Assembly: GCA_001822835.1 (NCBI GenBank)
Contig: MHSS01000004.1
Span: 7,186-71,185 of the forward strand
Reading direction: 5' to 3'
Length of the DNA stretch: 64,000 bases
Source: Candidatus Terrybacteria bacterium RIFCSPHIGHO2_01_FULL_48_17
Lineage (GTDB): Bacteria; Patescibacteriota; Minisyncoccia; Terrybacterales; 2-01-FULL-58-14
Below, in pieces: positions 1 to 64,000 of the stretch. Position 1 is the first letter of the stretch. Each line of letters begins with the position of its first letter. A program made the translations under genes and the position numbers. The notes under the pieces were generated by a model that was not told the origin of the DNA, did not search any database, and saw nothing but the letters and a program-made list of their open reading frames with translations.

Positions 1-103
1 GCCTTGATCTTGTGCTTACGCTGGACGAAATTACATCTTTCGAAAACGCCTCCCAATGGGAGGCGCCACTATTTCCTTCCTTCCGAGCCTTGTTGCCTGT
101 ACC

Positions 104-1564
104 CTATCGTACATAGTACTTCGCCTTAATCTCCGCTTCTTCCTCTTCAAGCACCGCCCTGTATTTTTCTTGGGCTTTTCGTCGAAGCTCGCTAAGCTCC
201 TCATCCGAAAATTTGTTAAGCTCCTGCATCTTATTAATTAGGTATTCTTTTGTGTTACGGCTAGGGTCATCCAACACCTCCTCAAATAATGCATCGATAA
301 TCGCTCCGACACGCGGCCCCGGCTTAATATCGAGAATCTCCATAACTTCGTCGCCGTTTATTGCCATCTGCTTGCGTGAGGTCGGCTCGGTCTGCACCTT
401 CTCAACCAAAAACATAAAGTAGCGTAGGCGGTACGGCCGGGCCTTGGGAACGCCCGATCCTATCCGATCCGCCTCTCGCACTTGCAATAACTCAGTGATA
501 TTTTCCTGCCCCGCACGCGCAACCAGGCGTCGAACACCAGCGGGCGTTACTTTGTCTGGATCGGATTGAAACATGTGATTGCGCACCAAAAGCGCTACCT
601 TCTCTATATCGTCTTTTGAAAAACGCAAGCGCGTAAGCATTTGGGCAGCCATGTTGCCTCCCACTGCTTCATGTCCGTAAAACGTAGAGTCGGGTCCGTC
701 GCCTTGTTTGGTACGCGGTTTGCCCACATCGTGCAAAAGCGAGGCAAGTCGTGCGTGGAACGAATACTTTTGTTCGGCGGCGTATTTGAGTGCCAACACA
801 TTGTGTTCCCACACGGTATAAATGTGGTGGCGGTTTTGCCCCACCCCAAAACCTTCCCCCAGTTCCGGCAATATGTAACGCAAAAGCTCTTGCTTGCGCA
901 AAAGCTCAATTCCCCTATCGGCATGGTCGGTCATGATAATTTTTTTGAGCTCGTCAGCAATACGCTCTTTCGCAATCATCTCCAAAAGACCCGCGTGCTC
1001 ACGTACTGCGGCTTGGGTCCTTTCCTCGATGTCAAACCCAAGGTCTGTGGCAAACCGTACTGCTCGCATGAGCCGCAGGGCATCTTCGGAAAAGCGCTTG
1101 TTTGGCTCTCCCACGGCACGAATCACCTTGTCCTCAAGATCTTTTGCGCCGGCGAACGGATCAACTAAACGGGTACCATCGTGCGCCATTGCGTTTATGG
1201 TAAAGTCCCGGCGGGCAAGATCCTCTTCAATGTTTTTGGCAAATTCAATTCGATCCGGATGCCGTTTGTCAGAATATCCCAGATCGCTGCGAAACGTGGT
1301 AACTTCGATGACGGCAACCCCCGGATCTTTTGATCCGGTTTTCACGCCAACGGTCCCAAACTGATTCTCGTAAAAAGAATCGGGGAAAAGTTTTTGAATC
1401 TCCTCCGGAGAAGCGCTGGTGGTGACATCCCAGTCCTTGGGTGGGCGACCAAGCATTGCATCGCGTAGACACCCTCCAACCACAAACGCTTCAAAGCCGG
1501 CATCTCCCAGCTTTCCAAGTATCTGGTGCGCTTCCTCCGGAAATTTGATATTCTCCTCTTTCAT
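104..1564 (-). CDS. cca: CCA tRNA nucleotidyltransferase with HD domain
   Basis: VVGGCLRD, DWD, RRDFTINAMA and EDALR motifs of class II nucleotidyltransferases, plus HDVGK (HD domain). The ORF extends to 1615; ATG 1564 is preferred. Confidence 0.92.
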   Translation of the reverse strand: MKEENIKFPEEAHQILGKLGDAGFEAFVVGGCLRDAMLGRPPKDWDVTTSASPEEIQKLFPDSFYENQFGTVGVKTGSKDPGVAVIEVTTFRSDLGYSDKRHPDRIEFAKNIEEDLARRDFTINAMAHDGTRLVDPFAGAKDLEDKVIRAVGEPNKRFSEDALRLMRAVRFATDLGFDIEERTQAAVREHAGLLEMIAKERIADELKKIIMTDHADRGIELLRKQELLRYILPELGEGFGVGQNRHHIYTVWEHNVLALKYAAEQKYSFHARLASLLHDVGKPRTKQGDGPDSTFYGHEAVGGNMAAQMLTRLRFSKDDIEKVALLVRNHMFQSDPDKVTPAGVRRLVARAGQENITELLQVREADRIGSGVPKARPYRLRYFMFLVEKVQTEPTSRKQMAINGDEVMEILDIKPGPRVGAIIDALFEEVLDDPSRNTKEYLINKMQELNKFSDEELSELRRKAQEKYRAVLEEEEAEIKAKYYVR

Positions 1565-1670
1565 AGCGTCTTGAGATTCTCGCCGCAGTGCTTCGTTGTT
1601 GTGAGTTTCTCCCATAATATTATCGCACGAATGCCTCTTTCTTTTATACTACTTTTCCTATAATGTAAAC

Positions 1671-2624
1671 GTGATGTATAGGGAAGGAGCGCTTCTTGAG
1701 CGCGCGCCAGAACACCCACAAGAAGAAACCGATTCGAGAATGATCGAACGGCGTTTCAGAGAATTGCCTTCGGAGGGAGTGGAGCTTTTGGCAACCAACC
1801 TTGCGCGACCGGATGGATTTGCAAAAACGCTTATTTTGGGGAGCATTTTGACTTCTGAAGAATTGCGTTTGCGTTTTGGCGCCGACTTTGTGAAAACACA
1901 TCGGGGATTTTATAGGGAGCACCCGAGCGCGCGACAGAACCAAGGGGGATTCGACTACAACACTTACATTTCGCTTGCTGGGGGCTTGCCCCAACGCGCC
2001 TATCAAGAAAGCTATCCGAATCGGTGGACAGATCCCGCGTGGCGCAAAGGCCTTGGTTTTATTACGCAGGCGGAAAAGCTCTTGGCACAAGAAAACGCCA
2101 AGCCGTCGTGGGGTATACCGGCGCTAAACGAGGCGATTGATGCTATTTCAAATACTGCGCGTTTTGAGCAACGCTTCCAAAGATATACGAACCGCACCCC
2201 ACACGAATACCAACAATTACTTGAACAGCCGACCAAAGATGACTTTCTCGACCAGCTGCACATTGCGCGCAAGGCAGAGTTTCTTACGGAACACGGCGAC
2301 CAAGCAGAAGTTAATATCGTGCCCACAGAAGGAATACTCCCGCGTTTACCGCTTGACCAAACCGTTATCCTCGTTCCGGAAAAAAGCGAAGAAGCGCTTC
2401 GGCGATATTTGCAAAGGAAGATCGGCGAGCTCAAGCCATTTGCAGAGGAGCTTAAGAATAGCTACGGAGTAGATATCGCCGAACTTACTCCGGAAGTTAT
2501 CCTTAGCCGTTATCCGAATATTTATTGGTATCCGCAGGATAATATCGGATTGGCCGTAGAATATTTAAGTGCACACAAAGAAAAGCTTGACGAATTGCTA
2601 CCCGAACAAAACTTGCGCCCGTAG
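1671..2624 (+). CDS. hypothetical protein (317 aa)
   Basis: Long ORF with TATAAT just upstream; no recognisable motif. Its stop codon lies inside the tRNA-Arg 5' end. Confidence 0.7.
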   Translation: MMYREGALLERAPEHPQEETDSRMIERRFRELPSEGVELLATNLARPDGFAKTLILGSILTSEELRLRFGADFVKTHRGFYREHPSARQNQGGFDYNTYISLAGGLPQRAYQESYPNRWTDPAWRKGLGFITQAEKLLAQENAKPSWGIPALNEAIDAISNTARFEQRFQRYTNRTPHEYQQLLEQPTKDDFLDQLHIARKAEFLTEHGDQAEVNIVPTEGILPRLPLDQTVILVPEKSEEALRRYLQRKIGELKPFAEELKNSYGVDIAELTPEVILSRYPNIYWYPQDNIGLAVEYLSAHKEKLDELLPEQNLRP

Positions 2625-2687
2625 CTCAACGGACAGAGCGCCTGGCTTCGGACCAGGAGGTTGAGGGTTCGAATCCTTCCGGGCGCG
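2615..2687 (+). tRNA. tRNA-Arg(TCG), no encoded CCA
   Basis: Acceptor GCGCCCG/CGGGCGC, D arm GCTC/GAGC, anticodon arm CCTGG-CTTCGGA-CCAGG, T loop TTCGAAT. Confidence 0.95.
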
Positions 2688-2697
2688 CAAATATAGA

Positions 2698-2718
2698 CGC
2701 CGCGGCATTGCCGCGGCG
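2698..2718. terminator. GC-rich hairpin between convergent tRNA-Arg and znuB
   Basis: CGCCGCGGC-ATT-GCCGCGGCG perfect 9-bp stem. Confidence 0.6.
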
Positions 2719-2763
2719 CTTCTGTGTCCTTATCCCCTATCCCCTTATAACTTACCCTGCTTC

Positions 2764-3537
2764 TTACGCTCTTCTCCACGCAAGCGACAAGGCAAACAGC
2801 CCAACGCTTACTAAAATAATTGGGGGTCCGGGAGGAATCGAAAAGTAAGATCCCAACACAAGGCCCGTGATTGTCGCAATAACGGCAATCCCGGCGCTTA
2901 AGACAAGGAAGCTGCGAAGAGAAGAGCTCATATTTTGCGCAGTAGCCGCGGGAACGATAATTAAGGCACCCATCAACAACGTTCCTGCAAAACGGTAACC
3001 CAAAAGCACTCCTGCGGCAAACGCTAAAAGAAAGAGAAGCTCTGCAACATCTGTTTTTATTTTTGCGGAAGCGGCAAGCTCCGGCGAGACAACCGATAAC
3101 ACCAGACGCCGGGTTGCAAAAACCATAAGAATAATGAGGAGCAGTGCTGCAATAATGGCAACCACCGCCGCAAAGGGCGGAAGCGTTTCAATGCCTCCAA
3201 AAAGGGTCTCGAGCACCTCCTCTTCATGCCCGGCAAAAAGCAACGCGCCGACGGCAAGAGCTGAAACAAAAAATACTCCAATAACCGTTTCTTCGGGAAG
3301 TTTCGTCCGGGTACGTACAGCCCAAATAGCGTATGCCGCGCCGAACAAAAAAAGAGCCGCCCCCAAAGATGGAGAAAACGAAAAAGTTAGCGCAAGCGCA
3401 ACACCAGGAAATGCTACGTGCGACAACACATCCCCTGCAAGCGCCATGCGTTTCATAACGGCAAATACCCCCAAAACCCCGGCCGCTGCCGCAATAGCAG
3501 CGCCTGCCATAAAGGTAAGGATAAGATCAAAATCCAT
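2764..3537 (-). CDS. znuB: Zn/Mn ABC transporter permease (ABC-3)
   Basis: MALAGDVLSHVAFPGVALA motif, multi-TM, IIVPAATA motif. Confidence 0.88.
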   Translation of the reverse strand: MDFDLILTFMAGAAIAAAAGVLGVFAVMKRMALAGDVLSHVAFPGVALALTFSFSPSLGAALFLFGAAYAIWAVRTRTKLPEETVIGVFFVSALAVGALLFAGHEEEVLETLFGGIETLPPFAAVVAIIAALLLIILMVFATRRLVLSVVSPELAASAKIKTDVAELLFLLAFAAGVLLGYRFAGTLLMGALIIVPAATAQNMSSSLRSFLVLSAGIAVIATITGLVLGSYFSIPPGPPIILVSVGLFALSLAWRRA

Positions 3538-3543
3538 ATGCTA

Positions 3544-4254
3544 TTAATGTTGGTGCTCGTGATGTAAGTGTTGGTAAAAGCCGCGCTCGCCGCCGTACAC
3601 TTTTTGTAACACCTCTGGCGTTAACGCATCATGAATGCTGCCGTAACATACTTGGCTGCGGTTTACGCATACCACATGTGCGGCGTAACGGTATACGACA
3701 TTAAGGTCATGAGAAATCAACAAAATAGTGAGGTTGTGCTGTTTTTTGAGGCGTTCCAGCATTCGATAAATCTCTTCTGCTCCCGGCATGTCAACAGAGG
3801 TAGTTGCTTCATCAATCAACAATACGTCGGGGCTGCCCACCAAAGCCCAGGCAATTAATACGCGCTGCAATTGTCCTCCGGAGAGCACCCCGAGTTTTTT
3901 GTTCAAAATGTCGGCCTTTAACTCCACATCCTCAAGAACCTTGGCAAGATCCCTTGGACGTTCTCCGGTTTTGAACGAAAAAAATTCCTCCACCGTAAGC
4001 GGGAGATCTCGTTCTACACCAAAACGCTGGGGAACATATCCCAGCTTTATGTGTTTTGCCCACTCAATGCTTCCGGCATACGGTAATAGTCCAAGGAGCG
4101 TACGGAAGAGAACGGTTTTCCCCGCACCATTAGGACCAAGAATCGCAACAATATCACCGCGGTGTACGGCAAACGAGAGCTTGTCCAACACCACGTCATT
4201 GCCAAATGCAACCTGCAGATTTTTGACCTCAAGGACTACTTCTCCTTGTTCCAT
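3544..4254 (-). CDS. znuC: Zn/Mn ABC transporter ATP-binding protein
   Basis: GPNGAGKT, GYVPQ, LSGGQLQR, LLIDE, ISHD; His-rich C-terminus. Confidence 0.9.
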   Translation of the reverse strand: MEQGEVVLEVKNLQVAFGNDVVLDKLSFAVHRGDIVAILGPNGAGKTVLFRTLLGLLPYAGSIEWAKHIKLGYVPQRFGVERDLPLTVEEFFSFKTGERPRDLAKVLEDVELKADILNKKLGVLSGGQLQRVLIAWALVGSPDVLLIDEATTSVDMPGAEEIYRMLERLKKQHNLTILLISHDLNVVYRYAAHVVCVNRSQVCYGSIHDALTPEVLQKVYGGERGFYQHLHHEHQH

Positions 4255-4264
4255 AAAATCAGTA

Positions 4265-4290
4265 TACAGGGTACAGGGTACAGGGTACAG
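4265..4290 (+). repeat. (TACAGGG)x3.7 heptamer array
   Basis: Read directly; lies upstream of the znuC start. Confidence 0.9.
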
Positions 4291-4317
4291 CGTTGGAACG
4301 CAGTATATAAAGGTGAA

Positions 4318-4341
4318 GGCCCCGACCGTTTGGTCGGGGCC
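4318..4341 (-). terminator. intrinsic terminator hairpin
   Basis: GGCCCCGACC-GTTT-GGTCGGGGCC just downstream of the 4355 stop. Confidence 0.7.
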
Positions 4342-4354
4342 CTCTATTTAGTTA

Positions 4355-4693
4355 TTAGGCCGTTGGCTTCTGCTTGCCGAGGCGCTCGCCCGTCTGGTGG
4401 AGCACGCAGGCGAGAATCGGCAGCGTGCTGACCTCCCGCGCGCCCTTGTGAGGCACAAAGGAGAAGGGCAGCAGAACGTCAACCAGCACTTCGTCGTCCG
4501 GATACGTGTCACGGACAACGACGATCTTGCCGTCCCGCTTCTCCTTTTGGGGGATGACCACGACGGCCTTGCCGTGGTAATCGCGGAGAGGATACGCTGG
4601 GTCGCGTCCGGCAGCCAGACCCTCCGCAGACATCCGCACTTCGCAGACGTCACCGGCGCGGAACGTTGGGCCGAGGTTGGACATGTGCTTCAC
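4355..4693 (-). CDS. hypothetical protein (high GC)
   Basis: GTG start overlaps the upstream TGA (GTGA coupling), preceded by an SD GAAGGAGGG. Confidence 0.65.
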   Translation of the reverse strand: MKHMSNLGPTFRAGDVCEVRMSAEGLAAGRDPAYPLRDYHGKAVVVIPQKEKRDGKIVVVRDTYPDDEVLVDVLLPFSFVPHKGAREVSTLPILACVLHQTGERLGKQKPTA

Positions 4694-5079
4694 GCCGATC
4701 CCTCCTTCTCGATGTCGATCTCTGCCCCGCACTCGGGACAGGCAATGGGGACATCGCTCTCCGGCGTCCACTCTCCGGCAGCGCACCCGCTTTTGCGGTT
4801 CGCGCACCGCCACCGGGTTAGGGAGCCCCTGCCCTGCCGAACCTTGCCGACGTTGAACTCCGTCGGGAGATGGGCAGTAATGCTCCTCTCCTCCGGCGTG
4901 TGCACGGTGATTTGCACCGCGTTCGCGCCAGCCACGATTGAGGTGACCACCCCATCGACCCTTCGATCCGGAAGCGGCTCCCGCTTCCGTTTCTGGGACT
5001 TGTCGTCCCAGACATGAGCTATGCGGCCGGTCTGGGTGAAATTCACCACGAAACCGACCTCGAGCTGTCCAGCCTTCAT
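4690..5079 (-). CDS. hypothetical protein with C-terminal Zn ribbon (high GC)
   Basis: SD AAGGAGG, consensus promoter upstream, CANRKSGC...CPEC. Confidence 0.75.
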   Translation of the reverse strand: MKAGQLEVGFVVNFTQTGRIAHVWDDKSQKRKREPLPDRRVDGVVTSIVAGANAVQITVHTPEERSITAHLPTEFNVGKVRQGRGSLTRWRCANRKSGCAAGEWTPESDVPIACPECGAEIDIEKEGSA

Positions 5080-5126
5080 CGGATTCCTCCTTTCCTTTAC
5101 GGCTGGTCTGGTAATGTACCTTCTTA

Positions 5127-5155
5127 ATTATAAACCCTTATACAAATATTGTCAA
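5127..5155 (-). promoter_or_regulatory. consensus sigma70 promoter
   Basis: TTGACA-17 nt-TATAAT on the minus strand. Confidence 0.8.
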
Positions 5156-5263
5156 GGTTTGCTGATTTCCCAAAAATACAGTATTTTAAAAGACGGAGCG
5201 CCCCGAACCAGAGCGAAGCACGATTCGGGGCAGCCCTGAACCGAACTTTGTTCTGGTTCATGG

Positions 5264-5336
5264 GCGCCCATAGCTCAATTGGCAGAGCAGCTCCCTCTTA
5301 AGGAGACGGTTTCAGGTTCGACTCCTGATGGGCGCA
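5264..5336 (+). tRNA. tRNA-Lys(CTT), no encoded CCA
   Basis: Acceptor GCGCCCA/TGGGCGC, anticodon loop CTCTTAA, T loop TTCGACT. Confidence 0.95.
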
Positions 5337-5344
5337 CATCACTC

Positions 5345-5430
5345 GTTGCCGCCGCGGATTTTCACGCCTTCATTGAATATTTAGACAGCTGGTCCCCACT
5401 GCCAGCCCGATGAAAATCCGCGCCGGCAAC
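5345..5430. repeat. 20-bp inverted repeat (19/20 match) with 46-nt spacer
   Basis: GTTGCCGCCGCGGATTTTCA ... TGAAAATCCGCGCCGGCAAC. Confidence 0.85.
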
Positions 5431-5483
5431 TCACTTAAGAAAGACTTTTTATAGGGCAAGATGGCGGAATCCTCAAAAATTTC

Positions 5484-5669
5484 ATGATCAAAAAACGTAA
5501 AGGCAAATACGTGGTGGTGAGCGAAACTACGGGACGGAAATTTGGCTCGTACCCCACGCTCAAAGAGGCAAAACATCACCTCGCTCAAATTGAATATTTC
5601 AAGCGGCTGAAGCATTCGCCACGACCGCAAAAGCAGCTTCGCAAAAAAGGCCTCGTCAAAAAGAAGTAG
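5484..5669 (+). CDS. small basic hypothetical protein
   Basis: MIKKRKGKYVVVS...GRKFGSYPT..EA...LAQIEYFK looks like a real compact basic domain; hairpin follows at 5670-5690. Confidence 0.75.
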   Translation: MIKKRKGKYVVVSETTGRKFGSYPTLKEAKHHLAQIEYFKRLKHSPRPQKQLRKKGLVKKK

Positions 5670-5695
5670 CGCCCCGAGATTCTCGGGGCGTCGGC

Positions 5696-6123
5696 TTACT
5701 TTGCCTCTGAATCTAGGAACGATTTTACCATCTTTTTGAAAAAATCCATTACTGCCTGCTGTTCTGGCAAAAGTTCGCGAAGGCGGTCTATGCTATAAGG
5801 AACGCGGCTCTGTGCCAGAAGATCAATAGGATCGGCGTAATACCTGTCGTGAAATGCGCGAAAGTTTTCCCACTCTTCCAGCACCAAAGACCCTGGCGCG
5901 GCGCGGTAGAGCACGTGACCGCTTGAGAAAAAAATAGCTCCCGCCCATCGCCATAGGAAAAACGGGCAACGATAGAAGCGCCAGCAGGCAGCCCCTTTCT
6001 CTTGATTGCCTCGATGCGCGCCCACTCTTCGTATCTCTCCAGTTGCTCATTATGTATCCGTTGGCTCGGCGTGAGATCAACGCCGGGGTAGGATAAAATT
6101 TTTGCCGCTGTCTTGTCTGGCAT
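5696..6123 (-). pseudogene. hypothetical gene split by a frameshift in a T7 run
   Basis: ORFs 5788..6123 and 5696..6025 join into one frame if the T7 at 5928-5934 becomes T8. Promoter and SD precede 6123; a terminator follows 5696. Confidence 0.55.
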
Positions 6124-6222
6124 TTCTCGCCTCTTTTATTTTGTCTTTTTCTTAATACCACGCTGATCCTTTTTTGTCAAAATCTTGCGCGGCAGGGTTG
6201 GTAGACGTAGAATACTAGAGGA

Positions 6223-6870
6223 ATGCGCCCGCTCGGAAAAACCCCAACCCGATGGTCTCCAAAAGTCGCCTACGCCATTGGACTCATTGCAACCGATGGT
6301 TGTCTCTCCAAAGACGGCCGGCATATAGATTTTACTTCGAAAGATAGGGAGCTCGTCGAAACATTCAAACGCTGTCTTGGCGTTACGGCGAAAACCGGCC
6401 GCAAAACAAGTGGCTATAATGGGAAAAAGTATTTCCGTGTACAATTCGGAGATGTATTGTTCTATAAATGGCTGCTGGAAATCGGGCTTATGGCTAAAAA
6501 GTCTACCGTCCTAGAATCGCTTAAGGTACCAGAAAAGTATTTTCCTGATTTTCTCCGAGGAAATTTCGACGGCGATGGAACAATATACGCTTACTGGGAT
6601 TCTCGATGGCGTAGTAGCTACATGTTTTATATAGCCTTTGCGTCAGCAAGCTTACCGTATCTTGAATGGCTGCGCGCATTAACCAAACGACTGATCGGCA
6701 TAAAGGGACGTATTATACCAATGTCGGGCGTATGGGGGCTTCGCTTTGCGAAGCAGGAATCATTGCAATTAATAAGAGTGATGTATTATACTGGCGAGGT
6801 TCCGCATCTTTTAAGAAAGCGCCGAAAGATAGAAAGAATCCTTACAACAAACGGCGTACGTAGCCGATAA
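6223..6870 (+). CDS. free-standing double-motif LAGLIDADG homing endonuclease-like protein
   Basis: AYAIGLIATDGCL and FLRGNFDGDGTI motifs; ends 2 nt before tRNA-Leu. Confidence 0.88.
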   Translation: MRPLGKTPTRWSPKVAYAIGLIATDGCLSKDGRHIDFTSKDRELVETFKRCLGVTAKTGRKTSGYNGKKYFRVQFGDVLFYKWLLEIGLMAKKSTVLESLKVPEKYFPDFLRGNFDGDGTIYAYWDSRWRSSYMFYIAFASASLPYLEWLRALTKRLIGIKGRIIPMSGVWGLRFAKQESLQLIRVMYYTGEVPHLLRKRRKIERILTTNGVRSR

Positions 6871-6872
6871 AT

Positions 6873-6956
6873 GCGCGGGTGGCGGAATTGGTACACGCGC
6901 AGGCTTGAGGGGCCTGTGGGCGAAAGCCCTTGGAGGTTCGAGTCCTCTCCCGCGCA
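6873..6956 (+). tRNA. tRNA-Leu(GAG), no encoded CCA
   Basis: Acceptor GCGCGGG/CCCGCGC, anticodon arm CAGGC-TTGAGGG-GCCTG, long variable arm GGGC-GAAA-GCCC, TTCGAGT. Confidence 0.95.
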
Positions 6957-6996
6957 CATCAACAAAAATCCAGCAGAAATGCGGGATTTTTAATTA

Positions 6997-7025
6997 TTGA
7001 CATTTAATAAATAATAGGTTAAAAT
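6997..7025 (+). promoter_or_regulatory. sigma70 promoter of the sortase locus
   Basis: TTGACA-17 nt-TAAAAT. Confidence 0.7.
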
Positions 7026-7033
7026 AAGAAGGT

Positions 7034-9235
7034 ATGATTTCGTGGATTTCGCGTGCATGCAAAAGCCATCCTAGCTTTTTTGAGCTTGGCCTACGGCTTG
7101 AGCTTGCCCAACACCATGTGCCGAATATAAAACTAAACCGAAAAAAGTTGCGCCGGGCAGCTGGTGCTGGCATGGTCGTATTTTCCATCATCACCATGAG
7201 CATGACGCCCTTTGCGGATCGCACGGCTTTTTCAGCACCCGAAGGATCATATACTGCAACGGGAGGGAGAAATGCCGACGACACACGAGTATGGAATTAC
7301 ACCATTTCAGAGGTTGGCAATGCAAAAGATATCAGCCACATCAGCATCAAGACATGTTTTACAACCGAAGAACTAAATGGCGGGGTTCTCATCGATACCG
7401 ATCCCGAAGATGCATCGGTCGGATATGATGGCTCAACCGGTTTTAACAACGTCATTAAATGGGACCGCAATTTTGAGGCACCCGCAACTGTATCTATCAC
7501 CCTCGACCAAGCTTATGGAATAGATCCAACAGGGACAACGGTGATCATTAAATACGGTCCCACCTATGTTGCGGTCGCCGTTCCCGGTCCCTCCTGCGGC
7601 CAAGCACCACCTCCCCCTCCGCCGCCACCGCCACCCGCAGAATGTCGTCTTGAAATAGAAAAATCGGTTGACAAAACGAGTGCCCTAGACGACGACATCC
7701 TTACGTATACCCTTGCCTTCCGCAACATAGGCACGCGAAACTGCACCGGCGGCGGCGTTAAGGTAAAAGATGTCGTCCACGACTATCTCGTTTTCCAAAA
7801 TTCAACGCATTCGGACAATATAAGTTCTGGCTACAACGGCCCGCCCTATAACAGCGGTTCACGAACACTCATGTGGAATGCGCATGAATTGACGCCAAAT
7901 GAATCGGGGTCTGCAGTATGGACCGCCAAAGTAAACCTTCCTGACTCCTGCGGCACATACGAGATTCCCAACAAAGGCAGCATTACCTCGCAAGAGTATA
8001 ATCATTTTGCAACCTGGGTTGAAAGCAACACGGTGGTTACATCGGTTACAAAAAACTGCCCTCCCCCTCCTCCCCAAAATGCAACGCTCACTATTACCAA
8101 AACCGTAGTGAATGATAACGGAGGCGATGCCCATATATCTGATTTCGCCCTTTTCATTAACGACACGCCAACAACCAGCGGAGCTTCGGTTGTATTGCCG
8201 GCTGGCACATATATTGCAAGCGAACAAAATCTTTTCGGCTACGAAGCAGGTCCCTGGGGCGGCGATTGTTCTACCAGTGGCACGGTAAGCCTTGAAGCCG
8301 GCGACAACAAAACCTGCACCATCACGAATGACGACATCCCATCACCGCCACCTCCCCCTCCGCCGCAATCTCCGCCCCCACCACAATCATCAACGGTCGC
8401 GCCTCGCCTTACGATCTTGAAAACCGTTTCCGATGCATTTACCACGCCGGGCTCAACGCTTACATACGAAATCGTTGTAACAAATGTTGGAAATGGTGCT
8501 GCAAACAACACCATGCTGCAAGATGTCCTCCCCGCCGATTTCGTTTACACAGATACGGGGCTTACCTCAAAAACCTGGAATTTGGGAGGATTGGCTGCGG
8601 GCGCCTCACGTAGCGTGATGTATTCCGTAAAGGTGGAGAGCGACGCGCAGGAGGGCCTTCATACAAATATCGCGACCGCATCTGCCTCAAACCACGGATC
8701 GGTTTCTGATGCCGCAGATGTTGATATACGAAATCCTGCCGTGTTGGGAGGAGAACCCGAGCTCACCATAGAAAAGACGGCAAACGTTTCATTCACAAAC
8801 CCTGGAGCAATAGTGATTTTTACCATTACCGTAAAAAATAGAGGAATCGGCGTCGCAGAAAACGTAATTGTACGCGACACCCTGCCTCCTGGATTTGTCG
8901 AGACGACTTCAAACGCTTCCACGGTCGAATGGCACCTGGGCGACCTTGCGGCAGAAGAAGAGCGAACAATAACATTTCAGGCGCGCGTTGCTCAAGACCT
9001 TATACCAGCAATCTATCGTAACGTGGCATCAGTAAAGGCGGATAATCACGGATCGATGAAAGATACCGCGGATGTTGAAATTCGAGCGGGGGACGTGCTT
9101 GGTTTTGCGGAACTACCCGCAACGGGAGGGAATCTTTTGGCAAGCCCTTTTATAAGAATTGGACTAACACTTCTTATAATGCTTTTGGGCATTGCCTTGC
9201 TCGTAGACGTAAAACGCCTTGGTTTTATGCGCTAA
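7034..9235 (+). CDS. DUF11-repeat surface protein with LPxTG sorting signal
   Basis: Repeated L.I.K......PG...TY.I.V.N.G Ig-like units, poly-Pro linkers, C-terminal LPATG + TM + KR. The true start may be further downstream. Confidence 0.85.
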   Translation: MISWISRACKSHPSFFELGLRLELAQHHVPNIKLNRKKLRRAAGAGMVVFSIITMSMTPFADRTAFSAPEGSYTATGGRNADDTRVWNYTISEVGNAKDISHISIKTCFTTEELNGGVLIDTDPEDASVGYDGSTGFNNVIKWDRNFEAPATVSITLDQAYGIDPTGTTVIIKYGPTYVAVAVPGPSCGQAPPPPPPPPPPAECRLEIEKSVDKTSALDDDILTYTLAFRNIGTRNCTGGGVKVKDVVHDYLVFQNSTHSDNISSGYNGPPYNSGSRTLMWNAHELTPNESGSAVWTAKVNLPDSCGTYEIPNKGSITSQEYNHFATWVESNTVVTSVTKNCPPPPPQNATLTITKTVVNDNGGDAHISDFALFINDTPTTSGASVVLPAGTYIASEQNLFGYEAGPWGGDCSTSGTVSLEAGDNKTCTITNDDIPSPPPPPPPQSPPPPQSSTVAPRLTILKTVSDAFTTPGSTLTYEIVVTNVGNGAANNTMLQDVLPADFVYTDTGLTSKTWNLGGLAAGASRSVMYSVKVESDAQEGLHTNIATASASNHGSVSDAADVDIRNPAVLGGEPELTIEKTANVSFTNPGAIVIFTITVKNRGIGVAENVIVRDTLPPGFVETTSNASTVEWHLGDLAAEEERTITFQARVAQDLIPAIYRNVASVKADNHGSMKDTADVEIRAGDVLGFAELPATGGNLLASPFIRIGLTLLIMLLGIALLVDVKRLGFMR

Positions 9236-9241
9236 CTACTT

Positions 9242-9907
9242 ATGACCGCAATGATGATTCTGCAAAAAGAAAACCACAAAAAAGCGCCGGCGATCAGGAT
9301 TAACCGCACGTGGCGGAGGTCTTCGATTATTGGTTTGCGCCATGCGTTCGGAATGTTCTTTATTGCAGCGGGTATCGCGCTATTTGGGTTTTGGGCGATA
9401 CAGCCTGGAAGTTTTCTTGCTGCGTCTCTTACGTCGTCACTTCCATCAAGCATCCCCGCGCAGCCAGACGTTCCCGTACCGGAAATAGCCGCGACGCTTA
9501 ACGCAAACAACCAAGATGCGCCACGCCTCGTTATAGAAAAAATCGGTGTAAATATGCCCATCGTTGAAGGAAAAGACGAAAGCGCTCTCCTAAAAGGCGC
9601 CTGGCGCTCACCTTGGTCAAGCACCCCAGATCAGGGGGGTAACACGGTGCTTTTCGGACACCGATGGTACCATAAGCCGCCACATCCGGAAACTTTTTAT
9701 GCGCTGGATAAAATAGCGGTAGGCGATACCTTTAATATCTCCTGGAAAGGCGCGATCTACCATTACCAAGTTATCGAAACCAAAGTAGTTTCTCCGAAAG
9801 AAATTTCGGTACTCAAACCAACGGACGACTCCGTGGTAACGCTCATCACCTGTACTCCGCTTTATAGCACCAAGCAACGCCTCATTGTCCGTGCAAAACT
9901 GCTATAA
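9242..9907 (+). CDS. sortase (class D/E-like)
   Basis: N-terminal TM, GNTVLFGHR, TLITCTP, QRLIVRA catalytic H/C/R. Confidence 0.93.
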   Translation: MTAMMILQKENHKKAPAIRINRTWRRSSIIGLRHAFGMFFIAAGIALFGFWAIQPGSFLAASLTSSLPSSIPAQPDVPVPEIAATLNANNQDAPRLVIEKIGVNMPIVEGKDESALLKGAWRSPWSSTPDQGGNTVLFGHRWYHKPPHPETFYALDKIAVGDTFNISWKGAIYHYQVIETKVVSPKEISVLKPTDDSVVTLITCTPLYSTKQRLIVRAKLL

Positions 9908-9915
9908 TATATAGT

Positions 9916-10932
9916 ATGTGGAACATGCATAAGCTTTCACCATTACACATAGCTCGGAACTTTTTCCTTCCCGGGCAAGAAAACCGTTTTGTGCCACCGG
10001 CCCTAAGCGCCCGCGCCTTGGTATACTACGGCATCTTAACAATGCTGGTATTGGCATCGCTCTCGCCATTAACCCAAACGGTGTCTTGGAGGATTTTTTT
10101 GGGTGCGCTTTCAGAAGAGGTTATCCTTGCCAAGGTAAACCCGGAGCGAGAGGCGGTTGCCGTAAATCCCTTGCGTGTCGATCCACTCCTTTCTGAAGCG
10201 GCACGCCTGAAAGCAGAAGACATGATTGCGCGCGATTACTTTTCGCACTACGACCCCGATGGTTCAAAACCATGGATTTGGTTTAAAAGGGTGGGATATA
10301 CATATGCGGCAGCCGGAGAAAATCTCGCAATAGATTTTTCGGATCCAGCCGCGCTCATGAATGCCTGGCTTGCTTCACCTTCGCACGCAAAAAACATCCA
10401 TAATGGAGTTTTTGCTGATGTGGGAATTGGAATTGCAAAAGGTAATTTCCAGGACCGCGAAACTGCAGTCGTGGTAATGTTTCTAGGCAACAAAGCGGCA
10501 CCAACCGTTCTGGCAACAACGACGCCACAACCAGCTCCGCCGCCACCCGAAACGCCCCCGCAGCCATCGCCGGAACCCAACCCGCAGCAAGCCCCAGAAC
10601 CGGAACCGGAGCCGACCCAACCCTTACCACAACAGGAGCCGACGCCCACCGAACCGCAAACACCGGCAACCGAACCGCTGATTATTCAAACCGCTCTTCC
10701 CGCTGAAACCCAAATTTTCAACGCGCCAATAGAGGAGCCAAACGCCTTTAGCGTTAACACGCGCGCATTTATTTTTACGAGGGTTCCCGCGTTCCTGCGT
10801 ATCGGTCTCTCGCTTATTATGATGGTTTCCCTTTTGGGAATTCTGATACGGCCACGCATGGCGCTTGTTTCCGCGCGCTCCCTTCTTGTGGCCCTATTTT
10901 TGCTTTCGCTTTGGGCTCCTAATCTAATTTGA
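9916..10932 (+). CDS. CAP/SCP domain membrane protein with Pro-rich linker
   Basis: DYFSH, AAGENLA, WLASPSHAKNI, VGIGI; C-terminal TMs. Confidence 0.88.
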   Translation: MWNMHKLSPLHIARNFFLPGQENRFVPPALSARALVYYGILTMLVLASLSPLTQTVSWRIFLGALSEEVILAKVNPEREAVAVNPLRVDPLLSEAARLKAEDMIARDYFSHYDPDGSKPWIWFKRVGYTYAAAGENLAIDFSDPAALMNAWLASPSHAKNIHNGVFADVGIGIAKGNFQDRETAVVVMFLGNKAAPTVLATTTPQPAPPPPETPPQPSPEPNPQQAPEPEPEPTQPLPQQEPTPTEPQTPATEPLIIQTALPAETQIFNAPIEEPNAFSVNTRAFIFTRVPAFLRIGLSLIMMVSLLGILIRPRMALVSARSLLVALFLLSLWAPNLI

Positions 10933-11014
10933 ATAATCAATTCATCCACCGCTTAAACAATACCCCTTTCATTGGGGTATTGTATTTTATGGTCAGACAG
11001 GTACGATAAGAGTA

Positions 11015-12322
11015 ATGCGCTCTTTTCAAAAAGGGGAAAAAGAGATGAATAAACTTGATCGGAAGGCAAGCGCGCTTCTTGCAAAAAATCGAAGAACTGC
11101 AACACATAACGGCCGCACATATATCTATACCGTACCTTCCCCCAAAACCTACCCCTTCCAATGGTTTTGGGATTCCTGTTTCCATGCGATGGTCTATGCA
11201 GCGCTCGGTGAGGTCGAACATGCAAAAAATGAGATGGAAAGCTTGCTTTCGTGGCAGCAAGAAGATGGATCAATCCCCCACGTGATTTTTTGGGATCAGT
11301 CAAAGGTACGGCGATTTCCCCGCCGTTGGCATCTTCTCGAAAGCCACGGTGGCATTTCCTCGTTCTTTCCGTGGGCTCCGAAGCCAAAACACACCGCTCT
11401 TATGCAGCCGCCCGTGCTTGCCGAGGCGCTTGATCGTATTGCGAAAGCAGGGGGCGATCCACGGTGGTTTGCCGAAGTCCTTCCAAAAGCAAATCGCTAT
11501 TACCAACATCTTCTTGACGTACGGGATCCTGATCGCGATGGCTTAATAAGCATTGTGGCGCCTTTTGAATCGGGGCTTGATTATAGCCCCGCATATGATC
11601 CAGTGCTCAACCTTAAACCAAATTCTCCTCTCTTTGTTCTAGCTTTTGCGCCCCGGATTGTAACGCTCTCCAATAAAATTCGTTTTGGAAACGACATCCC
11701 GCGAATTCTTGCCAAAGGGAGATTTCATGTTGAAGACGTTTTCGTCAACGGGCTTTTGGCACATAATCTTCAAATTCTGGCAGAGCTTAATAAACAAGCG
11801 GGGAATCCCTATGAGCATTGGATCGCGTCCGCATTGAAAACGTCAGAATCTCTGCTTGGCAAATGCTACGACAAAGAACGAAGGGCGTTTTTTAATCTCT
11901 CCGGCAGGAACGAAAGGCGCTTTCCCGTGCTTAGCATTCATTGCTTCATTCCGCTTTTGGCGCCATATATGCCGGTTCAAATTGCACGCGATGTTATTGA
12001 AGCGCATCTTCTCAACGACAAAGAATTCTGGCCACCGTATCCGGTTCCGAGCGTTTCTATGTCGGAATCTTCTTTTACTGCGGCGCCACGGTATTTTTTG
12101 CGGGGGGATCTCATTTGGCGCGGAGGGTCATGGGTAAACACAAATCGTTATTGCGCAATTATTTTGGAACGCTACGGTTATAACGGCCAGGCAGATTTTT
12201 TGCGCAGAAAAACGCGCATGGCGTTTCTGCAAAACAATTTCCGGGAATATTGTAATCCCATAACCGGAGAAGGGTATGGCGCAGAGAACTTTGGGTGGTC
12301 AACGCTTGTGGTGGATATGTAA
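11015..12322 (+). CDS. six-hairpin glycoside hydrolase (GH63 / MGH1-like)
   Basis: YPFQWFWDSCFHA, QPPV, ESGLDYSP, WRGGSWVNTN, FREY.NP.TGEG.GA..FGWS. Confidence 0.85.
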   Translation: MRSFQKGEKEMNKLDRKASALLAKNRRTATHNGRTYIYTVPSPKTYPFQWFWDSCFHAMVYAALGEVEHAKNEMESLLSWQQEDGSIPHVIFWDQSKVRRFPRRWHLLESHGGISSFFPWAPKPKHTALMQPPVLAEALDRIAKAGGDPRWFAEVLPKANRYYQHLLDVRDPDRDGLISIVAPFESGLDYSPAYDPVLNLKPNSPLFVLAFAPRIVTLSNKIRFGNDIPRILAKGRFHVEDVFVNGLLAHNLQILAELNKQAGNPYEHWIASALKTSESLLGKCYDKERRAFFNLSGRNERRFPVLSIHCFIPLLAPYMPVQIARDVIEAHLLNDKEFWPPYPVPSVSMSESSFTAAPRYFLRGDLIWRGGSWVNTNRYCAIILERYGYNGQADFLRRKTRMAFLQNNFREYCNPITGEGYGAENFGWSTLVVDM

Positions 12323-12396
12323 CCCTAGAAGCGGATCCGCACCGACTTATGTTCCGAACAATACTAAAACAAGTTACCCCGCCTTATGGCGGGGTT

Positions 12397-12825
12397 TTAA
12401 TCAACAAAAGAAATAACTTCTTCGGTTATCTTGATAAGCTTTATAAGTTTTGTGGTCCAGCTTGAGCTTCCGTCCATTTGGGCAAAAACCAGTAGTTTTT
12501 CTCTCGCCTCGGCACGAGCGCCCTCATCCGTTTGCGCACGGAGGTCTTCCGTCCATCTCCGAAGCTCCTGCCCTTTCTTCCAATTGTGGCGCAAGTCGTC
12601 TTCTTTCACATACGACGCAAACTGCGCAACATAACGAAAAGAGAGGTTCTTGAGAGAACACAGGTAAAAATTACACCCAGGATTCTCTACTCCTAACGCA
12701 TCGAGCAGGTCTCCGATTTTACATTCAAGCTCTTCGTTATTGGGAGCATCAATTTCATAGGTATGATTTTCCCACAACCAAGGGGCGGCTTTGGGTTCAT
12801 GCGTAATAATGGCTTCGTACCGCAC
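12397..12825 (-). CDS. hypothetical protein (standalone cassette)
   Basis: TTGACA promoter, SD TAAGGAGG, GTG start, terminator hairpin at 12376-12395. Confidence 0.7.
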   Translation of the reverse strand: MRYEAIITHEPKAAPWLWENHTYEIDAPNNEELECKIGDLLDALGVENPGCNFYLCSLKNLSFRYVAQFASYVKEDDLRHNWKKGQELRRWTEDLRAQTDEGARAEAREKLLVFAQMDGSSSWTTKLIKLIKITEEVISFVD

Positions 12826-12890
12826 GAATTCCTCCTTATTTTCAAATTGCTATCTTTATATTTCTAACACAAAAAGGTTTCGTTGTCAAA

Positions 12891-12906
12891 AGTTTCACGT
12901 GAATAA
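12891..12906. promoter_or_regulatory. possible degenerate parS site
   Basis: AGTTTCACGTGAATAA matches TGTTTCACGTGAAACA at 13/16, with an intact TTCACGTGAA palindrome. Confidence 0.35.
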
Positions 12907-12924
12907 TCCCCCTCGTTTTACCTC

Positions 12925-13845
12925 CTACCCTTTGTTGCCTCGACTCAAGTATTTCCTATGCACTTCTTTAAGTTGTGGGTCGGTAACGTGGGTATAAACC
13001 TGCGTGGTTGTGATTGACGCATGCCCCAAAATCGCCTGAACAGAACGAAGGTCGGCGCCGTTTCGTAAAAGATCGGTAGCAAGGGAATGACGCATCGTAT
13101 GAGGGGTCACCTTTTTCCCTACGATTCCGGTTTTTACCGCATAGTGTTGTACCAAACGCTCTATGGAGCGTGGCGTTAAACGAGAGAAAAGATTCCCCTT
13201 CCCTCGTGGAATACGCACAAAAAGCGCCTCTTCCACTATATCTTTCCGCGCATCAAGCCATGTCTTCAACGCTTTTTTGGCGCGGTCAGATAAAAATACA
13301 ACCCGCACCTTTCCACCCTTCCCTCGCACAGAAAATTCTCCTTTCTTAAGATTTGCATCGCCGATATTAAGAGCGCATAGCTCTGAAACCCGTAAGCCGG
13401 TTGAAAAAAGGGTTTCCAAAATTGCCCGATCGCGCATAGCTCGCATACCAACACCCTCTGGCGCTTGAAGCAATCGCTCAAGCTCCTCTGGTTCCAAAAA
13501 CGAAACCTCGCGGTCTGGCTGTTTGGCAAGCTCAATCCGTTCAGCCGCCAACGCCTCAATCCCCTTATGGGCCAAATATTTAAGAAATGCGCGCAATGCA
13601 ATCAGATGATAGTTCTGTGTCTTTTGGTTAAGGGAAGGGCTCTGCCGATTCATCCATAAACGAAACTGTCGTACTCCCTCTTCCGTGAGATCCGAGAGAT
13701 CTAGTTTTTCCGCGTTGCCTTCTTTTGCAATAAATGCGAACAGGCGGCTCAAATAATGGTCGTAATTTTCAACGGTTTTGGGGGATCGTCCCCGCTCGAT
13801 CTCAATATACTCAAGAAATCGTTTTTTGGACTCATCAAGTTTCAT
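12925..13845 (-). CDS. xerC: XerC/D-family tyrosine recombinase
   Basis: SAM-like N domain, TGLRVSEL, GKGGKVR, HTMRHS, LGHASITTTQVY. Confidence 0.9.
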   Translation of the reverse strand: MKLDESKKRFLEYIEIERGRSPKTVENYDHYLSRLFAFIAKEGNAEKLDLSDLTEEGVRQFRLWMNRQSPSLNQKTQNYHLIALRAFLKYLAHKGIEALAAERIELAKQPDREVSFLEPEELERLLQAPEGVGMRAMRDRAILETLFSTGLRVSELCALNIGDANLKKGEFSVRGKGGKVRVVFLSDRAKKALKTWLDARKDIVEEALFVRIPRGKGNLFSRLTPRSIERLVQHYAVKTGIVGKKVTPHTMRHSLATDLLRNGADLRSVQAILGHASITTTQVYTHVTDPQLKEVHRKYLSRGNKG

Positions 13846-13985
13846 ACGTTTTTCGTTTATGCATCCAATCCGTATATATGCGTCTATTTATATTGTACGA
13901 CATTTCATTGCTATTCAAAACGTTGACTTTTGAACATATCTATGCTATCCTAAAATCAGGTTCATCGAAAGAAAAAGAGGACGAT

Positions 13986-14360
13986 ATGAATTTGTTCGTA
14001 TATGGAACCCTCACGAAGCCGAGGGTGCAACAAAAAGTGCTCGGGCATACAGCGCAATCGCAGCCCGCAATACTTAAGAACCACACCTTCATTCGAACGC
14101 CTGCGAATTTCGGAAATTATCTTATGGCAGTTCGTAGCATGGGTAATCGCGTACACGGACTACTCCTCTCTGGCCTCTCAAAAGAGGATTTCGAAAAGCT
14201 CGACGAGTACGAGGAAATAGATCAGGAAGGGTGTCCGTACCATCGAAAGGACCTTTTGGTGGTTCTGGAAAACGGCGCGACGGTCTGGGCCGCTGTGTAT
14301 GTGGGAGGCGCAAAACCAAGGTCGCGCCCCAAACATAGCCCATTCGATATTGGTCTGTAG
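13986..14360 (+). CDS. gamma-glutamylcyclotransferase (AIG2-like) family protein
   Basis: MNLFVYGTL ... LDEYE ... Y.R ... AAVY; own promoter, SD and terminator. Confidence 0.85.
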   Translation: MNLFVYGTLTKPRVQQKVLGHTAQSQPAILKNHTFIRTPANFGNYLMAVRSMGNRVHGLLLSGLSKEDFEKLDEYEEIDQEGCPYHRKDLLVVLENGATVWAAVYVGGAKPRSRPKHSPFDIGL

Positions 14361-14457
14361 ATCCCCCAAACATGGGGGTTCTCTTCTTTTAATAAAACCT
14401 TATCCCCAATTTCCTTGTTGCCACCCCAATATGGTATACTATCTTTGACTTTTATTT

Positions 14458-14721
14458 ATGCTCACTCCCAGACAAAAAGACCGTATCATCAAAAAGCATA
14501 ACCTGCATGATGCCGATACCGGCTCACCCGAAGTGCAGGTTGCTTTATTGTCCGATGAAATCAAACGGCTCACGCTACATCTAAAAAAACATCCGAAAGA
14601 TCATTCGTCCCGCCGCGGACTTTTAAAAATGGTTGCGAAACGCAAGAGTTTACTCGATTATCTCCGCGAAAAAAATGCGCGCCGTTATAACAAACTCGCC
14701 AAAGCCCTTGGCCTTGCTTAA
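14458..14721 (+). CDS. rpsO: 30S ribosomal protein S15
   Basis: [27 protein letters not shown]. Confidence 0.98.
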
Positions 14722-15263
14722 TGGTTATCAAACATCCCTCACAACGCGTAGCTGTCTTAGTGGACGTCCAGAACATGTACCACAGCGCCCGGCACCTTTT
14801 TGGCGCGCGGGTGAATTTTAAGGCCCTGCTTGACGCGGCAGTGGCAAAGCGCCAGCTTATCCGTTCTATTGCATACGTGGTACGCTCAGGAGACCAAGAA
14901 GAAAAAACGTTTTTTGATGCCTTGACGAAGGCATCTTTTGAGATAAGGATGAAGGAGCTACAGATCTTTCAGGGCGGCATGAAAAAGGCCGACTGGGATG
15001 TGGGCCTTACGGTAGACGCCATACGTCTCGCCCCCTCGCTTGATGCGATCGTGATTGTGTCGGGAGACGGAGATTTTGTGCCGTTGGTCGAATACCTCAA
15101 AATGAATAAGGGCCTTCAGGTCGAGGTCATGGCCTTTGCAAAATCTTCCTCGCAACGCCTAAAAGAAGCCGCTGATGAATTCATCGATCTTGGCAGTAAC
15201 AAATATCTTTTAAATATTCCTCCTAGTCGCGCGCGGCGCACGATTCAACGGACGAGCACCTAG
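14721..15263 (+). CDS. NYN domain (LabA/DUF88) protein
   Basis: VDVQN, KADWDV, VSGDGDF, LKEAADEFID. Confidence 0.9.
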   Translation: MVIKHPSQRVAVLVDVQNMYHSARHLFGARVNFKALLDAAVAKRQLIRSIAYVVRSGDQEEKTFFDALTKASFEIRMKELQIFQGGMKKADWDVGLTVDAIRLAPSLDAIVIVSGDGDFVPLVEYLKMNKGLQVEVMAFAKSSSQRLKEAADEFIDLGSNKYLLNIPPSRARRTIQRTST

Positions 15264-15388
15264 GAAGCCCTAAGCGCTTCCCAAGGGAAAGAGGGTACAG
15301 TACAAGAGAAATTTCCATTCCTGATTTTCTTGTATTCTTCTCTCTTTCTCTCCTCCTTTGAGCGTGGGCAGCCAACGCGCATTGTGTT

Positions 15389-17608
15389 ATGAGTAATCGG
15401 CTGTATTCATATACGCTCCCGCATGGCGTGGAGCTTCAGATAAGCTTTCCCGGTTACGCCGAACAGGCAAACGCAGAAACGCTTGTCCGGCTTGGCGATA
15501 CCGTTATACTCGTCACCACAGTCATGAAAGATGCCCGCAGTGACGGCGTGGGGTTTTTTCCTTTAACCGTAGAGTTTGAAGAAAAGTTTTATGCAGCAGG
15601 GGAGTTGCGCACGTCCCGGTTCGTAAAAAGAGAAGCCAAGCCATCAGATGAGGCGATTCTTGCTGCCCGCCTTATTGACCGCACCATCCGTCCCCGTTTC
15701 CCAAAGGGCATGCGCAACGAAGTGCAGGTGGTAGCAACGACGCTTTCGTATGACGGCGAGAACGATCCGGATATCCTCGGTATTTTGGGGGCCTCAATTG
15801 CCTTGTCGTGTTCCGATATTCCTTGGCACGGCCCGATTGCGGGCGTGCGAGTAGCAAAGCCCAATGGCACGATTTTGGTAAATCCTACCGTAGCCCAACG
15901 CGCGCAAGCAAAATCAGAAATTGTTATTGCCGGAACGAAAAATCGTATCAATATGATGGAAGCAGGCCTCAACGAACTTTCGCATCAAGAAGCACTTACC
16001 CTTATTGCCGATGGCCACAAAGAGGTACAAAAACTCTGCACATTTATTGAAAACATCGTTAAAGAGCAGGGAAAACCGAAAGTTGCCGCCGATCTCTTTG
16101 AACCACCGCGGGAACTGGTAAAAAACATTAGGGAACGCTTTGGCAAAGAGCTAAAAACAGCGCTTTTTGAAGTACCCGGCAAAGTCGAATCGCAAAGCAA
16201 TTTACGCGAACTTGAAGAACGGGCCATCGAGGAAATAGGGGACGAGCAGACAAGCGCACAACATATCCGCGAAGCATTCGAGAACGAAATCAATCGGGTC
16301 GTACACGAAGAAGCGCTTGAAAATGGACGCCGAGCAGACGGCAGGAAAAAGGATGAGGTGCGCATACTTCGTGCGCAAGCCGGAGTATTGCCGCGCACAC
16401 ACGGATCTTCTGTTTTTGTGCGTGGAACCACGCGCGCACTCGCAACCGTAACGCTTGCTGGGCCGGGTGAGCAGCAGCTTGTAGAAACCATGGAAGGGGA
16501 GTGGAAGAAAAATTTCATGCTTCATTATAATTTCCCGCCGTTTTCAGTAGGGGACATTAAGCCATTTCGCGGCCCGGGACGGCGCGAAATAGGCCATGGC
16601 GCTTTGGCGGAACGCGCTATTTCCCCCCTTATTCCTGACCGCGAGACGTTCCCTTATACTATTCGCGTGGTTTCGGAAATTCTTTCGTCAAACGGATCAT
16701 CATCAATGGCATCGGTCTGCGCCGGAACGCTTTCCCTTATGGACGCCGGCGTGCCTTTGAAAAAACCGGTTGCCGGCATCGCCATGGGGCTGATGATGGA
16801 ACAGGGAACAGGGGACGGGGGACAGGGGACAGGAAAATATCTGGTGTTAACGGATATTCAAGGGCCAGAGGATCATCATGGCGACATGGATTTGAAAGTG
16901 GCCGGCACTAAAGACGGTTTCACGGCTCTACAAATGGACGTAAAAATAGAAGGCGTAACATTGAGCGTAATTGAAGAAACGTTTGCGCAGGCACGAAACG
17001 CAATCGACCACATTTTAAAAACGATTACCGATGTTTTGCCGGCACCCCGGCCGTCGGTTGGACCATATGCGCCGAAGGTCCTTGTGCTTAAAATTAACCC
17101 GGATCGCATCCGAGATGTCATCGGTCCTGGCGGCCGCGTGATCAATACCATCATTGAAGAAACGGGTGCTACGATTGACGTTGAACAAGATGGCACTGTG
17201 TATGTTACGTCAATCGATGAGGCGGCCGCGCAAAAAGCGCTTGCATGGGTCAGAAACCTCACCCGCGAAATTATGCCGGGGGAAGAATTTGAAGGAAAAG
17301 TATCACGCATATTTCCGTTTGGCGTGATGCTGGAAATCATGCCGGACAAAGAAGGCCTTATACACGTTTCTGCCCTTGAGCGGTTTAGCATTAGGCACCC
17401 CGGGGATGCCTTTAAGCCCGGACAGGTCGTTCCTGTAGTAGTAAAGGAGATTGACGATCAAGGAAGAGTAAACCTGGCATTAAAGGAAGGATACCAGCCA
17501 GAGGTACAAAGCAGCGGATTTTCCCGTCCGCCGCTCCCTCCTCGTCCGCACCACGGAGGCCCGCGAAGAGGTTTTGGTGGGAATCGTCAGTCCCGAGATC
17601 GTTATTGA
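15389..17608 (+). CDS. pnp: polynucleotide phosphorylase
   Basis: RLIDRTIRP, RREIGHGALAERA, SNGSSSMAS, GDMDLKVAGT, KH and S1 domains; heptamer-derived insertion at 16801-16835. Confidence 0.98.
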   Translation: MSNRLYSYTLPHGVELQISFPGYAEQANAETLVRLGDTVILVTTVMKDARSDGVGFFPLTVEFEEKFYAAGELRTSRFVKREAKPSDEAILAARLIDRTIRPRFPKGMRNEVQVVATTLSYDGENDPDILGILGASIALSCSDIPWHGPIAGVRVAKPNGTILVNPTVAQRAQAKSEIVIAGTKNRINMMEAGLNELSHQEALTLIADGHKEVQKLCTFIENIVKEQGKPKVAADLFEPPRELVKNIRERFGKELKTALFEVPGKVESQSNLRELEERAIEEIGDEQTSAQHIREAFENEINRVVHEEALENGRRADGRKKDEVRILRAQAGVLPRTHGSSVFVRGTTRALATVTLAGPGEQQLVETMEGEWKKNFMLHYNFPPFSVGDIKPFRGPGRREIGHGALAERAISPLIPDRETFPYTIRVVSEILSSNGSSSMASVCAGTLSLMDAGVPLKKPVAGIAMGLMMEQGTGDGGQGTGKYLVLTDIQGPEDHHGDMDLKVAGTKDGFTALQMDVKIEGVTLSVIEETFAQARNAIDHILKTITDVLPAPRPSVGPYAPKVLVLKINPDRIRDVIGPGGRVINTIIEETGATIDVEQDGTVYVTSIDEAAAQKALAWVRNLTREIMPGEEFEGKVSRIFPFGVMLEIMPDKEGLIHVSALERFSIRHPGDAFKPGQVVPVVVKEIDDQGRVNLALKEGYQPEVQSSGFSRPPLPPRPHHGGPRRGFGGNRQSRDRY

Positions 17609-17671
17609 CAGAGGAACTACGGACTGTTATTCTAACCAAAGATTTACAATAAACAAAAGGGGGAGAGCGCA

Positions 17672-18136
17672 ATGGCGCTGATAGTGATACTTGGCGGCGG
17701 GGTCTTTCTTTTCTTTCTTCTGTGGGCAATTGTAGCAAGGGAGACCGAGTGGCTTCTGGCGGCGCTAATGTTTGGCATTATTGCTGCATTGTTCGGGGTG
17801 GCATTCGCTACAGTTGCAAACCAAATACAGCCGCCGCCATACGAACCCTGTGGCGAAGTACAAATTGAGCTAAAGGACAACAAAGCCGCATATGTGGTGC
17901 GTGGTCGTTACGACAACGTATTTGTACGCTTTTGGACAAAATACGGATATTTTGTCGAACCCCACGAAGTGGTCGCAAGCCACGTCGAGATCCACGAAGA
18001 GAACAGAAACGATGCTGTGGCGGAACGGTATTGCCGTGACCGCATCCGATGGTTTGCGCTAGATTGGTCAGACGACAAATACAAATTGCTCGTACCCGAG
18101 GGCTCGGTGGTTACTTCACCGGACCTTTTACGGTAA
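17672..18136 (+). CDS. hypothetical membrane protein (standalone cassette)
   Basis: Two N-terminal TMs, TTGACA-17-TATTCT, SD GGGGAG, terminator at 18141-18160. Confidence 0.75.
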   Translation: MALIVILGGGVFLFFLLWAIVARETEWLLAALMFGIIAALFGVAFATVANQIQPPPYEPCGEVQIELKDNKAAYVVRGRYDNVFVRFWTKYGYFVEPHEVVASHVEIHEENRNDAVAERYCRDRIRWFALDWSDDKYKLLVPEGSVVTSPDLLR

Positions 18137-18196
18137 ACAATGGGGCTGCATGGCAGCCCTATTTTTCTTGCCCCAAAAAAGTGGTATAATAATTCT

Positions 18197-19498
18197 ATGG
18201 CCCAAAATAATCGAAACGACGAAGATATATTGACTGCAGGCCAAGCAAGGCCTGATGAAAAGCGTATTCGCACAATGCAGGAGGACCTGGAGCGTGCCAA
18301 GGAACACGTACTCCCTGATCTGCCCTTAGCCACGCCACCCTTACCCAAACAACCTTCAAGACCTGAAACGCCTGTGATTTCGGAAGAATCCCCAGCACCC
18401 ATAGAGTTGCCCATTGTAGGCGAAGAAACGAAACCGGAGGCCGTGCCTCCCGCACCTCCTGAACCTCCACAAACGCCCCCACTCCCGCAAGCAACCGAAT
18501 CGCTTCCAGAAGAAATTTCAGCAGAAGATATTCTCTCGGCGGTCACCGAACCACCGCAACAAAAAGAAACACCAACAACGGGATTTTCTCCTGAAGAACG
18601 CCTTAGTTACTCGCAGGAAGAAAGCGATAAGAAAACCGTAGCGCCTTCGGTACCAGAACTTCCCGTGTTAACTCCCGAAGAAATGCTCTCATTTGGCGAG
18701 GAGGCATTGCCCCAAGCAAAAACAGGAGGCAGATTTTCTGGTATCGCACAAAAACTCCCCATGAAAATGGTCGCAATCGGCCTTGGTGTTTTATTGGTTA
18801 TGGGGGGCCTCGGTATTGTTGGTTACAGCTTCTTTTTTGCAGGCGGGGAAGAGCCGCCACAGCCAGAGCCAACCGCCCCCACACAACCCCCTATTACCGG
18901 ACCTATCGGCTCTCCAGAAGAACCTCCGGTTCCTGAAGCCGTTCTTACCGTTCAAGACACCACCCCGCTTATCGCAAACGACCAGCGCGCCCTAAGCTCA
19001 ACTGCGCGCCGCGTCTATGGCCTCCAGGTTCCCGACCGCGCCGTACACCGCGCATTGGTAAAGCTTGATACGTCCACCGAAAAGCGATATTTGAGTGTTT
19101 CCGAAATCATGGAACAGCTTGGGGCACCTCTTGCCCCAAATCTTGCACGGTATCTTGTAGAATCTGAATCAACGTTTTTCGTATACAGTGAAAACGGGAC
19201 CGTACGCATCGGCTTTGCGGTCCGCACATCCGATGCCGCGGCCCTTCGTGCCGAACTATCCTCTTGGGAAGCCAATGCCGAACAAGAACTTGCAAGCGCA
19301 TTAGAGGCGCTCGGGAAAACGCAAAGCGCCGCAACGCCCCGCTTTCAGGACAACACCCACAACGGCACCCCTATTCGTTTCCTTAACTTTCCTGATCCCA
19401 ACCTTACGATTGATTATGCGGTAGTAGAAAGCAAAAATCTTTTCATTCTGACGACATCTCGCGGCAGCATGTTTGCAGCAATTGATGCGCTACCATAA
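18197..19498 (+). CDS. bitopic membrane protein with Pro/Glu-rich N-terminus
   Basis: RTMQEDL motif, disordered region, single TM, C-terminal globular domain; extended -10 lies 6 nt before ATG. Confidence 0.8.
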   Translation: MAQNNRNDEDILTAGQARPDEKRIRTMQEDLERAKEHVLPDLPLATPPLPKQPSRPETPVISEESPAPIELPIVGEETKPEAVPPAPPEPPQTPPLPQATESLPEEISAEDILSAVTEPPQQKETPTTGFSPEERLSYSQEESDKKTVAPSVPELPVLTPEEMLSFGEEALPQAKTGGRFSGIAQKLPMKMVAIGLGVLLVMGGLGIVGYSFFFAGGEEPPQPEPTAPTQPPITGPIGSPEEPPVPEAVLTVQDTTPLIANDQRALSSTARRVYGLQVPDRAVHRALVKLDTSTEKRYLSVSEIMEQLGAPLAPNLARYLVESESTFFVYSENGTVRIGFAVRTSDAAALRAELSSWEANAEQELASALEALGKTQSAATPRFQDNTHNGTPIRFLNFPDPNLTIDYAVVESKNLFILTTSRGSMFAAIDALP

Positions 19499-19647
19499 AT
19501 GAAGGATGGGGGATAGAATGCAAACAATGAGTATGAGATCGAACAAAAACGGCATATGCTATTTTTGTTTATAGGTTGTGAATAGCATGGTAAATTCTGT
19601 GGATAAGTTGTTATTGACCTCTACGGCGCCTCGCGGGATAATAAAAT

Positions 19648-19850
19648 TAGTCCTTTCAACCAACACCCTTTTTCATGCGCTGGCTAACCCCGCGCTCTGG
19701 GTGTAATCCTTTAGCTGGCACCTTTTAACCAAAAAATCCCAATTTCGGGACCCATACGACGCGGGGCGTCATGATAACCCGACCCACAAGCAGGCCGATT
19801 CGGCCCATTCTATAACAATATAGGGGCGTCTGATCGGCCTCTTTTCTTTT
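19648..19850 (+). ncRNA. candidate structured ncRNA
   Basis: TTGACC-17-GATAAT promoter, nested pairings TCATG/CATGA, CCCCGCG/CGCGGGG and TGGGT/ACCCA, final AGGCCGAT/ATCGGCCT stem + U tract; no SD-led ORF. Confidence 0.5.
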
Positions 19851-20042
19851 TCTCACAACGAGTATCCGAGCTGATGAGAAAAAAGAACCCTGAACCGCGT
19901 TGAAGGGTTACCTTTTACACTTAGCGACGCCTGGTGTCACTGCATTTGTGCAAACAAGCTTGCGGTTTTTCACAAAATCCGCTATCGTTAACGCACGCAC
20001 TTTTGATTTATAAAGGGCTGATCAACGCTGGAGGTAAATGTA

Positions 20043-20402
20043 ATGAAAATATTCTTGATATGTCCGGTACGAGGAATTACGGAAGAAGAAAAAAACGTCA
20101 TCGAACAGTATGTTTTGAATTTGGAAGAGGCCGGCCATACAGTACACTGGCCTCCGCGCGATACCGACCAAAATGATTCTGTGGGATTGCGGATCTGTCA
20201 AGACAACCGCAAGGCGCTTGAAGAAGCGGAGGAAATTCATATTTGGTACAACGAAACATCGCAGGGCTCGCTTTTTGATCTTGGTATGGCGTTCGCCCTA
20301 AGAAAAAAGGTTGTCCTGATTAATCGGAAACGGGCCCGACGAACCCCTCACAAAAGCTTTATCAATGTACTCCTCGCCATCAATAGGACAAAACGCTATT
20401 AA
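20043..20402 (+). CDS. nucleoside 2-deoxyribosyltransferase-like protein
   Basis: MKIFLICPV start, SQGSLFDLGMAFALRKKV motif; SD GGAGGT; terminator at 20406-20422. Confidence 0.75.
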   Translation: MKIFLICPVRGITEEEKNVIEQYVLNLEEAGHTVHWPPRDTDQNDSVGLRICQDNRKALEEAEEIHIWYNETSQGSLFDLGMAFALRKKVVLINRKRARRTPHKSFINVLLAINRTKRY

Positions 20403-20501
20403 ACCGCCGCCCCTCGGGCGGCTTTGCTCTTATTGTGACTGCGAATCAAGAAATTGTTCTCATTGTTGCAAAATAAAGAAACATGTGCTTGAAAGTGTAG
20501 G

Positions 20502-22016
20502 ATGTCGGCAAAACTCTTTTCGTTTGCACCGCGCGGACTTGAAGCGCAACTGGTAACCGTTGAGGTGGATGCGGCCAAGGGGCTTCATCAATTTAAGATC
20601 GTGGGGCTTGCAGACAAAGCGGTTGAAGAGGCAAAAGAGCGGGTGACTGTCGCGCTCCGGCATGCCCACGCCAAACCGCCGCAAACATATAACCAGCGCG
20701 TGGTGGTAAACTTAGCCCCGGCAGACCTTAAAAAACAAGGAACGCATTTTGACCTTCCTATTGCGCTTGCGTTCTTACTCGCATCAGACCAACTTCAACC
20801 AAAAACGAAAAAACCGATTCTTGCTGCAGCAGAGCTTTCGCTCGACGGCGGTCTCCGAGCAGTGCCAGGCATTCTCCCTGCGGCGCTTCTTGCTAAAAAA
20901 CAAGGGGCGCTTTTACTCATCTCGGAAGCCAACCAAAAAGAAGCCGCGCTCGTTGAAGGTATAGAATTTTTGGCCACGCCCAATCTTACCAACATGCTCA
21001 AAGCGCTTGAGGGCGACGTGCCACCAGAGCAAGGATCGGGCATACCGGAAGATCTTCAAAAAACAGAAAGCGATTTTGATTTTTCCTTTATCGCAGGGCA
21101 AGCGCATGCCAAACGCGCTTTGGAAATTGCTGCAGCCGGCGCGCACAATCTGCTTTTATTCGGGCCTCCCGGATCCGGAAAAACGCTTTTGGTGCGAGCC
21201 CTTCCATCTATTTTGCCGCCACTCACCGCAGAGGAAACGCTCGAGATAACGTCGCTGTGGTCTCTTGCGGGACTGTTAAATCATGACCAGCCGCTCATGC
21301 GCGAGCGGCCATTCCGCAGCCCGCACCACTCCGCATCCCGCGCAGCGCTTATCGGCGGGGGATCGGGCACTGCCGGCCCGGGAGAGATTTCGCTTGCCCA
21401 TCGCGGGGTTTTGTTTTTGGACGAGTTCCCGGAGTTCCAGCGGCACGTGCTTGAAGCGCTGCGCCAGCCAATGGAGGACGGCATTGTGTCGGTTGCGCGG
21501 GCAGAAGGAACGTTTACGTATCCGGCGCGCTTCATGCTTATTGCATCTATGAACCCATGCCCCTGCGGGCATTTAGATGATCCCGAAATTGCCTGCAAGT
21601 GCTCGGCAGGGGAGATAGCGCGCTATCAAAAAAGGGTCTCCGGCCCCATGATGGATCGCATTGACCTTTTTGTGTCCATGCCCCGCATTCCCTACGAGGA
21701 GTTTCGCGGAGGAGAGGGGGCGGAACCGTCAGAAAAAGTACGCGAGCGCGTCGTTTGGGCGCGGGCGCGGCAAGAAAAAAGGCAACGCAAAACCAACGCA
21801 GAACTTTCCGCAAAAGATCTCAAAAAGTTTTCCGCGCTTCCGCCGGATGCCGAACAAATGCTTAAAAACGCTCACGACCGCATGCATTTGTCGCCGCGGG
21901 CAATACATCGAATCCTTAAAGTTTCTCGCACAATTGCCGATCTTGCGGGCGATGAAACCATTACCGCAGCTCACATCGCGGAGGCATTACAGTACCGGCA
22001 ACAAGAAAACGAATAA
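20502..22016 (+). CDS. comM: YifB/ComM Mg-chelatase-like AAA+ ATPase
   Basis: VVNLAPADLKK, GPPGSGKT, FRSPHHSAS, LAHRGVLFLDEFPEF, MNPCPCG. Confidence 0.95.
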   Translation: MSAKLFSFAPRGLEAQLVTVEVDAAKGLHQFKIVGLADKAVEEAKERVTVALRHAHAKPPQTYNQRVVVNLAPADLKKQGTHFDLPIALAFLLASDQLQPKTKKPILAAAELSLDGGLRAVPGILPAALLAKKQGALLLISEANQKEAALVEGIEFLATPNLTNMLKALEGDVPPEQGSGIPEDLQKTESDFDFSFIAGQAHAKRALEIAAAGAHNLLLFGPPGSGKTLLVRALPSILPPLTAEETLEITSLWSLAGLLNHDQPLMRERPFRSPHHSASRAALIGGGSGTAGPGEISLAHRGVLFLDEFPEFQRHVLEALRQPMEDGIVSVARAEGTFTYPARFMLIASMNPCPCGHLDDPEIACKCSAGEIARYQKRVSGPMMDRIDLFVSMPRIPYEEFRGGEGAEPSEKVRERVVWARARQEKRQRKTNAELSAKDLKKFSALPPDAEQMLKNAHDRMHLSPRAIHRILKVSRTIADLAGDETITAAHIAEALQYRQQENE

Positions 22017-22053
22017 GGGGGATGGGACGCGGAGAAAAACGGGGGTTAGCAAA

Positions 22054-22078
22054 ACTATCGGGGTCGGACCCCGATAGT
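22054..22078. repeat. perfect palindrome, REP-like
   Basis: ACTATCGGGGTC-G-GACCCCGATAGT. Confidence 0.85.
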
Positions 22079-22138
22079 AATATAAAAAGCCAGCGGTGAA
22101 ACTGGCGTTAGTTATTGCGAGAGCGTGAGACCTATTGC

Positions 22139-22351
22139 TTATTCTCTGAAAGAATGAACGCTAAGCCGGTCTTGGTCGCGGCGACGCATGCTTTCAATAA
22201 TCTCTTTGCCGCGTATTCCTTCCTGAAGCTGCAGGAACTCGCCATGCGTAATCCAATGACATTTATTGCCAACGCATCGCAAGTAAAGCATCGGCGGCAT
22301 AACGCTTCCCGTAATTTCTTGCATCCGCGCCTGACACAACGGGCATTGCAT
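22139..22351 (-). CDS. small Zn-ribbon hypothetical protein (70 aa)
   Basis: MQCPLC...CVGNKC; SD CAGGAG; own promoter and terminator. Confidence 0.7.
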   Translation of the reverse strand: MQCPLCQARMQEITGSVMPPMLYLRCVGNKCHWITHGEFLQLQEGIRGKEIIESMRRRDQDRLSVHSFRE

Positions 22352-22499
22352 TTCAATTCTCCTGTCGCGGACTCTTTGACGCTCTAGCGCCGTTTTCAAT
22401 CTTCTAATCCTAGAATAGCACATACCAATAAAAAAGCAATGGTTCGACAAAAAAAGAAACACCGCCCAGAAGAAATCGTGGGGCGGTGTAAAAATGCGA

Positions 22500-22898
22500 T
22501 CATGTTTTGTGAATCGTGTGGTAACCTTCGTGCAACAAAACGAGCCATTTGATATGATCCGGCAATTCCTGCCAAACCAGGGTATTGATACAAATTATGA
22601 ATAGATAAGGAACACCCCAAAAGTACGGGAAATACGTATGCACATGAATGGGCCCCGCGCGAGTTCCATCGATGCCCGCCCCTCCAACCAGAAAGGGAAG
22701 ATAGAGCGCTCTGCCAAGACGGGTTTGGAGTTCGCACGAAAGCGCAGCAAGATCAAAACCCGCCATATGAAAGATTCTCGCAGCATACCAATCCGCTTCC
22801 CATTCAGCAGGATTTTCGGAATGGGGAACGTCTGCAAAATACCGGGGCGAGCAGTCGCCGAGAAATTGAATAGCCAAAGGAAGTTTAGGTAGTATCAA
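22500..22898 (-). CDS. small zincin-like (HExxH) protein with unusual motif order
   Basis: EWEADWYAA near the N-terminus, LLHEGYH at the C-terminus; TTG start; own promoter and terminator. Confidence 0.6.
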   Translation of the reverse strand: MILPKLPLAIQFLGDCSPRYFADVPHSENPAEWEADWYAARIFHMAGFDLAALSCELQTRLGRALYLPFLVGGAGIDGTRAGPIHVHTYFPYFWGVPYLFIICINTLVWQELPDHIKWLVLLHEGYHTIHKT

Positions 22899-23042
22899 CT
22901 CTATTGCCTCATTTCTTAAAGATCAATTACGATAAAAGTAATATACCACATTTGTACCAAAAAGCAATGCCTTAAATTCTTACCACAAATCCCCGTATAG
23001 ACGGGGCTTCTGTACCCTATACCCTAAACTCTGTTACCCGAA

Positions 23043-24260
23043 CTAAAATGGATTTCTGTCTCCGTGTACCTCAAAATGTACGTGGCATCCGGTTGAGCGT
23101 CCGGCTTGCGCCCCTTGTAGCGAGCGCGAACCGCCCATTTGAGCAATAACATTTCCTTTGCCGACCTGTTGGCCTTTGGTCACATAAATCTGCAGCAAAT
23201 GCGCGTACAAGGTCTCTGTGCCGTTGGGGTGGGAAATAACAATCACGTTTCCAAACCCGCCGTTCCATCCATATTCAGCCCTCGTTACGACGCCGTCCGC
23301 TGAAGCGAAAATCGGGGTGCCGCAATTATTCGCCATATCAACCCCAAAGTGATATGAGGTAATGCCGCGGCTGCGCCGATACCCTGGGGACGTCGGGAGT
23401 CCGTAATACCCATTTGATGGGGGAGCGGAAGCAGATAATGCTCCACCAACCACGCGTGGTCGCGCCGCAGCTGGGGGAGCTGGCGGCGGCGGAACCTCAC
23501 CACCCACAAAGAAAATCTCGTCACCCATAGCTAATGTACCATCCGCCGGCAGGCCATTGAATTGAATCACCTTTTCGGAATCCGCATTAAATTTTTTGGC
23601 AAGCGCAGCAAGCGTCTCGCCCTGCTTCACCTGATACAGCACCCCGTCAGCCGGAGGAATGCGCAGCACATCTCCTGGCCGCAAAAAATCAAAATTTTTC
23701 AAATGGGAATTGGCCCACACCACCGAAGACATGCTGACACCATATTGTGAGGCAACTTCAGAAAGCGTGTCTCCTGTTTTCACTACATATTCGCTCGCAG
23801 CCCGGGAGCTTCGACGCCCTGCATCGACGGGTGAGGGAGAAGGGTAGGCATCTAACACGCCGTCAAGAGGCAAAACGACATTTGTCCAATCTTCATCTTG
23901 CGGCTGTACTGGTCCGCCAACTGCCAATACCACCGAAACCGCAGCAGGGGAAATCGTCGGACGTTCCGCAACCACAAAAACTTCGGCATCCTCGTTTTGT
24001 GAAGCAAAAAACGCGTCGAAAGATACAACATCCCCCGCCGCCTGAAACGCCACTCCCAACACCAAAAAGACCACAACCCCAAGGGTGGGGTTTCGCCCAA
24101 ACACGTAACTAAGTTGCCTCAGCCGCCGCCACCGTTTTCTGTCCGGAAGCTCTTCTATTGAGGAGCCCTTTTCCGGGTAAAATCCCATAGCAAAACGCCG
24201 CTTATCACGGCGCACACCAAATCTAGCAAATTTATCCGCCGTGTCAAGCTGGATGTCCAC
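23043..24260 (-). CDS. LysM-LysM-M23 peptidase
   Basis: YVVKTGDTL and YQVKQGETL LysM units; HFGVD, YAHL, HVHFEV. Confidence 0.93.
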   Translation of the reverse strand: MDIQLDTADKFARFGVRRDKRRFAMGFYPEKGSSIEELPDRKRWRRLRQLSYVFGRNPTLGVVVFLVLGVAFQAAGDVVSFDAFFASQNEDAEVFVVAERPTISPAAVSVVLAVGGPVQPQDEDWTNVVLPLDGVLDAYPSPSPVDAGRRSSRAASEYVVKTGDTLSEVASQYGVSMSSVVWANSHLKNFDFLRPGDVLRIPPADGVLYQVKQGETLAALAKKFNADSEKVIQFNGLPADGTLAMGDEIFFVGGEVPPPPAPPAAARPRVVGGALSASAPPSNGYYGLPTSPGYRRSRGITSYHFGVDMANNCGTPIFASADGVVTRAEYGWNGGFGNVIVISHPNGTETLYAHLLQIYVTKGQQVGKGNVIAQMGGSRSLQGAQAGRSTGCHVHFEVHGDRNPF

Positions 24261-24343
24261 ACAATAAAAACCCTTATTTTACCTCAAAAACATTGTCCGT
24301 ACCTCGCAAAAAGCCGGTTCCGTGCTAGGGTAACGGGGACGGT

Positions 24344-25252
24344 ATGAAAGAATATATATTTCGAGTCATTCTGCTTGGGACGCTAGTGTGTGCAACTCTG
24401 GTGGTTTCTGGCGTTGCTTCAAGCAAAGAGCCGGGGATCCGCCAGCCTATCGTCACGCTACAGGTTGCGGGCATCTCCTACGTCGTGGACGCGAAGACCT
24501 CAATGCAGGAACTCGGTCTTTCCGACGCTGAGCCGCAATCAGAGATAAAACCAACCAATGGTTTGGTTATCGTATCGCTCCCCAAACGGAATGTAAGCAT
24601 TGTTCACGACGGCACGAAGGAAAGCGTTGCGCTATCAGGAGAGCTTGTTGGCCAGGCGCCCAATGAAGCGGGTCTTGCGCTTGGGCCCCTTGACCGAACC
24701 GTACCTAGCGCCGATACCCCGCTCACTGCAGACATGACTATTGAAATTGTGCGCGTTTCACAGGAGGAACGGACCGAACAAACACCAATCCCGTTTCAAG
24801 TTACGGCTCACAATAATCCCGACATGCTCTGGGGAACAAAAAAAATTGTCCAAAAGGGAGCCAAAGGCGTGCGAGAAGAACGGGTGCTTGTTTTGGCGGA
24901 AAACGGAGAGACCGTCGAACGCACCGTGCTTTCTTCGCAAACCATAACCCCACCCAAAGAACAAATCGAAGAAGTGGGAACAAAAATTATAGTAGGAAAA
25001 ACCGTTGAAGGTATCGGCTCGTGGTATTCTTTCCGAAAAGGAATGTTTGCCGCCTCAACGATTTTTCCGCGCGGGACATTTCTACGCGTCACCAACTTGG
25101 AAAATGGTAAACGGGTTCTTGTCCAGGTCAACGATTATGGCCCCACTACCCCTGGCCGCGTCATCGATCTTGAGGCCGCCGCCTTCATGGCCTTGGGAAA
25201 ACCTTTGTGGCAGGGGTTGATGCGAGTAAGAGTAGAAGAAATCTTACAATGA
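24344..25252 (+). CDS. DUF348/G5 domain protein with C-terminal RlpA-like DPBB domain
   Basis: Signal peptide, G5 (IVQKGAKGV), GSWY...AAS..FPRGT.LRVTN...VNDYGP...IDL; yabE-like position before rsmA. Confidence 0.85.
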   Translation: MKEYIFRVILLGTLVCATLVVSGVASSKEPGIRQPIVTLQVAGISYVVDAKTSMQELGLSDAEPQSEIKPTNGLVIVSLPKRNVSIVHDGTKESVALSGELVGQAPNEAGLALGPLDRTVPSADTPLTADMTIEIVRVSQEERTEQTPIPFQVTAHNNPDMLWGTKKIVQKGAKGVREERVLVLAENGETVERTVLSSQTITPPKEQIEEVGTKIIVGKTVEGIGSWYSFRKGMFAASTIFPRGTFLRVTNLENGKRVLVQVNDYGPTTPGRVIDLEAAAFMALGKPLWQGLMRVRVEEILQ

Positions 25253-25344
25253 ATTTCTGCAAGTTTCTATAAATTTCGCGAAGCAAATTTCTTCACATAA
25301 GAAACACATCGAAGCACGTAGAAATTCATAGAAATTTGTTGTGT

Positions 25345-26169
25345 ATGGAGTTAGCCTCAAGAATATCTGTTCAGCGGCTTTTGAAACAATACGGTATAAA
25401 ACCGCGCAAGGCGCTTGGGCAAAATTTTTTGGTATCGGCCGTTACGCGAAATAAACTGGTGGGGGCTGCATATATAAAGGAAAACGACACGGTGATTGAA
25501 ATCGGAGCAGGGCTTGGCGCGGTTACTCAAGAACTTGCCCGTCGCGCCAAAAAAGTCGTTGCGATTGAGCGCGACGAGAACCTCTGTGTTATCCTGGAGA
25601 ACCTTTTTAAGAACACGCCAAACGTCGAAATCGTCTGCGAAGACGCGCTGAAACAGCTACCAGTAATCAGTAATCAGCTACCAGTTTATAAGGTGATCGG
25701 AAACATTCCTTATAAAATCACAGGCCCGCTAGTGCGAACATTGGTAGATTCAACGCAGCCGCCGCAAAAAATCGTTTTTATGGTGCAAAAAGAGGTGGGG
25801 GAGCGCATATGCGCCAAACCGCCCCATATGAGCTTATTGGCTCTTGCGGCCCAGCATGCTGCGCGCACTTCCTATATATACACAGTTGGGAGGCGTAATT
25901 TTTACCCCCATCCAGCAGTTGATAGCGCTATTATTGCCATTACGCCCAAAAAACACGACCAAAACCAAGACGAAGGCCTTTTTATGGTTGCAAAAACGGC
26001 TTTTCGGTCTCCCCGCAAACAAATTTTGGGCGCACTTTCACGGAATCTCGGTAAAAGCCGGATGGAGGTGGAAAAAATTCTCTCCTTGTGCAAGATTTCG
26101 TCTTCCTCGCGCCCGCAAGAACTCTCTGTTGAACAATGGCATTGCCTTGCTGAAAAGCTTATACGATAA
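25345..26169 (+). CDS. rsmA: 16S rRNA dimethyltransferase
   Basis: LGQNFL, EIGAGLG, GNIPYKIT, MVQKEV; heptamer insertion at 25654-25688. Confidence 0.96.
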   Translation: MELASRISVQRLLKQYGIKPRKALGQNFLVSAVTRNKLVGAAYIKENDTVIEIGAGLGAVTQELARRAKKVVAIERDENLCVILENLFKNTPNVEIVCEDALKQLPVISNQLPVYKVIGNIPYKITGPLVRTLVDSTQPPQKIVFMVQKEVGERICAKPPHMSLLALAAQHAARTSYIYTVGRRNFYPHPAVDSAIIAITPKKHDQNQDEGLFMVAKTAFRSPRKQILGALSRNLGKSRMEVEKILSLCKISSSSRPQELSVEQWHCLAEKLIR

Positions 26170-26190
26170 TAGGGATGAGAAAAGAACCGC

Positions 26191-28560
26191 ATGGTATCAT
26201 CACGCACTACGGCTATTGTATTAACAGGGGCGACGCTCGTCGTAGTGGTTTTCTTTTTCTTTTTCTCCCCCCGAACTTACACAGCAACGGCGACCGGAAC
26301 CCCCACGGGCCAATCCTTAACAACCGGAAACCCCTTGCTCGACACGGAACACTTCTTGCGTTCGACAATGTTTTCGGGGCTGCTTCCAAAAATTAACGAG
26401 CCGCATCGTGGCACATTCGGTGTCTCGCTCGGGGTTGAGCTTGGAGAAGATTGCGGCGGTGGAACGGAAACAACAGAAGGTGTTGGTCCTGTGTTTGATG
26501 GCGTTTCAGGCTGTAACGCCTGCCAACAAATTGCGCAATGTATCGGCAGTAAAACAGGCCACCAAGACCCCGCGTATCTATGGGATTCAACCACACAAAT
26601 CTGCGGCGTTGGCATCGAAACAGATGGGAGTACGGCAAATAGCTGTAAAGCGGGCGACGCATGCCTTGGAGTACCTATAATAGGTGGCTTCGACAGAGTA
26701 AAAGACGATGCAATAGCCATGGTGCTGAATGCAGAAACGCTTTTCCCCCGAAGTGCCGCCCCAGCAAAACTCTTACTCGCTTACACCTATGCGGTAAGCA
26801 AATGGAATCCTTTTGAAGGAGAGGGGCTTTATCCAACTGATCTGTGTGCTGCAGATAAAACGGCGTTGGAAGGATCAACTTTGTGCGGAGATCCGTTCGT
26901 AGACGGCGAGACAAAAACAATGGACATAGATGGCGACCTGGTAGCGGACGGCAAAGCGTGTCTTGCAATGCCGATTTCCAAAGATCCTGACGGCGCTGGC
27001 GCCCTATGCGGCGGGCGAATTGGAATTTCGCAAGTGCTTCCCACCATTTACGAAACCAACGGATTTCTTATCGGAACACTTACCGGAGATCCTCACCCAA
27101 ACCCGTGGAGCCAGCGCGACGGCCTCGGCGTTGCCGAATCACTCTTATCACTCAACGCATCGCTTTTTGATGAACCAACGTGTAACGCCGCGTGCGTTGC
27201 CGGGGGAAGGAGTATCGATACGTGCCTTACAGTATGCGCAACCGAAAAGGAGCGTTGTGCCATTCTTGACTCATTTTATGGGCCAGGTACCTGTCTTGCG
27301 CCGACGGCCGAACAAAAAATATTCGCCGATACAGTACAGCAATTTGAACCCGTTATGGAAAGCTTGCTCACCACGGGCGCATGTCCTGGCGCGGGAAGCT
27401 GTCAAGATATTCCCGGCTTCGACCGCTTCAATGAACTACGCGCCCTTGTTGACGAAATGGTACCTAAAGTAAAAACGCTATACGGATATGTAGTACGTCC
27501 CGAATACGTCCTTGCGGTTATGAAAATCGAATCGGGATGGAACCCCACGCTTAACCCCCTCCTGCGGTACTACTATACTCACAGCCCATTTACGGGCGGA
27601 CTGCTCTTAGGACAACTTCCGGCTTTCCAGGAGATATGTTCGGACCCAACCACAAGGGCTGAGGTTGAAGCGCAATACGGGGTTGAATTCGGAAAATGCG
27701 AAGATATGCCGGTATCTTCGGCCGGGGCAATGGGAATTGCCCAAGCCATGCCAACTACTTGGAGGGGCGTATTGCAACAAACCAATAACTTAAAGGATCT
27801 TACGGGAGACAATTATGATAATCCCTGGAACGACAGGCACGCAGTTGCTTTCGCAACATATTTCCTCGGCCAAAAGGTGGACGGCTGCGGCAGCGAAGAA
27901 AAAGCATCAGGCGCTTATTATTCCGTTGGCTGCACCGCACCCAATGAACATTACGAACGGGTAAAAACCGTTCTTCCTCTCATCGAAGACCTGTACGCCC
28001 AGGCGTGTTCTGTGCCCGGAGGAGATGGCTGTCCTCTCGTTATGCCGCCGTTTCCGCCAACGCCACCCACAACCGGCTGCTTACAACTCACCAGCGATTT
28101 CTGTCCCGCTGGCGGCTGTTTCTGTTATGCGGGAATTCACGAAGGCGTGGACATCGTAGGCGTTCGGGGGGAGCAGATCTATGCGCCGTTTGACGGAAGC
28201 GTTATAGATGTGATCGATGGTTGTATAGAAGGCGATGGAACATGCGGCGGAGGATGGGGAAACCACCTTGTGGTCAAACAGGACGCCACAAACTTCCATA
28301 TACTTTACGCGCACCTACAAGATATTCTGGTGCTTCCGGGAGAACACGTTACAAAAGGAAGGGTGCTTGGGCACGTGGACAATACCGGCCGTTCGGGTGG
28401 CGACCACCTCCATTTTGAAGTTAATACGAACGCAAATCCGCGAACTGACGACGTAGGCAAAGACGATCCAAGAAAATACTTTACCTGTATTCCTAAAGAG
28501 CCGACGTGTAAAGATTCCACCAAAGATGAATTTTGTCCGCCGACTGGAGAAACAAAATAA
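26191..28560 (+). CDS. Cys-rich membrane-anchored protein with two lytic-transglycosylase-like domains and an M23 domain
   Basis: KIES...GAMGIAQAMPTTW...NPW; an earlier degenerate copy; HEGVD, YAHL, HLHFEV. Confidence 0.82.
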   Translation: MVSSRTTAIVLTGATLVVVVFFFFFSPRTYTATATGTPTGQSLTTGNPLLDTEHFLRSTMFSGLLPKINEPHRGTFGVSLGVELGEDCGGGTETTEGVGPVFDGVSGCNACQQIAQCIGSKTGHQDPAYLWDSTTQICGVGIETDGSTANSCKAGDACLGVPIIGGFDRVKDDAIAMVLNAETLFPRSAAPAKLLLAYTYAVSKWNPFEGEGLYPTDLCAADKTALEGSTLCGDPFVDGETKTMDIDGDLVADGKACLAMPISKDPDGAGALCGGRIGISQVLPTIYETNGFLIGTLTGDPHPNPWSQRDGLGVAESLLSLNASLFDEPTCNAACVAGGRSIDTCLTVCATEKERCAILDSFYGPGTCLAPTAEQKIFADTVQQFEPVMESLLTTGACPGAGSCQDIPGFDRFNELRALVDEMVPKVKTLYGYVVRPEYVLAVMKIESGWNPTLNPLLRYYYTHSPFTGGLLLGQLPAFQEICSDPTTRAEVEAQYGVEFGKCEDMPVSSAGAMGIAQAMPTTWRGVLQQTNNLKDLTGDNYDNPWNDRHAVAFATYFLGQKVDGCGSEEKASGAYYSVGCTAPNEHYERVKTVLPLIEDLYAQACSVPGGDGCPLVMPPFPPTPPTTGCLQLTSDFCPAGGCFCYAGIHEGVDIVGVRGEQIYAPFDGSVIDVIDGCIEGDGTCGGGWGNHLVVKQDATNFHILYAHLQDILVLPGEHVTKGRVLGHVDNTGRSGGDHLHFEVNTNANPRTDDVGKDDPRKYFTCIPKEPTCKDSTKDEFCPPTGETK

Positions 28561-28565
28561 AATAT

Positions 28566-30476
28566 ATGGATACTCGTCACGCTCCACGCAATATCTTGCA
28601 ATATTTATTACTCGCCCTCGGCGGTGTAGTATTGCTTTCGGCAATGCTCGCGCTTGCATCACTTAAAGACGCTTCCAAACAAAACGTACGAGCCCTAACT
28701 CCTGAAGACATCTCCACGACGATAAACGGTATATTCAATACCGGCGACGCAAGCGCTATTACGGCTCTCGCGGGACCGGATGGGCAGATACTCGTTGGAG
28801 GCACGGTCCGTAGTGGTGGGTCGTTCGTTCCCAAGCTCGTATCACTCGAAGATGGTTCTGCCTCGAATCTTTCCTTCGGACTCAAAAACTTTTCAAGTGC
28901 TGCAGTAGAGTCGGTCGCATACGATGGCCAAACATGGCTTGTCGGTGGCGGAGATCCCTTTCTTAATCCAACATCATCGCCAAAACTCAATTCCTACGAC
29001 GGAAGCAGCTTTCAGGATTTGTCATCGTTGCTACAGAACTATAAAGGGTCAGCACAAGCGCTTGGAGGCAATGGATCATATTGGCTGATTGGCATCAACG
29101 GACTTCCCCCGTCCCAAGGCGGAGCGCTTGAAGCGGAAGTAGGGACAACAAGCACAGTGTTATTAAAATACGACGGCACAAATATTTCGGAGATCATCTC
29201 GTCTACAACAAAATCGGATCTCACTGGTGCCTGGATACGCGATATTGCGTGGAACGGGGAATATTGGCTCATCGCACTTGAAAGCGTGCCGCTTAGCGAA
29301 TCTTCTAACTTCCGTGGGCCGTACAAGAGCCGGCTTATGCGATATGATGGCACCACTCTTACGGAATTGACTGTTGGCAAATTTATTAACTACGCCGTCT
29401 TTGCGATCGGCTGGGATGGGGAGCGCTGGATTATTCCCGCCTTTGATAACATTACAAACCAAACGAGCTTCTGGTCTTATGACGGAAAAGCAATAGCACG
29501 GCTTTCCCTTGCCCTTCCTGACAACAAGGTTGTGTCTGCCTTAGCGTGGACGCGCGATAAATGGATTATTGCAACCACCAATGCAAATAATCTTCGCGAT
29601 AAAATCAGTCGAGACCTTACACAAGCAACAGACCTCACAAGGGATGCGGGTGAATTGTGGGAATACGATGGCGCGAACCTCAAAAATATTACCGTGCCTA
29701 CCGCGCTCCTTTTTGTGGAAGATATGGTATTCGACAATACTGCACAAAGTGCATATATTGGCGGCGCAAACTCGCAGGGACGCGTGGCGCTCTTATCTTT
29801 CGCAGTTCCCGCGGCACCGGAATTTCCCGATGGTACGCTCTTGCGTGCAGCAAACCGGCCTGAAGTATTCGTTATTTTTAAAAATAAGAAAAAGCACGTT
29901 CCCGACGCAAACATTTTCGGCTCATACGGCTATCGTTTCGAAAGCGTGCAAACGGTTGATGAGACAACGCTCAACCTTATTCCCGACGTGAAACTTATAT
30001 CAGCACCCGGGGATCCGCGGGTCTTCTTCCTTGACCGAGGTCAAAAACGATGGCTTCGGAATGAAACGGTGTTTGCAAGTTATGGTCTCCCGTGGGACGA
30101 GATATTATCGATAAACGCGACGGATCTTAGCGTATATCGCGACGCTCGCCTGCTCAAATCTCCAGGGGATGAACGCGTTTACTTCATCACAGGAAAAGGG
30201 CTCATCCACCACATTCCAAGCCCCGAGGCCTTTGTGTCTTATGGTAACAAATGGGAGGACATCGTTGGAGTAAGCATAGCAGAATTGCAGTCGTACGAGG
30301 TTGCCAATCTTGTCCGAAAGGCAGGCGATTTCCGCGTATATAAAGTACAGGATGGGGTAAAATATTGGGTACGGACATATGAGGCGTTTCAAAAGTTCGG
30401 ACTGGACCCAAGCAAGGTTTTGGAAATAAACGAAGTCGAATTCAACTCATATACCGAGGGCGCGCCCCTCAATTAG
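28566..30476 (+). CDS. secreted beta-propeller-like protein with four ~52-aa C-terminal repeats
   Basis: Repeated (W/Y)DG..WLIG blades; four L....D.RV(Y/F).....K......F.SYG..W repeats. Confidence 0.78.
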   Translation: MDTRHAPRNILQYLLLALGGVVLLSAMLALASLKDASKQNVRALTPEDISTTINGIFNTGDASAITALAGPDGQILVGGTVRSGGSFVPKLVSLEDGSASNLSFGLKNFSSAAVESVAYDGQTWLVGGGDPFLNPTSSPKLNSYDGSSFQDLSSLLQNYKGSAQALGGNGSYWLIGINGLPPSQGGALEAEVGTTSTVLLKYDGTNISEIISSTTKSDLTGAWIRDIAWNGEYWLIALESVPLSESSNFRGPYKSRLMRYDGTTLTELTVGKFINYAVFAIGWDGERWIIPAFDNITNQTSFWSYDGKAIARLSLALPDNKVVSALAWTRDKWIIATTNANNLRDKISRDLTQATDLTRDAGELWEYDGANLKNITVPTALLFVEDMVFDNTAQSAYIGGANSQGRVALLSFAVPAAPEFPDGTLLRAANRPEVFVIFKNKKKHVPDANIFGSYGYRFESVQTVDETTLNLIPDVKLISAPGDPRVFFLDRGQKRWLRNETVFASYGLPWDEILSINATDLSVYRDARLLKSPGDERVYFITGKGLIHHIPSPEAFVSYGNKWEDIVGVSIAELQSYEVANLVRKAGDFRVYKVQDGVKYWVRTYEAFQKFGLDPSKVLEINEVEFNSYTEGAPLN

Positions 30477-30480
30477 AAAC

Positions 30481-31413
30481 ATGAAACGTACGCTTATTAT
30501 TACAATCGGGGTTATTGTGGTCGGAGGGCTTGCGCTTGTCGGCGCATATTCCCTATTTCGCGGACCGACACTGGGAGTGCTTGTAAACGTATTGCGTTTT
30601 TTGGGAACACCGATTGCGCAAGAAGACACGGGAGCAACGGTTGAAGGGCCATCGTTCACAGAAGACCGTGATAGCGACGGCTTATCCGATGCCAAAGAAG
30701 AAATTTACGGCACAAACTCCGACCTCCCAGACACGGACGGCGATAACTTCACCGATGGCGCTGAAGTACGCAAGGGTTTTGACCCGAAAGTCGCCGGGCA
30801 AGGAAAAATTGCGGACAATCCGGAACTGATGCGAAATCTCACTATTGCCTATTTTGAATGGGCAAGGGAAACGTCAAACATCGAAGATCCGCAGCTTGCC
30901 GAACAGGGTATTCAAACATTTTTGATCAGCCGCAAACAAGACCGGCTCATTTTACCAACGGTTGAAGATAACGAGATTGTACGCACCGACGCCTCCGGAC
31001 CAGATGCCGTTAAAGCATACCTCGACGCCTTTGCTCAAGTAACCCTTCCCCCCGTAACCGCCTCGTACCTGGACCTTGCGGAAGGAAGTTTACAAGAAGA
31101 AACGCAAACCATTATTGATACGGTGGTTTTGGGGATCGATGCAACCTACGAGCAAATTCGCCGTATCCCAACGCCCCAAGAGGCAATTGAAGTGCAACGA
31201 GGGCAGCTTGCAACCATGAAAGCATTAAAGGAGCTTTTTTTGGATCTTAAAAGCGTCAGGCGGGATCCGGTAAAACTGATACGCGACATTTCCTGGGGTA
31301 ACGAACTTGTACTCAAATCAGCGGATATTGAGAAAAAACGCCAGGAACTTGGCTTAATTACAAATCCGGCATTTCAAAATAGTAATCAGGGGACAGGGGA
31401 CAGTAATCAGTAA
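30481..31413 (+). CDS. membrane-anchored protein with TSP3-like Ca-binding motifs
   Basis: DRDSDGLSD..E...GTN...PDTDGDNFTDG.E. Confidence 0.8.
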   Translation: MKRTLIITIGVIVVGGLALVGAYSLFRGPTLGVLVNVLRFLGTPIAQEDTGATVEGPSFTEDRDSDGLSDAKEEIYGTNSDLPDTDGDNFTDGAEVRKGFDPKVAGQGKIADNPELMRNLTIAYFEWARETSNIEDPQLAEQGIQTFLISRKQDRLILPTVEDNEIVRTDASGPDAVKAYLDAFAQVTLPPVTASYLDLAEGSLQEETQTIIDTVVLGIDATYEQIRRIPTPQEAIEVQRGQLATMKALKELFLDLKSVRRDPVKLIRDISWGNELVLKSADIEKKRQELGLITNPAFQNSNQGTGDSNQ

Positions 31414-31418
31414 AACAC

Positions 31419-32147
31419 ATGAAGCGGCGTATTCCTTTTTTCATAAAAACGATTCTTTTACTTGCGCTTTTTGGCATCGGCGCTGCGTTTGCCTCCCCAC
31501 AAAAAAACCAAGATGCTCTTGACGCGCAAAATGCTACAATAGATAGCGAAGCGGCTTTATTGCAAGAAGAAGAGGCCTTGGGAGCTGCCGCGACTAAATC
31601 GCAACAAGTGCGCGAACCCTTCCTTGCATCAATTCTCAATGCCGTGGGCGCGAAAGGGCAAAATGATACTCTAATCGGAACAAATGATGTTGCTGAATCA
31701 GAAATCACAAGCACTATTGGTTCCGACGCTACGGCGCTACAGCCCACGATTCAAGCACAGGCCATTGCAGAATATATCGTTGCAACGTCAAACCTTGGGG
31801 GCGATCTTGCGCCAAACCGCATGCAATCGGCCCTATCGCTTGCAAGCCAAGGAGATAAAAATATCCTACTGGACGTTGCCGGAGGATACCGAAAGCTCGC
31901 AGAGGCCTTTAACAAAGTTGCCCCTCCACCCGAACTTCAGCAAAACCACGAGGCGACAAAAGTATTGCTTGGGCGGTTCGCCGGATTTTTAGAAAATCTT
32001 TCATCGCTTCCTGCAACAGAAATTGAAGGTGCGTGGAAAAGCGGAGAGCGCAGCGCGATAACACAAGAAGCGGAGCGTTTAAATCAAGAACTGCGGGCAA
32101 TCGTAACACAATACAATGTTCAACTTCCCGTGGGAACGATCCCCTAG
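31419..32147 (+). CDS. secreted helical hypothetical protein
   Basis: Signal peptide; tight operon spacing. Confidence 0.75.
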   Translation: MKRRIPFFIKTILLLALFGIGAAFASPQKNQDALDAQNATIDSEAALLQEEEALGAAATKSQQVREPFLASILNAVGAKGQNDTLIGTNDVAESEITSTIGSDATALQPTIQAQAIAEYIVATSNLGGDLAPNRMQSALSLASQGDKNILLDVAGGYRKLAEAFNKVAPPPELQQNHEATKVLLGRFAGFLENLSSLPATEIEGAWKSGERSAITQEAERLNQELRAIVTQYNVQLPVGTIP

Positions 32148-32304
32148 GACAAAAATTGCCCTAATTTCTAATTGCTCTAATTTGTCTAATCAAATCCCAA
32201 TGTCTAATACAAACAAGGTCAAAACATTTAAACATTAGAAATTCGGTTAAATTCTTTAGGTCAATTAGGTTAATTGGGTCAATTAGAAATTTAACATTCC
32301 TCTC

Positions 32305-34449
32305 ATGTTTTTCTGTAAGCAAATGAATGTTCTTGTTTTGCTTTTGCTCGCAATAATAACGGGTTTCTTTGTGGCGCATCCTGCTCATGCCGCTGTTCCT
32401 GTTGCGGTTGTGCAATTTGACGCCGGGACGGATTTTGAAACCAGCATTCTTTCGTTCCTTGGGGATCTTTTCGACAAACTAACCACAAAACAACTCGAAT
32501 CAAGTGCGGCTTTTGAACTCTTGAAAGTTGAAAAAGCGCGCGAGGACGTAAATAAGCTAATGCAAGAAGTGCAGGAAGAGCTTACGGATTATGGAATCGC
32601 CCTTGCTGTGCAGGACTACCGTGTTTCCAAAGATCCTCGCTGTCTTGAAGAACCCTCGACCTGTCCCACCGCAAATGAGCTTTCTATTTCTCCCTACAAA
32701 CAGTCGCGTATTATTAACAATGTATACGATTATATTTTTGAGGAGCCGCGTGAAAAGGCGCGTGTTTATACAATGTGCTATTTTAATCTTTTCATCTGGG
32801 ATCAGGCCGGGATACTTGATGACATGTTCGGTGATGCCGGCCTTATGGGAGCCCCTCAAGACCCTCCAGACGGTCTTTGTGCGATAGGGGGGAAAGATGT
32901 CACGCCAGGGGGGCCCACGAAATGCACGTATGGAAGCAAAAGCACGCGCCAAAGCATCAACAAACTTCGGGAAACCAGAGACGCAATGCTTTTTGGGCTT
33001 CGTCGAGCAAACTATTACCAACTCGATTACCCGCAAATATTCTTGTTTGGCGACTGGATGGGATATCCGGAAACGAGTAACGCCGCCATCCAACAGTATG
33101 GCCTTGCGGGACGGGGGGAATTCGATAGTGCGGAGATGCGCAAAATGTCGCTTGCTAATTGCATCCCGATTCTTGCAGATACATCCACGCCCCTTCTTCC
33201 AGATCCTGCGCTTCGTTTTCACAACGTTTCTTTAGAGCAGGTAATGGCGGTTCTGCCCTCGCTTATAGAGGGCACCGCAGGACGCCCACAATCAACGCTC
33301 ATTGAGCTCAGGGCGGTACAAGAGGATAAAAATAATATTGACGGCGTCGCCCGTATCGCCATCAGTAATATTTCACGGATTATCAATGAAACCCAAAAGG
33401 AGCGTGAGCTTACATATCTTGCCGGCCAAGGCATCAGGCCGGAGCGTTTATATCTTGAGCTCAACAACAAAGACGAAGCCGGCGAACCCATAGATCCTAT
33501 TCGCGGAGGGCCCGGTGATCTTATTCAATACGAATATGATACCGGCTACATTGTTGCCCCCGCAGTGGTGCTTCTACAAAAAATGCAAGCGGCAAACCAA
33601 GCAATGTTTGATCTAGCGCAAAAATCGTTTTTGTATCTTGATCCGGAAAGGACGTCGCTCTCCACGCTTAATCGGTATAATGTGGTCAGTAACGCAGACA
33701 CTTGTTATGACGATGATGGCAATACGTTCCCGTGTGCTTTTATCGGAGGGTTTTTCGAACGGCAAATTTGCAACGTAGTTCCTAATAATCCTTCCGGCAC
33801 TTATTGTTTCCCCGTCGATCCGTGGCTCAAACCACGCACTGCGTTCAGGTCGGCGCCCGACGCAAAACGGGTTGGCCCTAATTTTAAGACAAGCCAGGAT
33901 TCTCCATTGCCGATACTCTCAAGCGAAGGCGGGCTTCCTGCGCCTTGGGAGGATGAAAGCGCGTACGTGGCACTCGGAAACGAAAAAGTGGGGGCTGCGG
34001 CCGAAAGAGGAAGCCAACAATTCGATCTGAAATATAAGATAAGTGATTATAAATTCGATACACCTAAAGTTGCATATCCTGGTATTTTAGAAAGTGCTGG
34101 GTGGAACAAGGGCGACAACATCGGTTTAAAGGCGCTCGGGGCGGATTATGCCATCAACGACTGGTATGATCGTGTGTTTGAAATGTATGAACCATATCGT
34201 AACGAAAATACGCTTACATTTGGGCCAGGGGAGTGGACATGTTACATCGCAACGTGGTTCAGATTCCGACAAGTGGAGGGGAATCTTGTTCCAACTTTTG
34301 CCAGCACGCGCACCGTTATAGATATCGGCGAACGAACATTTAGTATTTTGCCGACCGCAAAAATTATACAAGGCCCGACAGTTGCGGACGCGCTCCAAAA
34401 TCAAATCGACGACTATTGCGGCGAGCGCCTATCCGATACTAGCTACTAA
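32305..34449 (+). CDS. large secreted hypothetical protein of the T4SS-like locus
   Basis: Signal peptide ending AHAAVPV; 714-aa ORF; alternative start at 32323. Confidence 0.75.
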   Translation: MFFCKQMNVLVLLLLAIITGFFVAHPAHAAVPVAVVQFDAGTDFETSILSFLGDLFDKLTTKQLESSAAFELLKVEKAREDVNKLMQEVQEELTDYGIALAVQDYRVSKDPRCLEEPSTCPTANELSISPYKQSRIINNVYDYIFEEPREKARVYTMCYFNLFIWDQAGILDDMFGDAGLMGAPQDPPDGLCAIGGKDVTPGGPTKCTYGSKSTRQSINKLRETRDAMLFGLRRANYYQLDYPQIFLFGDWMGYPETSNAAIQQYGLAGRGEFDSAEMRKMSLANCIPILADTSTPLLPDPALRFHNVSLEQVMAVLPSLIEGTAGRPQSTLIELRAVQEDKNNIDGVARIAISNISRIINETQKERELTYLAGQGIRPERLYLELNNKDEAGEPIDPIRGGPGDLIQYEYDTGYIVAPAVVLLQKMQAANQAMFDLAQKSFLYLDPERTSLSTLNRYNVVSNADTCYDDDGNTFPCAFIGGFFERQICNVVPNNPSGTYCFPVDPWLKPRTAFRSAPDAKRVGPNFKTSQDSPLPILSSEGGLPAPWEDESAYVALGNEKVGAAAERGSQQFDLKYKISDYKFDTPKVAYPGILESAGWNKGDNIGLKALGADYAINDWYDRVFEMYEPYRNENTLTFGPGEWTCYIATWFRFRQVEGNLVPTFASTRTVIDIGERTFSILPTAKIIQGPTVADALQNQIDDYCGERLSDTSY

Positions 34450-34458
34450 CGGAGGTTT

Positions 34459-36465
34459 ATGAAGTCCTCGCACAAAACAATCCTGGTTTTCGCGCTAACA
34501 TTGCTGATTCTTTCCATATTCCTTCCGCATCATGCAGACGCGTTTCTTGGCGTAGATTTGCCGGATCCCCGCGAAGTGGCGCTTAAAATGTTCGATGCGA
34601 TACTTACGATTATTCGAAACGCCGCCGCATCCTTACTGCATATTGCAGCACAATTTCTCAAATATGCCTTGGTTGATTTAACGGGCTCAATGCCCTTTTA
34701 CAATAACTTTTTTGTGCAGGCCGGCTGGCAAGCAGTAAGGGACTTCGCGAATCTTGGATTCGTCCTTTTCTTGCTTGTAGCCGCAGTAGCCACCATTTTG
34801 GATCTTCAAAATTATGGCTGGAAACGTATTATACCCCGTCTCATTATCGTGGCTCTTTTGGTAAACTTTAGTTTGCCGCTCGTCGCTTTTGCCATTAATA
34901 TTGCAAACCTCATGATGGGCTTTTTCACAGTGAACGTCGCGTCAGAAGCCGGATATTCGGATATCGGGGCGGCACTCATTGCTGGCTTTCGTGTGGGTGA
35001 TATTACCGCGGACCCGTCGCTGGAAAGCTTAAAAATAGCAAACGGGGGAGGAGATATAAGTACGACCATGACATCAATCATCAATAATATCACCGCCATT
35101 ATTTTCTTTCTCATCGCGGCAGTTATTCTGTTTTGGCTTGCGATGTACCTTATCGTGCGCATTATTGCGCTCTGGGTATTGATAATCCTTTCACCCTTGG
35201 CAATTGTGGCGAGCATCTTTCCGGCAACGCAAAGCATGTTTAGCCGGTGGCTGCACCAGCTCACGCATTGGACGTTTTTTGGAATTGCTGCTGCTTTTTT
35301 CTTATGGCTTGCCACGTTGCTCATCTTTACGGTCAATACGCAAAATTGGGCGGATATCCAGCTCGTTGGAGGGGCAAACTATCTTTCGCTGACATCAAAA
35401 GCCGGCCTCCTCTTTTCCTACGCAACCACCGCGGTTTTCTTGGTCTTGGCGTTACAAACGGCAAAAGGGGCTTCGCAGGGATTTGCACAAATGGTGGTAA
35501 ATACTGCCGGAGGATTGGCAATGGGTGCGGTCGGATTTGCTGCAGGTGCGGCAGGACGGCCGGCATTGCGTCGAGCCAGACGAGCCGTTGCTGAAAGCAA
35601 GACGGTCCGCGGGTTTGCAGAAGGAACGGGGAAGGCCTTGGAACGCATTCGAAACGTACCTATTTTGGGCGGGGCAACACGAGGGGCGCGAGAAGGACTT
35701 ATGGGTCTCGCTGGAGCCGGTCCAATGAAGGACGAAACGGAAAAGGAATACAAACGACTCAAAGCATCAAATCTCTCGCCCATACAAATTGCACGGCTTG
35801 CTTCTAACACCGACAGCCAGGGGCTAAAAGTTGCGACTGGGAGGGCGCTTAGCGAGACGAACGCATATGATAAGGCAACTACCGACGATGAGAGACATAT
35901 GGTACGGCGCCTGCAAAACCAAGCTTATGTTATTGCTGAATCTACCGGCAATACTAAAGAGATTGAAAATCTTGCCTATAACGATAAAGGGTATGCGGAA
36001 CGCGCACGCGAACGAGGGATTGGATATTTCAAAGACCTCAGCGATGAAGAAATCAATAAAAGATTTGTGGGAGAGCATACGTCTTCCGAAATCCTGCAAC
36101 AGCCGGAAACCGCCTTCAACATGTCTGCTGCGAATGTCCGAGGAGTAGCACAGCGTGGTTCGCCCAAACAACGGAAGGCCTTGGCCGAAGCAATTTTGGG
36201 AACGGAACAAAAGCCCGTCACAGAACCGCCCCAAGGTGTCAGCGAAGAGCAATTCCGCTTTATGCAACAACTCGTGCAATTAAATGCCGCCCTTGCAGAA
36301 ACCATTGGGCGCACCAAGGCATTCGGCCGCGCGCAAGCGGAAGTTGCAGCGGCACAAGAAGCAATCGGAGGCGATGTCACCGACATACGTCAGCAATTAC
36401 AAACACCGCCGCAAGAACCGAAGCAGGAACCGGAAGGGACAGACAAAGAAAATAAAAATGTGTAA
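34459..36465 (+). CDS. VirB6/TrbL-like polytopic membrane protein
   Basis: GWQAVRDFAN, LLVNFSL, RIIALWVLIILSPLA...W; Gly/Ala-rich cytoplasmic tail. Confidence 0.8.
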   Translation: MKSSHKTILVFALTLLILSIFLPHHADAFLGVDLPDPREVALKMFDAILTIIRNAAASLLHIAAQFLKYALVDLTGSMPFYNNFFVQAGWQAVRDFANLGFVLFLLVAAVATILDLQNYGWKRIIPRLIIVALLVNFSLPLVAFAINIANLMMGFFTVNVASEAGYSDIGAALIAGFRVGDITADPSLESLKIANGGGDISTTMTSIINNITAIIFFLIAAVILFWLAMYLIVRIIALWVLIILSPLAIVASIFPATQSMFSRWLHQLTHWTFFGIAAAFFLWLATLLIFTVNTQNWADIQLVGGANYLSLTSKAGLLFSYATTAVFLVLALQTAKGASQGFAQMVVNTAGGLAMGAVGFAAGAAGRPALRRARRAVAESKTVRGFAEGTGKALERIRNVPILGGATRGAREGLMGLAGAGPMKDETEKEYKRLKASNLSPIQIARLASNTDSQGLKVATGRALSETNAYDKATTDDERHMVRRLQNQAYVIAESTGNTKEIENLAYNDKGYAERARERGIGYFKDLSDEEINKRFVGEHTSSEILQQPETAFNMSAANVRGVAQRGSPKQRKALAEAILGTEQKPVTEPPQGVSEEQFRFMQQLVQLNAALAETIGRTKAFGRAQAEVAAAQEAIGGDVTDIRQQLQTPPQEPKQEPEGTDKENKNV

Positions 36466-36480
36466 AACGAAACAGAAGTT

Positions 36481-37341
36481 ATGCCGGTTTTAACGCCTCA
36501 ACTATCTCCGCAACTTTTGGAAACCGCAGGGGACGAACGCACAGAAAAAGCCATCGCTTGGATCGCACAACGTTGGAAACTAAAAAGTGCTGACGATTTT
36601 GTGGCACAAGGCGCAAATTTTCAAGAAGCCCTCAGGCAATCACAAGTTTTTGTCCTTTCGCAAACAGTAGGAGAAGTGCTTGCGGGCAAGCTTCACCCCA
36701 ATTTTGTGGTAAAAACCCTTGAAGAACGCCTGAATATTCCACGCGACCGTGCACGCGACATTGCACATGACGTTTCGCGCGAAATTTTCTCGCGCGTACG
36801 AAGGGAGCTCATGGATTATTACCGGATAACGCCCGAACAGAAAGTTGCGCACCCCTCTCGGGACGCGGACCTACGCGGACAGGACGCAGACAAACACGGA
36901 CAACAGGAAGAGCCGATGAAGCCGTCAATGGCGGAGAGCATACAGGGTACAGGGTACAGGGCACAGGAATCAGAAGACGGGGGACAGGGAATAGAAATTG
37001 GGGAACCGGGATTGGCAATCAGTAATCAGAAATCAGAAATCGGGGATCGGGGGATGGAAGTTAAGGAAGAAGCACCGGCGCCGCCGCAAGAATCAGAATT
37101 AAAAGAGATCCCGCAACAACCACCTTTTGATGCGACGTTAGGCAAACCAAGTTTGGTAGAACAAGTGGAAGAAAAGTCGTTTCCCGAAAACATACAGCAA
37201 ACAGGGGACAGGGGACAGGAAACCGGGGCACAGGGGACGGGGGACGGGGGACAGGGGACAGTAAACGGAAAACCCGTTGCCGGACACGATAAACCGGAGC
37301 ACTTTGAGCCAGGACCGGGCCAGGTTATCGATCTAAGATGA
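36481..37341 (+). CDS. hypothetical protein; helical N-domain with repeat-built disordered C-terminus
   Basis: N-terminal domain followed by 7-nt and 10-nt periodic arrays read in frame; ends VIDLR. Confidence 0.75.
   Translation: MPVLTPQLSPQLLETAGDERTEKAIAWIAQRWKLKSADDFVAQGANFQEALRQSQVFVLSQTVGEVLAGKLHPNFVVKTLEERLNIPRDRARDIAHDVSREIFSRVRRELMDYYRITPEQKVAHPSRDADLRGQDADKHGQQEEPMKPSMAESIQGTGYRAQESEDGGQGIEIGEPGLAISNQKSEIGDRGMEVKEEAPAPPQESELKEIPQQPPFDATLGKPSLVEQVEEKSFPENIQQTGDRGQETGAQGTGDGGQGTVNGKPVAGHDKPEHFEPGPGQVIDLR
36941..37059 (+). repeat. ~17-unit mixed heptamer array, in frame
   Basis: TACAGGG x3, CACAGGA, ATCAGAA, GACGGGG, GACAGGG, AATAGAA, ... AATCAGT, AATCAGA x2, AATCGGG in an unbroken 7-nt register. 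Confidence 0.85.
37201..37264 (+). repeat. (ACAGGGG)-type heptamer array, G-quadruplex-prone
   Basis: About nine units; seven G-tracts of at least 4 G. Confidence 0.9.
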
Positions 37342-37407
37342 GTTGAAAATTAAAGGTTAAGAGTTAAGAGTTAAATTCTTAATTCTCGATTTTAGATTTT
37401 TAATTTA

Positions 37408-37860
37408 TTGAGTGTGCAAGTCAAAGTTCCCAAATTCATTGATATTGAAGATAAAGTTATTTTTGGCTTAACCTGGCGCCAATTTTTATTCTTGGGCGTA
37501 GGTGGCGGAGTCGGCATTGTTGCGTTCTATGTTTTAGTACAACCCTTAGGAACAGCAATCGGTGTTGTTTCTATGACCATTGGTGCAATCTTTGCGTTAG
37601 TCAAAATAAACAACCGCCCCATGCATATATTTGTATATTCATTGTGGAACTATTTTTTTAACCCACGCCAATACACATGGAAAAAAGAAGCGACCGCGGC
37701 AAGGACAGCGAAAGTGACCAAAATCACAAAAAAGGAGACGCCGGCAACTCCCAAAACCATAACTCCGGAACGACTAAAACGCCTTTCGGTATTGCTAGAT
37801 ATCCAAGGACAAAAACAATCTGATGCCAATGTCAAAGTCCAAAGCTCAAATGCCAAATAA
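37408..37860 (+). CDS. PrgI family (VirB3-like) membrane protein
   Basis: VPKFIDIEDKVIFGLTWRQF, two TMs, NRP...PRQYTWKK. Confidence 0.88.
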   Translation: MSVQVKVPKFIDIEDKVIFGLTWRQFLFLGVGGGVGIVAFYVLVQPLGTAIGVVSMTIGAIFALVKINNRPMHIFVYSLWNYFFNPRQYTWKKEATAARTAKVTKITKKETPATPKTITPERLKRLSVLLDIQGQKQSDANVKVQSSNAK

Positions 37861-37970
37861 AACCCAAAATCCCAAGCTCAAATACCAAAACCCGTGCGTT
37901 TTTATGCTTTGGATTTTCGTCATTGATTTGTCATTTGGATTTTGAAATTTGGATTTAGTAGCCGTTGCTT

Positions 37971-38633
37971 ATGCCTCAAGTATCCACCCAATCGTTTCTT
38001 CAGTTTGAGTTCGTCCGTGAAGGCGCGATTGTCCTTCGGGGCGGAGGACTGCGTGCAATTTTAATGGTGTCGGGATCAAATTTCGGCCTGAAATCCCAGG
38101 AAGAGCAAGAGGCAACGGTATATGCATTTCAGAATTTCCTCAATTCTCTTGATTTTGACATCCAAATAACCATACATTCGCGTAAAATTGATATCGAACC
38201 CTATCTTGCAACGCTTGGAGAACGTCTTGAACGGGCAGAGACCGATCTTTTGCGCGTGCAGACGCGCGAATATATCGAGTTTATCCGTTCTTTTGTTGAA
38301 GGCGCAAACATTATGGCAAAGCAGTTTTTTGTCATAGTGCCATACGACCCGGTAACCGGCACCAAAGAAAGGGGAGTTGTAGCAAAAGCAAGGGCACTGC
38401 TTCCTGTTTCAAAAAAAGAAACGGTTTTAGAGGAAGAAAATTTTGAAACAAATCGCAAACAGCTTATGGAGCGCGTTGAGTTTACGGTTCAGGGCCTGCA
38501 TAAAACCGGTCTTCGCTCAACCGCGCTCTCAACGGAAGAGATTATAGAACTTCTGTGGAAGCTTTATAATCCGGAAAAGGAAGCAAAGGGACAAATGCCA
38601 AATTTTGAAGAACTTGGTGCGGCTTCGGACTAA
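37971..38633 (+). CDS. VirB4/TraC N-terminal-like accessory protein
   Basis: NFGLKSQEEQ...FQNFLNSLDFDIQI...FFVIVPY; lies between PrgI and VirB4. Confidence 0.78.
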   Translation: MPQVSTQSFLQFEFVREGAIVLRGGGLRAILMVSGSNFGLKSQEEQEATVYAFQNFLNSLDFDIQITIHSRKIDIEPYLATLGERLERAETDLLRVQTREYIEFIRSFVEGANIMAKQFFVIVPYDPVTGTKERGVVAKARALLPVSKKETVLEEENFETNRKQLMERVEFTVQGLHKTGLRSTALSTEEIIELLWKLYNPEKEAKGQMPNFEELGAASD

Positions 38634-38711
38634 CCTGCACAATAAGTTTCTATGAGTTTCGCCGAGCAAATATCTATAAATTTCTGAAACTAATGGATTG
38701 AAATTGATTGT

Positions 38712-40493
38712 ATGAACCCCCCTAAAGCTCAACTTTCTCCCGAAGAACTCTTTGAACGAGGCGTTGCAACCTTGAAGGATTTGCTTGCGCCATCAGCCCT
38801 GGAGTTTTCCCAAAACACCATAAAAATAGGCGAGCGCTATACGCGCATTCTTTTTGCGTTTTCCTACCCCCGCTACCTTACAACCAACTGGCTTTCACCT
38901 ATTATTAACCTTGATCAAACCATTGACGTAACCATGTTTGTTCAGCCGGTAGAGACCGCGGAGATGCTAAAAAAAATGGAAAAGAAGGTCGCCGAGGTTG
39001 AATCGCAAATGATGGAACGAGAAGAAAAAGGGCGGGTGCGCGACCCGATGCTGGAGACCGCCTATAAGGATCTTGAGGATTTGCGCGATAAATTACAGCA
39101 GGCCCGTGATAGAATGTTTCAGTTTTCGCTTTATATCACTATCTGGGGAAGATCCGAAGAAGAGCTTGCTTCCATTGAAAATACAATTCGCTCCCAACTT
39201 GAAGGACGGCTTGTATATATGAAGCCGGCAATTTTTCAACAAGAAGAGGCCCTTAAATCCGTGCTGCCGTACGCGGATAATTGGCTTAAGATATCAACAA
39301 ATTTGGACGCGGAAACCATTGCAACGGCCTTCCCGTTTATTTCGCTGGATCTCACCATGAACCACGGGGTGCTTTACGGCATTAACCGGCACAATAATTC
39401 CCTCGTTATTTTTGACCGCTTCTCGTTACCCAACGCAAATTCCGTAATGTTTGGAATTTCCGGAGGGGGAAAATCCTATGCAGCAAAACTTGAGGTGCTG
39501 CGCGCGCTTATGTTTGGCACCGATGTTATAGTGGTTGACCCGGAGAACGAATATGAGCATTTGGCCCGTGCAGCTGGCGGAACTTTCGCCCATATCTCTC
39601 TTACCGCAAAACAGCATATCAACCCTTTCGATTTGCCGCCCATAACGGAAGACGAAAGCCCTAAAGAAATTTTTAGATCCCATCTCCTCGAAGTCGTGGG
39701 GCTACTGAAAGTAATGCTGGGCAAAAATATCACCCCGGATGAGGAAGCGATTGTTGACCGTGCGGTTACGGAAACCTATGCCTCACGCAATATCACATCG
39801 GAAAGCGATTTCTCGATCATCACAGCCCCGCTTTTTTCCGATTTCCTCTCGGTGTTAGGAGATCTTGAGGGAGGAAGAGTTCTTGCGCAACGGCTTGAAA
39901 AATTTACAAAGGGTGCGTATGCGGGTTTCTTGGATCAACCGACGAACGTGGATATTAACCGCCGCTTTATTGTATTTAGCATCCGGGATCTTGAAGAAGA
40001 GTTGCGACCGATTGCGATGTACATTATTTTACATTTTATCTGGAATCGTATACGCGCATCTTTAAAAAAACGGCTTTTGGTTATTGATGAAGCGTGGTGG
40101 CTTATGCAAAAAGAGGATGGCGCCGCGTTCTTGTTTTCCATCGCCAAGCGGGCTCGAAAATATTTCCTTGGCATCGCAACCATCACCCAAGACGTAGCGG
40201 ATTTTATGGGATCCCCCTACGGCCAGCCCATTGTCGCAAACTCATCGCTTCAATTGCTCTTTAAACAGTCGCCCGCAACTATTGATGCCGTGCAGAAAAC
40301 GTTTAACCTTACGGACGAAGAGAGGTATCTGTTGCTGGAAAGCGCGGTAGGAGACGCATTGTTTTTTGCCGGTCTTAAACATGTGGCTATACAGGTTGTG
40401 GCTTCGTACACAGAAGATCAGATTATTACATCGGATCCTTCCCAGCTTTTGGCAATAAAGCGCGCACGAGAAAACCTTACACAAAAACAGTGA
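38712..40493 (+). CDS. virB4: VirB4/TraC-like ATPase
   Basis: GISGGGKS, VDPENEY, INPFD, VIDEAW, KRARKY, ITQD. Confidence 0.92.
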   Translation: MNPPKAQLSPEELFERGVATLKDLLAPSALEFSQNTIKIGERYTRILFAFSYPRYLTTNWLSPIINLDQTIDVTMFVQPVETAEMLKKMEKKVAEVESQMMEREEKGRVRDPMLETAYKDLEDLRDKLQQARDRMFQFSLYITIWGRSEEELASIENTIRSQLEGRLVYMKPAIFQQEEALKSVLPYADNWLKISTNLDAETIATAFPFISLDLTMNHGVLYGINRHNNSLVIFDRFSLPNANSVMFGISGGGKSYAAKLEVLRALMFGTDVIVVDPENEYEHLARAAGGTFAHISLTAKQHINPFDLPPITEDESPKEIFRSHLLEVVGLLKVMLGKNITPDEEAIVDRAVTETYASRNITSESDFSIITAPLFSDFLSVLGDLEGGRVLAQRLEKFTKGAYAGFLDQPTNVDINRRFIVFSIRDLEEELRPIAMYIILHFIWNRIRASLKKRLLVIDEAWWLMQKEDGAAFLFSIAKRARKYFLGIATITQDVADFMGSPYGQPIVANSSLQLLFKQSPATIDAVQKTFNLTDEERYLLLESAVGDALFFAGLKHVAIQVVASYTEDQIITSDPSQLLAIKRARENLTQKQ

Positions 40494-40497
40494 CACT

Positions 40498-40824
40498 ATG
40501 AACGAAGAGGAGTATACTGGAAACGAAGAGGAGGAAGAGCTTACACAACGCCAAGCGCTCGCTCAAGAGCGCGGCGACGCACAAACAGCAGGGCACTATT
40601 TAAAACAACAAGCGCAACAACAGGCAGTGCGCGCTGGAATGCAAATGGCAAAACAAGTGGTAAGACGTGTTGTGGTACAAGCGGCAATTCGAGGCATCAT
40701 CATACTGCTTACCAATCCTGTCGCGCTAGTTATAGAAGGCGTTATTTTGCTTATCATTATCGTGGTTCTTATCGTAATATACGGCGGATTCTATATCCAA
40801 GAAGGGGCCTCCCAAATTTTATGA
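40498..40824 (+). CDS. small membrane protein
   Basis: Acidic N-terminus, C-terminal TM; ATGA overlap with the next gene. Confidence 0.75.
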   Translation: MNEEEYTGNEEEEELTQRQALAQERGDAQTAGHYLKQQAQQQAVRAGMQMAKQVVRRVVVQAAIRGIIILLTNPVALVIEGVILLIIIVVLIVIYGGFYIQEGASQIL

Positions 40825-41906
40825 AGAGGAAAATCTCCTATAGTTATCACAGGCTACTGCTTTGGTGTATAGGCGCTTTTATGGCAATGGCGATTCTTCC
40901 CTTTGTCGCCAACGCTATGTTGCCTGCAGACGGCGGTCTTGGTGGCGTGGGAGCCCCGGGTCAAAGTCAAAACATCAGCAGCCCTCGTCCGAAACTCGAA
41001 GAGGGTCTTGAGCTTCCTCTCCCCGGCGCCCCTGATTTTTCAACCGGCGATCCTGCTGACATTATCGGCTGGTTCTTTTTCTTTACGATGGGCATAGTCG
41101 GGATCCTGGCGCTTATTATGTTGGTTGTCGGGGGAGTGCAATTCACCGCTTCTGCCATTGATCCCGAAGCACGAACCCAAGCACGTAATCGGATACGAGC
41201 AGCCCTTACCGGCCTTTTGCTTGCACTCGTTTCATTTGTGCTTCTCTATACGCTCAATCCAGATCTTGTCAATTTGCGTAGCCCCTCGCTTCCGTGTGTT
41301 TCGTGTGCTTGCCTTGATAGCACGCGAGCGGCTCCCGGACTGAATGTAAATAATTGCGTACAATCAGATCAAGCGGCCTATAGTACGGGCATCCGTGAAA
41401 CAGGAGCGTTTAATACCGACCCCTGTTTGACCTCTGCGATCGCAAGTATTGATCCTAATAGATTAAAGCTCTTGGACGACGCCGGACGCACAGCCGAATA
41501 CGCGAGGGCGTCGGCTGCAAAGGGATGCGGATTTGTTTTTATTGCGGACGATGACAAAACCAATACCACGTGTGCGGCCTATTGCATGCAGAAAAAGGCA
41601 GATAGTTGTGACTATCGCAACGAGCCGGGGTGTAGTTGTAAATCAATCTATGAGCAAACAAAAAACTGGGCATGCAAAACCATGGGTCTCAATACCGTAT
41701 GCAATGAAGAAAAAGACAGCCCCGATGATTCCCAACTTTTCGGATGCCCGCTCCTTGGTTCGTATGTCGAATACGCGACAAATCTCGGCGGAGATTACGA
41801 TGCCTGTAAGTGCGCATCTACAGTAACATGTGCGGATGACGAGGTTATCTCGCTCGTGAAGGATACATTTAAGGAATTGCCGGGCTGGGCGGGTGGCTGC
41901 AACTAA
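40821..41906 (+). CDS. VirB2/TrbC-like pilin with Cys-rich C-terminal extension
   Basis: LVVGGVQFTAS..P.....AR.RI..AL.GLLLAL.SFVLLYTLNPDL pilin pattern. Confidence 0.8.
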   Translation: MKRKISYSYHRLLLWCIGAFMAMAILPFVANAMLPADGGLGGVGAPGQSQNISSPRPKLEEGLELPLPGAPDFSTGDPADIIGWFFFFTMGIVGILALIMLVVGGVQFTASAIDPEARTQARNRIRAALTGLLLALVSFVLLYTLNPDLVNLRSPSLPCVSCACLDSTRAAPGLNVNNCVQSDQAAYSTGIRETGAFNTDPCLTSAIASIDPNRLKLLDDAGRTAEYARASAAKGCGFVFIADDDKTNTTCAAYCMQKKADSCDYRNEPGCSCKSIYEQTKNWACKTMGLNTVCNEEKDSPDDSQLFGCPLLGSYVEYATNLGGDYDACKCASTVTCADDEVISLVKDTFKELPGWAGGCN

Positions 41907-43135
41907 GGAATCGTAGCCAGCACGACCACAAAGAGAACGGCTAAGTCGTTTTTAAGAATTGGGGTATCGATAAGGCCGTGGAGAATAATCGCAGCTAGAG
42001 CTGCGAAGGGAATAGGGAATAGGGAATAGGGAATAGACGAGGAATGGCGAAGCGCTAGGAGCGCTTTTTTTGTTATGACAAAAAGGAGCCATAAAAAACC
42101 GGAGAGTCCCAAAAGGCCTGCGGACAACCAGATAGCAAGAAAAATGTTATGTGGTTGCGGCACTGCCCACTCAAGGTATGGAGGAAATTGCGGCTGCACG
42201 CTAAGGAAATAATACTGAAATGCCCCGGGACCAATACCAAAAAACCAATGGTCTTTTAAAATTTCAAGTGCGGCTTGCCATACCATAATGCGTGAAGCAA
42301 AAGAGGAACGAGCGCCGGTATCGAAAACAATAAAGGCCGCAGTTGTTGCGACAACCACCAAGAAAAGTGCGGCAAAAACTGCTTTAAGGGGAATCTTGCG
42401 TGTAAGCAATAAAAGCGTAAGCGCGCCAAGCGCGGCGCTTATGATGCCTCCCGATGATTGTGTAAACAAAAGGGCTATAGCGATAACGCCAAACGCTATA
42501 CCAAAACCAAAGCGTATTTTTTTAGTTGTCTCAAAGAGGAACAATCCAAGCGCAACGGCAAGCGCTGGGGCCAATACCATCGCAAGATGGTTTGGCGACA
42601 AAAAAAATCCGCGCAAGCGCATATCATACGTTACAAAATCGCCACCAAACAGGGCGCCAATAAGCGCACCGCTTGCTTGAAGCGCAGCCCCCACAACAAC
42701 TGCCGCCAAAAACAGTTTTTTGTTTCGGACATCTTGCTGCACAAACGCATACGCCGCAACGCCGAATAAAACAGGTAGGATAAAAATGCTTTTTAACTCT
42801 CCCAGTGCCCGCAACTGCAACCAAAAACCAGCCGTAATCGTAGCGAAGGCGGCGCCCAAAATAATTAAACTAGCCGGGGCTATCCACCATGGCAGGGAAA
42901 GCTCAATTTTTTTGCGCAACCACAAAGCGAAAAACCCCGCAAGGGCCCCCATCACCAAAAGATCAAGAGCGTTTGTACGCAGCGCGCCTTCGCGGATACG
43001 GATAAGATAAAGCGGCGTTAATAAAATAACCACCACAACGGCATCGCGCGGCCTCAACAAAGTAAGCACAAGGAACAACCCCGCTCCTGCTGCAACCACT
43101 ATAAGCTCAAGCGGGGTGGTGGCGATTATTTCCAT
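41903..43135 (-). CDS. O-antigen ligase (Wzy_C) family protein
   Basis: RLRGFF.SPNHLA, TQSSGG, R..VW, FFGIGPG, PHNIFL, HGLIDTP; (AGGGAAT)x4 array at 42007-42036. Confidence 0.85.
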   Translation of the reverse strand: MEIIATTPLELIVVAAGAGLFLVLTLLRPRDAVVVVILLTPLYLIRIREGALRTNALDLLVMGALAGFFALWLRKKIELSLPWWIAPASLIILGAAFATITAGFWLQLRALGELKSIFILPVLFGVAAYAFVQQDVRNKKLFLAAVVVGAALQASGALIGALFGGDFVTYDMRLRGFFLSPNHLAMVLAPALAVALGLFLFETTKKIRFGFGIAFGVIAIALLFTQSSGGIISAALGALTLLLLTRKIPLKAVFAALFLVVVATTAAFIVFDTGARSSFASRIMVWQAALEILKDHWFFGIGPGAFQYYFLSVQPQFPPYLEWAVPQPHNIFLAIWLSAGLLGLSGFLWLLFVITKKALLALRHSSSIPYSLFPIPFAALAAIILHGLIDTPILKNDLAVLFVVVLATIP

Positions 43136-44384
43136 AAAAAGAGAGTTGTGCCGTGCCAGCCGCAAAACCAGCCAGCACAACAAATACAAACAACACCTGT
43201 GGCGAGTAGAGCGTTGTTTCTACTAAAGATTGGGCGGCAAACACGGCGATTGATGCGGCAAAGCCATGTGCCAAAAGCGTTTTTTGTTTAACAAACGCCA
43301 AAAAAGCAGCGTAAAGCATACCGACCCAGAACATAAGGCCAAATATGCCAAGCTCGGATGCCATCTCAAGATAGGTATTGTGCGCATTGGTAGGAATACG
43401 AAAAGCAAGTTGGGGCCCAAGAGTCGCCGCAAGCCCTCCGAGCCCAACGCCCAATAACGGATGTTTAAAGAAAATGGTTGTGGTATCCTGCCACAACAAA
43501 AGCCGCGCGGCAAACGACCCTTCGTTCACATCGAAACTCGCGGCGAAACGATCCCGAAAGGGTGCAATAAACAAAAACAGAACAAAAAGGAGAAGCGCTA
43601 CAGAAAATACCATAGCGCGCATGTGACCAGAAAAATTCCGCCATCGTAACACCGCAAACACGAAAAATCCGACAAGCACCGCCGCGTACCCGCCGCGGGA
43701 AAACGATAGGATAATTGCAGCCACCATTAGTATCATTGCAAAAATTGCGAAGGGGCGCGCGGTGCGCGACATGCTGCCTAAAAGACCGGCGGTGCAAAAA
43801 AAAGCTATGCCCAAAAAAAGCGAAAGCGTGTGAGGATCGGAAAAAGGGAAAAAGGCGCGCAGTATCGGGCCTCCCACATCAACAAAAAAACTTGGAAATT
43901 GAAAAACGGCTTCTGCGGTGGTGTTTCCCCACAAAAAAGGGGCTACGTTTTTTATTGCAGCCACCACCGTTTCCCCTCCAAACAAAAACCCAAGCCCTGC
44001 TTGAAAAACCGCAAGGAGCGCCGCCATAAAACCCCCAAACGCAATACCCGCAGCAAAAAAACGTGCGCGCGCCGCCCAAACCGCCGCAAGCCATAAAACC
44101 GGGAAAAATCCTGCTAAAAAAATAAATTTTCGAACTGCAAATGCCGGTGCTTCCGCCCAAAATAGCGACAATCCAGCAACTGCCAAAAATCCCGTAGCTG
44201 TCCAAAATACGGGGTGTACGGGCACGGGAAACGTCCGTTTCCATAAGAAAAGAACCGCGGTGCATCCATAAATCCCCACAACAAGGATTCGAATAGTTGC
44301 AAGATCCCATGAGCCGATATTGGCTGCCGGCAATATAGGGACAGTCGCCAAAAGCGCAAAAAAGGAAAACTGCAGAAATTTCAT
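43107..44384 (-). CDS. O-antigen ligase (Wzy_C) family protein
   Basis: LRAF..F.DPH, SFSRGGY, R..LW, PLLGVGLG, AHNTYL. Confidence 0.87.
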   Translation of the reverse strand: MKFLQFSFFALLATVPILPAANIGSWDLATIRILVVGIYGCTAVLFLWKRTFPVPVHPVFWTATGFLAVAGLSLFWAEAPAFAVRKFIFLAGFFPVLWLAAVWAARARFFAAGIAFGGFMAALLAVFQAGLGFLFGGETVVAAIKNVAPFLWGNTTAEAVFQFPSFFVDVGGPILRAFFPFSDPHTLSLFLGIAFFCTAGLLGSMSRTARPFAIFAMILMVAAIILSFSRGGYAAVLVGFFVFAVLRWRNFSGHMRAMVFSVALLLFVLFLFIAPFRDRFAASFDVNEGSFAARLLLWQDTTTIFFKHPLLGVGLGGLAATLGPQLAFRIPTNAHNTYLEMASELGIFGLMFWVGMLYAAFLAFVKQKTLLAHGFAASIAVFAAQSLVETTLYSPQVLFVFVVLAGFAAGTAQLSFYGNNRHHPA

Positions 44385-44388
44385 ATTT

Positions 44389-45831
44389 TTAGCGCACTGC
44401 ATGCGCTCGCAAAAGATCAATGTGCTCCTGTGTTATGCCCCGAAACATGCGAAGCGAAAGAATGTAGAGGGCTGGACAGATAATGAGATAGGGGATTAAC
44501 GCGAAAATGCCAAGTTTGTGGCTAATGTCGCCCAAAAACATAAATGGAATCGCCATAACGATCGATGCTGCCAAAGCATACAGAACCCGCATCGTGCGTA
44601 TATATCCGCCAGAGGCCCTCGCGCAAATACACATAAGACCAAACGTTACTACAAATTCTGTAAGGACCGTACTCGTTGCGGCGGCAACATACGAAAAACG
44701 AGGAATAAATATCAGATTTAAACCGAAATTAAGCACCATGCCGATTCCATATGCCCATACCGCCCTTCGTTGCTGGCCAAGCGCAATAACCGCACTTCCA
44801 AAAACATTTCCCAAAAAAATGAGCGCTGCCGCAACCAAGAGAATGCGCAGGGGGGACACCGCCTGCAAAAAATCTTTCCCGCCAAGCGCCTCCACCAAAA
44901 GGGGTGCCAAGAAAAACCCGCCAATCATCAAGGGCATTGCCGCAAACATAATGACTTCAAACAAACGCTGGAGCGTTACTCGAAATGCTTTTAAGTTTTC
45001 TACTGCCTCCAAAGAAAGCCGGGGCATAATAAGTCCCACAAACATTGCAGGAAAGAAAATAAGATACTCAAGCATTTTATAAGCAAGGTTATAAAGGCCT
45101 ACGTCTTCCGGCGGACGCAAAAAAGAAAGCATAACCGTATCCATCCGAAAATAAACAAGGGTAAACAAAAGCCCTATGGCAATAGGGAGGGACTCTCGAA
45201 TAATTCCTTTGGCAACGGGCAATGAAAAAGAGAGCCGGAAGGGAAGATATTGACGCACCGCCCTATAATGCACGGCAAATTGCAGAAACGAGCTTGCCAC
45301 TAACGCAACCAAAAAAAGAACTACCGAGCCCCCCAGTACCGCAATAATGACCGATAAACCAAGCTGTAACACCCTTCCCGCAATTTCGGCTAAGGCAGCC
45401 CAATACGCCTTGAGCCGTTTTTGCAAAGGCGCCATGGAAAGCTGCACTAATGACTGTAGCCAAAACGCAACCGCAGCTAACGGGATACCTATACGTGAAG
45501 CAGGGGATAGGGGAACAAAAACAAGCGCCGCGACAACGCCGATACTCAAAATTACACTAAGCGCCGCAAGGCGAATACTAAACGTTACTGAAAAAAGAGA
45601 CCGCTCGTTTGCGCCAGGACGCGAACTCTCGCGCAAAACATATTGGTAAAGGCCGAGGTCGGCAGCAATACTAAAAAGATACAAAAAAGCTAAAATAGCC
45701 GAATACTCGCCAAAAAACCCAGGCCCCAATGAACGGGTAACGATTCCAATAGAAACTAATGCTAAAACGCCGCCAAAAAGTCGTGCGGCGGCGGATATCA
45801 ACGTATTTGCGGCAACGGTCTGAAACATCAT
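44389..45831 (-). CDS. Wzx-type polysaccharide flippase
   Basis: R.LG...FGEY, DLGL, DTVMLS...VGLYNLAY, LNLIFIP. Confidence 0.88.
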   Translation of the reverse strand: MMFQTVAANTLISAAARLFGGVLALVSIGIVTRSLGPGFFGEYSAILAFLYLFSIAADLGLYQYVLRESSRPGANERSLFSVTFSIRLAALSVILSIGVVAALVFVPLSPASRIGIPLAAVAFWLQSLVQLSMAPLQKRLKAYWAALAEIAGRVLQLGLSVIIAVLGGSVVLFLVALVASSFLQFAVHYRAVRQYLPFRLSFSLPVAKGIIRESLPIAIGLLFTLVYFRMDTVMLSFLRPPEDVGLYNLAYKMLEYLIFFPAMFVGLIMPRLSLEAVENLKAFRVTLQRLFEVIMFAAMPLMIGGFFLAPLLVEALGGKDFLQAVSPLRILLVAAALIFLGNVFGSAVIALGQQRRAVWAYGIGMVLNFGLNLIFIPRFSYVAAATSTVLTEFVVTFGLMCICARASGGYIRTMRVLYALAASIVMAIPFMFLGDISHKLGIFALIPYLIICPALYILSLRMFRGITQEHIDLLRAHAVR

Positions 45832-45954
45832 TAAAAAAATCCAAATAACAAAATCCAAATATCAAATAAAATCCCAAACCCCAATGCCAAAAACCGAACG
45901 TGCGGGTCTTGGACATTACGTCGTTGGACATTTATTTGGCATTTGGATTTGTCT

Positions 45955-46419
45955 TCATGGGTATGGTCGTATCACAACCCTCCGGTCGCGCCCTTCGCCT
46001 TGTGATTCCGTGACTACGTCCCCTCGGGCTGCAAGCTCTAAGTGTATAAGACGTCGTTCAAAGGCAGACATTGGTTCAAAAATGTATTGGCTTTTAGAAT
46101 AGCGTACCTCGTCAGCCGCGTCCCGCGCGCGTTGCCGCACAATTTTAGCTCGCTCGGCCCGGTAACCATTGACGTCAAGCGTTAACCGAGGCGCTTGTTC
46201 TCCGGCATCCCGTAATACAATGCGCCGCAACATATACTCAAGCGCAGCCAATCCTTGCCCCTGTTCGCCAATAAGAGCGCCCGCGCCTTCGGATGCTTGA
46301 ATCTTTACTTCAATGCCGCCGGTTGGCCCTTCGCTGATATCGGCAATCGCTTCTGGAAAGCCAAGGAAAGACAAAAGGCGCTCTGTTGTTTCCTTTGTTT
46401 TACTAAGAAGTTGTTCCAT
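45955..46419 (-). CDS. jag: Jag/KhpB KH-R3H RNA-binding protein (no Jag_N domain)
   Basis: LIGEQGQGL, LDVNGYR, PMSAFERRLIH, SQGEG.DRRVVI; follows yidC. Confidence 0.92.
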   Translation of the reverse strand: MEQLLSKTKETTERLLSFLGFPEAIADISEGPTGGIEVKIQASEGAGALIGEQGQGLAALEYMLRRIVLRDAGEQAPRLTLDVNGYRAERAKIVRQRARDAADEVRYSKSQYIFEPMSAFERRLIHLELAARGDVVTESQGEGRDRRVVIRPYP

Positions 46420-47131
46420 GGTTATCCTTATTGTCTACCATTTTTTGCGCAATACGATATTGGGCGGCAGAAATCACGGTAGTGACAAACCAATAAAGTG
46501 CTAGTGCCGCTGGGAATTTCCACGCGATAACCACCGTAATTGCGGGGAAAACAAACAGGGTTTGCTTTGAGAGCATTTTCGCAAAATCTCCTCCGCCCTG
46601 TCCCGTATCTTTTATGCTCATTCGCGATTGCACCAACTGGGCTAATCCCGCCGCAACTGCAAGATAAGGCGAGGGGACGCTTAAGTCAAGAAATCCAAAT
46701 GCTAATAGGGAAACGTTGCCGGGATCGGGAATAAAACCATAAAGATTCTCAAACGCTCCCGCGTGTACATCGCGCAAAAGAATCCGCCACAACGCAAAAA
46801 GAATTGGAAGCTGCGCCAAAACCGGCATAAGCGATACGAAAGGGTTTATGTTGTGTTCCCGGTATAAACTCATGATTTCGCGCCCCTGCGCTTCCCGATC
46901 GTGCTTAAAACGTTTCTGCAGTTCCTGAATTTTTGGTTGTAATTTTGTGAGTGCTCGTTGTCCGGCAAGCGCTTTAACAGTGAGCGGGAAGAGTGCTAGC
47001 CGAACAATAATGGTGAAAATAATAATCGCAAGTCCAAGATCTTGCCAGGGCAATACGGCATATACGCCCGCCAGAAGATTCTCAAGCGGTTGGCTCACAA
47101 AAACATGGAACGCATTACCGATAACGTTCAT
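46403..47131 (-). CDS. yidC: membrane protein insertase YidC
   Basis: GLAIIIFTIIVRL.LFPL, LQPKIQELQ, QLPIL, LALYW. Confidence 0.95.
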   Translation of the reverse strand: MNVIGNAFHVFVSQPLENLLAGVYAVLPWQDLGLAIIIFTIIVRLALFPLTVKALAGQRALTKLQPKIQELQKRFKHDREAQGREIMSLYREHNINPFVSLMPVLAQLPILFALWRILLRDVHAGAFENLYGFIPDPGNVSLLAFGFLDLSVPSPYLAVAAGLAQLVQSRMSIKDTGQGGGDFAKMLSKQTLFVFPAITVVIAWKFPAALALYWFVTTVISAAQYRIAQKMVDNKDNHGTTS

Positions 47132-47468
47132 AAGATAAATGCATAAGTAGACGGCCAAGGTCTTCCCGCAGGCGTTCGCTTATCTTGGAAGTCGGAACGG
47201 TATTTATAAAAACAATGAGGTCGTATGGGCGGGGGAGAGAGGGAAGTTTCGAAGCCAGTGCTTGTACAATAATCCTTCGTATCCGATTGCGCATAGTTGC
47301 CTTTTTTACAATGCTTTGTGGGATGACAACTGCGGCGCGTGATATTTTGCGGCGGCTTGCCGAATATGCTCGTAGCCGGATAAAGCGTCCGGTAAAGTTG
47401 CGCGCACGCAATCGAAAGAGTGACCGAAGTTCCTTCCTCGAAATTCTATAGAGAACAGGTAACGCCAC
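47115..47468 (-). CDS. rnpA: ribonuclease P protein
   Basis: KKATMRNRIRR motif; position between rpmH and yidC. Confidence 0.9.
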   Translation of the reverse strand: MALPVLYRISRKELRSLFRLRARNFTGRFIRLRAYSASRRKISRAAVVIPQSIVKKATMRNRIRRIIVQALASKLPSLPRPYDLIVFINTVPTSKISERLREDLGRLLMHLSYERYR

Positions 47469-47471
47469 ACC

Positions 47472-47606
47472 CTAAACATTAACAATATTCCATCTTCCTT
47501 TCCGCCGGCGCCGTGCAAGAGTCCTGCGCCCGCTCGTGCGCGATTGTCTTTGACGAAATCCGTGCGTACGCTTCCGTTTTCGTTTTTTCGGACGAGGAAT
47601 GCGCAT
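47472..47606 (-). CDS. rpmH: 50S ribosomal protein L34 (44 aa, not in the ORF track)
   Basis: [44 protein letters not shown]. Confidence 0.95.
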
Positions 47607-47837
47607 ATGTTCCTATTTGATGCCTCGTTTTTCATCTTTGCGCGTAGTTGCGCGTTCAGGCATAACGGGCTACACTGTAGCATGCTCCGGGAAATGAAGC
47701 AATAAAATGTTTCCCACTGGTTTTCCCCAGCGTCTCCACAGTTCCGGTTGTTTTCTGATTTTACAACAACGTCTCCGTTGATATACTAATCGATGTTTTT
47801 CCTTAATACAAAATAGCGCTCTTGTATAGTTCAACGT

Positions 47838-49232
47838 ATGCCAAGCATAGATACAATGAATACTCAAAACGTGTGGAAAAACGTATTGGAAGAAGCGGAA
47901 CAAGCATTATCCCGCGCAAGTTTTCACACCTGGTTTAGAAAAACTGAACTGGCTTCATTGTCAGATGGCATCGCAACAATACATGTACCAAATGAATTCT
48001 CAAAAGAATGGATGGAAACAAAATATCGGCACCTCTTACTTAAACTGCTTCGCAACGCTGCCGAAGATATCCGTGATGTGGTTTTTGTTATACATAGCGG
48101 CGAGAGTAAACAAAAAACAAGCCATCGTACCGCTTCGTTGCCCGACACCCACACCATTCCGCTTCCGCTCACAACGCCTCGCATCAATCGGGAAACGAAT
48201 CTTAATCCGCGCTATACCCTTGAGTCGTTTGTGGTCGGTCCTTCCAATGAACTCGTGCACGCCGCAGCTACTGCGGTAACAAAACAGCTTGCAACGCTCT
48301 ACAATCCGTTTTTTGTTTGGGGAGGCGTGGGTTTAGGGAAAACCCACCTTTTGCATGCAATCGGCAACGCGATTGCAAAAGAAAAAAATCTTAAAGTTCG
48401 TTATATCACCTCAGAAAAATTTACCTCGGATTTTGTTTCTGCGTTACGCACGCGTACCGTCGAAACTTTCCGCGAACGCTACCGTTCCTATGATGTTCTC
48501 CTCATTGACGATGTTCAGTTTATGGGGGGCAAAGAAAAATCGCAGGAAGAGCTTTTCCATACATTCAACGAACTCTACAGCCAAGAGCGACAAATCGTAT
48601 TTGCCTCTGACAGACCGCCCCGCTCTATCCCGGAGCTGGAAGAACGGCTGCGCTCTCGCTTTGAGGGAGGCATGATTGCGGATATTCAGCCGCCGGATTT
48701 TGAAACCCGCCTTGCGATTATTCACAACAAGGCCAAAGAACGAGGATGTTCACTGGACGAAGAAACGGCACGATCGATCGCAGAAAATGTCCACCGCAAC
48801 ATTCGGGAGCTTGAGGGAGCGCTCAACCGAGTTCTCGCTGAGGCAAAAGACAGCGCTATACGTCTGTCTTCCCGTCAGGTACGACGCATGCTTGCCAACA
48901 ACAATAACGATAGCCAGCACAAAGTCACCTTTAAGGACATTGTGCACTGCGTCTCCCGCTATTACGATCTTGAAGAAAAAGCGCTGTTTGACAAAACGCG
49001 GCGACAGGAAGTGGTACGGCCCCGACAGGTGGCTATGTATCTTGCGCGCGAGGTGCTTAAGCTGTCGTTTCCCTCTATTGGTGTTAAGTTTTCTGGGCGC
49101 GATCATACTACGGTCATGCACGCATGCACCCGCATTCAGGAAGAAATAAATTCCTCCGGCCCTATTACAGAAGAACTCCAAACATTACACAATACGCTCC
49201 GTGAATATGAAGAAGGTGGGGAAGACGTGTAG
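47838..49232 (+). CDS. dnaA: chromosomal replication initiator DnaA
   Basis: YNPFFVWGGVGLGKTHL, LLIDDVQF, RLRSRF, RELEGAL, RDHTTVMH. Confidence 0.99.
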   Translation: MPSIDTMNTQNVWKNVLEEAEQALSRASFHTWFRKTELASLSDGIATIHVPNEFSKEWMETKYRHLLLKLLRNAAEDIRDVVFVIHSGESKQKTSHRTASLPDTHTIPLPLTTPRINRETNLNPRYTLESFVVGPSNELVHAAATAVTKQLATLYNPFFVWGGVGLGKTHLLHAIGNAIAKEKNLKVRYITSEKFTSDFVSALRTRTVETFRERYRSYDVLLIDDVQFMGGKEKSQEELFHTFNELYSQERQIVFASDRPPRSIPELEERLRSRFEGGMIADIQPPDFETRLAIIHNKAKERGCSLDEETARSIAENVHRNIRELEGALNRVLAEAKDSAIRLSSRQVRRMLANNNNDSQHKVTFKDIVHCVSRYYDLEEKALFDKTRRQEVVRPRQVAMYLAREVLKLSFPSIGVKFSGRDHTTVMHACTRIQEEINSSGPITEELQTLHNTLREYEEGGEDV

Positions 49233-49435
49233 AGAAGCCGTGTGGATTAACGGGATAAATAAAACACAGATAAAAATAACGCCTTTCCCTTCAACAATTC
49301 TTCCCTCTGTTTTCCACACATAATTCCCATGGTTTTTTATTTTGTTTTCAACAATTTTTTCCTAAATTACATAATTTTCCACACCCCTAATAACAATAAC
49401 AAATAAAATAGTATTTATTATATTTTATTATAGTC
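49233..49435. other. oriC: oriC unwinding region
   Basis: Box-like TGTGGATTA, TTTTCCACA (49310, 49375) and TTTTCAACA (49345), then CCCC, trio-like TAA TAA CAA TAA CAA and an AT-rich DUE. Confidence 0.85.
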
Positions 49436-50548
49436 ATGCTGATTTCTGTCGAACGCAATCAATTTCTTAAGGGGCTTTCAATTATTGAACACGCTATTGG
49501 GCGTTCTCCAACGCTTCCCGTGTTAGGATACGTTCTTTTAAAAACCGTAGATAATATTCTTGAACTTACCGCAACAAATCTTGAACTTTCTATTACCACG
49601 CGCATTTCCGCAAAAATTCAAACCCCCGGCGTTATAAGCGTTCCTTATCGAACACTTGGAGGACTTCTACACAATTTATCTCATGCAATAATTGAGTTAA
49701 AAGGAGTTCGTGAAACACTGGAAATTAATACACCTGCACAAAAGGCAAAAATTCAAGGAGGAGCAGTTAATGAATTTCCACTTATTCCGGACGTCAAAAC
49801 AAAAAACATTATTCGCTTCCAAAATCCGCATACTTTAACAGAAGACCTTGATTCGGTATTGCCTGCGGTGGCAGCAAGTGATGTACGGCCTGAACTTAAC
49901 GGAGTGCTTTTGGAGGTAGGGGAGGAGGAAACGGTTTTTGCAGCAACCGATACCTTTCGTTTAGCCGTAAGATCCACGAAAGACGTAGAGGCAAAAGAGC
50001 CAAAAGTTGCAATTCTACCAAAACGAACCGCGGAGGTTCTTTCAAAACTTATGCGGGATGCTAAACACGTAGACGGACACCTTTCTCTAACCCAAGCTCT
50101 CTTTACGGACGGCACCACCAGCATAGTGTCACGTTTAATTGAAGGGTCCTTCCCTGATTTTTCCGCAATCCTTCCGAAACAAGAAAGCGCAGCAATTCGT
50201 CTTTCACGCGAGGAATTCTTACAGGAATTAAATGCCGCTTCGCTTTTTACCAGTCGCCTCAACGATGTTTCGCTTACAATTCAACCACAAAAAGCAAATC
50301 TTTTGATTTCCGCACACAACCCCGACATAGGAGAATATGAAACGGCAGTAAAAGGGGCTGCACATGGGCAAAAAATAACCCTTGCATTTAATTATCGTTA
50401 TCTCATTGATGGCCTTGCCGGATTCAGCGGCGACCAACAGATTGATTTTGTGTTTGTAGGAGAAGGCAAGCCCGGCCTTATGCGGCCGGCCAACACAAAA
50501 GACGAGCGGAATGTATATCTTGTAATGCCCATCCGTACAAACGCGTAG
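49436..50548 (+). CDS. dnaN: DNA polymerase III beta clamp
   Basis: ATNLE, RPELNGV, ATDTFRL, SRLIEG.FPD, YLVMPIR. Confidence 0.98.
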   Translation: MLISVERNQFLKGLSIIEHAIGRSPTLPVLGYVLLKTVDNILELTATNLELSITTRISAKIQTPGVISVPYRTLGGLLHNLSHAIIELKGVRETLEINTPAQKAKIQGGAVNEFPLIPDVKTKNIIRFQNPHTLTEDLDSVLPAVAASDVRPELNGVLLEVGEEETVFAATDTFRLAVRSTKDVEAKEPKVAILPKRTAEVLSKLMRDAKHVDGHLSLTQALFTDGTTSIVSRLIEGSFPDFSAILPKQESAAIRLSREEFLQELNAASLFTSRLNDVSLTIQPQKANLLISAHNPDIGEYETAVKGAAHGQKITLAFNYRYLIDGLAGFSGDQQIDFVFVGEGKPGLMRPANTKDERNVYLVMPIRTNA

Positions 50549-50549
50549 C

Positions 50550-50861
50550 ATGCCCTATTCATTTCGGAAGGCGCTCGAGGAACGGAAAACCCATTCTGCG
50601 GCTCTCCGTCAGGCAGAAGAGTGGCGCGACATAAAACACGCGTGGCAGATGGCCACGCGTGTTGTGTTTGGGAAAAAGCACAACATTTTTCGGACTCTTC
50701 GTATCGTTCGTTTCTCTAACGGCACTCTTGAAGTTGCTTGCGGCCATGCGGCAGAATGCGCCTCTGCTCGTTTACAGGAGCGAGAACTTCTTTCGGCGCT
50801 TAACCGGATTCTTGGGGAAACACTAACGGTGCATTCATTGCGCTTCCACCTTGAAGGTTAA
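50550..50861 (+). CDS. DciA/DUF721 family protein
   Basis: W..V.G....GTLEVAC.....L......LL..LN...V.SLRF; follows dnaN. Confidence 0.7.
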   Translation: MPYSFRKALEERKTHSAALRQAEEWRDIKHAWQMATRVVFGKKHNIFRTLRIVRFSNGTLEVACGHAAECASARLQERELLSALNRILGETLTVHSLRFHLEG

Positions 50862-53307
50862 GCGTGGTTGTGGTTTCCCCGCGGTTTCCCCAGGGGTCAA
50901 AGGCCCGAACAGTAAGAGTGACCGCGTCTTGTGATGAGGGCGCAGAAATCTTAACGCTCCCGGAATAGTAATCGGTTTGGCCTTGTCGTAAAAGGGTTGT
51001 CGCAAAAATCCCATCAATAAAAACAATTACCTGTGATATTCCCAATGGCGCTTGTGCAGAAACACGCACGGTAACGTTCGATTTGTTTTTGATGCTCGAT
51101 TCGGAAAACGGTTCGAGAATAAAGACATTCGGCTCGTTTTTTGGAACGTGGATGTCGTCATAGTCCTCGGGTGGGTGTTCTTGCGCGGATTGGGCAAGCG
51201 TAGGATCCGAAGAGATCCATTTTTGAACTGCCTGTTCCCAATTAGCAAACTGAGGATCCTGATATGGATTGTCGGGCGGATCGCCCCGTGGATCGCTCCG
51301 ATTTATCCAAAAAAGCGTGTCGTGCACAACTCGATATACGCGCTTTTCGGTCCATTCGGGAGGCGTGCGCTCCGTTGCTTTTTTTCCGGATGCCCGATCA
51401 ACAAACACGGTTTCTTCAATTGCCCATTGACCATTAAGAATTGGCTTGTCGGTTGAGACGGGTTTGGGCGGGATAAATTTTTCAGAGGGAATCTCGGCAA
51501 GCGCTGTTTTCATAAATTGATTCCAGATTGGTGCCGCAACCACGACTCCGTCAGCGCCACGTTTCATTGGAGAGTTATCGTTATTGCCAACCCATACGCC
51601 CGTAACAAGTGAGGGGGTATAACCAACAGTCCAAGCGTCCCGAAAATCTTGGTGTGTTCCCGTTTTTGCGGCAACCGGTCGGGAGCCAAGCGTGAGGGGA
51701 GAATTTGTACCAAATATGGGTGCGCGGGCATTGTTGTCGGAGAGTATGTTGGTGATCTGTCGCGCAATCTCTTTGTCCAACGCTTCTTTCTCTTCGGCTT
51801 TTCTTTCATATAATATCTTGCCCTGCGCATCTTCAATCTTTAAAATAGCGCCCGATGGTACCCGTATTCCATCATTGGCAAATACGCCAAACGCTCCGGT
51901 CTCTTCCAGGAGCGTTACCGCTCCTCCTCCTAAAACCAAGGCAAGGCCATACTCGTCTGGGCGGGTGAGCGTGGTTACGCCCAGGCGTTCTGCAAGTTTT
52001 ATGGCATTTTCTACACCTGCAAGATAAAGCATTTTGACAGACGGAACATTTAAAGAATTTGCAAGCGCTTGGCGTGCGGTTATTGGTCCCATGAAGGAGC
52101 CGTTGTAATTTTGCGGACGGTAGGATTTGGCGCCGCCTGTGGCAAATTCGGTTGGAACATCAAACAAAACAGTTTCAGTAGTAAACCCGCGTTCGAGCGC
52201 AGCAGCATAGACAACGGGCTTGAATGAAGATCCTGGTTGGCGTTGTCGTATCGCAACATTTACCTTGCCATCAATGGCGTCATCGAAGTAGTCGACCGAT
52301 CCTACAAGAGCGAGGATTTCTCCAGATTTTGGGTCAATTGCCACGAGTGCCGCATTGGTTGCACCCCATCGTTCAATGCGCGGCCTTAAGTCGGTAATAT
52401 TTTTTTCTGCGATTTCTTGTAGCTTCCAATCAAGTGAGGTGGTAATCCGTAAACCACCCCGCTCAAGGAGTTCAGTACCCACAAGCCGTTCTGCTTCTTC
52501 GCGCGCGAAAAAGACAAAATGGGGTGCTTTAATGTTGGTGCGCAGTGGTGCAAACATGGTTTCCTGTTCTCGCGCTTTTGTGCCCTCGTCATGGGAGATA
52601 TACCCAAGCTCTTCCATGCGGTCTAGGATATGGTTTCGGCGCGCGATCAGTTCCTCTGCATGGGAACCATACGGGGAATAAAACGAGGGGGCTTTGGGAA
52701 GCGCTGCCAAGGCGGCCGCTTCATCGAGCGTTAAGTCAGAGACGGGTTTATTAAAAAACATTCGCGAAGCCGCTTCGGATCCATAGATGTTGGAACCATA
52801 AGGAATTTGGTTAAGATATGCTTCCAGAATTTCTTCTTTGGAGTAACGCAATTCAAGTTCCAGCGAAAGGACGATTTCTCGGATTTTTCGTGCAGGGGTT
52901 TTCTCTGGAGTAAGCACGGCGTTGCGCACAAGCTGTTGTGTAATAGTGGAGCCCCCCTCGGCGAATTCGCCTTTAAAAATATCGCGCAAGGTTGAGCGGA
53001 TAACGCCGGGGATATCGATACCAATATGGTGAAAGAACTGATCGTCTTCGGCCGCAAGGGTTGCGTTTACTAGATACGGCGAAATTTCATCAAGCGCTAC
53101 AACGCGCCGACGCTGTTCATTAAAGAATTCAAACAGTAATACATTCCCTGTACGATCGAACACCTGAGTTGTTTGTTCAATATGACGTTCGGCAAATGCG
53201 GCGGGTGTCGGGAGATCGCGAATACTCCAGAGCACAAAGACAATAGCCGCAAGCAGAAGGATTCCTGTTGCAAGGGCTATGCGTTTAATGAGTTTCTTAG
53301 GTATCAT
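50800..53307 (-). CDS. class A penicillin-binding protein with C-terminal Ig-like domain
   Basis: AEDDQF, GGSTITQQL, RKIRE, GSSFKP, SLN, KTG. Confidence 0.95.
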   Translation of the reverse strand: MIPKKLIKRIALATGILLLAAIVFVLWSIRDLPTPAAFAERHIEQTTQVFDRTGNVLLFEFFNEQRRRVVALDEISPYLVNATLAAEDDQFFHHIGIDIPGVIRSTLRDIFKGEFAEGGSTITQQLVRNAVLTPEKTPARKIREIVLSLELELRYSKEEILEAYLNQIPYGSNIYGSEAASRMFFNKPVSDLTLDEAAALAALPKAPSFYSPYGSHAEELIARRNHILDRMEELGYISHDEGTKAREQETMFAPLRTNIKAPHFVFFAREEAERLVGTELLERGGLRITTSLDWKLQEIAEKNITDLRPRIERWGATNAALVAIDPKSGEILALVGSVDYFDDAIDGKVNVAIRQRQPGSSFKPVVYAAALERGFTTETVLFDVPTEFATGGAKSYRPQNYNGSFMGPITARQALANSLNVPSVKMLYLAGVENAIKLAERLGVTTLTRPDEYGLALVLGGGAVTLLEETGAFGVFANDGIRVPSGAILKIEDAQGKILYERKAEEKEALDKEIARQITNILSDNNARAPIFGTNSPLTLGSRPVAAKTGTHQDFRDAWTVGYTPSLVTGVWVGNNDNSPMKRGADGVVVAAPIWNQFMKTALAEIPSEKFIPPKPVSTDKPILNGQWAIEETVFVDRASGKKATERTPPEWTEKRVYRVVHDTLFWINRSDPRGDPPDNPYQDPQFANWEQAVQKWISSDPTLAQSAQEHPPEDYDDIHVPKNEPNVFILEPFSESSIKNKSNVTVRVSAQAPLGISQVIVFIDGIFATTLLRQGQTDYYSGSVKISAPSSQDAVTLTVRAFDPWGNRGETTTTLNLQGGSAMNAPLVFPQESG

Positions 53308-53374
53308 CTAAATTCTACTTTCTCATAGCTTTTGGTTGGTTGCAACGTAAGCATTTCTTGCGCACAATAGAGAG

Positions 53375-54559
53375 ATGAGGCCTTTTCCCCATGGCGAACT
53401 TGCGTCTTTCCTTTCTCGGGGGGTTGACGATATTGTTTCGCGAGACGAAGTTAATCAAATCCTAAAGAGCACAAAGCCGGTGATCGTGAAATACGGCATT
53501 GACCCAACAACCGCCCAGCTGCATCTTGGATATTGGGTTATTTTCCGGCGCCTTAAGAAGCTACAGGCCCTTGGGCATACCGTGGTTGTGGTGTTGGGCA
53601 CGTTTACCGGACGCTTCGGCGATCCTACCGGAAAAACCAAGGCACGTACTCTTCGGGAGAAGCGCGAAGTAGAAGGCGTTGCCCGATCCCTTTCTATTAT
53701 GGTCAAAAAAATATTGGCGCCATCTCGTACCAAGATAACGCAAAACGCGCGATGGCTTGACGCAATGTCTCTTGATACGTTTTTTCACCTTCTTAGTCAT
53801 TTCACGGTGGGACAGATGCGCGAGCGAGATCTTTTTCAAAAGCGTGAGCATGCAGGTAAAGAAGTATATCTTTATGAGTTTTTGTATCCAATATTGCAGG
53901 CATATGATTCTGTAGCAATTAATGCCGATCTTACTATTGTGGGATCCGATCAATTATTTAACGAACTTCAGGCGCGGAAGCTCCAGCACAGTTTAGGACG
54001 GAAAGCACAGGGCATCATTACGCTCAAACTCTTACCAGGCACTGACGGCAAAGAAAAAATGTCACAATCGCTTGGCAATGCCATTAACGTGTTTGATTCT
54101 GCGGAGGAACAGTTCGGTGCGCTAATGTCTATTCCCGATGCTGCTGTGCCAATATACGCGGAACTTCTTTCGGATTTTGAGCTCGCACCTCTTGTGCGCG
54201 CAAGCGCAAAAGGCGGTATTGCCGCACGCGATGCTAAAATGAGGGTTGCCGAAACTGTTGTTGCTGAAATCCATGGCACGCATGATGCGGCTCGCGCGAA
54301 AGAACGGTTTGTGGGGCGTTTCCGAAAACATGAGGTTACGAGTCATCCGTCAGCAAAAATGGGTGCGCATACCATCGTTGATGTTTTGGTGGAAATAAAA
54401 ATGGCTTCGTCGAAAAACGAAGCGCGACGGCTTCTTAAACAGCGGGGCGTGAAGATTAACGGAAATATAATTACAGACGAACGTCACGCCGTTTCGCATC
54501 AAGACGTTATTGCGGTTGGCAAACGAAGAACCGTAAAAGTTATACGTAAGACCGGATAA
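53375..54559 (+). CDS. tyrS: tyrosyl-tRNA synthetase
   Basis: GIDPT..LHLGY, GDPTGK, YPILQAYD, GSDQ.FN, KMSQS, S4 domain. Confidence 0.95.
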   Translation: MRPFPHGELASFLSRGVDDIVSRDEVNQILKSTKPVIVKYGIDPTTAQLHLGYWVIFRRLKKLQALGHTVVVVLGTFTGRFGDPTGKTKARTLREKREVEGVARSLSIMVKKILAPSRTKITQNARWLDAMSLDTFFHLLSHFTVGQMRERDLFQKREHAGKEVYLYEFLYPILQAYDSVAINADLTIVGSDQLFNELQARKLQHSLGRKAQGIITLKLLPGTDGKEKMSQSLGNAINVFDSAEEQFGALMSIPDAAVPIYAELLSDFELAPLVRASAKGGIAARDAKMRVAETVVAEIHGTHDAARAKERFVGRFRKHEVTSHPSAKMGAHTIVDVLVEIKMASSKNEARRLLKQRGVKINGNIITDERHAVSHQDVIAVGKRRTVKVIRKTG

Positions 54560-54612
54560 GCCACGGTGGTTCACGTACGATGCGGCTTCATTTAATGCAA
54601 ACAGGACACAAA

Positions 54613-54640
54613 ACCCCGGCACGTTCTTTCGTGCCGGGGT
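54613..54640. terminator. hairpin between convergent tyrS and the acidic microprotein gene
   Basis: ACCCCGGCACG-TTCTTT-CGTGCCGGGGT. Confidence 0.75.
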
Positions 54641-54645
54641 CAGTG

Positions 54646-54777
54646 TTATTCCTCGTTTCCGAAATCTTCTTCCTCTTCCTCGTCGTCGACATCTTCTTCA
54701 GGCACATCAGCGGTTTCGCTTTGGTCGTCTTTTTGTGACGTGACCACAAATCGTTTAAGTAAAGCATCTGAGGCCAT
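54646..54777 (-). CDS. 43-aa highly acidic microprotein (not in the ORF track)
   Basis: MASDALLKRFVVTSQKDDQSETADVPEEDVDDEEEEEDFGNEE; SD AAGGAGGTGA; terminator directly downstream. Confidence 0.75.
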   Translation of the reverse strand: MASDALLKRFVVTSQKDDQSETADVPEEDVDDEEEEEDFGNEE

Positions 54778-54956
54778 AAAATTCACCTCCTTTTCAAAAG
54801 TTCCCCCATATGGATCGCGGGGGCACCTAGATTAGATAAATGATATTTTCTACTACCTATTATTGCCGTGCTTCTATATTGCCAAACAAAAAGGCGTGGT
54901 CAAAGGATAGATCTGGGGATAAGCCCAAATTGTTTATTGGGAGCACACGGATCGTT

Positions 54957-55433
54957 TTAGGGGGTATATGTATAAAGACGCGAAGACCCCACAATAGCAA
55001 TGGCTAAAGCGTCTGCGGCATCTGGGGGGCTTGGAGGTTGCGAAAGATCCAGCAGCTTCGCTACAGTTTCTTGAATTTGGCGTTTTGAGGCAGAACCGGT
55101 TCCGCAAATCGCCTTTTTTACGGATGCTGGCGATAATTCCACAACGGGAAGTTTTCGGTCGGCTGCAGCAAGCAGCACAATACCCCTTACGTAAAGCGTT
55201 TTGAACGCGTCCCCACGCGCCTGTCCCCAAAACACCTTTTCCAAAACCACTCGGTCTGGACGCGTTTTCGTAAGGAGACCGTTAATTTCGTGGCTAAAAA
55301 ACTGTAATCGCTCACCAAGCTCCCCGCCTTTTGGTGCGATAACCCCAAACGTTATTGCCTCGGGTCGTGCGCTGCCAGTCACTACGCCAAAGCCGGTGCG
55401 GGAAAAACCAGGATCGATACCAAGGACCATCAT
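54957..55433 (-). CDS. ruvC: Holliday junction resolvase RuvC
   Basis: LGIDPG, LEKVF, VKKAI.G.G.ASK, DAADALAIA. Confidence 0.96.
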   Translation of the reverse strand: MMVLGIDPGFSRTGFGVVTGSARPEAITFGVIAPKGGELGERLQFFSHEINGLLTKTRPDRVVLEKVFWGQARGDAFKTLYVRGIVLLAAADRKLPVVELSPASVKKAICGTGSASKRQIQETVAKLLDLSQPPSPPDAADALAIAIVGSSRLYTYTP

Positions 55434-55471
55434 AAGGGATAGTGAATATGGGGTAGAGAGTAGAGAATGGC

Positions 55472-56194
55472 TTATATTATGTTGGACCAGATTTGTTGAA
55501 TATCGTCATGATTGTCAAGCGCTTCAACCAGCTTCCCGAAAACATGTTCGTCGGCACCTGACAAGGTAATCGGCTGGGTTGGTTTCCAGCCAAGGGTTAT
55601 ATCTTCTACGGCGACTCCGCGATCTTCACACGCGCGACGTACGAGATCAAGCTTTTGCGGGTCTTGAACTACCACCTCAATCGTATCGTCTTTTTCAATG
55701 TCATCCGCCCCGGCATCCATCAAAACAAGTTCAAGCTCGTCGTTCTTCTTGTCCTGTTTTGTAGGGTCAATAGTTATAAATCCCACACGCCGAAACGCCC
55801 ACCCAACGCCTCCCTCTGCCGCTGTTTTGGCACCACTTATTTCCAAAAGATGCTTTATCTCGCTCACCGTGCGGTTTTTATTATCGGTTATGCCCTCAAT
55901 GAGCAGGAGCGATCCAGCGGGTCCCACGGCCTCGAGCAAAAACGGTTCAAGCGCTCCTCCCTCTAGGGTTCCGCTGCCGCGCGCTATTGCGCGTTCTATA
56001 TTCTCTTTTGGCATATTGAGCGTTCGTGCCCGATCAATCTCCATGCGTAGTTTTGCATTCGCATTTGGGTCATTTCCGCCTTCACGAGCCGCAATAGAAA
56101 TTGCGCGGGAAAGCTTACCAAACATTTTCCCGCGTTTTTTATCGGCAGTTTCTTTTTGATTTTTGATATTTGACCATTTGGAGTGGCCGGACAT
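55472..56194 (-). CDS. yebC: YebC/PmpR family protein
   Basis: MSGHSKWSNIK, NMPKENIERAI, TDNKNRT. Confidence 0.97.
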   Translation of the reverse strand: MSGHSKWSNIKNQKETADKKRGKMFGKLSRAISIAAREGGNDPNANAKLRMEIDRARTLNMPKENIERAIARGSGTLEGGALEPFLLEAVGPAGSLLLIEGITDNKNRTVSEIKHLLEISGAKTAAEGGVGWAFRRVGFITIDPTKQDKKNDELELVLMDAGADDIEKDDTIEVVVQDPQKLDLVRRACEDRGVAVEDITLGWKPTQPITLSGADEHVFGKLVEALDNHDDIQQIWSNII

Positions 56195-56246
56195 AGGACA
56201 GGGATTGGGGGGTTAGGGAATAGGGAACAGAAATCGGGGAATGGGA

Positions 56247-57602
56247 TTATAATTTAATGCGATAGAAAACGACGCCGGCGCCAGCAAGGAGCGCAAGGGC
56301 TACAGCTCCAATAAGGGGAAGGTTTGCGCCGAGAGGCGAGGATGGGTTTGAAGCAGCGGCTTGAAGCGCTAATGCCTCGCTTTCATTATCATCTGTAGTT
56401 GAGGGTTTAGCATCGGAAGGCAAAGAAGGAGCCGTGGTTTGTGAAGTTTTTGGCGATGCGCTTTTTGAAATTGTGCCTGTGTTTTGCGCGGGAATTGTAG
56501 GAGCTTGAGCCGGTGGGGTCTGTGCAGACGCCGTTTCTCCGCCCGACGCTGTTTGCTGATTGCCAGTTGCCTTTTTCTGATTGGCCGCATTTGGTGTGGG
56601 CTTGCTCGTCCATTCCCAGGTGTCGCCGAAACGCGCAAGCGCCAACCCTTCAGCGCTCTCATTATAGCGTATTGCGTCGTGTTGTTGGCCAGACGGATCA
56701 ATGAGCCGTACCGTGTCGCCGTCTGTGTTATTGAGCGTCAGTTTTGTTTGCGAGTAATAAAAAGCGCGGTATTCTCCCGAAACGAGAGAGGTTCCTTCGG
56801 GAATAGTCCAAGGGCCGGTTGTGTTGCCGTCTTGATCATCAAGTCGCCATCCCGATACGTCAACTTGGGCTGTGCCAGTGTTTACGATTTCAATAAACTC
56901 GTTTTCGACATCCCGGCCATCAGGATCCGGGAGGAGTTCGGAGAGAAAAACCTGCGTGGTGTCATAATCTGGAGGCGGTTCCGGATCTGTTGTGGGTGCC
57001 GGATCCGGCGATGACGGATCCGGTATCGGTGGTTCTTGCTCCTGGGGCGGGGGAGGAGTTTGTTCTTGCGGCGGCTCTTCCTGTTGAACGGAGGAATTTG
57101 GCGCTTTTGGCGTTCCTCCGGCGCTCATGCTTGTTTGCCAGTTGTCTGAAGCGGTGCGCTCCATGGTTTGTTTGGTTGTATTGTCGCCCGCAGGCCATCC
57201 AGAAAAAGCGTCAATCGTTTGTACGGTATTGTTATCAGCGTCTTTCAGTAAAAGCACTTCTCCGCTATTTGAAAGCGCGCCGGTATAGATTTGGTCGGCG
57301 GTAATCGTGGGAATGGTTTCGTCATCCGTACGTTCGAGCAAAAAATACCCCCTGGCCGAAATAGTTCCGGAAAGCAATATAGTTGGTGTCCCGTCAGCGG
57401 CCTCAATAGTCCAGCCGGAAAGATCCACTGATTCACTTCCAAAATTTGCAAGCTCAATCCATTCATCCGCCGTACTCGTTGTTGTCCCCATCCATGCAAT
57501 TTCGTTTATCACCACGTTGGAATTTGCAACAGCCGAAACCGGCACCATCATTCCTGTTGCCATCCCCATTGCTGCTATTGTTATGACGGCCGATTTTTTC
57601 AT
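56247..57602 (-). CDS. surface protein with two lamin-tail domains and a C-terminal TM
   Basis: VVINEIAW..DEWIEL.N..VDLSGW and LSELLPDP..EFIEI.N..VDVSGW; Pro-rich linkers. Confidence 0.88.
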   Translation of the reverse strand: MKKSAVITIAAMGMATGMMVPVSAVANSNVVINEIAWMGTTTSTADEWIELANFGSESVDLSGWTIEAADGTPTILLSGTISARGYFLLERTDDETIPTITADQIYTGALSNSGEVLLLKDADNNTVQTIDAFSGWPAGDNTTKQTMERTASDNWQTSMSAGGTPKAPNSSVQQEEPPQEQTPPPPQEQEPPIPDPSSPDPAPTTDPEPPPDYDTTQVFLSELLPDPDGRDVENEFIEIVNTGTAQVDVSGWRLDDQDGNTTGPWTIPEGTSLVSGEYRAFYYSQTKLTLNNTDGDTVRLIDPSGQQHDAIRYNESAEGLALARFGDTWEWTSKPTPNAANQKKATGNQQTASGGETASAQTPPAQAPTIPAQNTGTISKSASPKTSQTTAPSLPSDAKPSTTDDNESEALALQAAASNPSSPLGANLPLIGAVALALLAGAGVVFYRIKL

Positions 57603-57782
57603 ACGTAGCTTCTTTAACGGATGTTTCCGTGTTAGTCAAGTTGTTAATAGTAGTAGCGGTGTTTTCTTATCTGAAATATAATTCCGCCCTCCCGGGCGGC
57701 TTCGTTTTTTTATCTTTGTTTTCCTCACGCGAGCACGAGCGGCGGGGCTGCGAGCGCTCTTTATTATTTTATCACCCTGGAA

Positions 57783-57950
57783 GCAGATGGGGTGCGTTAA
57801 GAAAAGTGTCGCGCAGCTCGAGCGGGCATGGATGGGCGCGTTCGTGGTTCGTAAGCTGAAAGCTTCGCGCCCAGAGCGAGCGCGAGCGCCAAGCCGCAGA
57901 CGCCTCGCTGGGGCGGCTGACGGCGTCTTTTCGAAACGCGCCCCATCTGC
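57783..57950. mobile_element. MITE/REPIN-like element with terminal inverted repeats
   Basis: GCAGATGGGGTGCGTT ... AACGCGCCCCATCTGC (15/16), pairing extends inward through GAAAAG/CTTTTC; GC-rich interior. Confidence 0.5.
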
Positions 57951-57960
57951 CCCACCTCTC

Positions 57961-58485
57961 TCATGGCCAGGGACGGTTCCCTTTTAACGCGATCCGCTGC
58001 GCGCGCGCGATAATCTCTTTTACTACTTCCGGCCGGTCTACCTGCTCAAACGTAAACACGTTTAACTCGCCTGCAGTTTGCGCGCGAATAGTTCCAAAAT
58101 GAAGTAGGGTTTCCACAAGACCTCGTTGTTCTATCGTAACATCCTGCAGTCGTGAGAGATTTAACTCCGCAACCGTGCGGTTAAACATGCCCTTTTGTTC
58201 AATATGTACAATCCGTTCGTTGGTAATAATAAAGACGTCGTAATAATAGTTAATCATGCCGGCAAAGAGCCATAGCCATACCGTCCATTCAAAAAACCCG
58301 GAAAGAAACACATACGGCGTGATAAGCGCGCCACGAAGGATTTCAAGTTTGGGAGCCGCAAGAATTGCTGCGCCAAAAAGCGGCCCAAGCAGCAAAAGAA
58401 GCGCGGCTGCCCAAGTTGCGGCAAATACAAACCACGTTTTTCTTCGAACGGCTAAAATATCTTCATTCTTGTGGAGTTCAATCAT
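57961..58485 (-). CDS. bacterial PH-domain membrane protein
   Basis: Two TMs, IITNERIV..EQ.G.F.R, LQDVT..Q.G, FGTI..QTAG. Confidence 0.85.
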   Translation of the reverse strand: MIELHKNEDILAVRRKTWFVFAATWAAALLLLLGPLFGAAILAAPKLEILRGALITPYVFLSGFFEWTVWLWLFAGMINYYYDVFIITNERIVHIEQKGMFNRTVAELNLSRLQDVTIEQRGLVETLLHFGTIRAQTAGELNVFTFEQVDRPEVVKEIIARAQRIALKGNRPWP

Positions 58486-58523
58486 TGGTTAGCAAATAGG
58501 GATTAGAGAATAGAGAATAGGGG

Positions 58524-58745
58524 CTATTGTTGGAGGAGTTCGGGCAGGGAGCTCCAGGGAGTGGCAAGAAATGATGCAAGAATCAGAATAGCCCAAACAA
58601 TGGTGCCGACAAGAAATAAAACAAGCAATTGCCTCGAACGGTCGCCCTGGACCGCATATTTTTTAATATGGTATACGATGGCTGCAGAAACTGCGCCAAA
58701 AAATAAAAGACCCAAAAGCAGAAAAGCGGCGGCGAGGAAAAACAT
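58524..58745 (-). CDS. small two-TM membrane protein
   Basis: SAAIVYH..KY motif between TMs; operonic position. Confidence 0.75.
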   Translation of the reverse strand: MFFLAAAFLLLGLLFFGAVSAAIVYHIKKYAVQGDRSRQLLVLFLVGTIVWAILILASFLATPWSSLPELLQQ

Positions 58746-58785
58746 ATTCTATAAGGGAATAGGGAGTAGGGAATAGGGAATAAAA

Positions 58786-59814
58786 CTAGAAGAGCTTCGT
58801 ATTTCTGTTGTCAGGGGGTTTGAGACCCAGGTGTTCCCAGGCCTCGGCCGCTGCTACGCGTCCTCTCGGGGTGCGCAGCACGTATCCGATTTGCATAAGA
58901 TATGGCTCGACAAAATCAAGGAGCGTATCCTCTTCTTCAGAAAGCGAGGCGGCGAGCGCCTGGATGCCGGCTGGCCCACCCTTAAATTTTTCTATAAGAA
59001 TACGCAGGTATTCCCGATCGAGCTTATCGAGCCCTTTTTCGTCTATTTCCAGCATCGAAAGCGTCCGTTCGGTAGTGACGTCGTCGATGTTTGGCGATTT
59101 CGTGCCACCTTCAACTTGCGCCACATCCCGTGCGCGTTTTAAAAGCCGGTTGGCAATGCGAGGCGTTTGGCGCGCGGCTTTTGCGATGCGTTTTTTCGCT
59201 TGCGCGTCCAAAGATACCCCAAGCAATCGGGCGGATCGCCCAAGGATTTCTTCAATTTCGTCATCCGTATAAAAATCTAAACGAAATGCCTGACCGAATC
59301 GTGATCGGAGGGGGGAAGACAAAAGCCCTACGCGCGTGGTCGCGGCGATTAATGTGAACGGCGGAAGATTCAATTGCAGTGTACGCGCAGCTGTGCCTTT
59401 GCCAAGAATAATATCTAGCGTCCGCGCTTCCATCGCGGGGTACAGCACCTCCTCCACCATGCGGGGAAGTCGGTGGGCCTCATCGATGAAAAGCACCTCG
59501 CCTGGTTCAAGATTTGTAAGTATGGACGCAAGATCACCAACGCGTTCGATGGCGGGGCCGGAAGTTACGCGCATGGTTGCTGTCATATGTTTTGCAATAA
59601 GATGTGCGAGCGTTGTTTTCCCAATACCCGCGGGACCGTGCAGTAATATATGGTCAAGCGTACCTTCTCGTAAGCGAGCGGCTTGTATGGCGATAAGCAA
59701 ATTTTCTTTTGCCTGTTTTTGGCCCACATATTCCTCGAATACTTCTGGGCGAAGCGTTAATTCAAGGGTCGGATCTTGCGCTAAAGGGGCGCGAGGGCGT
59801 TCGCTTTTTGGCAT
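58786..59814 (-). CDS. ruvB: Holliday junction helicase RuvB
   Basis: LRP..F.EYVGQ, GPAGIGKTT, FIDEAHR, PLRSRFG, RTPRGR; start at ATG 59814. Confidence 0.98.
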   Translation of the reverse strand: MPKSERPRAPLAQDPTLELTLRPEVFEEYVGQKQAKENLLIAIQAARLREGTLDHILLHGPAGIGKTTLAHLIAKHMTATMRVTSGPAIERVGDLASILTNLEPGEVLFIDEAHRLPRMVEEVLYPAMEARTLDIILGKGTAARTLQLNLPPFTLIAATTRVGLLSSPLRSRFGQAFRLDFYTDDEIEEILGRSARLLGVSLDAQAKKRIAKAARQTPRIANRLLKRARDVAQVEGGTKSPNIDDVTTERTLSMLEIDEKGLDKLDREYLRILIEKFKGGPAGIQALAASLSEEEDTLLDFVEPYLMQIGYVLRTPRGRVAAAEAWEHLGLKPPDNRNTKLF

Positions 59815-59823
59815 ATGGGATAG

Positions 59824-59852
59824 TTGACAAAAATATAGAAATCTGCTATAAT
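59824..59852 (+). promoter_or_regulatory. perfect sigma70 promoter driving a non-coding RNA
   Basis: TTGACA-17 nt-TATAAT with an extended -10 TG. Confidence 0.85.
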
Positions 59853-59859
59853 TCTTTAC

Positions 59860-60017
59860 AGAGGAGCGTTTGGCGAGTTGCCGGCCCCGGCTCCGGTCGG
59901 GGAGGGGATATCCTGGCGGATGGGCCATCAGGCCTTGGCTCGATGGTTCCTCGAGGATATCCTTCCTCGTGGTTCCCAAGCCAAGAGATTTTCCGGCAAC
60001 TCGCCGAGCGTTTCTTT
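59860..60017 (+). ncRNA. highly structured ncRNA (6S RNA candidate or new class)
   Basis: 25-bp terminal helix with G.U pairs, inner helices, C(UCCG)G tetraloop; terminator hairpin at ~60019-60052. Confidence 0.75.
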
Positions 60018-60045
60018 CGATTCGTCCCTCTTTGAGGGGCGATCT

Positions 60046-61746
60046 TTATTTTATTTTGAAAAGCTCCTCCATATCTTCAAGTGGTCCGGTGACGCGTTCA
60101 AGTTCTGCCGTATCGGTAGTGCCATCCAAGACGCGCAGCAGGCCATCCTGTTGCATGGTTACCATTCCACGTTCGGCTGCGGTCTTGCGAACCTCAAAAG
60201 TGGATGGCTTTTTAAGTGTAAGCGATTCCATTGCAGAGTCCATGGGGAATAATTCAAAGATGCCTACGCGGCCGCGATAACCGGTATTGTGGCATGCGGC
60301 ACATCCTTTTGCGTAAAAGAGCTCAAGCCCCTTTGAAAAGGTCGGCATAAGTGGCGCGGGAAGGCCCGCAAGAGCTTTTTTGATTCGACTCGTCATTTCC
60401 TCATTTAGGGTGGCGCTCGTTGCGCATTCTTTACAAAGACGGCGCAACAGCCGTTGTCCTATAATAAGCGAGAGTGCGGGCGCGATGGTTTCTGGTTTTG
60501 CGCCAAGCTCAATAAGTCGCGGTATGGCTCCTGGGGCATCGTTGGTATGGAGCGTTGAGAAAACGAGATGCCCGGTAAGTGCTGCTTGTAACGCGATGTT
60601 TGCGGTTTCTATATCACGCACCTCTCCTACCAAAACATAGTCCGGATCCTGCCGTACGATCGAGCGCAGCCCAACCGCAAATGTGTATTTAGCTTCTGTA
60701 TCCACTTGCGTCTGTTCAATTCCCCGAATGCGGTACTCGATAGGATCTTCGATCGTAATGATTTTTACTTTTGGCGTGGTGACGTGGCGTACCAAGGCAT
60801 ACAGCAGAGTAGTTTTTCCGGATCCGGTGGGACCGGTGGTAAGAATCATTCCATTTGGTTGTTTTAACCCTTCCCGAATTTTTTCCAAAAGATCTTGCCG
60901 CAGCCCAAGCTCCTCCAGGCTTAACAGGTTTCGCGGGTTTAGAATCCGAAGCGTTACAAACTCCCCGTATTTTCCCGGAAGGGAAGATGCGCGGATTTCA
61001 ATATCTTGTTGTTCTACATGGATGGTGAAGCGGCCATCTTGCGCGCGATCTCGTACATTAAGTTTTAATCCCGCAAGAAGTTTAAGGCGTTCCAGCACCA
61101 GGTTATACATTTCTTGTTCAAGCTCGGCGATGTCTTGCAAAATACCATCTATACGGAGACGAACAAGCGATTTTTTTTCTTGGGGTTCGATATGGATATC
61201 TGAGGCATCGGCAAAAAGCCCTCCTGCCAAAACAAGATTCACCGCAACTCCAAAATCTCGCGGTTCGATCTGTTGCAACAGTTTACGCAGCTCATCAAGC
61301 GCATTCAGTTGTTTTTTAAACGCTGCGATATCCGCGCTTGAGATGCTTACTTCTCCAGAAATGCGTTGGCCCCCACGAGCATATTTTTCATATTCTGAAA
61401 GAAGTTCCAAAAAACCACTTTGCGAGATAACGGAAAGTTTTGGTTTAAGGCCCTGTTGTTCAAGCTCCTCCAAAAACTCTTTTGTTTCTTTACGTTCGGG
61501 ATTGGGGGTTATGATACCAATGCCATGGTCTTCTTGGCTATACGGGAAAGCCAGGGCTTGCGTAAGCTTCTCTTTTGGATAACGGGACAACACCATGCTG
61601 TCGATAGAGACGCTTTCGTGTTGTGTAAAGGGAAGCTTGAGGCGTTGGGCAAGCTCTCGACCCCGTTCTTCCTCTTCGCGCCTGTGTAAAGCCGAGATTT
61701 TTTTTGCAACTGCATTTCGATCGTTCGTGCCGAATGTGTCTGGCAT
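60046..61746 (-). CDS. pilB: PilB/GspE-family pilus assembly ATPase
   Basis: ASDIHIEP, QDGRF, TGPTGSGKTT, IEDPIEY, RQDPD, LTGHLVFSTLHTN, CxxC...CxxC. Confidence 0.93.
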   Translation of the reverse strand: MPDTFGTNDRNAVAKKISALHRREEEERGRELAQRLKLPFTQHESVSIDSMVLSRYPKEKLTQALAFPYSQEDHGIGIITPNPERKETKEFLEELEQQGLKPKLSVISQSGFLELLSEYEKYARGGQRISGEVSISSADIAAFKKQLNALDELRKLLQQIEPRDFGVAVNLVLAGGLFADASDIHIEPQEKKSLVRLRIDGILQDIAELEQEMYNLVLERLKLLAGLKLNVRDRAQDGRFTIHVEQQDIEIRASSLPGKYGEFVTLRILNPRNLLSLEELGLRQDLLEKIREGLKQPNGMILTTGPTGSGKTTLLYALVRHVTTPKVKIITIEDPIEYRIRGIEQTQVDTEAKYTFAVGLRSIVRQDPDYVLVGEVRDIETANIALQAALTGHLVFSTLHTNDAPGAIPRLIELGAKPETIAPALSLIIGQRLLRRLCKECATSATLNEEMTSRIKKALAGLPAPLMPTFSKGLELFYAKGCAACHNTGYRGRVGIFELFPMDSAMESLTLKKPSTFEVRKTAAERGMVTMQQDGLLRVLDGTTDTAELERVTGPLEDMEELFKIK

Positions 61747-61936
61747 TAGTTCTATTGTACCATATTAGACGCGGACGTACGCTGACTAAACGCTGACTTA
61801 CGCGGAATCTCACACCCACACATGATAGTAGTTTACCGTAGCGCAGGATGTGGTGAGCGTCAATCGTTTCTTGACGAATTAACCGGTTTTTGTTATCCTC
61901 ATCGTGGCAGTTTGACAATAGGAAAAGGAAAAAAAG

Positions 61937-62290
61937 ATGACGCTTTTTGAGTTGATCGAAAAGAAGTTGAGGTTTGCTTCTGTTAATACCGAGTCATGGG
62001 CGGATGTAGAAAGAGTTATCATCTGGTCTGTGCCGCATAAGCCCCGATTGGATTTTTATCACCATATGGCTCCGCGTGCCGTTACGCCCGGAGAAGCAAA
62101 GCACTTATTTAAAAACGTAACCATTAATGGGGCCTCCTCGGGAGATGACACCCTCCCTGATTTTACGGTTATCACGAAACGATTCGTGGTCTTTGTTGAT
62201 CATCGTCAGCATTCTGCGCCGAGCACATATATCGGTCCGCGCCGTACGCATGACGTACTCACAGCAGCTCCGCGTCAGCCAATACTATAA
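61937..62290 (+). CDS. hypothetical protein (standalone cassette)
   Basis: TTGACG-17-TATCCT, SD AAGGA, terminator at 62292-62317. Confidence 0.7.
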   Translation: MTLFELIEKKLRFASVNTESWADVERVIIWSVPHKPRLDFYHHMAPRAVTPGEAKHLFKNVTINGASSGDDTLPDFTVITKRFVVFVDHRQHSAPSTYIGPRRTHDVLTAAPRQPIL

Positions 62291-62340
62291 TCCGCCCCCA
62301 AAAGGCGGCATTTTTTTGGATCTAAGATACAATAGAGGCA

Positions 62341-62835
62341 ATGGTGACGAAAAACGATAACGAATTGGTTGCGCTTGGAAAAAAGACAGGAGAAGCCCTG
62401 CGCCAACAAAAAAACGGTCCCCTGGTTCTTGCTTTGGTAGGGGAGCTGGGTTCCGGCAAAACCACATTTGTGCGCGGGCTTGCGAAGGGCCTTGGTATTC
62501 GTGCGCGCATTACCTCGCCAACGTTTGTGCTGGCGAAACGGTATCGTGTGCCCGCGATAAGAAACAAGAAACAAGAAACAAGAAACAAACAAGATACAAG
62601 ATACAAAAAACAAGAAACAAACCGGCAATACTTTTGGCACATGGACGCGTATCGGCTAAAAGATGGGCGTGACCTTGCGGGCATTGATTTTGAGGAAATA
62701 GTAAGCGACTCCGCAAATATTGTTGCCATTGAATGGGCAAACAAAATAAAACGCGCGATTCCGAAAGGCGCGCGCTGGATTCGTTTTTTCCATTTACCCG
62801 GCAATCGCCGCAAAATAATTTTTTCGATGGAATAA
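62341..62835 (+). CDS. tsaE: t6A biosynthesis ATPase TsaE
   Basis: GELGSGKTTF, TSPTF, HMDAYRL, AIEW; carries a ~21-aa repeat-derived insertion. Confidence 0.95.
   Translation: MVTKNDNELVALGKKTGEALRQQKNGPLVLALVGELGSGKTTFVRGLAKGLGIRARITSPTFVLAKRYRVPAIRNKKQETRNKQDTRYKKQETNRQYFWHMDAYRLKDGRDLAGIDFEEIVSDSANIVAIEWANKIKRAIPKGARWIRFFHLPGNRRKIIFSME
62557..62620 (+). repeat. (ACAAGAA)-type heptamer array inside tsaE
   Basis: About nine units encoding IRNKKQETRNKQDTRYKKQETN. Confidence 0.92.
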
Positions 62836-62968
62836 AAAAGAGGGAATATGAAATAAGGAGTAAGGATTCCGCGGCTGTCAGCGGAGAATTCACGAAACTT
62901 GCTTTTTCGGAGATGGGGTGATAAGCTCTGAATGAAGGAAATTGAAAAAAGAAGAGAGAGGAAGAAAT

Positions 62969-63556
62969 ATGGCCCATTCTGTTTCTGCAGCACTTTGCTT
63001 TCCAGAATACGTAGCCTTATTTCAGGATGCTTTGCAGGCTGGCGAGAAAGATCGGGTTGCGACCGTAATAACCATTTACGCGCGTCATATTGCCGATGCG
63101 GTGCGCAATGACCGCGCAGAAAACCCCGTGAAGGCGTGGGAAGAACTCATGCAATTAAGCAAGGATTTGTTTGAAATGCACACGATTGCCAATCGGCTCA
63201 TTCTGTCCCGCAAGAACGTGCCCGATAGCGCGTTGGTCCATGAAGCAAGCGGTAGCATGCGAGCATTGCGCATGCTTTGTGGAGAATATATGCTGACCGT
63301 GATTCCTTCCGCCGTTCTTGATGAAGCAAGAAAGTACCGTACGATCCTCCTTGGTCTTCAAGGCGTCAATGATAAATGGTTAGATGAACTGCCGTCATTG
63401 TCCGGGTTTTCATCTGCGGAAACAAAATCCGCAGTTCATGCATTGAACCGTTACGGGTTTATTCAGATGACTAATTTTGGGAAAAAGCGCGGCAAGAGCC
63501 GTTTCGCAGTATCGCTTCTTCCCTTAGGGGAGGATGCCATAAAGTACACGCAATAG
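62969..63556 (+). CDS. hypothetical protein, possible C-terminal winged helix (standalone cassette)
   Basis: TTGCTT-17-TAAGCT, SD GAGG, terminator at 63568-63589; LSGFS..ET..AV..L...GFI...SL.PLG pattern. Confidence 0.7.
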   Translation: MAHSVSAALCFPEYVALFQDALQAGEKDRVATVITIYARHIADAVRNDRAENPVKAWEELMQLSKDLFEMHTIANRLILSRKNVPDSALVHEASGSMRALRMLCGEYMLTVIPSAVLDEARKYRTILLGLQGVNDKWLDELPSLSGFSSAETKSAVHALNRYGFIQMTNFGKKRGKSRFAVSLLPLGEDAIKYTQ

Positions 63557-63847
63557 TTTCCGTAATCAAACCGCCCTCGTGGGCGGTTTCCTTTTTCTTT
63601 CCCTCTTCCTCCATTTTTGCTCAAAGCGAAGAACGCAAGAATATGTCATGATGAAAAATAAGCAGCACGAGGGATGCGACGAGAAAAGTTCAATCTCTTT
63701 TCTTTTTCCTTTCCTCTCTCTGTCAGCAAGATATGTCATAATAAGAAGCGAGCAGCAGGAAAGAGCGCGAGGGGCGGGACGCCGAGCGGCCTTAAGGAAC
63801 GGAAGGATCCCTTGCAGACGCGAGGCGGCCTGCCCGAGCGCTTTGCT

Positions 63848-64000
63848 ATGCCAACGCATCTCCTCATCCTCGACACCTCTTCGCTTTTCTTTCGCGCATT
63901 CCATGCGCTTCCTTCGCTTACCTCCGCATCTGGAGAACCAGCGGGGGCCGTCTACGGTTTTTTAAGTTTGCTGTTTAAAGCAGTTGAACAACTTAAGCCA
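63848..64000 (+). CDS. polA: 5'-3' exonuclease domain of DNA polymerase I (partial)
   Basis: MPTHLLILDTSSLFFRAFHALPSLT...GEP.GAVYGF; runs off the window. Confidence 0.88.
   Translation, partial: MPTHLLILDTSSLFFRAFHALPSLTSASGEPAGAVYGFLSLLFKAVEQLKP

Follow-up and report, generated by a model that had tools for sequence, protein, structure and literature searches.

Heptanucleotide tandem repeats at gene boundaries, in hairpins and within genes of a Patescibacteria genome

The window, the stretch of 64,000 nucleotides of DNA analysed here, belongs to the metagenome-assembled genome (MAG) of an uncultured bacterium of the Patescibacteria (CPR), which comprises 865 kb in 16 contigs (98.7% complete) and derives from groundwater and soil metagenomes. 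The nearest relatives of its polynucleotide phosphorylase (PNPase) come from Patescibacteria/Parcubacteria MAGs (45-59% identity); the cyanobacterial framing of the repeats in an earlier note is therefore wrong for this host. Arrays of tandem 7-nt units lie in spacers and genes throughout the window (Table 1). The 18 sites listed in the earlier note all proved to be 7-nt periodic, 14 by Tandem Repeats Finder (TRF) and four by lag-7 autocorrelation; at these four, which fall below the TRF score (23010, 55433, 56193, 62836), the best self-match occurs at lag 7 (0.53-0.61 of positions) and is equalled by <=0.005 of 2000 shuffles. The TRF rows of the window, 16 of period 7 and two of period 14, include three arrays absent from the earlier list (37017, 37934, 56153). 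One listed array had been misplaced: that at 58751, said to abut a start codon, adjoins the stop codon of ruvB instead and, being pyrimidine-rich in the ruvB sense, is therefore an exception to the polarity rule described below.

Table 1. Heptamer arrays and hairpins of the window
Position	Strand	Repeat or element	Detection	Context
2731..2745	-	TATCCCC x2.1	TRF	19 nt beyond stop of ABC-3 permease gene 2764-3537(-); purine-rich in permease mRNA sense
4265..4290	+	perfect TACAGGG x3.7	TRF	11 nt upstream of start of ABC ATPase gene 3544-4254(-)
16801..16833	+	ACAGGGG x4.7	TRF	in-frame loop insertion (QGTGDGGQGT) in PNPase, directly before GDMD motif
23008..23040	-	degenerate GTACCCT/ATACCCT/AAACTCT	sub-TRF; lag-7 match 0.58, reached by 0/2000 shuffles	adjoins stop of M23/LysM peptidase gene 23043-24260(-)
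25661..25677	+	CAGTAAT x2.4	TRF	within RsmA/KsgA-type rRNA dimethylase gene 25336-26169(+)
31387..31403	+	CAGGGGA x2.4 between AATCAGT units	TRF	array region contains stop codon of gene 30481-31413(+)
36941-36967	+	TACAGGG x3.9	TRF	translated within ORF 36481-37341(+)
37017-37041	+	AATCAGA x3.6	TRF	translated within ORF 36481-37341(+)
37201-37261	+	ACAGGGG x8.6	TRF	translated within ORF 36481-37341(+)
37345..37406	.	short hairpin: GTTAAGA arm, then complementary TCTTAAT-type arm	TRF at 37356	immediately 3' of ORF 36481-37341 stop
37823..37956	.	long imperfect hairpin	TRF	end 9 nt before start of gene 37965-38633(+)
42007..42036	+	perfect AGGGAAT x4.3	TRF	100 nt beyond stop of gene 40821-41906(+); inside 3' part of Wzy_C gene frame 41903-43189(-)
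45832..45952	.	hairpin element	TRF 45832/45842	between Polysacc_synt gene (start 45858, -) and R3H/Jag gene
55434..55471	+	degenerate purine-rich heptamers	sub-TRF; lag-7 match 0.58, P=0.0005	whole 38-nt spacer, ruvC start to yebC stop (both -)
56153..56173	-	TTTTTGA x3	TRF	first codons of yebC-family gene
56195..56246	+	degenerate G-rich heptamers	sub-TRF; lag-7 match 0.53, P=0.005	fill 52-nt spacer, yebC start to LTD-domain gene stop (both -)
58495..58520	+	AATAGAG x3.7	TRF	10 nt upstream of start of bPH_2 gene 57961-58485(-)
58754..58782	+	AGGGAAT x4.1	TRF	4 nt beyond stop of ruvB 58786-59979(-)
62559..62622	+	AAGAAAC/AAGATAC x9.3	TRF	in frame (RNKKQETRNKQDTRYKKQET) within TsaE 62341-62835(+); cuts Pfam match in two
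62836..62870	+	degenerate purine-rich heptamers	sub-TRF; lag-7 match 0.61, P=0.001	begin directly after TsaE stop

Contigs of eight other runs are letter-for-letter copies of the window at 31387, 36941-37261 (three arrays on one identical contig) and 37823-37956 (run X8), and are likewise identical across 45838, 58495 (X4, X9, X13) and 62836 (X4, X13); these exact matches supply read support for the arrays at these sites. Neither presence/absence or copy-number polymorphism nor ±7 indels were seen in the contigs of the eight runs, which hide rare variants. Contig breaks favour the longest arrays (42007, where those of run X3 break, and 62559), and contigs of other organisms also gather there.

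Excess of period 7, unit families and placement

Genome-wide, once overlapping TRF rows were merged across the 16 contigs, 140 arrays had period 7 (16.2 per 100 kb), as against 40 of period 8, 19 of period 6 and two of period 5. Exact arrays gave the same picture: 44 of period 7 were observed where the mean of five third-order Markov simulations was 1.4, the corresponding values being 12 and 4.4 for period 6, 4 and 4.6 for period 5, and 2 and 0.2 for period 8. Enrichment of period 7 over 5, 6 and 8 is thus confirmed, and the heptanucleotide tandem repeats are a genuine feature of this Patescibacteria genome. Most comprise 2-4.7 copies; period-7 copy numbers form a plateau at two to four copies and then drop about tenfold (42, 46, 42, then 3, 3), whereas counts of other periods decay from two copies onward. 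The notion of a fixed period with free sequence did not hold, since the same small set of unit families turns up at dozens of unrelated sites and again in relatives of different G+C.

At gene boundaries the arrays are oriented. The purine-rich strand runs away from the gene in 26 of 31 arrays lying <=15 nt from a boundary (binomial p=0.0002), with purine-rich to pyrimidine-rich counts, in mRNA sense, of 11:4 at 3' ends and 1:15 at 5' ends; array-free flanks are without such a bias. The orientation rule proposed earlier is therefore real, but its link to the direction of transcription is not: the rule is equal at 5' and 3' gene ends and on either side, and so reduces to the purine strand leaving the gene. 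Nor is polarity tied to the replichore: it reverses inside individual spacers, and no reversal occurs at dnaA-dnaN, the likely origin. Between arrays at 5' ends and the start codon lie 5-16 nt; a U-rich run follows the array, and a Shine-Dalgarno sequence could not be fitted in, as exemplified by the ABC ATPase leader at 4265 (CCCTGTA repeats, then a U-rich run); arrays at 3' ends start in, or directly after, the stop codon.

Two classes of array can be distinguished, namely (i) A/T-rich word arrays that form the arms of long hairpins and (ii) solo G-rich arrays (xCAGGGx, AATAGGG). Array-bearing spacers folded into an A-rich arm joined by a loop to a T-rich arm, confirming the order of arms that the earlier note had described for its complete arrays. 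The hairpin at 37823..37956 (duplex z -5.8) consists of an A-rich word arm (37823-37857, period 14), a loop with a CGTGCG core, and a T-rich TTTGGAT arm (37934-37956); that at 45832..45952 has an A-rich arm, a CGAACGTGCGGGTCTTGG loop that recurs in a hairpin on contig C2, and a T-rich arm. Of the 25 gene-adjacent arrays that are not G-rich, 14 have a complementary counterpart towards the spacer (duplex z<-2). Ungapped inverted partners lay within 250 nt of 25 of all 163 arrays, compared with 1.7% of 300 random controls. Array-bearing spacers are nonetheless no more structured than array-free ones (p=0.75; median z -1.69 for 19 spacers against -1.85 for 45 sampled from 211). Within the 23S rRNA gene match on contig C13 are three purine-then-pyrimidine array pairs, at which the DNA exceeds the model segments by about 245, 427 and 204 nt.

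GGG-type arrays account for 52 of the 163, about a third. An inverted partner is nearly absent from these solo arrays (1/52; 1/12 of gene-adjacent ones), and a search for conserved flanks, terminal repeats and target duplications around them found none; yet 10 of the 12 situated <=30 nt from a gene obey the polarity rule, so that hairpin geometry cannot explain the G-rich class.

ORF calls, which are crude, contain 88 of the 163 arrays, some as real in-frame insertions and others perhaps as ORFs running through pyrimidine-rich arrays. Many G-rich arrays are translated in frame in essential genes, and in-frame insertion is shown for PNPase and TsaE; of 39 aligned relatives, 35 lack the PNPase insertion and four have short inserts unrelated to it. 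Intragenic arrays are purine-rich rather than pyrimidine-rich in the sense strand by 60:25, encoding G, Q, K, T and R in the former case and P, L, F and I in the latter; the three arrays of ORF 36481-37341, a frame without any Pfam family, are all purine-rich in sense.

PF05635 cassettes in relatives and possible origins of the arrays

Several genes had been put forward as candidates for flanking by arrays: the four-helix-bundle gene (PF05635/TIGR02436) of the "23S rRNA intervening-sequence protein", the GxxExxY gene (TIGR04256) and reverse transcriptases. None was found in the 98.7%-complete host genome, where six-frame searches gave no PF05635/TIGR02436 match at E<=1, TIGR04256 (E<=1) and RVT_1 (PF00078) were likewise without a match, and no gene bracketed on both sides by matching arms was found. 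Of the 151 genomes of the class, 94 do have PF05635 genes. At 37 such loci, period-7 arrays lay on both sides in 20, on one side in six and on neither in 11; flank polarity ran from purine to pyrimidine in 17, was flat in 16 and reversed in four, the 20 two-armed loci giving 13, seven and none, independently of gene strand. The arms of a PF05635 cassette in an order-level relative (G003) are built of the same AAGATAC/AAGAAAC unit as the TsaE array in the window.

Median period-7 density per 100 kb was 20.5 in 12 PF05635-positive genomes and 8.8 in nine negative ones (one-sided Mann-Whitney p=0.002), and the median p7/(p6+p8) ratio 2.13 and 0.80, respectively (p=0.006), in tests on kin that are not independent. 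The host, at 16.2, exceeds all nine negative relatives sampled. Two of three within-genus contrasts run in the wrong direction (G009 13.3 vs G050 8.3; G030 10.8 vs G119 5.5), period-6 and period-8 repeats are also 1.8 times commoner in positive genomes, and the association could mean that cassettes take up residence in arrays already present instead of generating them.

From these observations we infer a mechanism behind the arrays. Our tentative preference is that they derive from a hairpin element with its purine arm first, which carries the PF05635 gene in relatives: some would be its arms, some hairpins that lack the gene and some single arms in decay. The insertion sites of such an element would be gene spacers, 23S rRNA and protein loops that tolerate it; slippage during replication would then maintain the periodicity of its arms, spacers would contract until the arms abut genes, and selection would retain within genes those arrays that are purine-rich in the sense strand and code for Gly/Gln/Lys/Thr-rich loops. 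The PF05635 gene would have been lost from the host genome, or never have been in it, so that the arrays there would be orphans. A hairpin in which a purine arm precedes a pyrimidine arm looks alike from either strand; a purine-rich arm then faces the left gene and a pyrimidine-rich arm the right gene, and the orientation rule arises without a link to transcription. Among the origins that the earlier note had considered, footprints of a mobile cassette fit best, given the hairpin arms and the bracketed PF05635 genes of relatives, although the host itself lacks the candidate genes.

A possible but doubtful alternative is slippage alone, in which the replication or repair machinery of the lineage favours 7-nt slips and arrays grow where a seed happens to occur. 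Selection on translation and transcription would then determine the sites and orientations that survive, with no mobile element. Mixed arrays (e.g. AATCAGT, AATCAGG, ACAGGGG) do resemble point mutation plus slippage, G-rich arrays lack partner arms and conserved flanks, the host has arrays and no candidate gene, and selection would explain the 60:25 sense bias; moreover, a survey relayed by PMC4679880 ranks heptanucleotides first among long simple repeats in many bacteria, with polymerase contact as a proposed explanation. Against this, six of the nine PF05635-negative genomes show no period-7 excess (p7/(p6+p8) 0.25-0.80), so that the bias is not general to the replication machinery of the class. 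The copy-number plateau, the recurrence of few unit families and the lack of ±7 indels in the contigs of eight runs also count against it, and slippage offers no reason why polarity should be strand-symmetric at 5' and 3' gene ends alike. The earlier contention that ordinary slippage is not responsible has support insofar as plain, unconstrained slippage fits poorly with strong enrichment of period 7 only, the plateau, the fixed polarity and the families.

We regard it as unlikely that the arrays are selected cis signals, with pyrimidine-rich leaders acting in Shine-Dalgarno-independent starts or as protein-binding sites, and 3' purine- or G-rich arrays and hairpins acting as terminators, RNA-stability or RNase III sites, or G-quadruplexes. 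Their placement at both gene ends would suit such roles, as would similar placement of Xanthomonas and Nostoc heptamers (PMC4692102) and of TAACTGA before start codons (PMC4679880). Co-directional spacers overall fold better in sense RNA (140 vs 67), but array-bearing spacers do so by just 12 vs 8. G4 motifs number 32 compared with 9-15 in three simulations; however, G-rich arrays hold two G-tracts in 13 cases, three in 21, four in 12 and five or more in five, so that 34 of 51 have fewer than four (mode three) and only 17 of 51 could fold alone as a quadruplex. The adjoining genes are unrelated housekeeping genes, and signals would make little sense for the 88 arrays inside ORF calls.

Templated addition, another mechanism raised earlier, by which a reverse transcriptase (DGR- or retron-like) or a telomerase-like enzyme would append G-rich heptamers at the ends of DNA or at breaks, is close to refuted: AATAGGG, ATTAGGG and, in relatives, AAACCCT resemble telomere-type repeats, but RVT_1 is absent as noted, many unit families are not G-rich, and the arrays sit in genes and spacers, not at DNA ends. 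An artefact of assembly or binning, to which the breaks and foreign contigs at 42007 and 62559 might point, has virtually nothing left to recommend it when independent assemblies of eight runs give the same arrays to the letter and long reading frames of conserved genes stay open through many of them.

Extending the hairpin element that we tentatively prefer, one may speculate, with considerable doubt, that the bacterial excess of 7-base repeats was left behind by a single mobile hairpin cassette, widespread and so far undescribed, with purine arm first, heptamer arms and an S23p/Avd-like four-helix-bundle gene in its loop, of which rRNA intervening sequences (IVSs) would be a special case and the present host a natural orphan. 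If so, an orphan genome that has lost the gene yet retains about 140 arrays, whether in spacers, in 23S rRNA or in the reading frames of essential proteins, would let the generation of arrays be told apart from their maintenance.

Comparison with known repeats

The heptamer arrays add a new lineage to a kind of bacterial repeat already known. Over-represented heptanucleotide long simple-sequence repeats were reportedly surveyed by Mrazek et al. in 2007. Filamentous cyanobacteria possess short tandemly repeated repetitive (STRR) heptamers of unexplained origin, in several families dispersed over the chromosome, a feature shared by the present arrays, which differ in host, in being short and in being translated in frame in many instances. 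Rickettsia palindromic elements are short repeated DNA tolerated in frame within conserved protein genes of a reduced genome; the in-frame G-rich arrays are alike in that location but are tandem, 15-60 nt long, and have nothing in common beyond the unit.

As in the heptanucleotide repeats treated in PMC4679880, period 7 is the dominant class of long repeat and is patchy across phyla. The TAACTGA repeats of Beggiatoaceae, Cyanobacteria and Bacteroidetes described there sit, like ours, just upstream of start codons with no Shine-Dalgarno sequence left, whereas the present genome has many unit families, 5'-end arrays that are pyrimidine-rich in mRNA sense, and a link to hairpins. The IVS of Coxiella burnetii (PMC4990558) carries GACAGAT x3 upstream of the S23p ORF, with a copy number that varies between strains; it is a stem-forming element with tandem purine-rich heptamers in its 5' arm. 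Comparably to 23S IVSs, putative heptamer hairpins occur here in the 23S rRNA gene, besides those between genes, and arms bracket PF05635 genes in relatives; unlike the Coxiella IVS, most copies lie outside rRNA and the host has no PF05635 ORF.

Closest in placement are the G-rich heptamers GGGAATC of Xanthomonas and GGGGA(C/T)T of Nostoc PCC 7120 (Rehm et al. 2015, PMC4692102), which lie near ORF ends, mostly on the non-coding strand upstream and mostly on the coding strand downstream. Shared features are dispersed tandem G-rich 7-nt units with a strong excess in period 7 only, some inverted pairs, a sizeable intragenic share (in Nostoc), and a strand and position rule at ORF ends that equals the polarity rule of the earlier note; a rule of this kind for G-rich heptamers is thus already published. 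By comparison with that account, the present repeats reside in a Patescibacteria MAG, use xCAGGGx and AATAGGG units, show a mode of three G-tracts rather than a preference for four units (G-quadruplex), and are G-rich in only about a third of arrays, the A/T-rich word hairpins having the same polarity.

The arrays and their genomic setting

An earlier note, made from the sequence alone, had listed 18 sites in the window at which seven-nucleotide units are tandemly reiterated, and all proved to be real. Fourteen were recovered by Tandem Repeats Finder (TRF), and the remaining four, at 23010, 55433, 56193 and 62836, are degenerate arrays whose self-match peaks at lag 7 (0.53-0.61 of positions), scores that no more than 0.5% of 2000 shuffles attained. 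Across the whole genome (865,335 bases in 16 contigs; 98.68% complete), TRF reported 140 arrays of period 7, against two, 19, 40 and 65 of periods 5, 6, 8 and 9, respectively. Exact period-7 arrays numbered 44 against a mean of 1.4 in five third-order Markov simulations; the corresponding observed and simulated values were 4 and 4.6 for period 5, 12 and 4.4 for period 6, and 2 and 0.2 for period 8. Period 7 is thus clearly enriched over periods 5, 6 and 8, and the dispersal of such arrays is confirmed by TRF, lag-7 self-matching, simulation and the contigs of other sequencing runs.

Those contigs provide support outside the source assembly. At least 20 public groundwater and soil metagenome runs, from 15 studies, contain the stretch 36001-46000, and Logan contigs of eight runs, none of them one of the two that may be the source, compared over positions 28001-48000 and 44001-64000, cross the arrays at 31387, 36941-37261, 37823-37956, 45838, 58495 and 62836 without a difference. 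No indels of seven nucleotides were found at arrays in the contigs of these eight runs, which leaves array stability unproven, as rare variants drop out of contigs. Break points coincide with the longest perfect or near-perfect arrays, at 42007 and 62559; in practice, the arrays break metagenome assemblies where they occur. The bin 62010-62676, containing the AAGAAAC array of the TsaE gene, gathers contigs from other organisms of higher abundance (depth 112 versus about 5), from which we conclude that near-identical AAGAAAC-type arrays are common to other members of the community; in two runs such contigs had depths of 112 and 94 and 95% likeness. Separately, one contig from metagenome run X4 (depth 4.3) lacks 19 bases at 57534 in an LTD-domain gene (56247-57602), which would shift the frame; either an error or variation between strains could account for it.

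Array length departs from that of other periods. Copy numbers of two, three and four occur in 42, 46 and 42 of the 140 period-7 arrays, and five, six, seven, eight and nine copies in only 3, 3, 1, 1 and 2 cases. Lengths form a plateau at 22-34 nt and then cease, with a hard cap near 34 nt, whereas arrays of period 6, 8, 9 and 10 decay plainly from two copies. Free slippage should leave a tail without a cap, and something therefore limits array length.

The host is not a cyanobacterium, the group whose STRR heptamers the earlier note brought in for comparison. The best relatives of its polynucleotide phosphorylase (PNPase; 739 aa) are 45-59% identical and derive from metagenome-assembled genomes titled Patescibacteria, Parcubacteria, Paceibacterota, Yanofskybacteria and similar; among the nearest genomes compared, PNPase identity is 58% in one of the same family and 56% and 54% in two of the same order. 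Housekeeping genes of this CPR genome in the window encode the CCA-adding enzyme, PNPase, RsmA, TyrRS, RuvC, YebC, RuvB, TsaE, YidC, Jag, DnaA, DnaN and PBP1. A same-strand, type-IV-secretion-like cluster contains several arrays and two of the hairpins listed below. The adjacent dnaA and dnaN genes (47838-50548), near which AT skew switches sign, likely mark the replication origin; their 200-nt spacer (49241-49432) holds an AT-rich repeat and three DnaA-box-like 9-mers with one mismatch each, such sites numbering 13 across the window, not above chance (11.5). The genes on either side point towards this presumed origin, an unusual arrangement. A lone tyrosine recombinase (Phage_integrase) gene lies on the minus strand at 12925-13845, between glycoside hydrolase and NYN-domain genes. 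Repeats of period 9 (AATTGCTCT, TTAGGTCAA) occupy 32150-32290, between genes 31419-32147 and 32305-34449; here contigs of other organisms from four runs retain ends of about 21 nt with differing inner letters, at depths up to 258 versus about 8, and the stretch resembles a small element, spread across the community, whose ends are conserved.

Features located in the window and elsewhere in the same genome
Feature	Location	Basis or remark
Period-7 arrays	window 2731, 4265, 16801, 25661, 31387, 36941, 37017, 37201, 37356, 37934, 42007, 45842, 56153, 58495, 58754, 62559	TRF
Period-14 arrays	window 37823, 45832	TRF
A/T-rich hairpin	window 37345-37406	folding
A/T-rich hairpin	window 37823-37956	folding
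A/T-rich hairpin	window 45832-45952	folding
Type-IV-secretion-like same-strand cluster	window 26191-41906	with M23/SLT lytic enzymes
TraG/VirB4-type P-loop ATPase gene	window 38712-40493	in same-strand cluster
T4SS-pilin-like gene	window 40821-41906	in same-strand cluster
23S rRNA gene	contig C13:100805-103701 (locus L180-L182)	ends at contig end, model position 2035

Orientation at gene boundaries and within genes

Arrays no more than 15 nt from a gene boundary were sorted according to whether the gene lay to their left or right, and their composition was read on the plus strand. With the gene to the left, purine-rich and pyrimidine-rich arrays numbered six and three where the 3' end of the gene faced the array, and nine and none where the 5' end did; with the gene to the right, the counts were one and five (3' end) and one and six (5' end). 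The rule put forward in the earlier note, that arrays are purine-rich at gene ends and pyrimidine-rich at gene starts, holds in mRNA sense (purine:pyrimidine 11:4 at 3' ends, 1:15 at 5' ends), but the link to transcription does not, as gene direction is irrelevant: followed 5' to 3', the purine-rich strand leads away from the neighbouring gene, whichever way that gene is read, in 26 of 31 arrays (p=0.0002), in 30 of 37 within 30 nt and in 30 of 41 within 50 nt. Gene flanks devoid of arrays are unbiased, their purine fraction being 0.517 (n=388) upstream and 0.502 (n=385) downstream. One exception within the window is the array at 58754, pyrimidine-rich in the ruvB mRNA; it abuts the ruvB stop codon and not, as had been thought, a start codon. 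At 5' ends, 5-16 mostly U-rich bases separate the pyrimidine array from the start codon, and a Shine-Dalgarno sequence is absent; 3'-end arrays often start at the stop codon or within it.

Purine-rich arrays predominate on the plus strand on either side of dnaA-dnaN in the window. Because the rule is strand-symmetric, and because polarity flips from purine arm to pyrimidine arm within single spacers, it is not set by the direction of replication. A purine strand that leaves the gene on both sides is exactly what would be expected of a palindromic element, made up of a purine arm, a loop and a pyrimidine arm, that fills the spacer.

By our own crude ORF calls, 88 of 163 arrays lie inside ORFs. 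The secure case is the array at 16801, translated as QGTGDGGQGT in a PNPase loop that precedes the GDMD motif; of 39 aligned relatives, 35 lack an insertion at this site and four have unrelated short ones. The Pfam match of TsaE is cut in two by the AAGAAAC array at 62559, and further arrays occur in RsmA (25661) and, three in number, in the ORF 36481-37341. Essential enzymes such as PNPase, TsaE and RsmA thereby gain disordered loops. In the sense strand 60 intragenic arrays are purine-rich, encoding G, Q, K, T, R, D, N and E, and 25 are pyrimidine-rich, encoding P, L, F, I and S, a bias that selection for harmless, disordered loops would explain.

Array classes, hairpins and four-helix-bundle cassettes

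Classified on the purine-rich strand, the 163 arrays of period 7, 14 or 21 in the genome comprise 52 that are G-rich (units xCAGGGx, AATAGGG and GATAGGG), 23 that are A/T-rich with a CCAAA word, eight of AAGA(A/T)AC, nine of AATCAGx and 71 others. Folding of array-bearing spacers places the A/T-rich arrays in the arms of long imperfect hairpins, ordered as an A-rich arm, a loop (in several with a CACGT or ACGTG core) and a T-rich arm; spacers with arrays are no more structured than those without (p=0.75), and that comparison is therefore unusable as evidence for the hairpins. Sense and antisense folding of array-bearing co-directional spacers was divided 12 to 8, numbers too small to separate the two. 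A complementary partner lies on the spacer side of 14 of 25 gene-adjacent non-G-rich arrays but of only one of 12 G-rich ones (duplex z<-2 versus shuffled flanks). When pairing was strictly required to be ungapped, an inverted partner lay no more than 250 nt away for 25 of the 163 arrays, versus 1.7% of 300 random controls. Two hairpins with different arm words, at window 45880-45900 and contig C2:24460-24480, share the loop CGAACGTGCGGGTCTTGG.

The solo G-rich arrays obey the polarity in 10 of 12 cases though they have no partner arms, and hairpin geometry does not explain this. No flanking sequence common to G-rich arrays was found. Their G-tracts number two in 13 arrays, three in 21, four in 12 and five or more in five, and with this mode of three the G-quadruplex was rejected as the selected feature.

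The 23S rRNA gene carries three purine-then-pyrimidine array pairs, in matches about 245, 427 and 204 nt longer than the model, and contains no ORF matching PF05635, the family of small four-helix-bundle proteins (S23p; TIGR02436) annotated as 23S rRNA intervening-sequence proteins. We regard these pairs as putative hairpin insertions resembling rRNA intervening sequences (IVS), without an ORF.

The earlier note had proposed templated addition or a mobile cassette as generating mechanism, with four-helix-bundle, GxxExxY and reverse transcriptase genes as candidates to be sought between arrays. Six-frame searches of the whole genome returned no match to PF00078 (reverse transcriptase), PF05635, TIGR02436 or TIGR04256 (GxxExxY), so none of these candidates is present and templated addition by a reverse transcriptase is unsupported. 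Nor is any gene in this genome convincingly bracketed: matching inverted arrays no more than 2.5 kb apart yielded five weak pairs and no convincing cassette. A 361-aa ORF (contig C1:21194-22276) contains three arrays, among them purine-rich CAGGGTA (21404) and its reverse complement (22145), 717 nt apart, the only hint of bracketing. What stands of the earlier proposal is that more than free slippage is at work, the footprint of a mobile cassette being the best-supported form.

That form draws on relatives. Of 151 genomes in the class, 94 have PF05635 matches (89 above the Pfam cut-off), three designated G001-G003 among them. Of 37 such loci, 20 are flanked on both sides by arrays of period 7 or 14 no more than 160 nt away, six on one side only and 11 on neither. 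In the 100-nt flanks, purines prevail on the left and pyrimidines on the right at 17 of the 37 loci, while 16 are flat and four reversed; among the 20 two-armed loci, 13 show the purine-then-pyrimidine order, seven are flat and none is reversed, irrespective of the strand of the gene. Units vary by genome and track G+C content (AAACCCT and TTCGAGA in G001, 57% GC; AATTAGA and AGAATTT in G002, 43% GC), and AAGATAC/AAGAAAC is common to cassette arms in G003 and the TsaE array of the window. For the neighbours of the five PF05635 genes in G001-G003, syntenic counterparts in our genome are few or absent, at 54-58% PNPase identity.

Within the class, array density tends to rise with such cassettes, whose arms share the polarity of the arrays. 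From 21 genomes picked by PF05635 count and contig size, 42-150 kb each was sampled. Period-7 arrays per 100 kb had a median of 20.5 (range 5.5-53) in 12 positive genomes and 8.8 (1.0-13.3) in nine negative ones (one-sided Mann-Whitney p=0.002), and the ratio of period 7 to periods 6 plus 8 had medians of 2.13 and 0.80 (p=0.006); these p-values overstate the evidence, the sampled genomes being kin. Contrasts within a genus are mixed, one fitting the association (negative G042, 3.9; positive G100, 14.7) and two going against it (G009, 13.3 versus G050, 8.3; G030, 10.8 versus G119, 5.5), while all contrasts within a family fit (G017, 2.1 versus G085, 10.0; G032, 8.8 versus G065, 25, and G093, 53). 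The genome under study, in which PF05635 is absent, reaches a density of 16.2 (ratio 2.37), higher than all nine negatives.

Proposed origin and known heptamer repeats

The account we prefer, tentatively and as somewhat short of an even chance, is that the arrays would be the arms and relics of hairpin elements with purine-first polarity, slippage maintaining their period and selection filtering the arrays such elements leave. Its main gaps are the solo G-rich arrays, a genome with no four-helix-bundle gene, and the direction of causality in the association. The phenomenon recurs here in a minimal, 865-kb CPR genome with few confounders (no reverse transcriptase or four-helix-bundle gene, few mobile elements), and three points sharpen the question: strand-symmetric polarity, a length cap near 34 nt, and the tendency of density to follow cassettes within one class. 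Were the link causal, the orphan family PF05635/TIGR02436, rRNA intervening sequences and the excess of heptamers would reduce to a single problem, with an agent open to testing.

For decades, heptanucleotide repeats have been on record from cyanobacteria (as STRR), Xanthomonas and other bacteria, and we know of no one who has named their maker. In the literature searched, whose coverage stopped short of subscription journals, no paper was found that pairs heptamer repeats with CPR bacteria, Patescibacteria or Parcubacteria (repeat terms being absent from the best-ranked 20 of 640 matches), nothing relevant on small dispersed or heptameric repeats in Nostoc, and only one study, of a single IVS, tying heptamers to rRNA IVS, S23p, four-helix bundles or TIGR02436. 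That study describes, for the 5' arm of the IVS in Coxiella, three to four strain-variable GACAGAT repeats, with the RNase III site falling at the first of them (PMC4990558). TAACTGA heptamers directly upstream of start codons are described for Beggiatoaceae, cyanobacteria and Bacteroidetes (PMC4679880), as is a survey in which heptanucleotides are the dominant long repeats and an explanation by polymerase contact is proposed. A close likeness is to the G-rich heptamers of Xanthomonas and Nostoc, located near ORF ends, some as inverted pairs and with four units preferred (PMC4692102); the arrays described here share their strand rule and their closeness to ORF ends. The kind of feature is thus already known, and what is new is this lineage and this anatomy.

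Follow-up and report, generated by a model that had tools for sequence, protein, structure and literature searches.

A boxA-like element beside the Shine–Dalgarno sequence in leaders of accessory genes of a Terrybacteria genome

In G000, the source genome of this DNA, there is a distinct class of accessory genes with their own promoter, a boxA-like element, a Shine–Dalgarno sequence (SD) and usually a terminator, and this boxA-type leader anatomy is genome-wide. Our best reading, to which we give a probability of about 45%, is an accessory regulon that would be gated by NusB–S10, suhB-like but far larger, in a genome with two start grammars. An earlier note on the window (the 64-kb stretch of G000 analysed here) had described self-contained single-gene modules slotted between core genes, possibly under Nus-factor control and possibly mobilized as units; overall, its observation is confirmed in part and its interpretation partly supported. 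Other G numbers denote genomes of relatives, among which the complete G021 was used to separate core genes (with a homologue there) from accessory genes.

Nine units in the window

All nine genes named in the earlier note have a −35/−10 pair with a 16–17 nt spacer, and the extended TG that it called usual is present at seven, the exceptions being 5079 and 20043. The six motifs that it placed by coordinate are present, its two weaker ones sit in the leaders of 5079 and 20043, and the best box begins 4–15 nt past the −10 across the nine leaders. Boxes were scored with a matrix built solely from the rRNA leaders of 18 relatives (threshold 7 bits); these leaders were used because no 16S is assembled in G000, so that neither its own boxA nor its own anti-SD can be read. 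By this independent matrix, the boxA-like character held for five leaders (12825, 22351, 22898, 61937 and 62969, all at 7 bits or more) but not for 5079, 13986, 17672 and 20043, which fall below. The per-leader shuffle p was ≤0.04 for four of the nine, and C at position 4 (C4) is missing in four of the eight named boxes. An SD had been claimed for each gene; it is strong at six (−7.4 to −12.2 kcal/mol) and weak at 13986, 22898 and 61937 (−5.6 to −5.8 kcal/mol). The further claim that each gene has its own terminator stands for eight, which have a GC hairpin and then a T-rich stretch directly 3′, five of these hairpins satisfying a strict terminator rule and three being visible in fold output. 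It fails for 5079, which is not a single-gene unit because a second ORF intervenes before the hairpin at 4318–4341.

This first unit (4318–5155, minus strand) has its −35 at 5155, its −10 at 5132–5127, a weak box at 5119–5108 (3.9 bits) and a strong SD ahead of a 129-aa orphan ORF (5079–4690); the second ORF ends at 4355 and the GC-rich terminator hairpin lies at 4341–4318. Unit 2 (12376–12889, minus) comprises a promoter, a box at 12850–12839 (10.5 bits, no C4), a strong SD, a 142-aa orphan ORF with a GTG start (12825–12397) and a terminator, flanked by a GH63-like gene and a xer recombinase gene. Between xer and rpsO lies unit 3 (13923–14378, plus), where a promoter, a box at 13960–13971 (5.9 bits, G1 and C4 present) and a weak SD precede a 124-aa GGACT-family ORF (13986–14360) and a terminator. 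Unit 4 (17605–18163, plus), downstream of pnp, has a promoter, a weak box at 17638–17649 (4.6 bits), a strong SD and a terminator around a 154-aa membrane-anchored ORF (17672–18136; weak phrog_8077 match). Unit 5 (19960–20422, plus) precedes comM, and its promoter, weak box at 19997–20008 (2.1 bits, G1 and C4 present) and strong SD lead a 119-aa nucleoside-deoxyribosyltransferase-like ORF (20043–20402) with a terminator.

Two further minus-strand units are unit 6 (22089–22439), with a promoter, a box at 22404–22393 (13.1 bits, no C4), an SD, a 70-aa Cys-rich orphan ORF (22351–22139) and a hairpin, and unit 7 (22459–22967), with a promoter, a box at 22924–22913 (9.8 bits, G1 and C4 present), a weak SD, a 132-aa orphan ORF with a TTG start (22898–22500) and a terminator-like hairpin. 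Unit 8 (61871–62308, plus) carries a promoter, a box at 61907–61918 (11.1 bits, no C4), a weak SD, a 117-aa orphan ORF (61937–62290) and a hairpin; it lies between pilB and tsaE, which adjoin each other in G001, G002 and G003, leaving its slot empty. Unit 9 (62899–63589, plus), with a promoter, a box at 62937–62948 (7.5 bits, no C4), an SD, a 195-aa orphan ORF (62969–63556) and a terminator, is placed between tsaE and polA, and these adjoin each other in G002, G003, G013 and G016, where its slot is likewise empty. One unit had been missed (54646–54803, minus): a 43-aa acidic ORF (54777–54646) with a very strong SD (−12.9) and a box at 54803–54792 (11.5 bits) behind a longer hairpin leader.

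The term ‘ORFan’ proved too strong, as 13986 encodes a GGACT-family protein and 20043 has a weak nucleoside-deoxyribosyltransferase match and 675 database homologues. Eight of the nine proteins (all but 20043) had no match in 1.8 Mb of relatives' loci. Core genes do start largely without an SD, as had been noted: among window genes with a G021 homologue, 1 of 25 reaches the cut-off of −6. An Rfam search of the window returned three tRNAs and nothing else, and among sequencing runs none from RNA was listed as containing the sequence, which weighs in neither direction.

The leader element across the genome

Across G000 the matrix matched 42 of 90 SD-led leaders and 18 of 344 SD-less ones (P ~1e-19), with enrichment over AT-matched leaders in every one of four AT bins. 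The SD-led matches are strand-specific, 42 in sense against 9 on the reverse strand and approximately 7 in shuffles. Given an A-rich 3′ half, G1 (32/67) and C4 (25/67) are enriched in SD leaders and not in SD-less ones; with the enrichment in all AT bins, this led us to reject both AT bias and an A-run preceding the SD as explanations for the motif. These bases correspond to G2 and C5 of E. coli, which are NusB contact positions (PMC3177189), and a near-identical consensus is bound by B. subtilis NusB (PMC13753749). De novo searching recovered boxA in the rRNA leaders of 18 of 18 relatives, and the comparison with rrn boxA that the earlier note had proposed came out in its favour: the leader motif matches the boxA of the lineage's rRNA, as read from relatives with the G000 rrn unassembled. 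Both G1 and C4 are present in 34 of 51 boxes, and 17 of 51 genome-wide miss one or the other. In all there are about 50 box-plus-SD genes by matrix and 10 by a strict pattern. Boxes mostly begin 6–13 nt after the predicted −10, and in 40 of 51 the gap between box and SD is −1 to 8 nt.

The tight position past the −10 invites another explanation, that the motif is a DNA element near +1, either an operator or an initial-transcribed-sequence signal, common to rRNA and accessory promoters; at a distance of no more than about 7 nt from +1, a box might be such an element, strand bias notwithstanding. Consistent with this, the rRNA box also lies approximately 10 nt past the −10 in several relatives. 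In others, however, it is far downstream of the promoter, while some mRNA boxes trail long leaders and yet remain beside the SD. Only 1 of 46 tRNA/tmRNA upstream regions has a box, and the enriched positions are the NusB contacts, all of which makes a DNA element very unlikely.

Accessory content and the question of mobility

A G021 match was found for 1 of 46 box-plus-SD genes, against 267 of 587 genes with neither signal, and these are not syntenic core genes in relatives. The association is not simply one of accessory status, since within accessory genes alone the box accompanies the SD (37/69 vs 13/153). Site comparison showed the slots of window units to be empty in relatives, as the notion of slotted modules had implied. 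‘Single-gene’ does not hold as a rule, with 10 of 50 units leading an operon and 40 monocistronic. Many box-plus-SD members are orphan metabolic enzymes, and SD-led content more widely consists of stand-alone enzymes and additional gene copies: PDH E1, citrate synthase, IMPDH, NAPRTase, NAD kinase, PhoH, PrkA-SpoVR, an HD hydrolase, an extra ClpP and an extra FtsH, and in G021 ThyA, DHFR, dCMP deaminase and a second sigma-70. Recent foreign origin was rejected on composition, GC3 of SD-led genes being only a little higher in G000 (0.49 vs 0.45) and no different from that of core genes in G021.

Phage morons and auxiliary metabolic genes are self-contained promoter–gene–terminator units amid conserved genes. 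The units here share that layout and an overlapping functional repertoire, having their own promoter and terminator and being absent from the same site in relatives; they differ in being chromosomal, dispersed and old residents with no phage context, and in having phage homologues without the box. A reading as mobile, moron-like cassettes, which a recombinase would have inserted whole or which would have come from phages together with their signals, could draw on the empty slots, the mostly monocistronic organization (40/50), the existence of phage homologues for the 20043 and prkA families (the prkA phage and plasmid searches being run with one single protein as query) and the xer gene flanked by two units. 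But in most of the relatives' loci xer is a syntenic core gene next to rpsO, and the longest repeats flanking the nine genes (5–8 nt) are within shuffle range at all nine, in keeping with the earlier report of no att sites or target duplications. The units have no prophage context and no common end sequence, and a shared mobile leader module was rejected, since the only leaders in common belong to gene duplicates and to a single pair located at contig starts; no long leader sequence is common to unrelated units.

Nor do the signals appear to have been imported with the genes. Among 60 viral 20043 homologues, 5 have their own promoter, 6 a box (shuffle 3.6) and none a terminator, compared with 18, 7 and 8, respectively, of 29 Patescibacteria members. 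The 20043 family, present in 19 of 220 relatives, adjoins ndk in 10 of 18; its tree, made by a quick method, is poorly resolved. The prkA family occurs in 27 of 220 relatives, with a box in 16 of the 27 (shuffle 2) but in none of eight homologues from outside, so the box was likely added after gene acquisition. A FastTree phylogeny of prkA with only those eight outside sequences forces at least four label changes, and the gene was gained several times. The tested families are old, patchy residents and the units do not form a family of mobile elements; mobilization as units is largely refuted, and we regard it as most improbable.

Shine–Dalgarno sequences, Nus factors and possible readers

Anti-SDs were detected in 48% of Parcubacteria (Tsurumaki et al. 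2022, PMC9297842), and likewise about half of the relatives with a readable 16S end (53/112, tallied by hand) lack one. In the excerpts available, that paper expects no SD helix in such genomes and mentions neither SD-led genes, leaderless genes nor boxA. The G000 ribosome can probably read an SD, since HU, rpsA and rpsU of G000 have strong ones and the anti-SD is retained in the three relatives nearest to it. In Bacteroidetes an SD on rpsU serves autoregulation, and the rpsU SD is strong here too. The SD-blind Bacteroidetes, with a sequestered anti-SD (PMC7797042), resemble the present case in that most genes lack an SD despite an anti-SD in close relatives of G000, but here there are >100 SD genes, tied to accessory status and boxA, and many relatives are without any anti-SD.

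Strong SDs nevertheless persist in such relatives. G021, whose 16S lacks the anti-SD, has strong, correctly spaced SDs on 40 of 290 accessory vs 7 of 298 core genes, and 36 GGAGG sites 4–9 nt before the start, which is canonical spacing. All six prkA carriers without an anti-SD keep an SD pairing of −10 to −12, and the SD-ATG excess is no lower in 11 genomes without than in 13 with an anti-SD. The regulon reading gives no account of this persistence. One possibility, on balance rather unlikely, is that these dispersed genes are written for another cell: a relaxase-less type IV secretion system (T4SS) would deliver mRNA or DNA to the host, whose ribosome would read the SD among universal bacterial signals. 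The epibiont's NusB–S10 would keep the mRNA untranslated or export-tagged, or the box would shield transcripts made in the host from the Rho found there; the proteins would redirect the host's metabolism as phage auxiliary metabolic genes do. The spacing fits, as does an extension of the SD by TGA, pairing with the universal 16S tail, at 4 of 39 sites against a 1.9% background. SDs on the cell's own machinery do follow the anti-SD (HU 6/11 vs 0/7; none on G021 rpsA). CsrA was rejected as an SD reader, none being found in five of five genomes, and Rho is absent too (0 of 41 genomes). SD-led promoters have a −35 more often than leaderless ones (11/16 vs 14/67 in G021; 14/27 vs 12/44 in G000), the content is that of stand-alone enzymes and additional copies, phages carry members of the 20043 and prkA families, and the window has a T4SS cluster whose type is regarded as co-opted for a function other than conjugation (PMC12102498).

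Against delivery to a host, we found neither an export signal nor an oriT, a relaxase link or clustering, and literature searches turned up no account of these bacteria delivering nucleic acids. In G021, U at −1 is as frequent in SD-led as in core genes (23/43 vs 62/123), as if tuned to its own initiation, and the box is rare (8/42). In addition, of 84 accessory proteins encoded by SD-led genes, 28 appear to be membrane proteins, and the genome counts include kin and are not independent. Cultured Minisyncoccia parasitize methanogenic archaea (PMC13293708); these had neither NusB nor Rho when included as controls in our searches, so only the mRNA route would fit archaeal hosts. The 20043 family bears on this too: in family f20, which lacks the anti-SD, its SD is weak or lost (−3.3 to −6.6, 4/4), though G104 and G088 keep it.

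That erosion also suits an explanation that we judge unlikely, a shared gene pool. Here box and SD would be ordinary signals for expression or stability under selection in Patescibacteria that have an anti-SD, naturally competent relatives would swap genes with their leaders, and genomes without an anti-SD would hold decaying relics, with no common switch. The scattered occurrence of the two tested families (19 and 27 of 220 relatives), the competence-related comM and pilB in the window and the boxless half of SD-led genes agree with it. But SD counts are not lower in genomes without an anti-SD, the divergent f20 prkA leaders all keep a strong SD (5/5), and in G033 and G035, both without an anti-SD, the box-plus-SD pattern counts are 15 vs 1 and 11 vs 1.

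For the regulon reading, the components are in place: NusB was found in 40 of 41 genomes and S10 in five of five, and NusB, S10 and SuhB-like proteins are all encoded. Core genes start without an SD; accessory genes have a full sigma-70 promoter, boxA at the predicted mRNA 5′ end and the SD right behind it. The cell's own NusB–S10 would likely bind the leader boxA as RNA and may hold down translation of these mRNAs as a group, as at E. coli suhB. The switch would be set by whatever NusB–S10 rRNA transcription leaves unoccupied, so that accessory metabolic and stress genes would follow the growth state, and the leader signals were likely fitted to the genes after arrival. Counting against it, four of the nine boxes in the window score weakly, and a box is missing from roughly half of the SD-led genes. 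The 140 kb covered of G013 was uninformative, two of nine matching the box vs 1.1 in shuffles. Antitermination inside the cell, the role first suggested, is unsupported because Rho was found in 0 of 41 genomes searched.

The closest precedent is suhB, where a box 6 nt from the SD represses translation independently of Rho (Baniulyte et al. 2017, PMC5725501); in E. coli and Salmonella suhB and other gamma-proteobacterial mRNAs boxA is likewise a few nt upstream of the SD, as it is here. Those genomes have 0–7 exact-consensus sites, mainly for Nus autoregulation followed by Rho termination (PMC5725501), whereas here there are about 50 matrix matches (10 strict) on accessory genes and no Rho. In G000, neither nusB nor either of the two SuhB-like genes has a box-plus-SD leader, and we found no conserved box before rpsJ in five genomes, so autoregulation of the gamma-proteobacterial type is missing. 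The known rRNA-leader boxA is the site of the NusB–S10–NusA–NusG–SuhB complex (PMC13753749, PMC3177189). The 12-mer here is the same as in relatives' rRNA leaders and near the B. subtilis NusB-binding consensus, but it sits on short mRNAs beside the SD, is more degenerate and has no Rho to antagonize. Our literature searches found no report of a boxA-plus-SD leader grammar on accessory genes.

Canonical SDs without a 16S anti-SD pose a testable question: which ribosome reads them. If it is the host's, the finding would bear on the cargo of the Patescibacteria T4SS and on isolated metabolic pathway pieces, the parasite would commandeer its host's metabolism much as a phage does, and its effector genes could be picked out by their leader grammar using only sequence. 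If instead NusB–S10 gates dozens of mRNAs in a Rho-less phylum, its role would be much larger than the few known targets per genome, and this may explain why NusB is retained in minimal genomes. The leader itself sorts core from accessory genes by sequence alone, in genomes that are mostly unannotated.

The nine window units and their leader motif

All nine accessory units of the earlier note (gene starts 5079, 12825, 13986, 17672, 20043, 22351, 22898, 61937 and 62969) lie where it had placed them, each with a −35/−10 promoter pair, extended by TG in seven. Its Shine-Dalgarno sequence (SD) on every unit was strong in six and weak in three, and its self-contained single-gene layout stood in part: a hairpin and T-run lies directly 3′ of the gene in eight units, but 5079 heads a second ORF, and genome-wide 10 of 50 genes with both SD and the boxA-like motif (box) head an operon. 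Conserved window genes do mostly lack an SD (one in 25 has it). A LAGLIDADG-like ORF (6223–6870) ends three bases short of a tRNA-Leu. The 450-nt intergenic region upstream of 20043 (19498–19950), ORF-free, rich in GC hairpins and with no Rfam match, is possibly a non-coding RNA.

The source genome assembly (G000; 865 kb, 16 contigs, 98.7% complete) lacks 16S, and boxA was taken from the 16S regions of 20 relatives. Genome size, gene content and the names borne by homologues suggest Patescibacteria, probably the Paceibacteria/Minisyncoccia group. Eighteen of the relatives had a usable leader, and a de novo motif search of these yielded a single 12-mer, GNNC(T/A/C)TT(G/A)A(A/C)AA, present in all 18 rRNA leaders and almost identical to the B. 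subtilis NusB-binding consensus (PMC13753749). The approximately 880 G000 genes come from a simple custom caller and include some wrong starts; duplex energy against a 9-nt anti-SD served as the measure of SD strength. A matrix built from the relatives' rRNA sites alone (threshold ≥7 bits; upstream gap ≥60 nt) matched 42 of 90 SD-led and 18 of 344 SD-less leaders (P = 1.4e-19), with 39 weak-SD genes (11 matches) kept out. Controls gave nine matches on the reverse strand and approximately seven in shuffles, and the excess persisted in all four AT bins. Given an A-rich 3′ half, the NusB contacts G1 and C4 were enriched in SD leaders (32/67 and 25/67) and not in SD-less ones (10/51 each). The box mostly starts 6–13 nt downstream of the −10 and in 40 of 51 cases ends −1 to 8 nt upstream of the SD. 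Counting against boxA, just five of the nine leaders named previously reach 7 bits, C4 is missing from four of the named boxes, and roughly half of the SD-led genes carry no box. We conclude that the leader combining a boxA-like motif with an SD is real and class-wide, and is not the mark of a moron family.

Acquisition and content of the SD-led genes

Mobilization as units was not borne out: unrelated units have no long stretch of leader in common, and flanking repeats never exceeded shuffles, in agreement with the att sites and target duplications not seen earlier. Palindromic repeat families of 25–35 nt are scattered intergenically (G000:C2:125077-125102, with copies on C5, C8, C9, C13, C15 and C16). 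ARAGORN listed a tRNA-Ile with anticodon TAT and a tRNA-Arg with GCG in G000, and no tRNA-Asn.

The family of 20043, a nucleoside-deoxyribosyltransferase-like gene, occurs in 19 of 220 relatives (ndk neighbour in 10/18), in DPANN archaea and in phages. Its 29 Patescibacteria copies carry a promoter in 18, SD in 22, box in seven (shuffle 2.3) and terminator in eight; for 60 viral copies the numbers are five, 42, six (shuffle 3.6) and zero. For prkA of G000, which lies outside the window and has both box and SD, 27 homologues (26–37% identity) occur among the 220 relatives, 16 with a box (shuffle 2) and 26 with an SD, a count biased towards SDs by taking the best of the first three starts. None of eight outside homologues has a box. 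The tree requires four label changes or more, and boxed copies from two relatives (G102, G153) fall among proteobacterial and phage sequences; the box was therefore likely added after gene acquisition, more than once.

Of the 46 box+SD genes, only one is matched in the complete, anti-SD-less relative G021, compared with 267 of 587 with neither signal. Most of the 20 stretches compared from relatives have the xer-rpsO-NYN-pnp backbone, frequently accompanied by comM and M23. The region's six accessory genes are in none of them, their slots being empty or, in some gaps, filled by other SD-led genes. pilB-tsaE adjoin in three of five relatives and tsaE-polA in four of five. A Pfam survey of 110 SD-led genes (20 richest of 36 regions) returned many isolated enzymes (PDH E1, citrate synthase, acyl-CoA dehydrogenase, IMPDH, OMP decarboxylase, NAPRTase, NAD kinase, PhoH, PrkA-SpoVR, ThyX, and HAD, HD and NUDIX hydrolases) and second copies of ClpP and FtsH. 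The two start grammars of G000 also differ at −1, with U at 95 of 132 core and 14 of 62 SD-led accessory starts. Close to the starts of two contigs (G000:C4:12-141 and G000:C12:17-146), a pair of SD-led genes share a leader of approximately 120 nt at 82% identity, although the two proteins do not match each other.

SDs in genomes without an anti-SD

The 16S end is readable in 112 relatives, and 53 of these have no anti-SD, an absence also reported for Parcubacteria (PMC9297842). HU has a strong SD in six of 11 anti-SD-bearing and none of seven anti-SD-less genomes (among 30 matches listed, minus one partial case and genomes of unknown anti-SD status). rpsA lacks a strong SD in G021; G000 rpsU, rpsA and HU have very strong ones without a box (G000:C14:2961-3206 (L114); G000:C1:38525; G000:C2:130512), and the same holds for two genes resembling pilin and two very small acidic ORFs. 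In Bacteroidetes, rpsU is under SD-based control, which the G000 rpsU SD resembles. Eleven SD-less HU leaders (L116, L118, L123, L124, L131, L132, L136, L137, L140, L143 and L144) share an AGGTCG-containing motif 20–45 nt upstream of the start, rare across G000 and G021 leaders.

It is conceivable, though unlikely, that SD-led accessory genes are translated by a host ribosome. Strong SDs persist in anti-SD-less G021 on 40 of 290 accessory versus seven of 298 core genes, have canonical spacing and in some cases extend to match the universal tail. SD-ATG excess has a median of 25 among 11 genomes without an anti-SD and of 18 among 13 with one. The SD is also retained by all six prkA carriers that lack the anti-SD, and CsrA is absent from five of five genomes; these results would fit such translation. 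The T4SS-like cluster at 26191–41906, approximately 6 kb from dnaA (M23/SLT, VirB6-like, PrgI, VirB4-like, pilin), would also suit this idea; by its predicted content it fits the described Patescibacteria T4SS, relaxase-less and of unknown cargo (PMC12102498). However, the SD of the 20043 family is eroded in an anti-SD-less family (f20), the −1 U of G021 SD-led genes is core-like, G021 boxes are few, no export signal was found, and cultured members have archaeal hosts (PMC13293708). Passive carry-over of SDs inside a shared gene pool appears less probable still. All of these genome counts include kin, which are not independent cases. Another full sigma-70-family gene, the second in G021, has a promoter and an SD to itself (L060:18204-19235).

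Candidate boxA control and its spread

Of 41 genomes, 40 encode NusB; S10 is present in five of five and SuhB-like proteins in four of five. In suhB, as described in PMC5725501, a boxA 6 nt from the SD represses translation and Rho acts afterwards; gamma-proteobacteria carry 0–7 such mRNA sites per genome. By analogy, suhB-like boxA control of the SD-led accessory genes is our best model, held tentatively (probability approximately 0.45): the candidate boxA near the SD would hold down translation of accessory mRNAs. Unlike suhB, where Rho follows repression, this group has Rho in none of 41 genomes. Nus autoregulation was not found: in G000 neither nusB nor the two SuhB-like genes have a box+SD leader, and upstream of rpsJ five genomes show no conserved box.

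A strict box-SD-ATG pattern gave 261 matches in 41 genomes versus 32 in backwards controls, and 815 versus approximately 238 (control totals summed by hand) in 301 genomes phylum-wide, with counts differing widely between genomes and a control that does not separate box from SD-ATG enrichment. In one genome lacking the anti-SD, such a leader lies approximately 230 nt past the end of the 16S (L047, G028:C11:99620-99660). Literature searches, covering mostly open papers without supplements, of which those to PMC9297842 and PMC5725501 could be relevant, gave no report of boxA–SD leaders or SD-led accessory genes in Patescibacteria. By analogy with suhB, these leaders may represent a variant form of mRNA boxA control.
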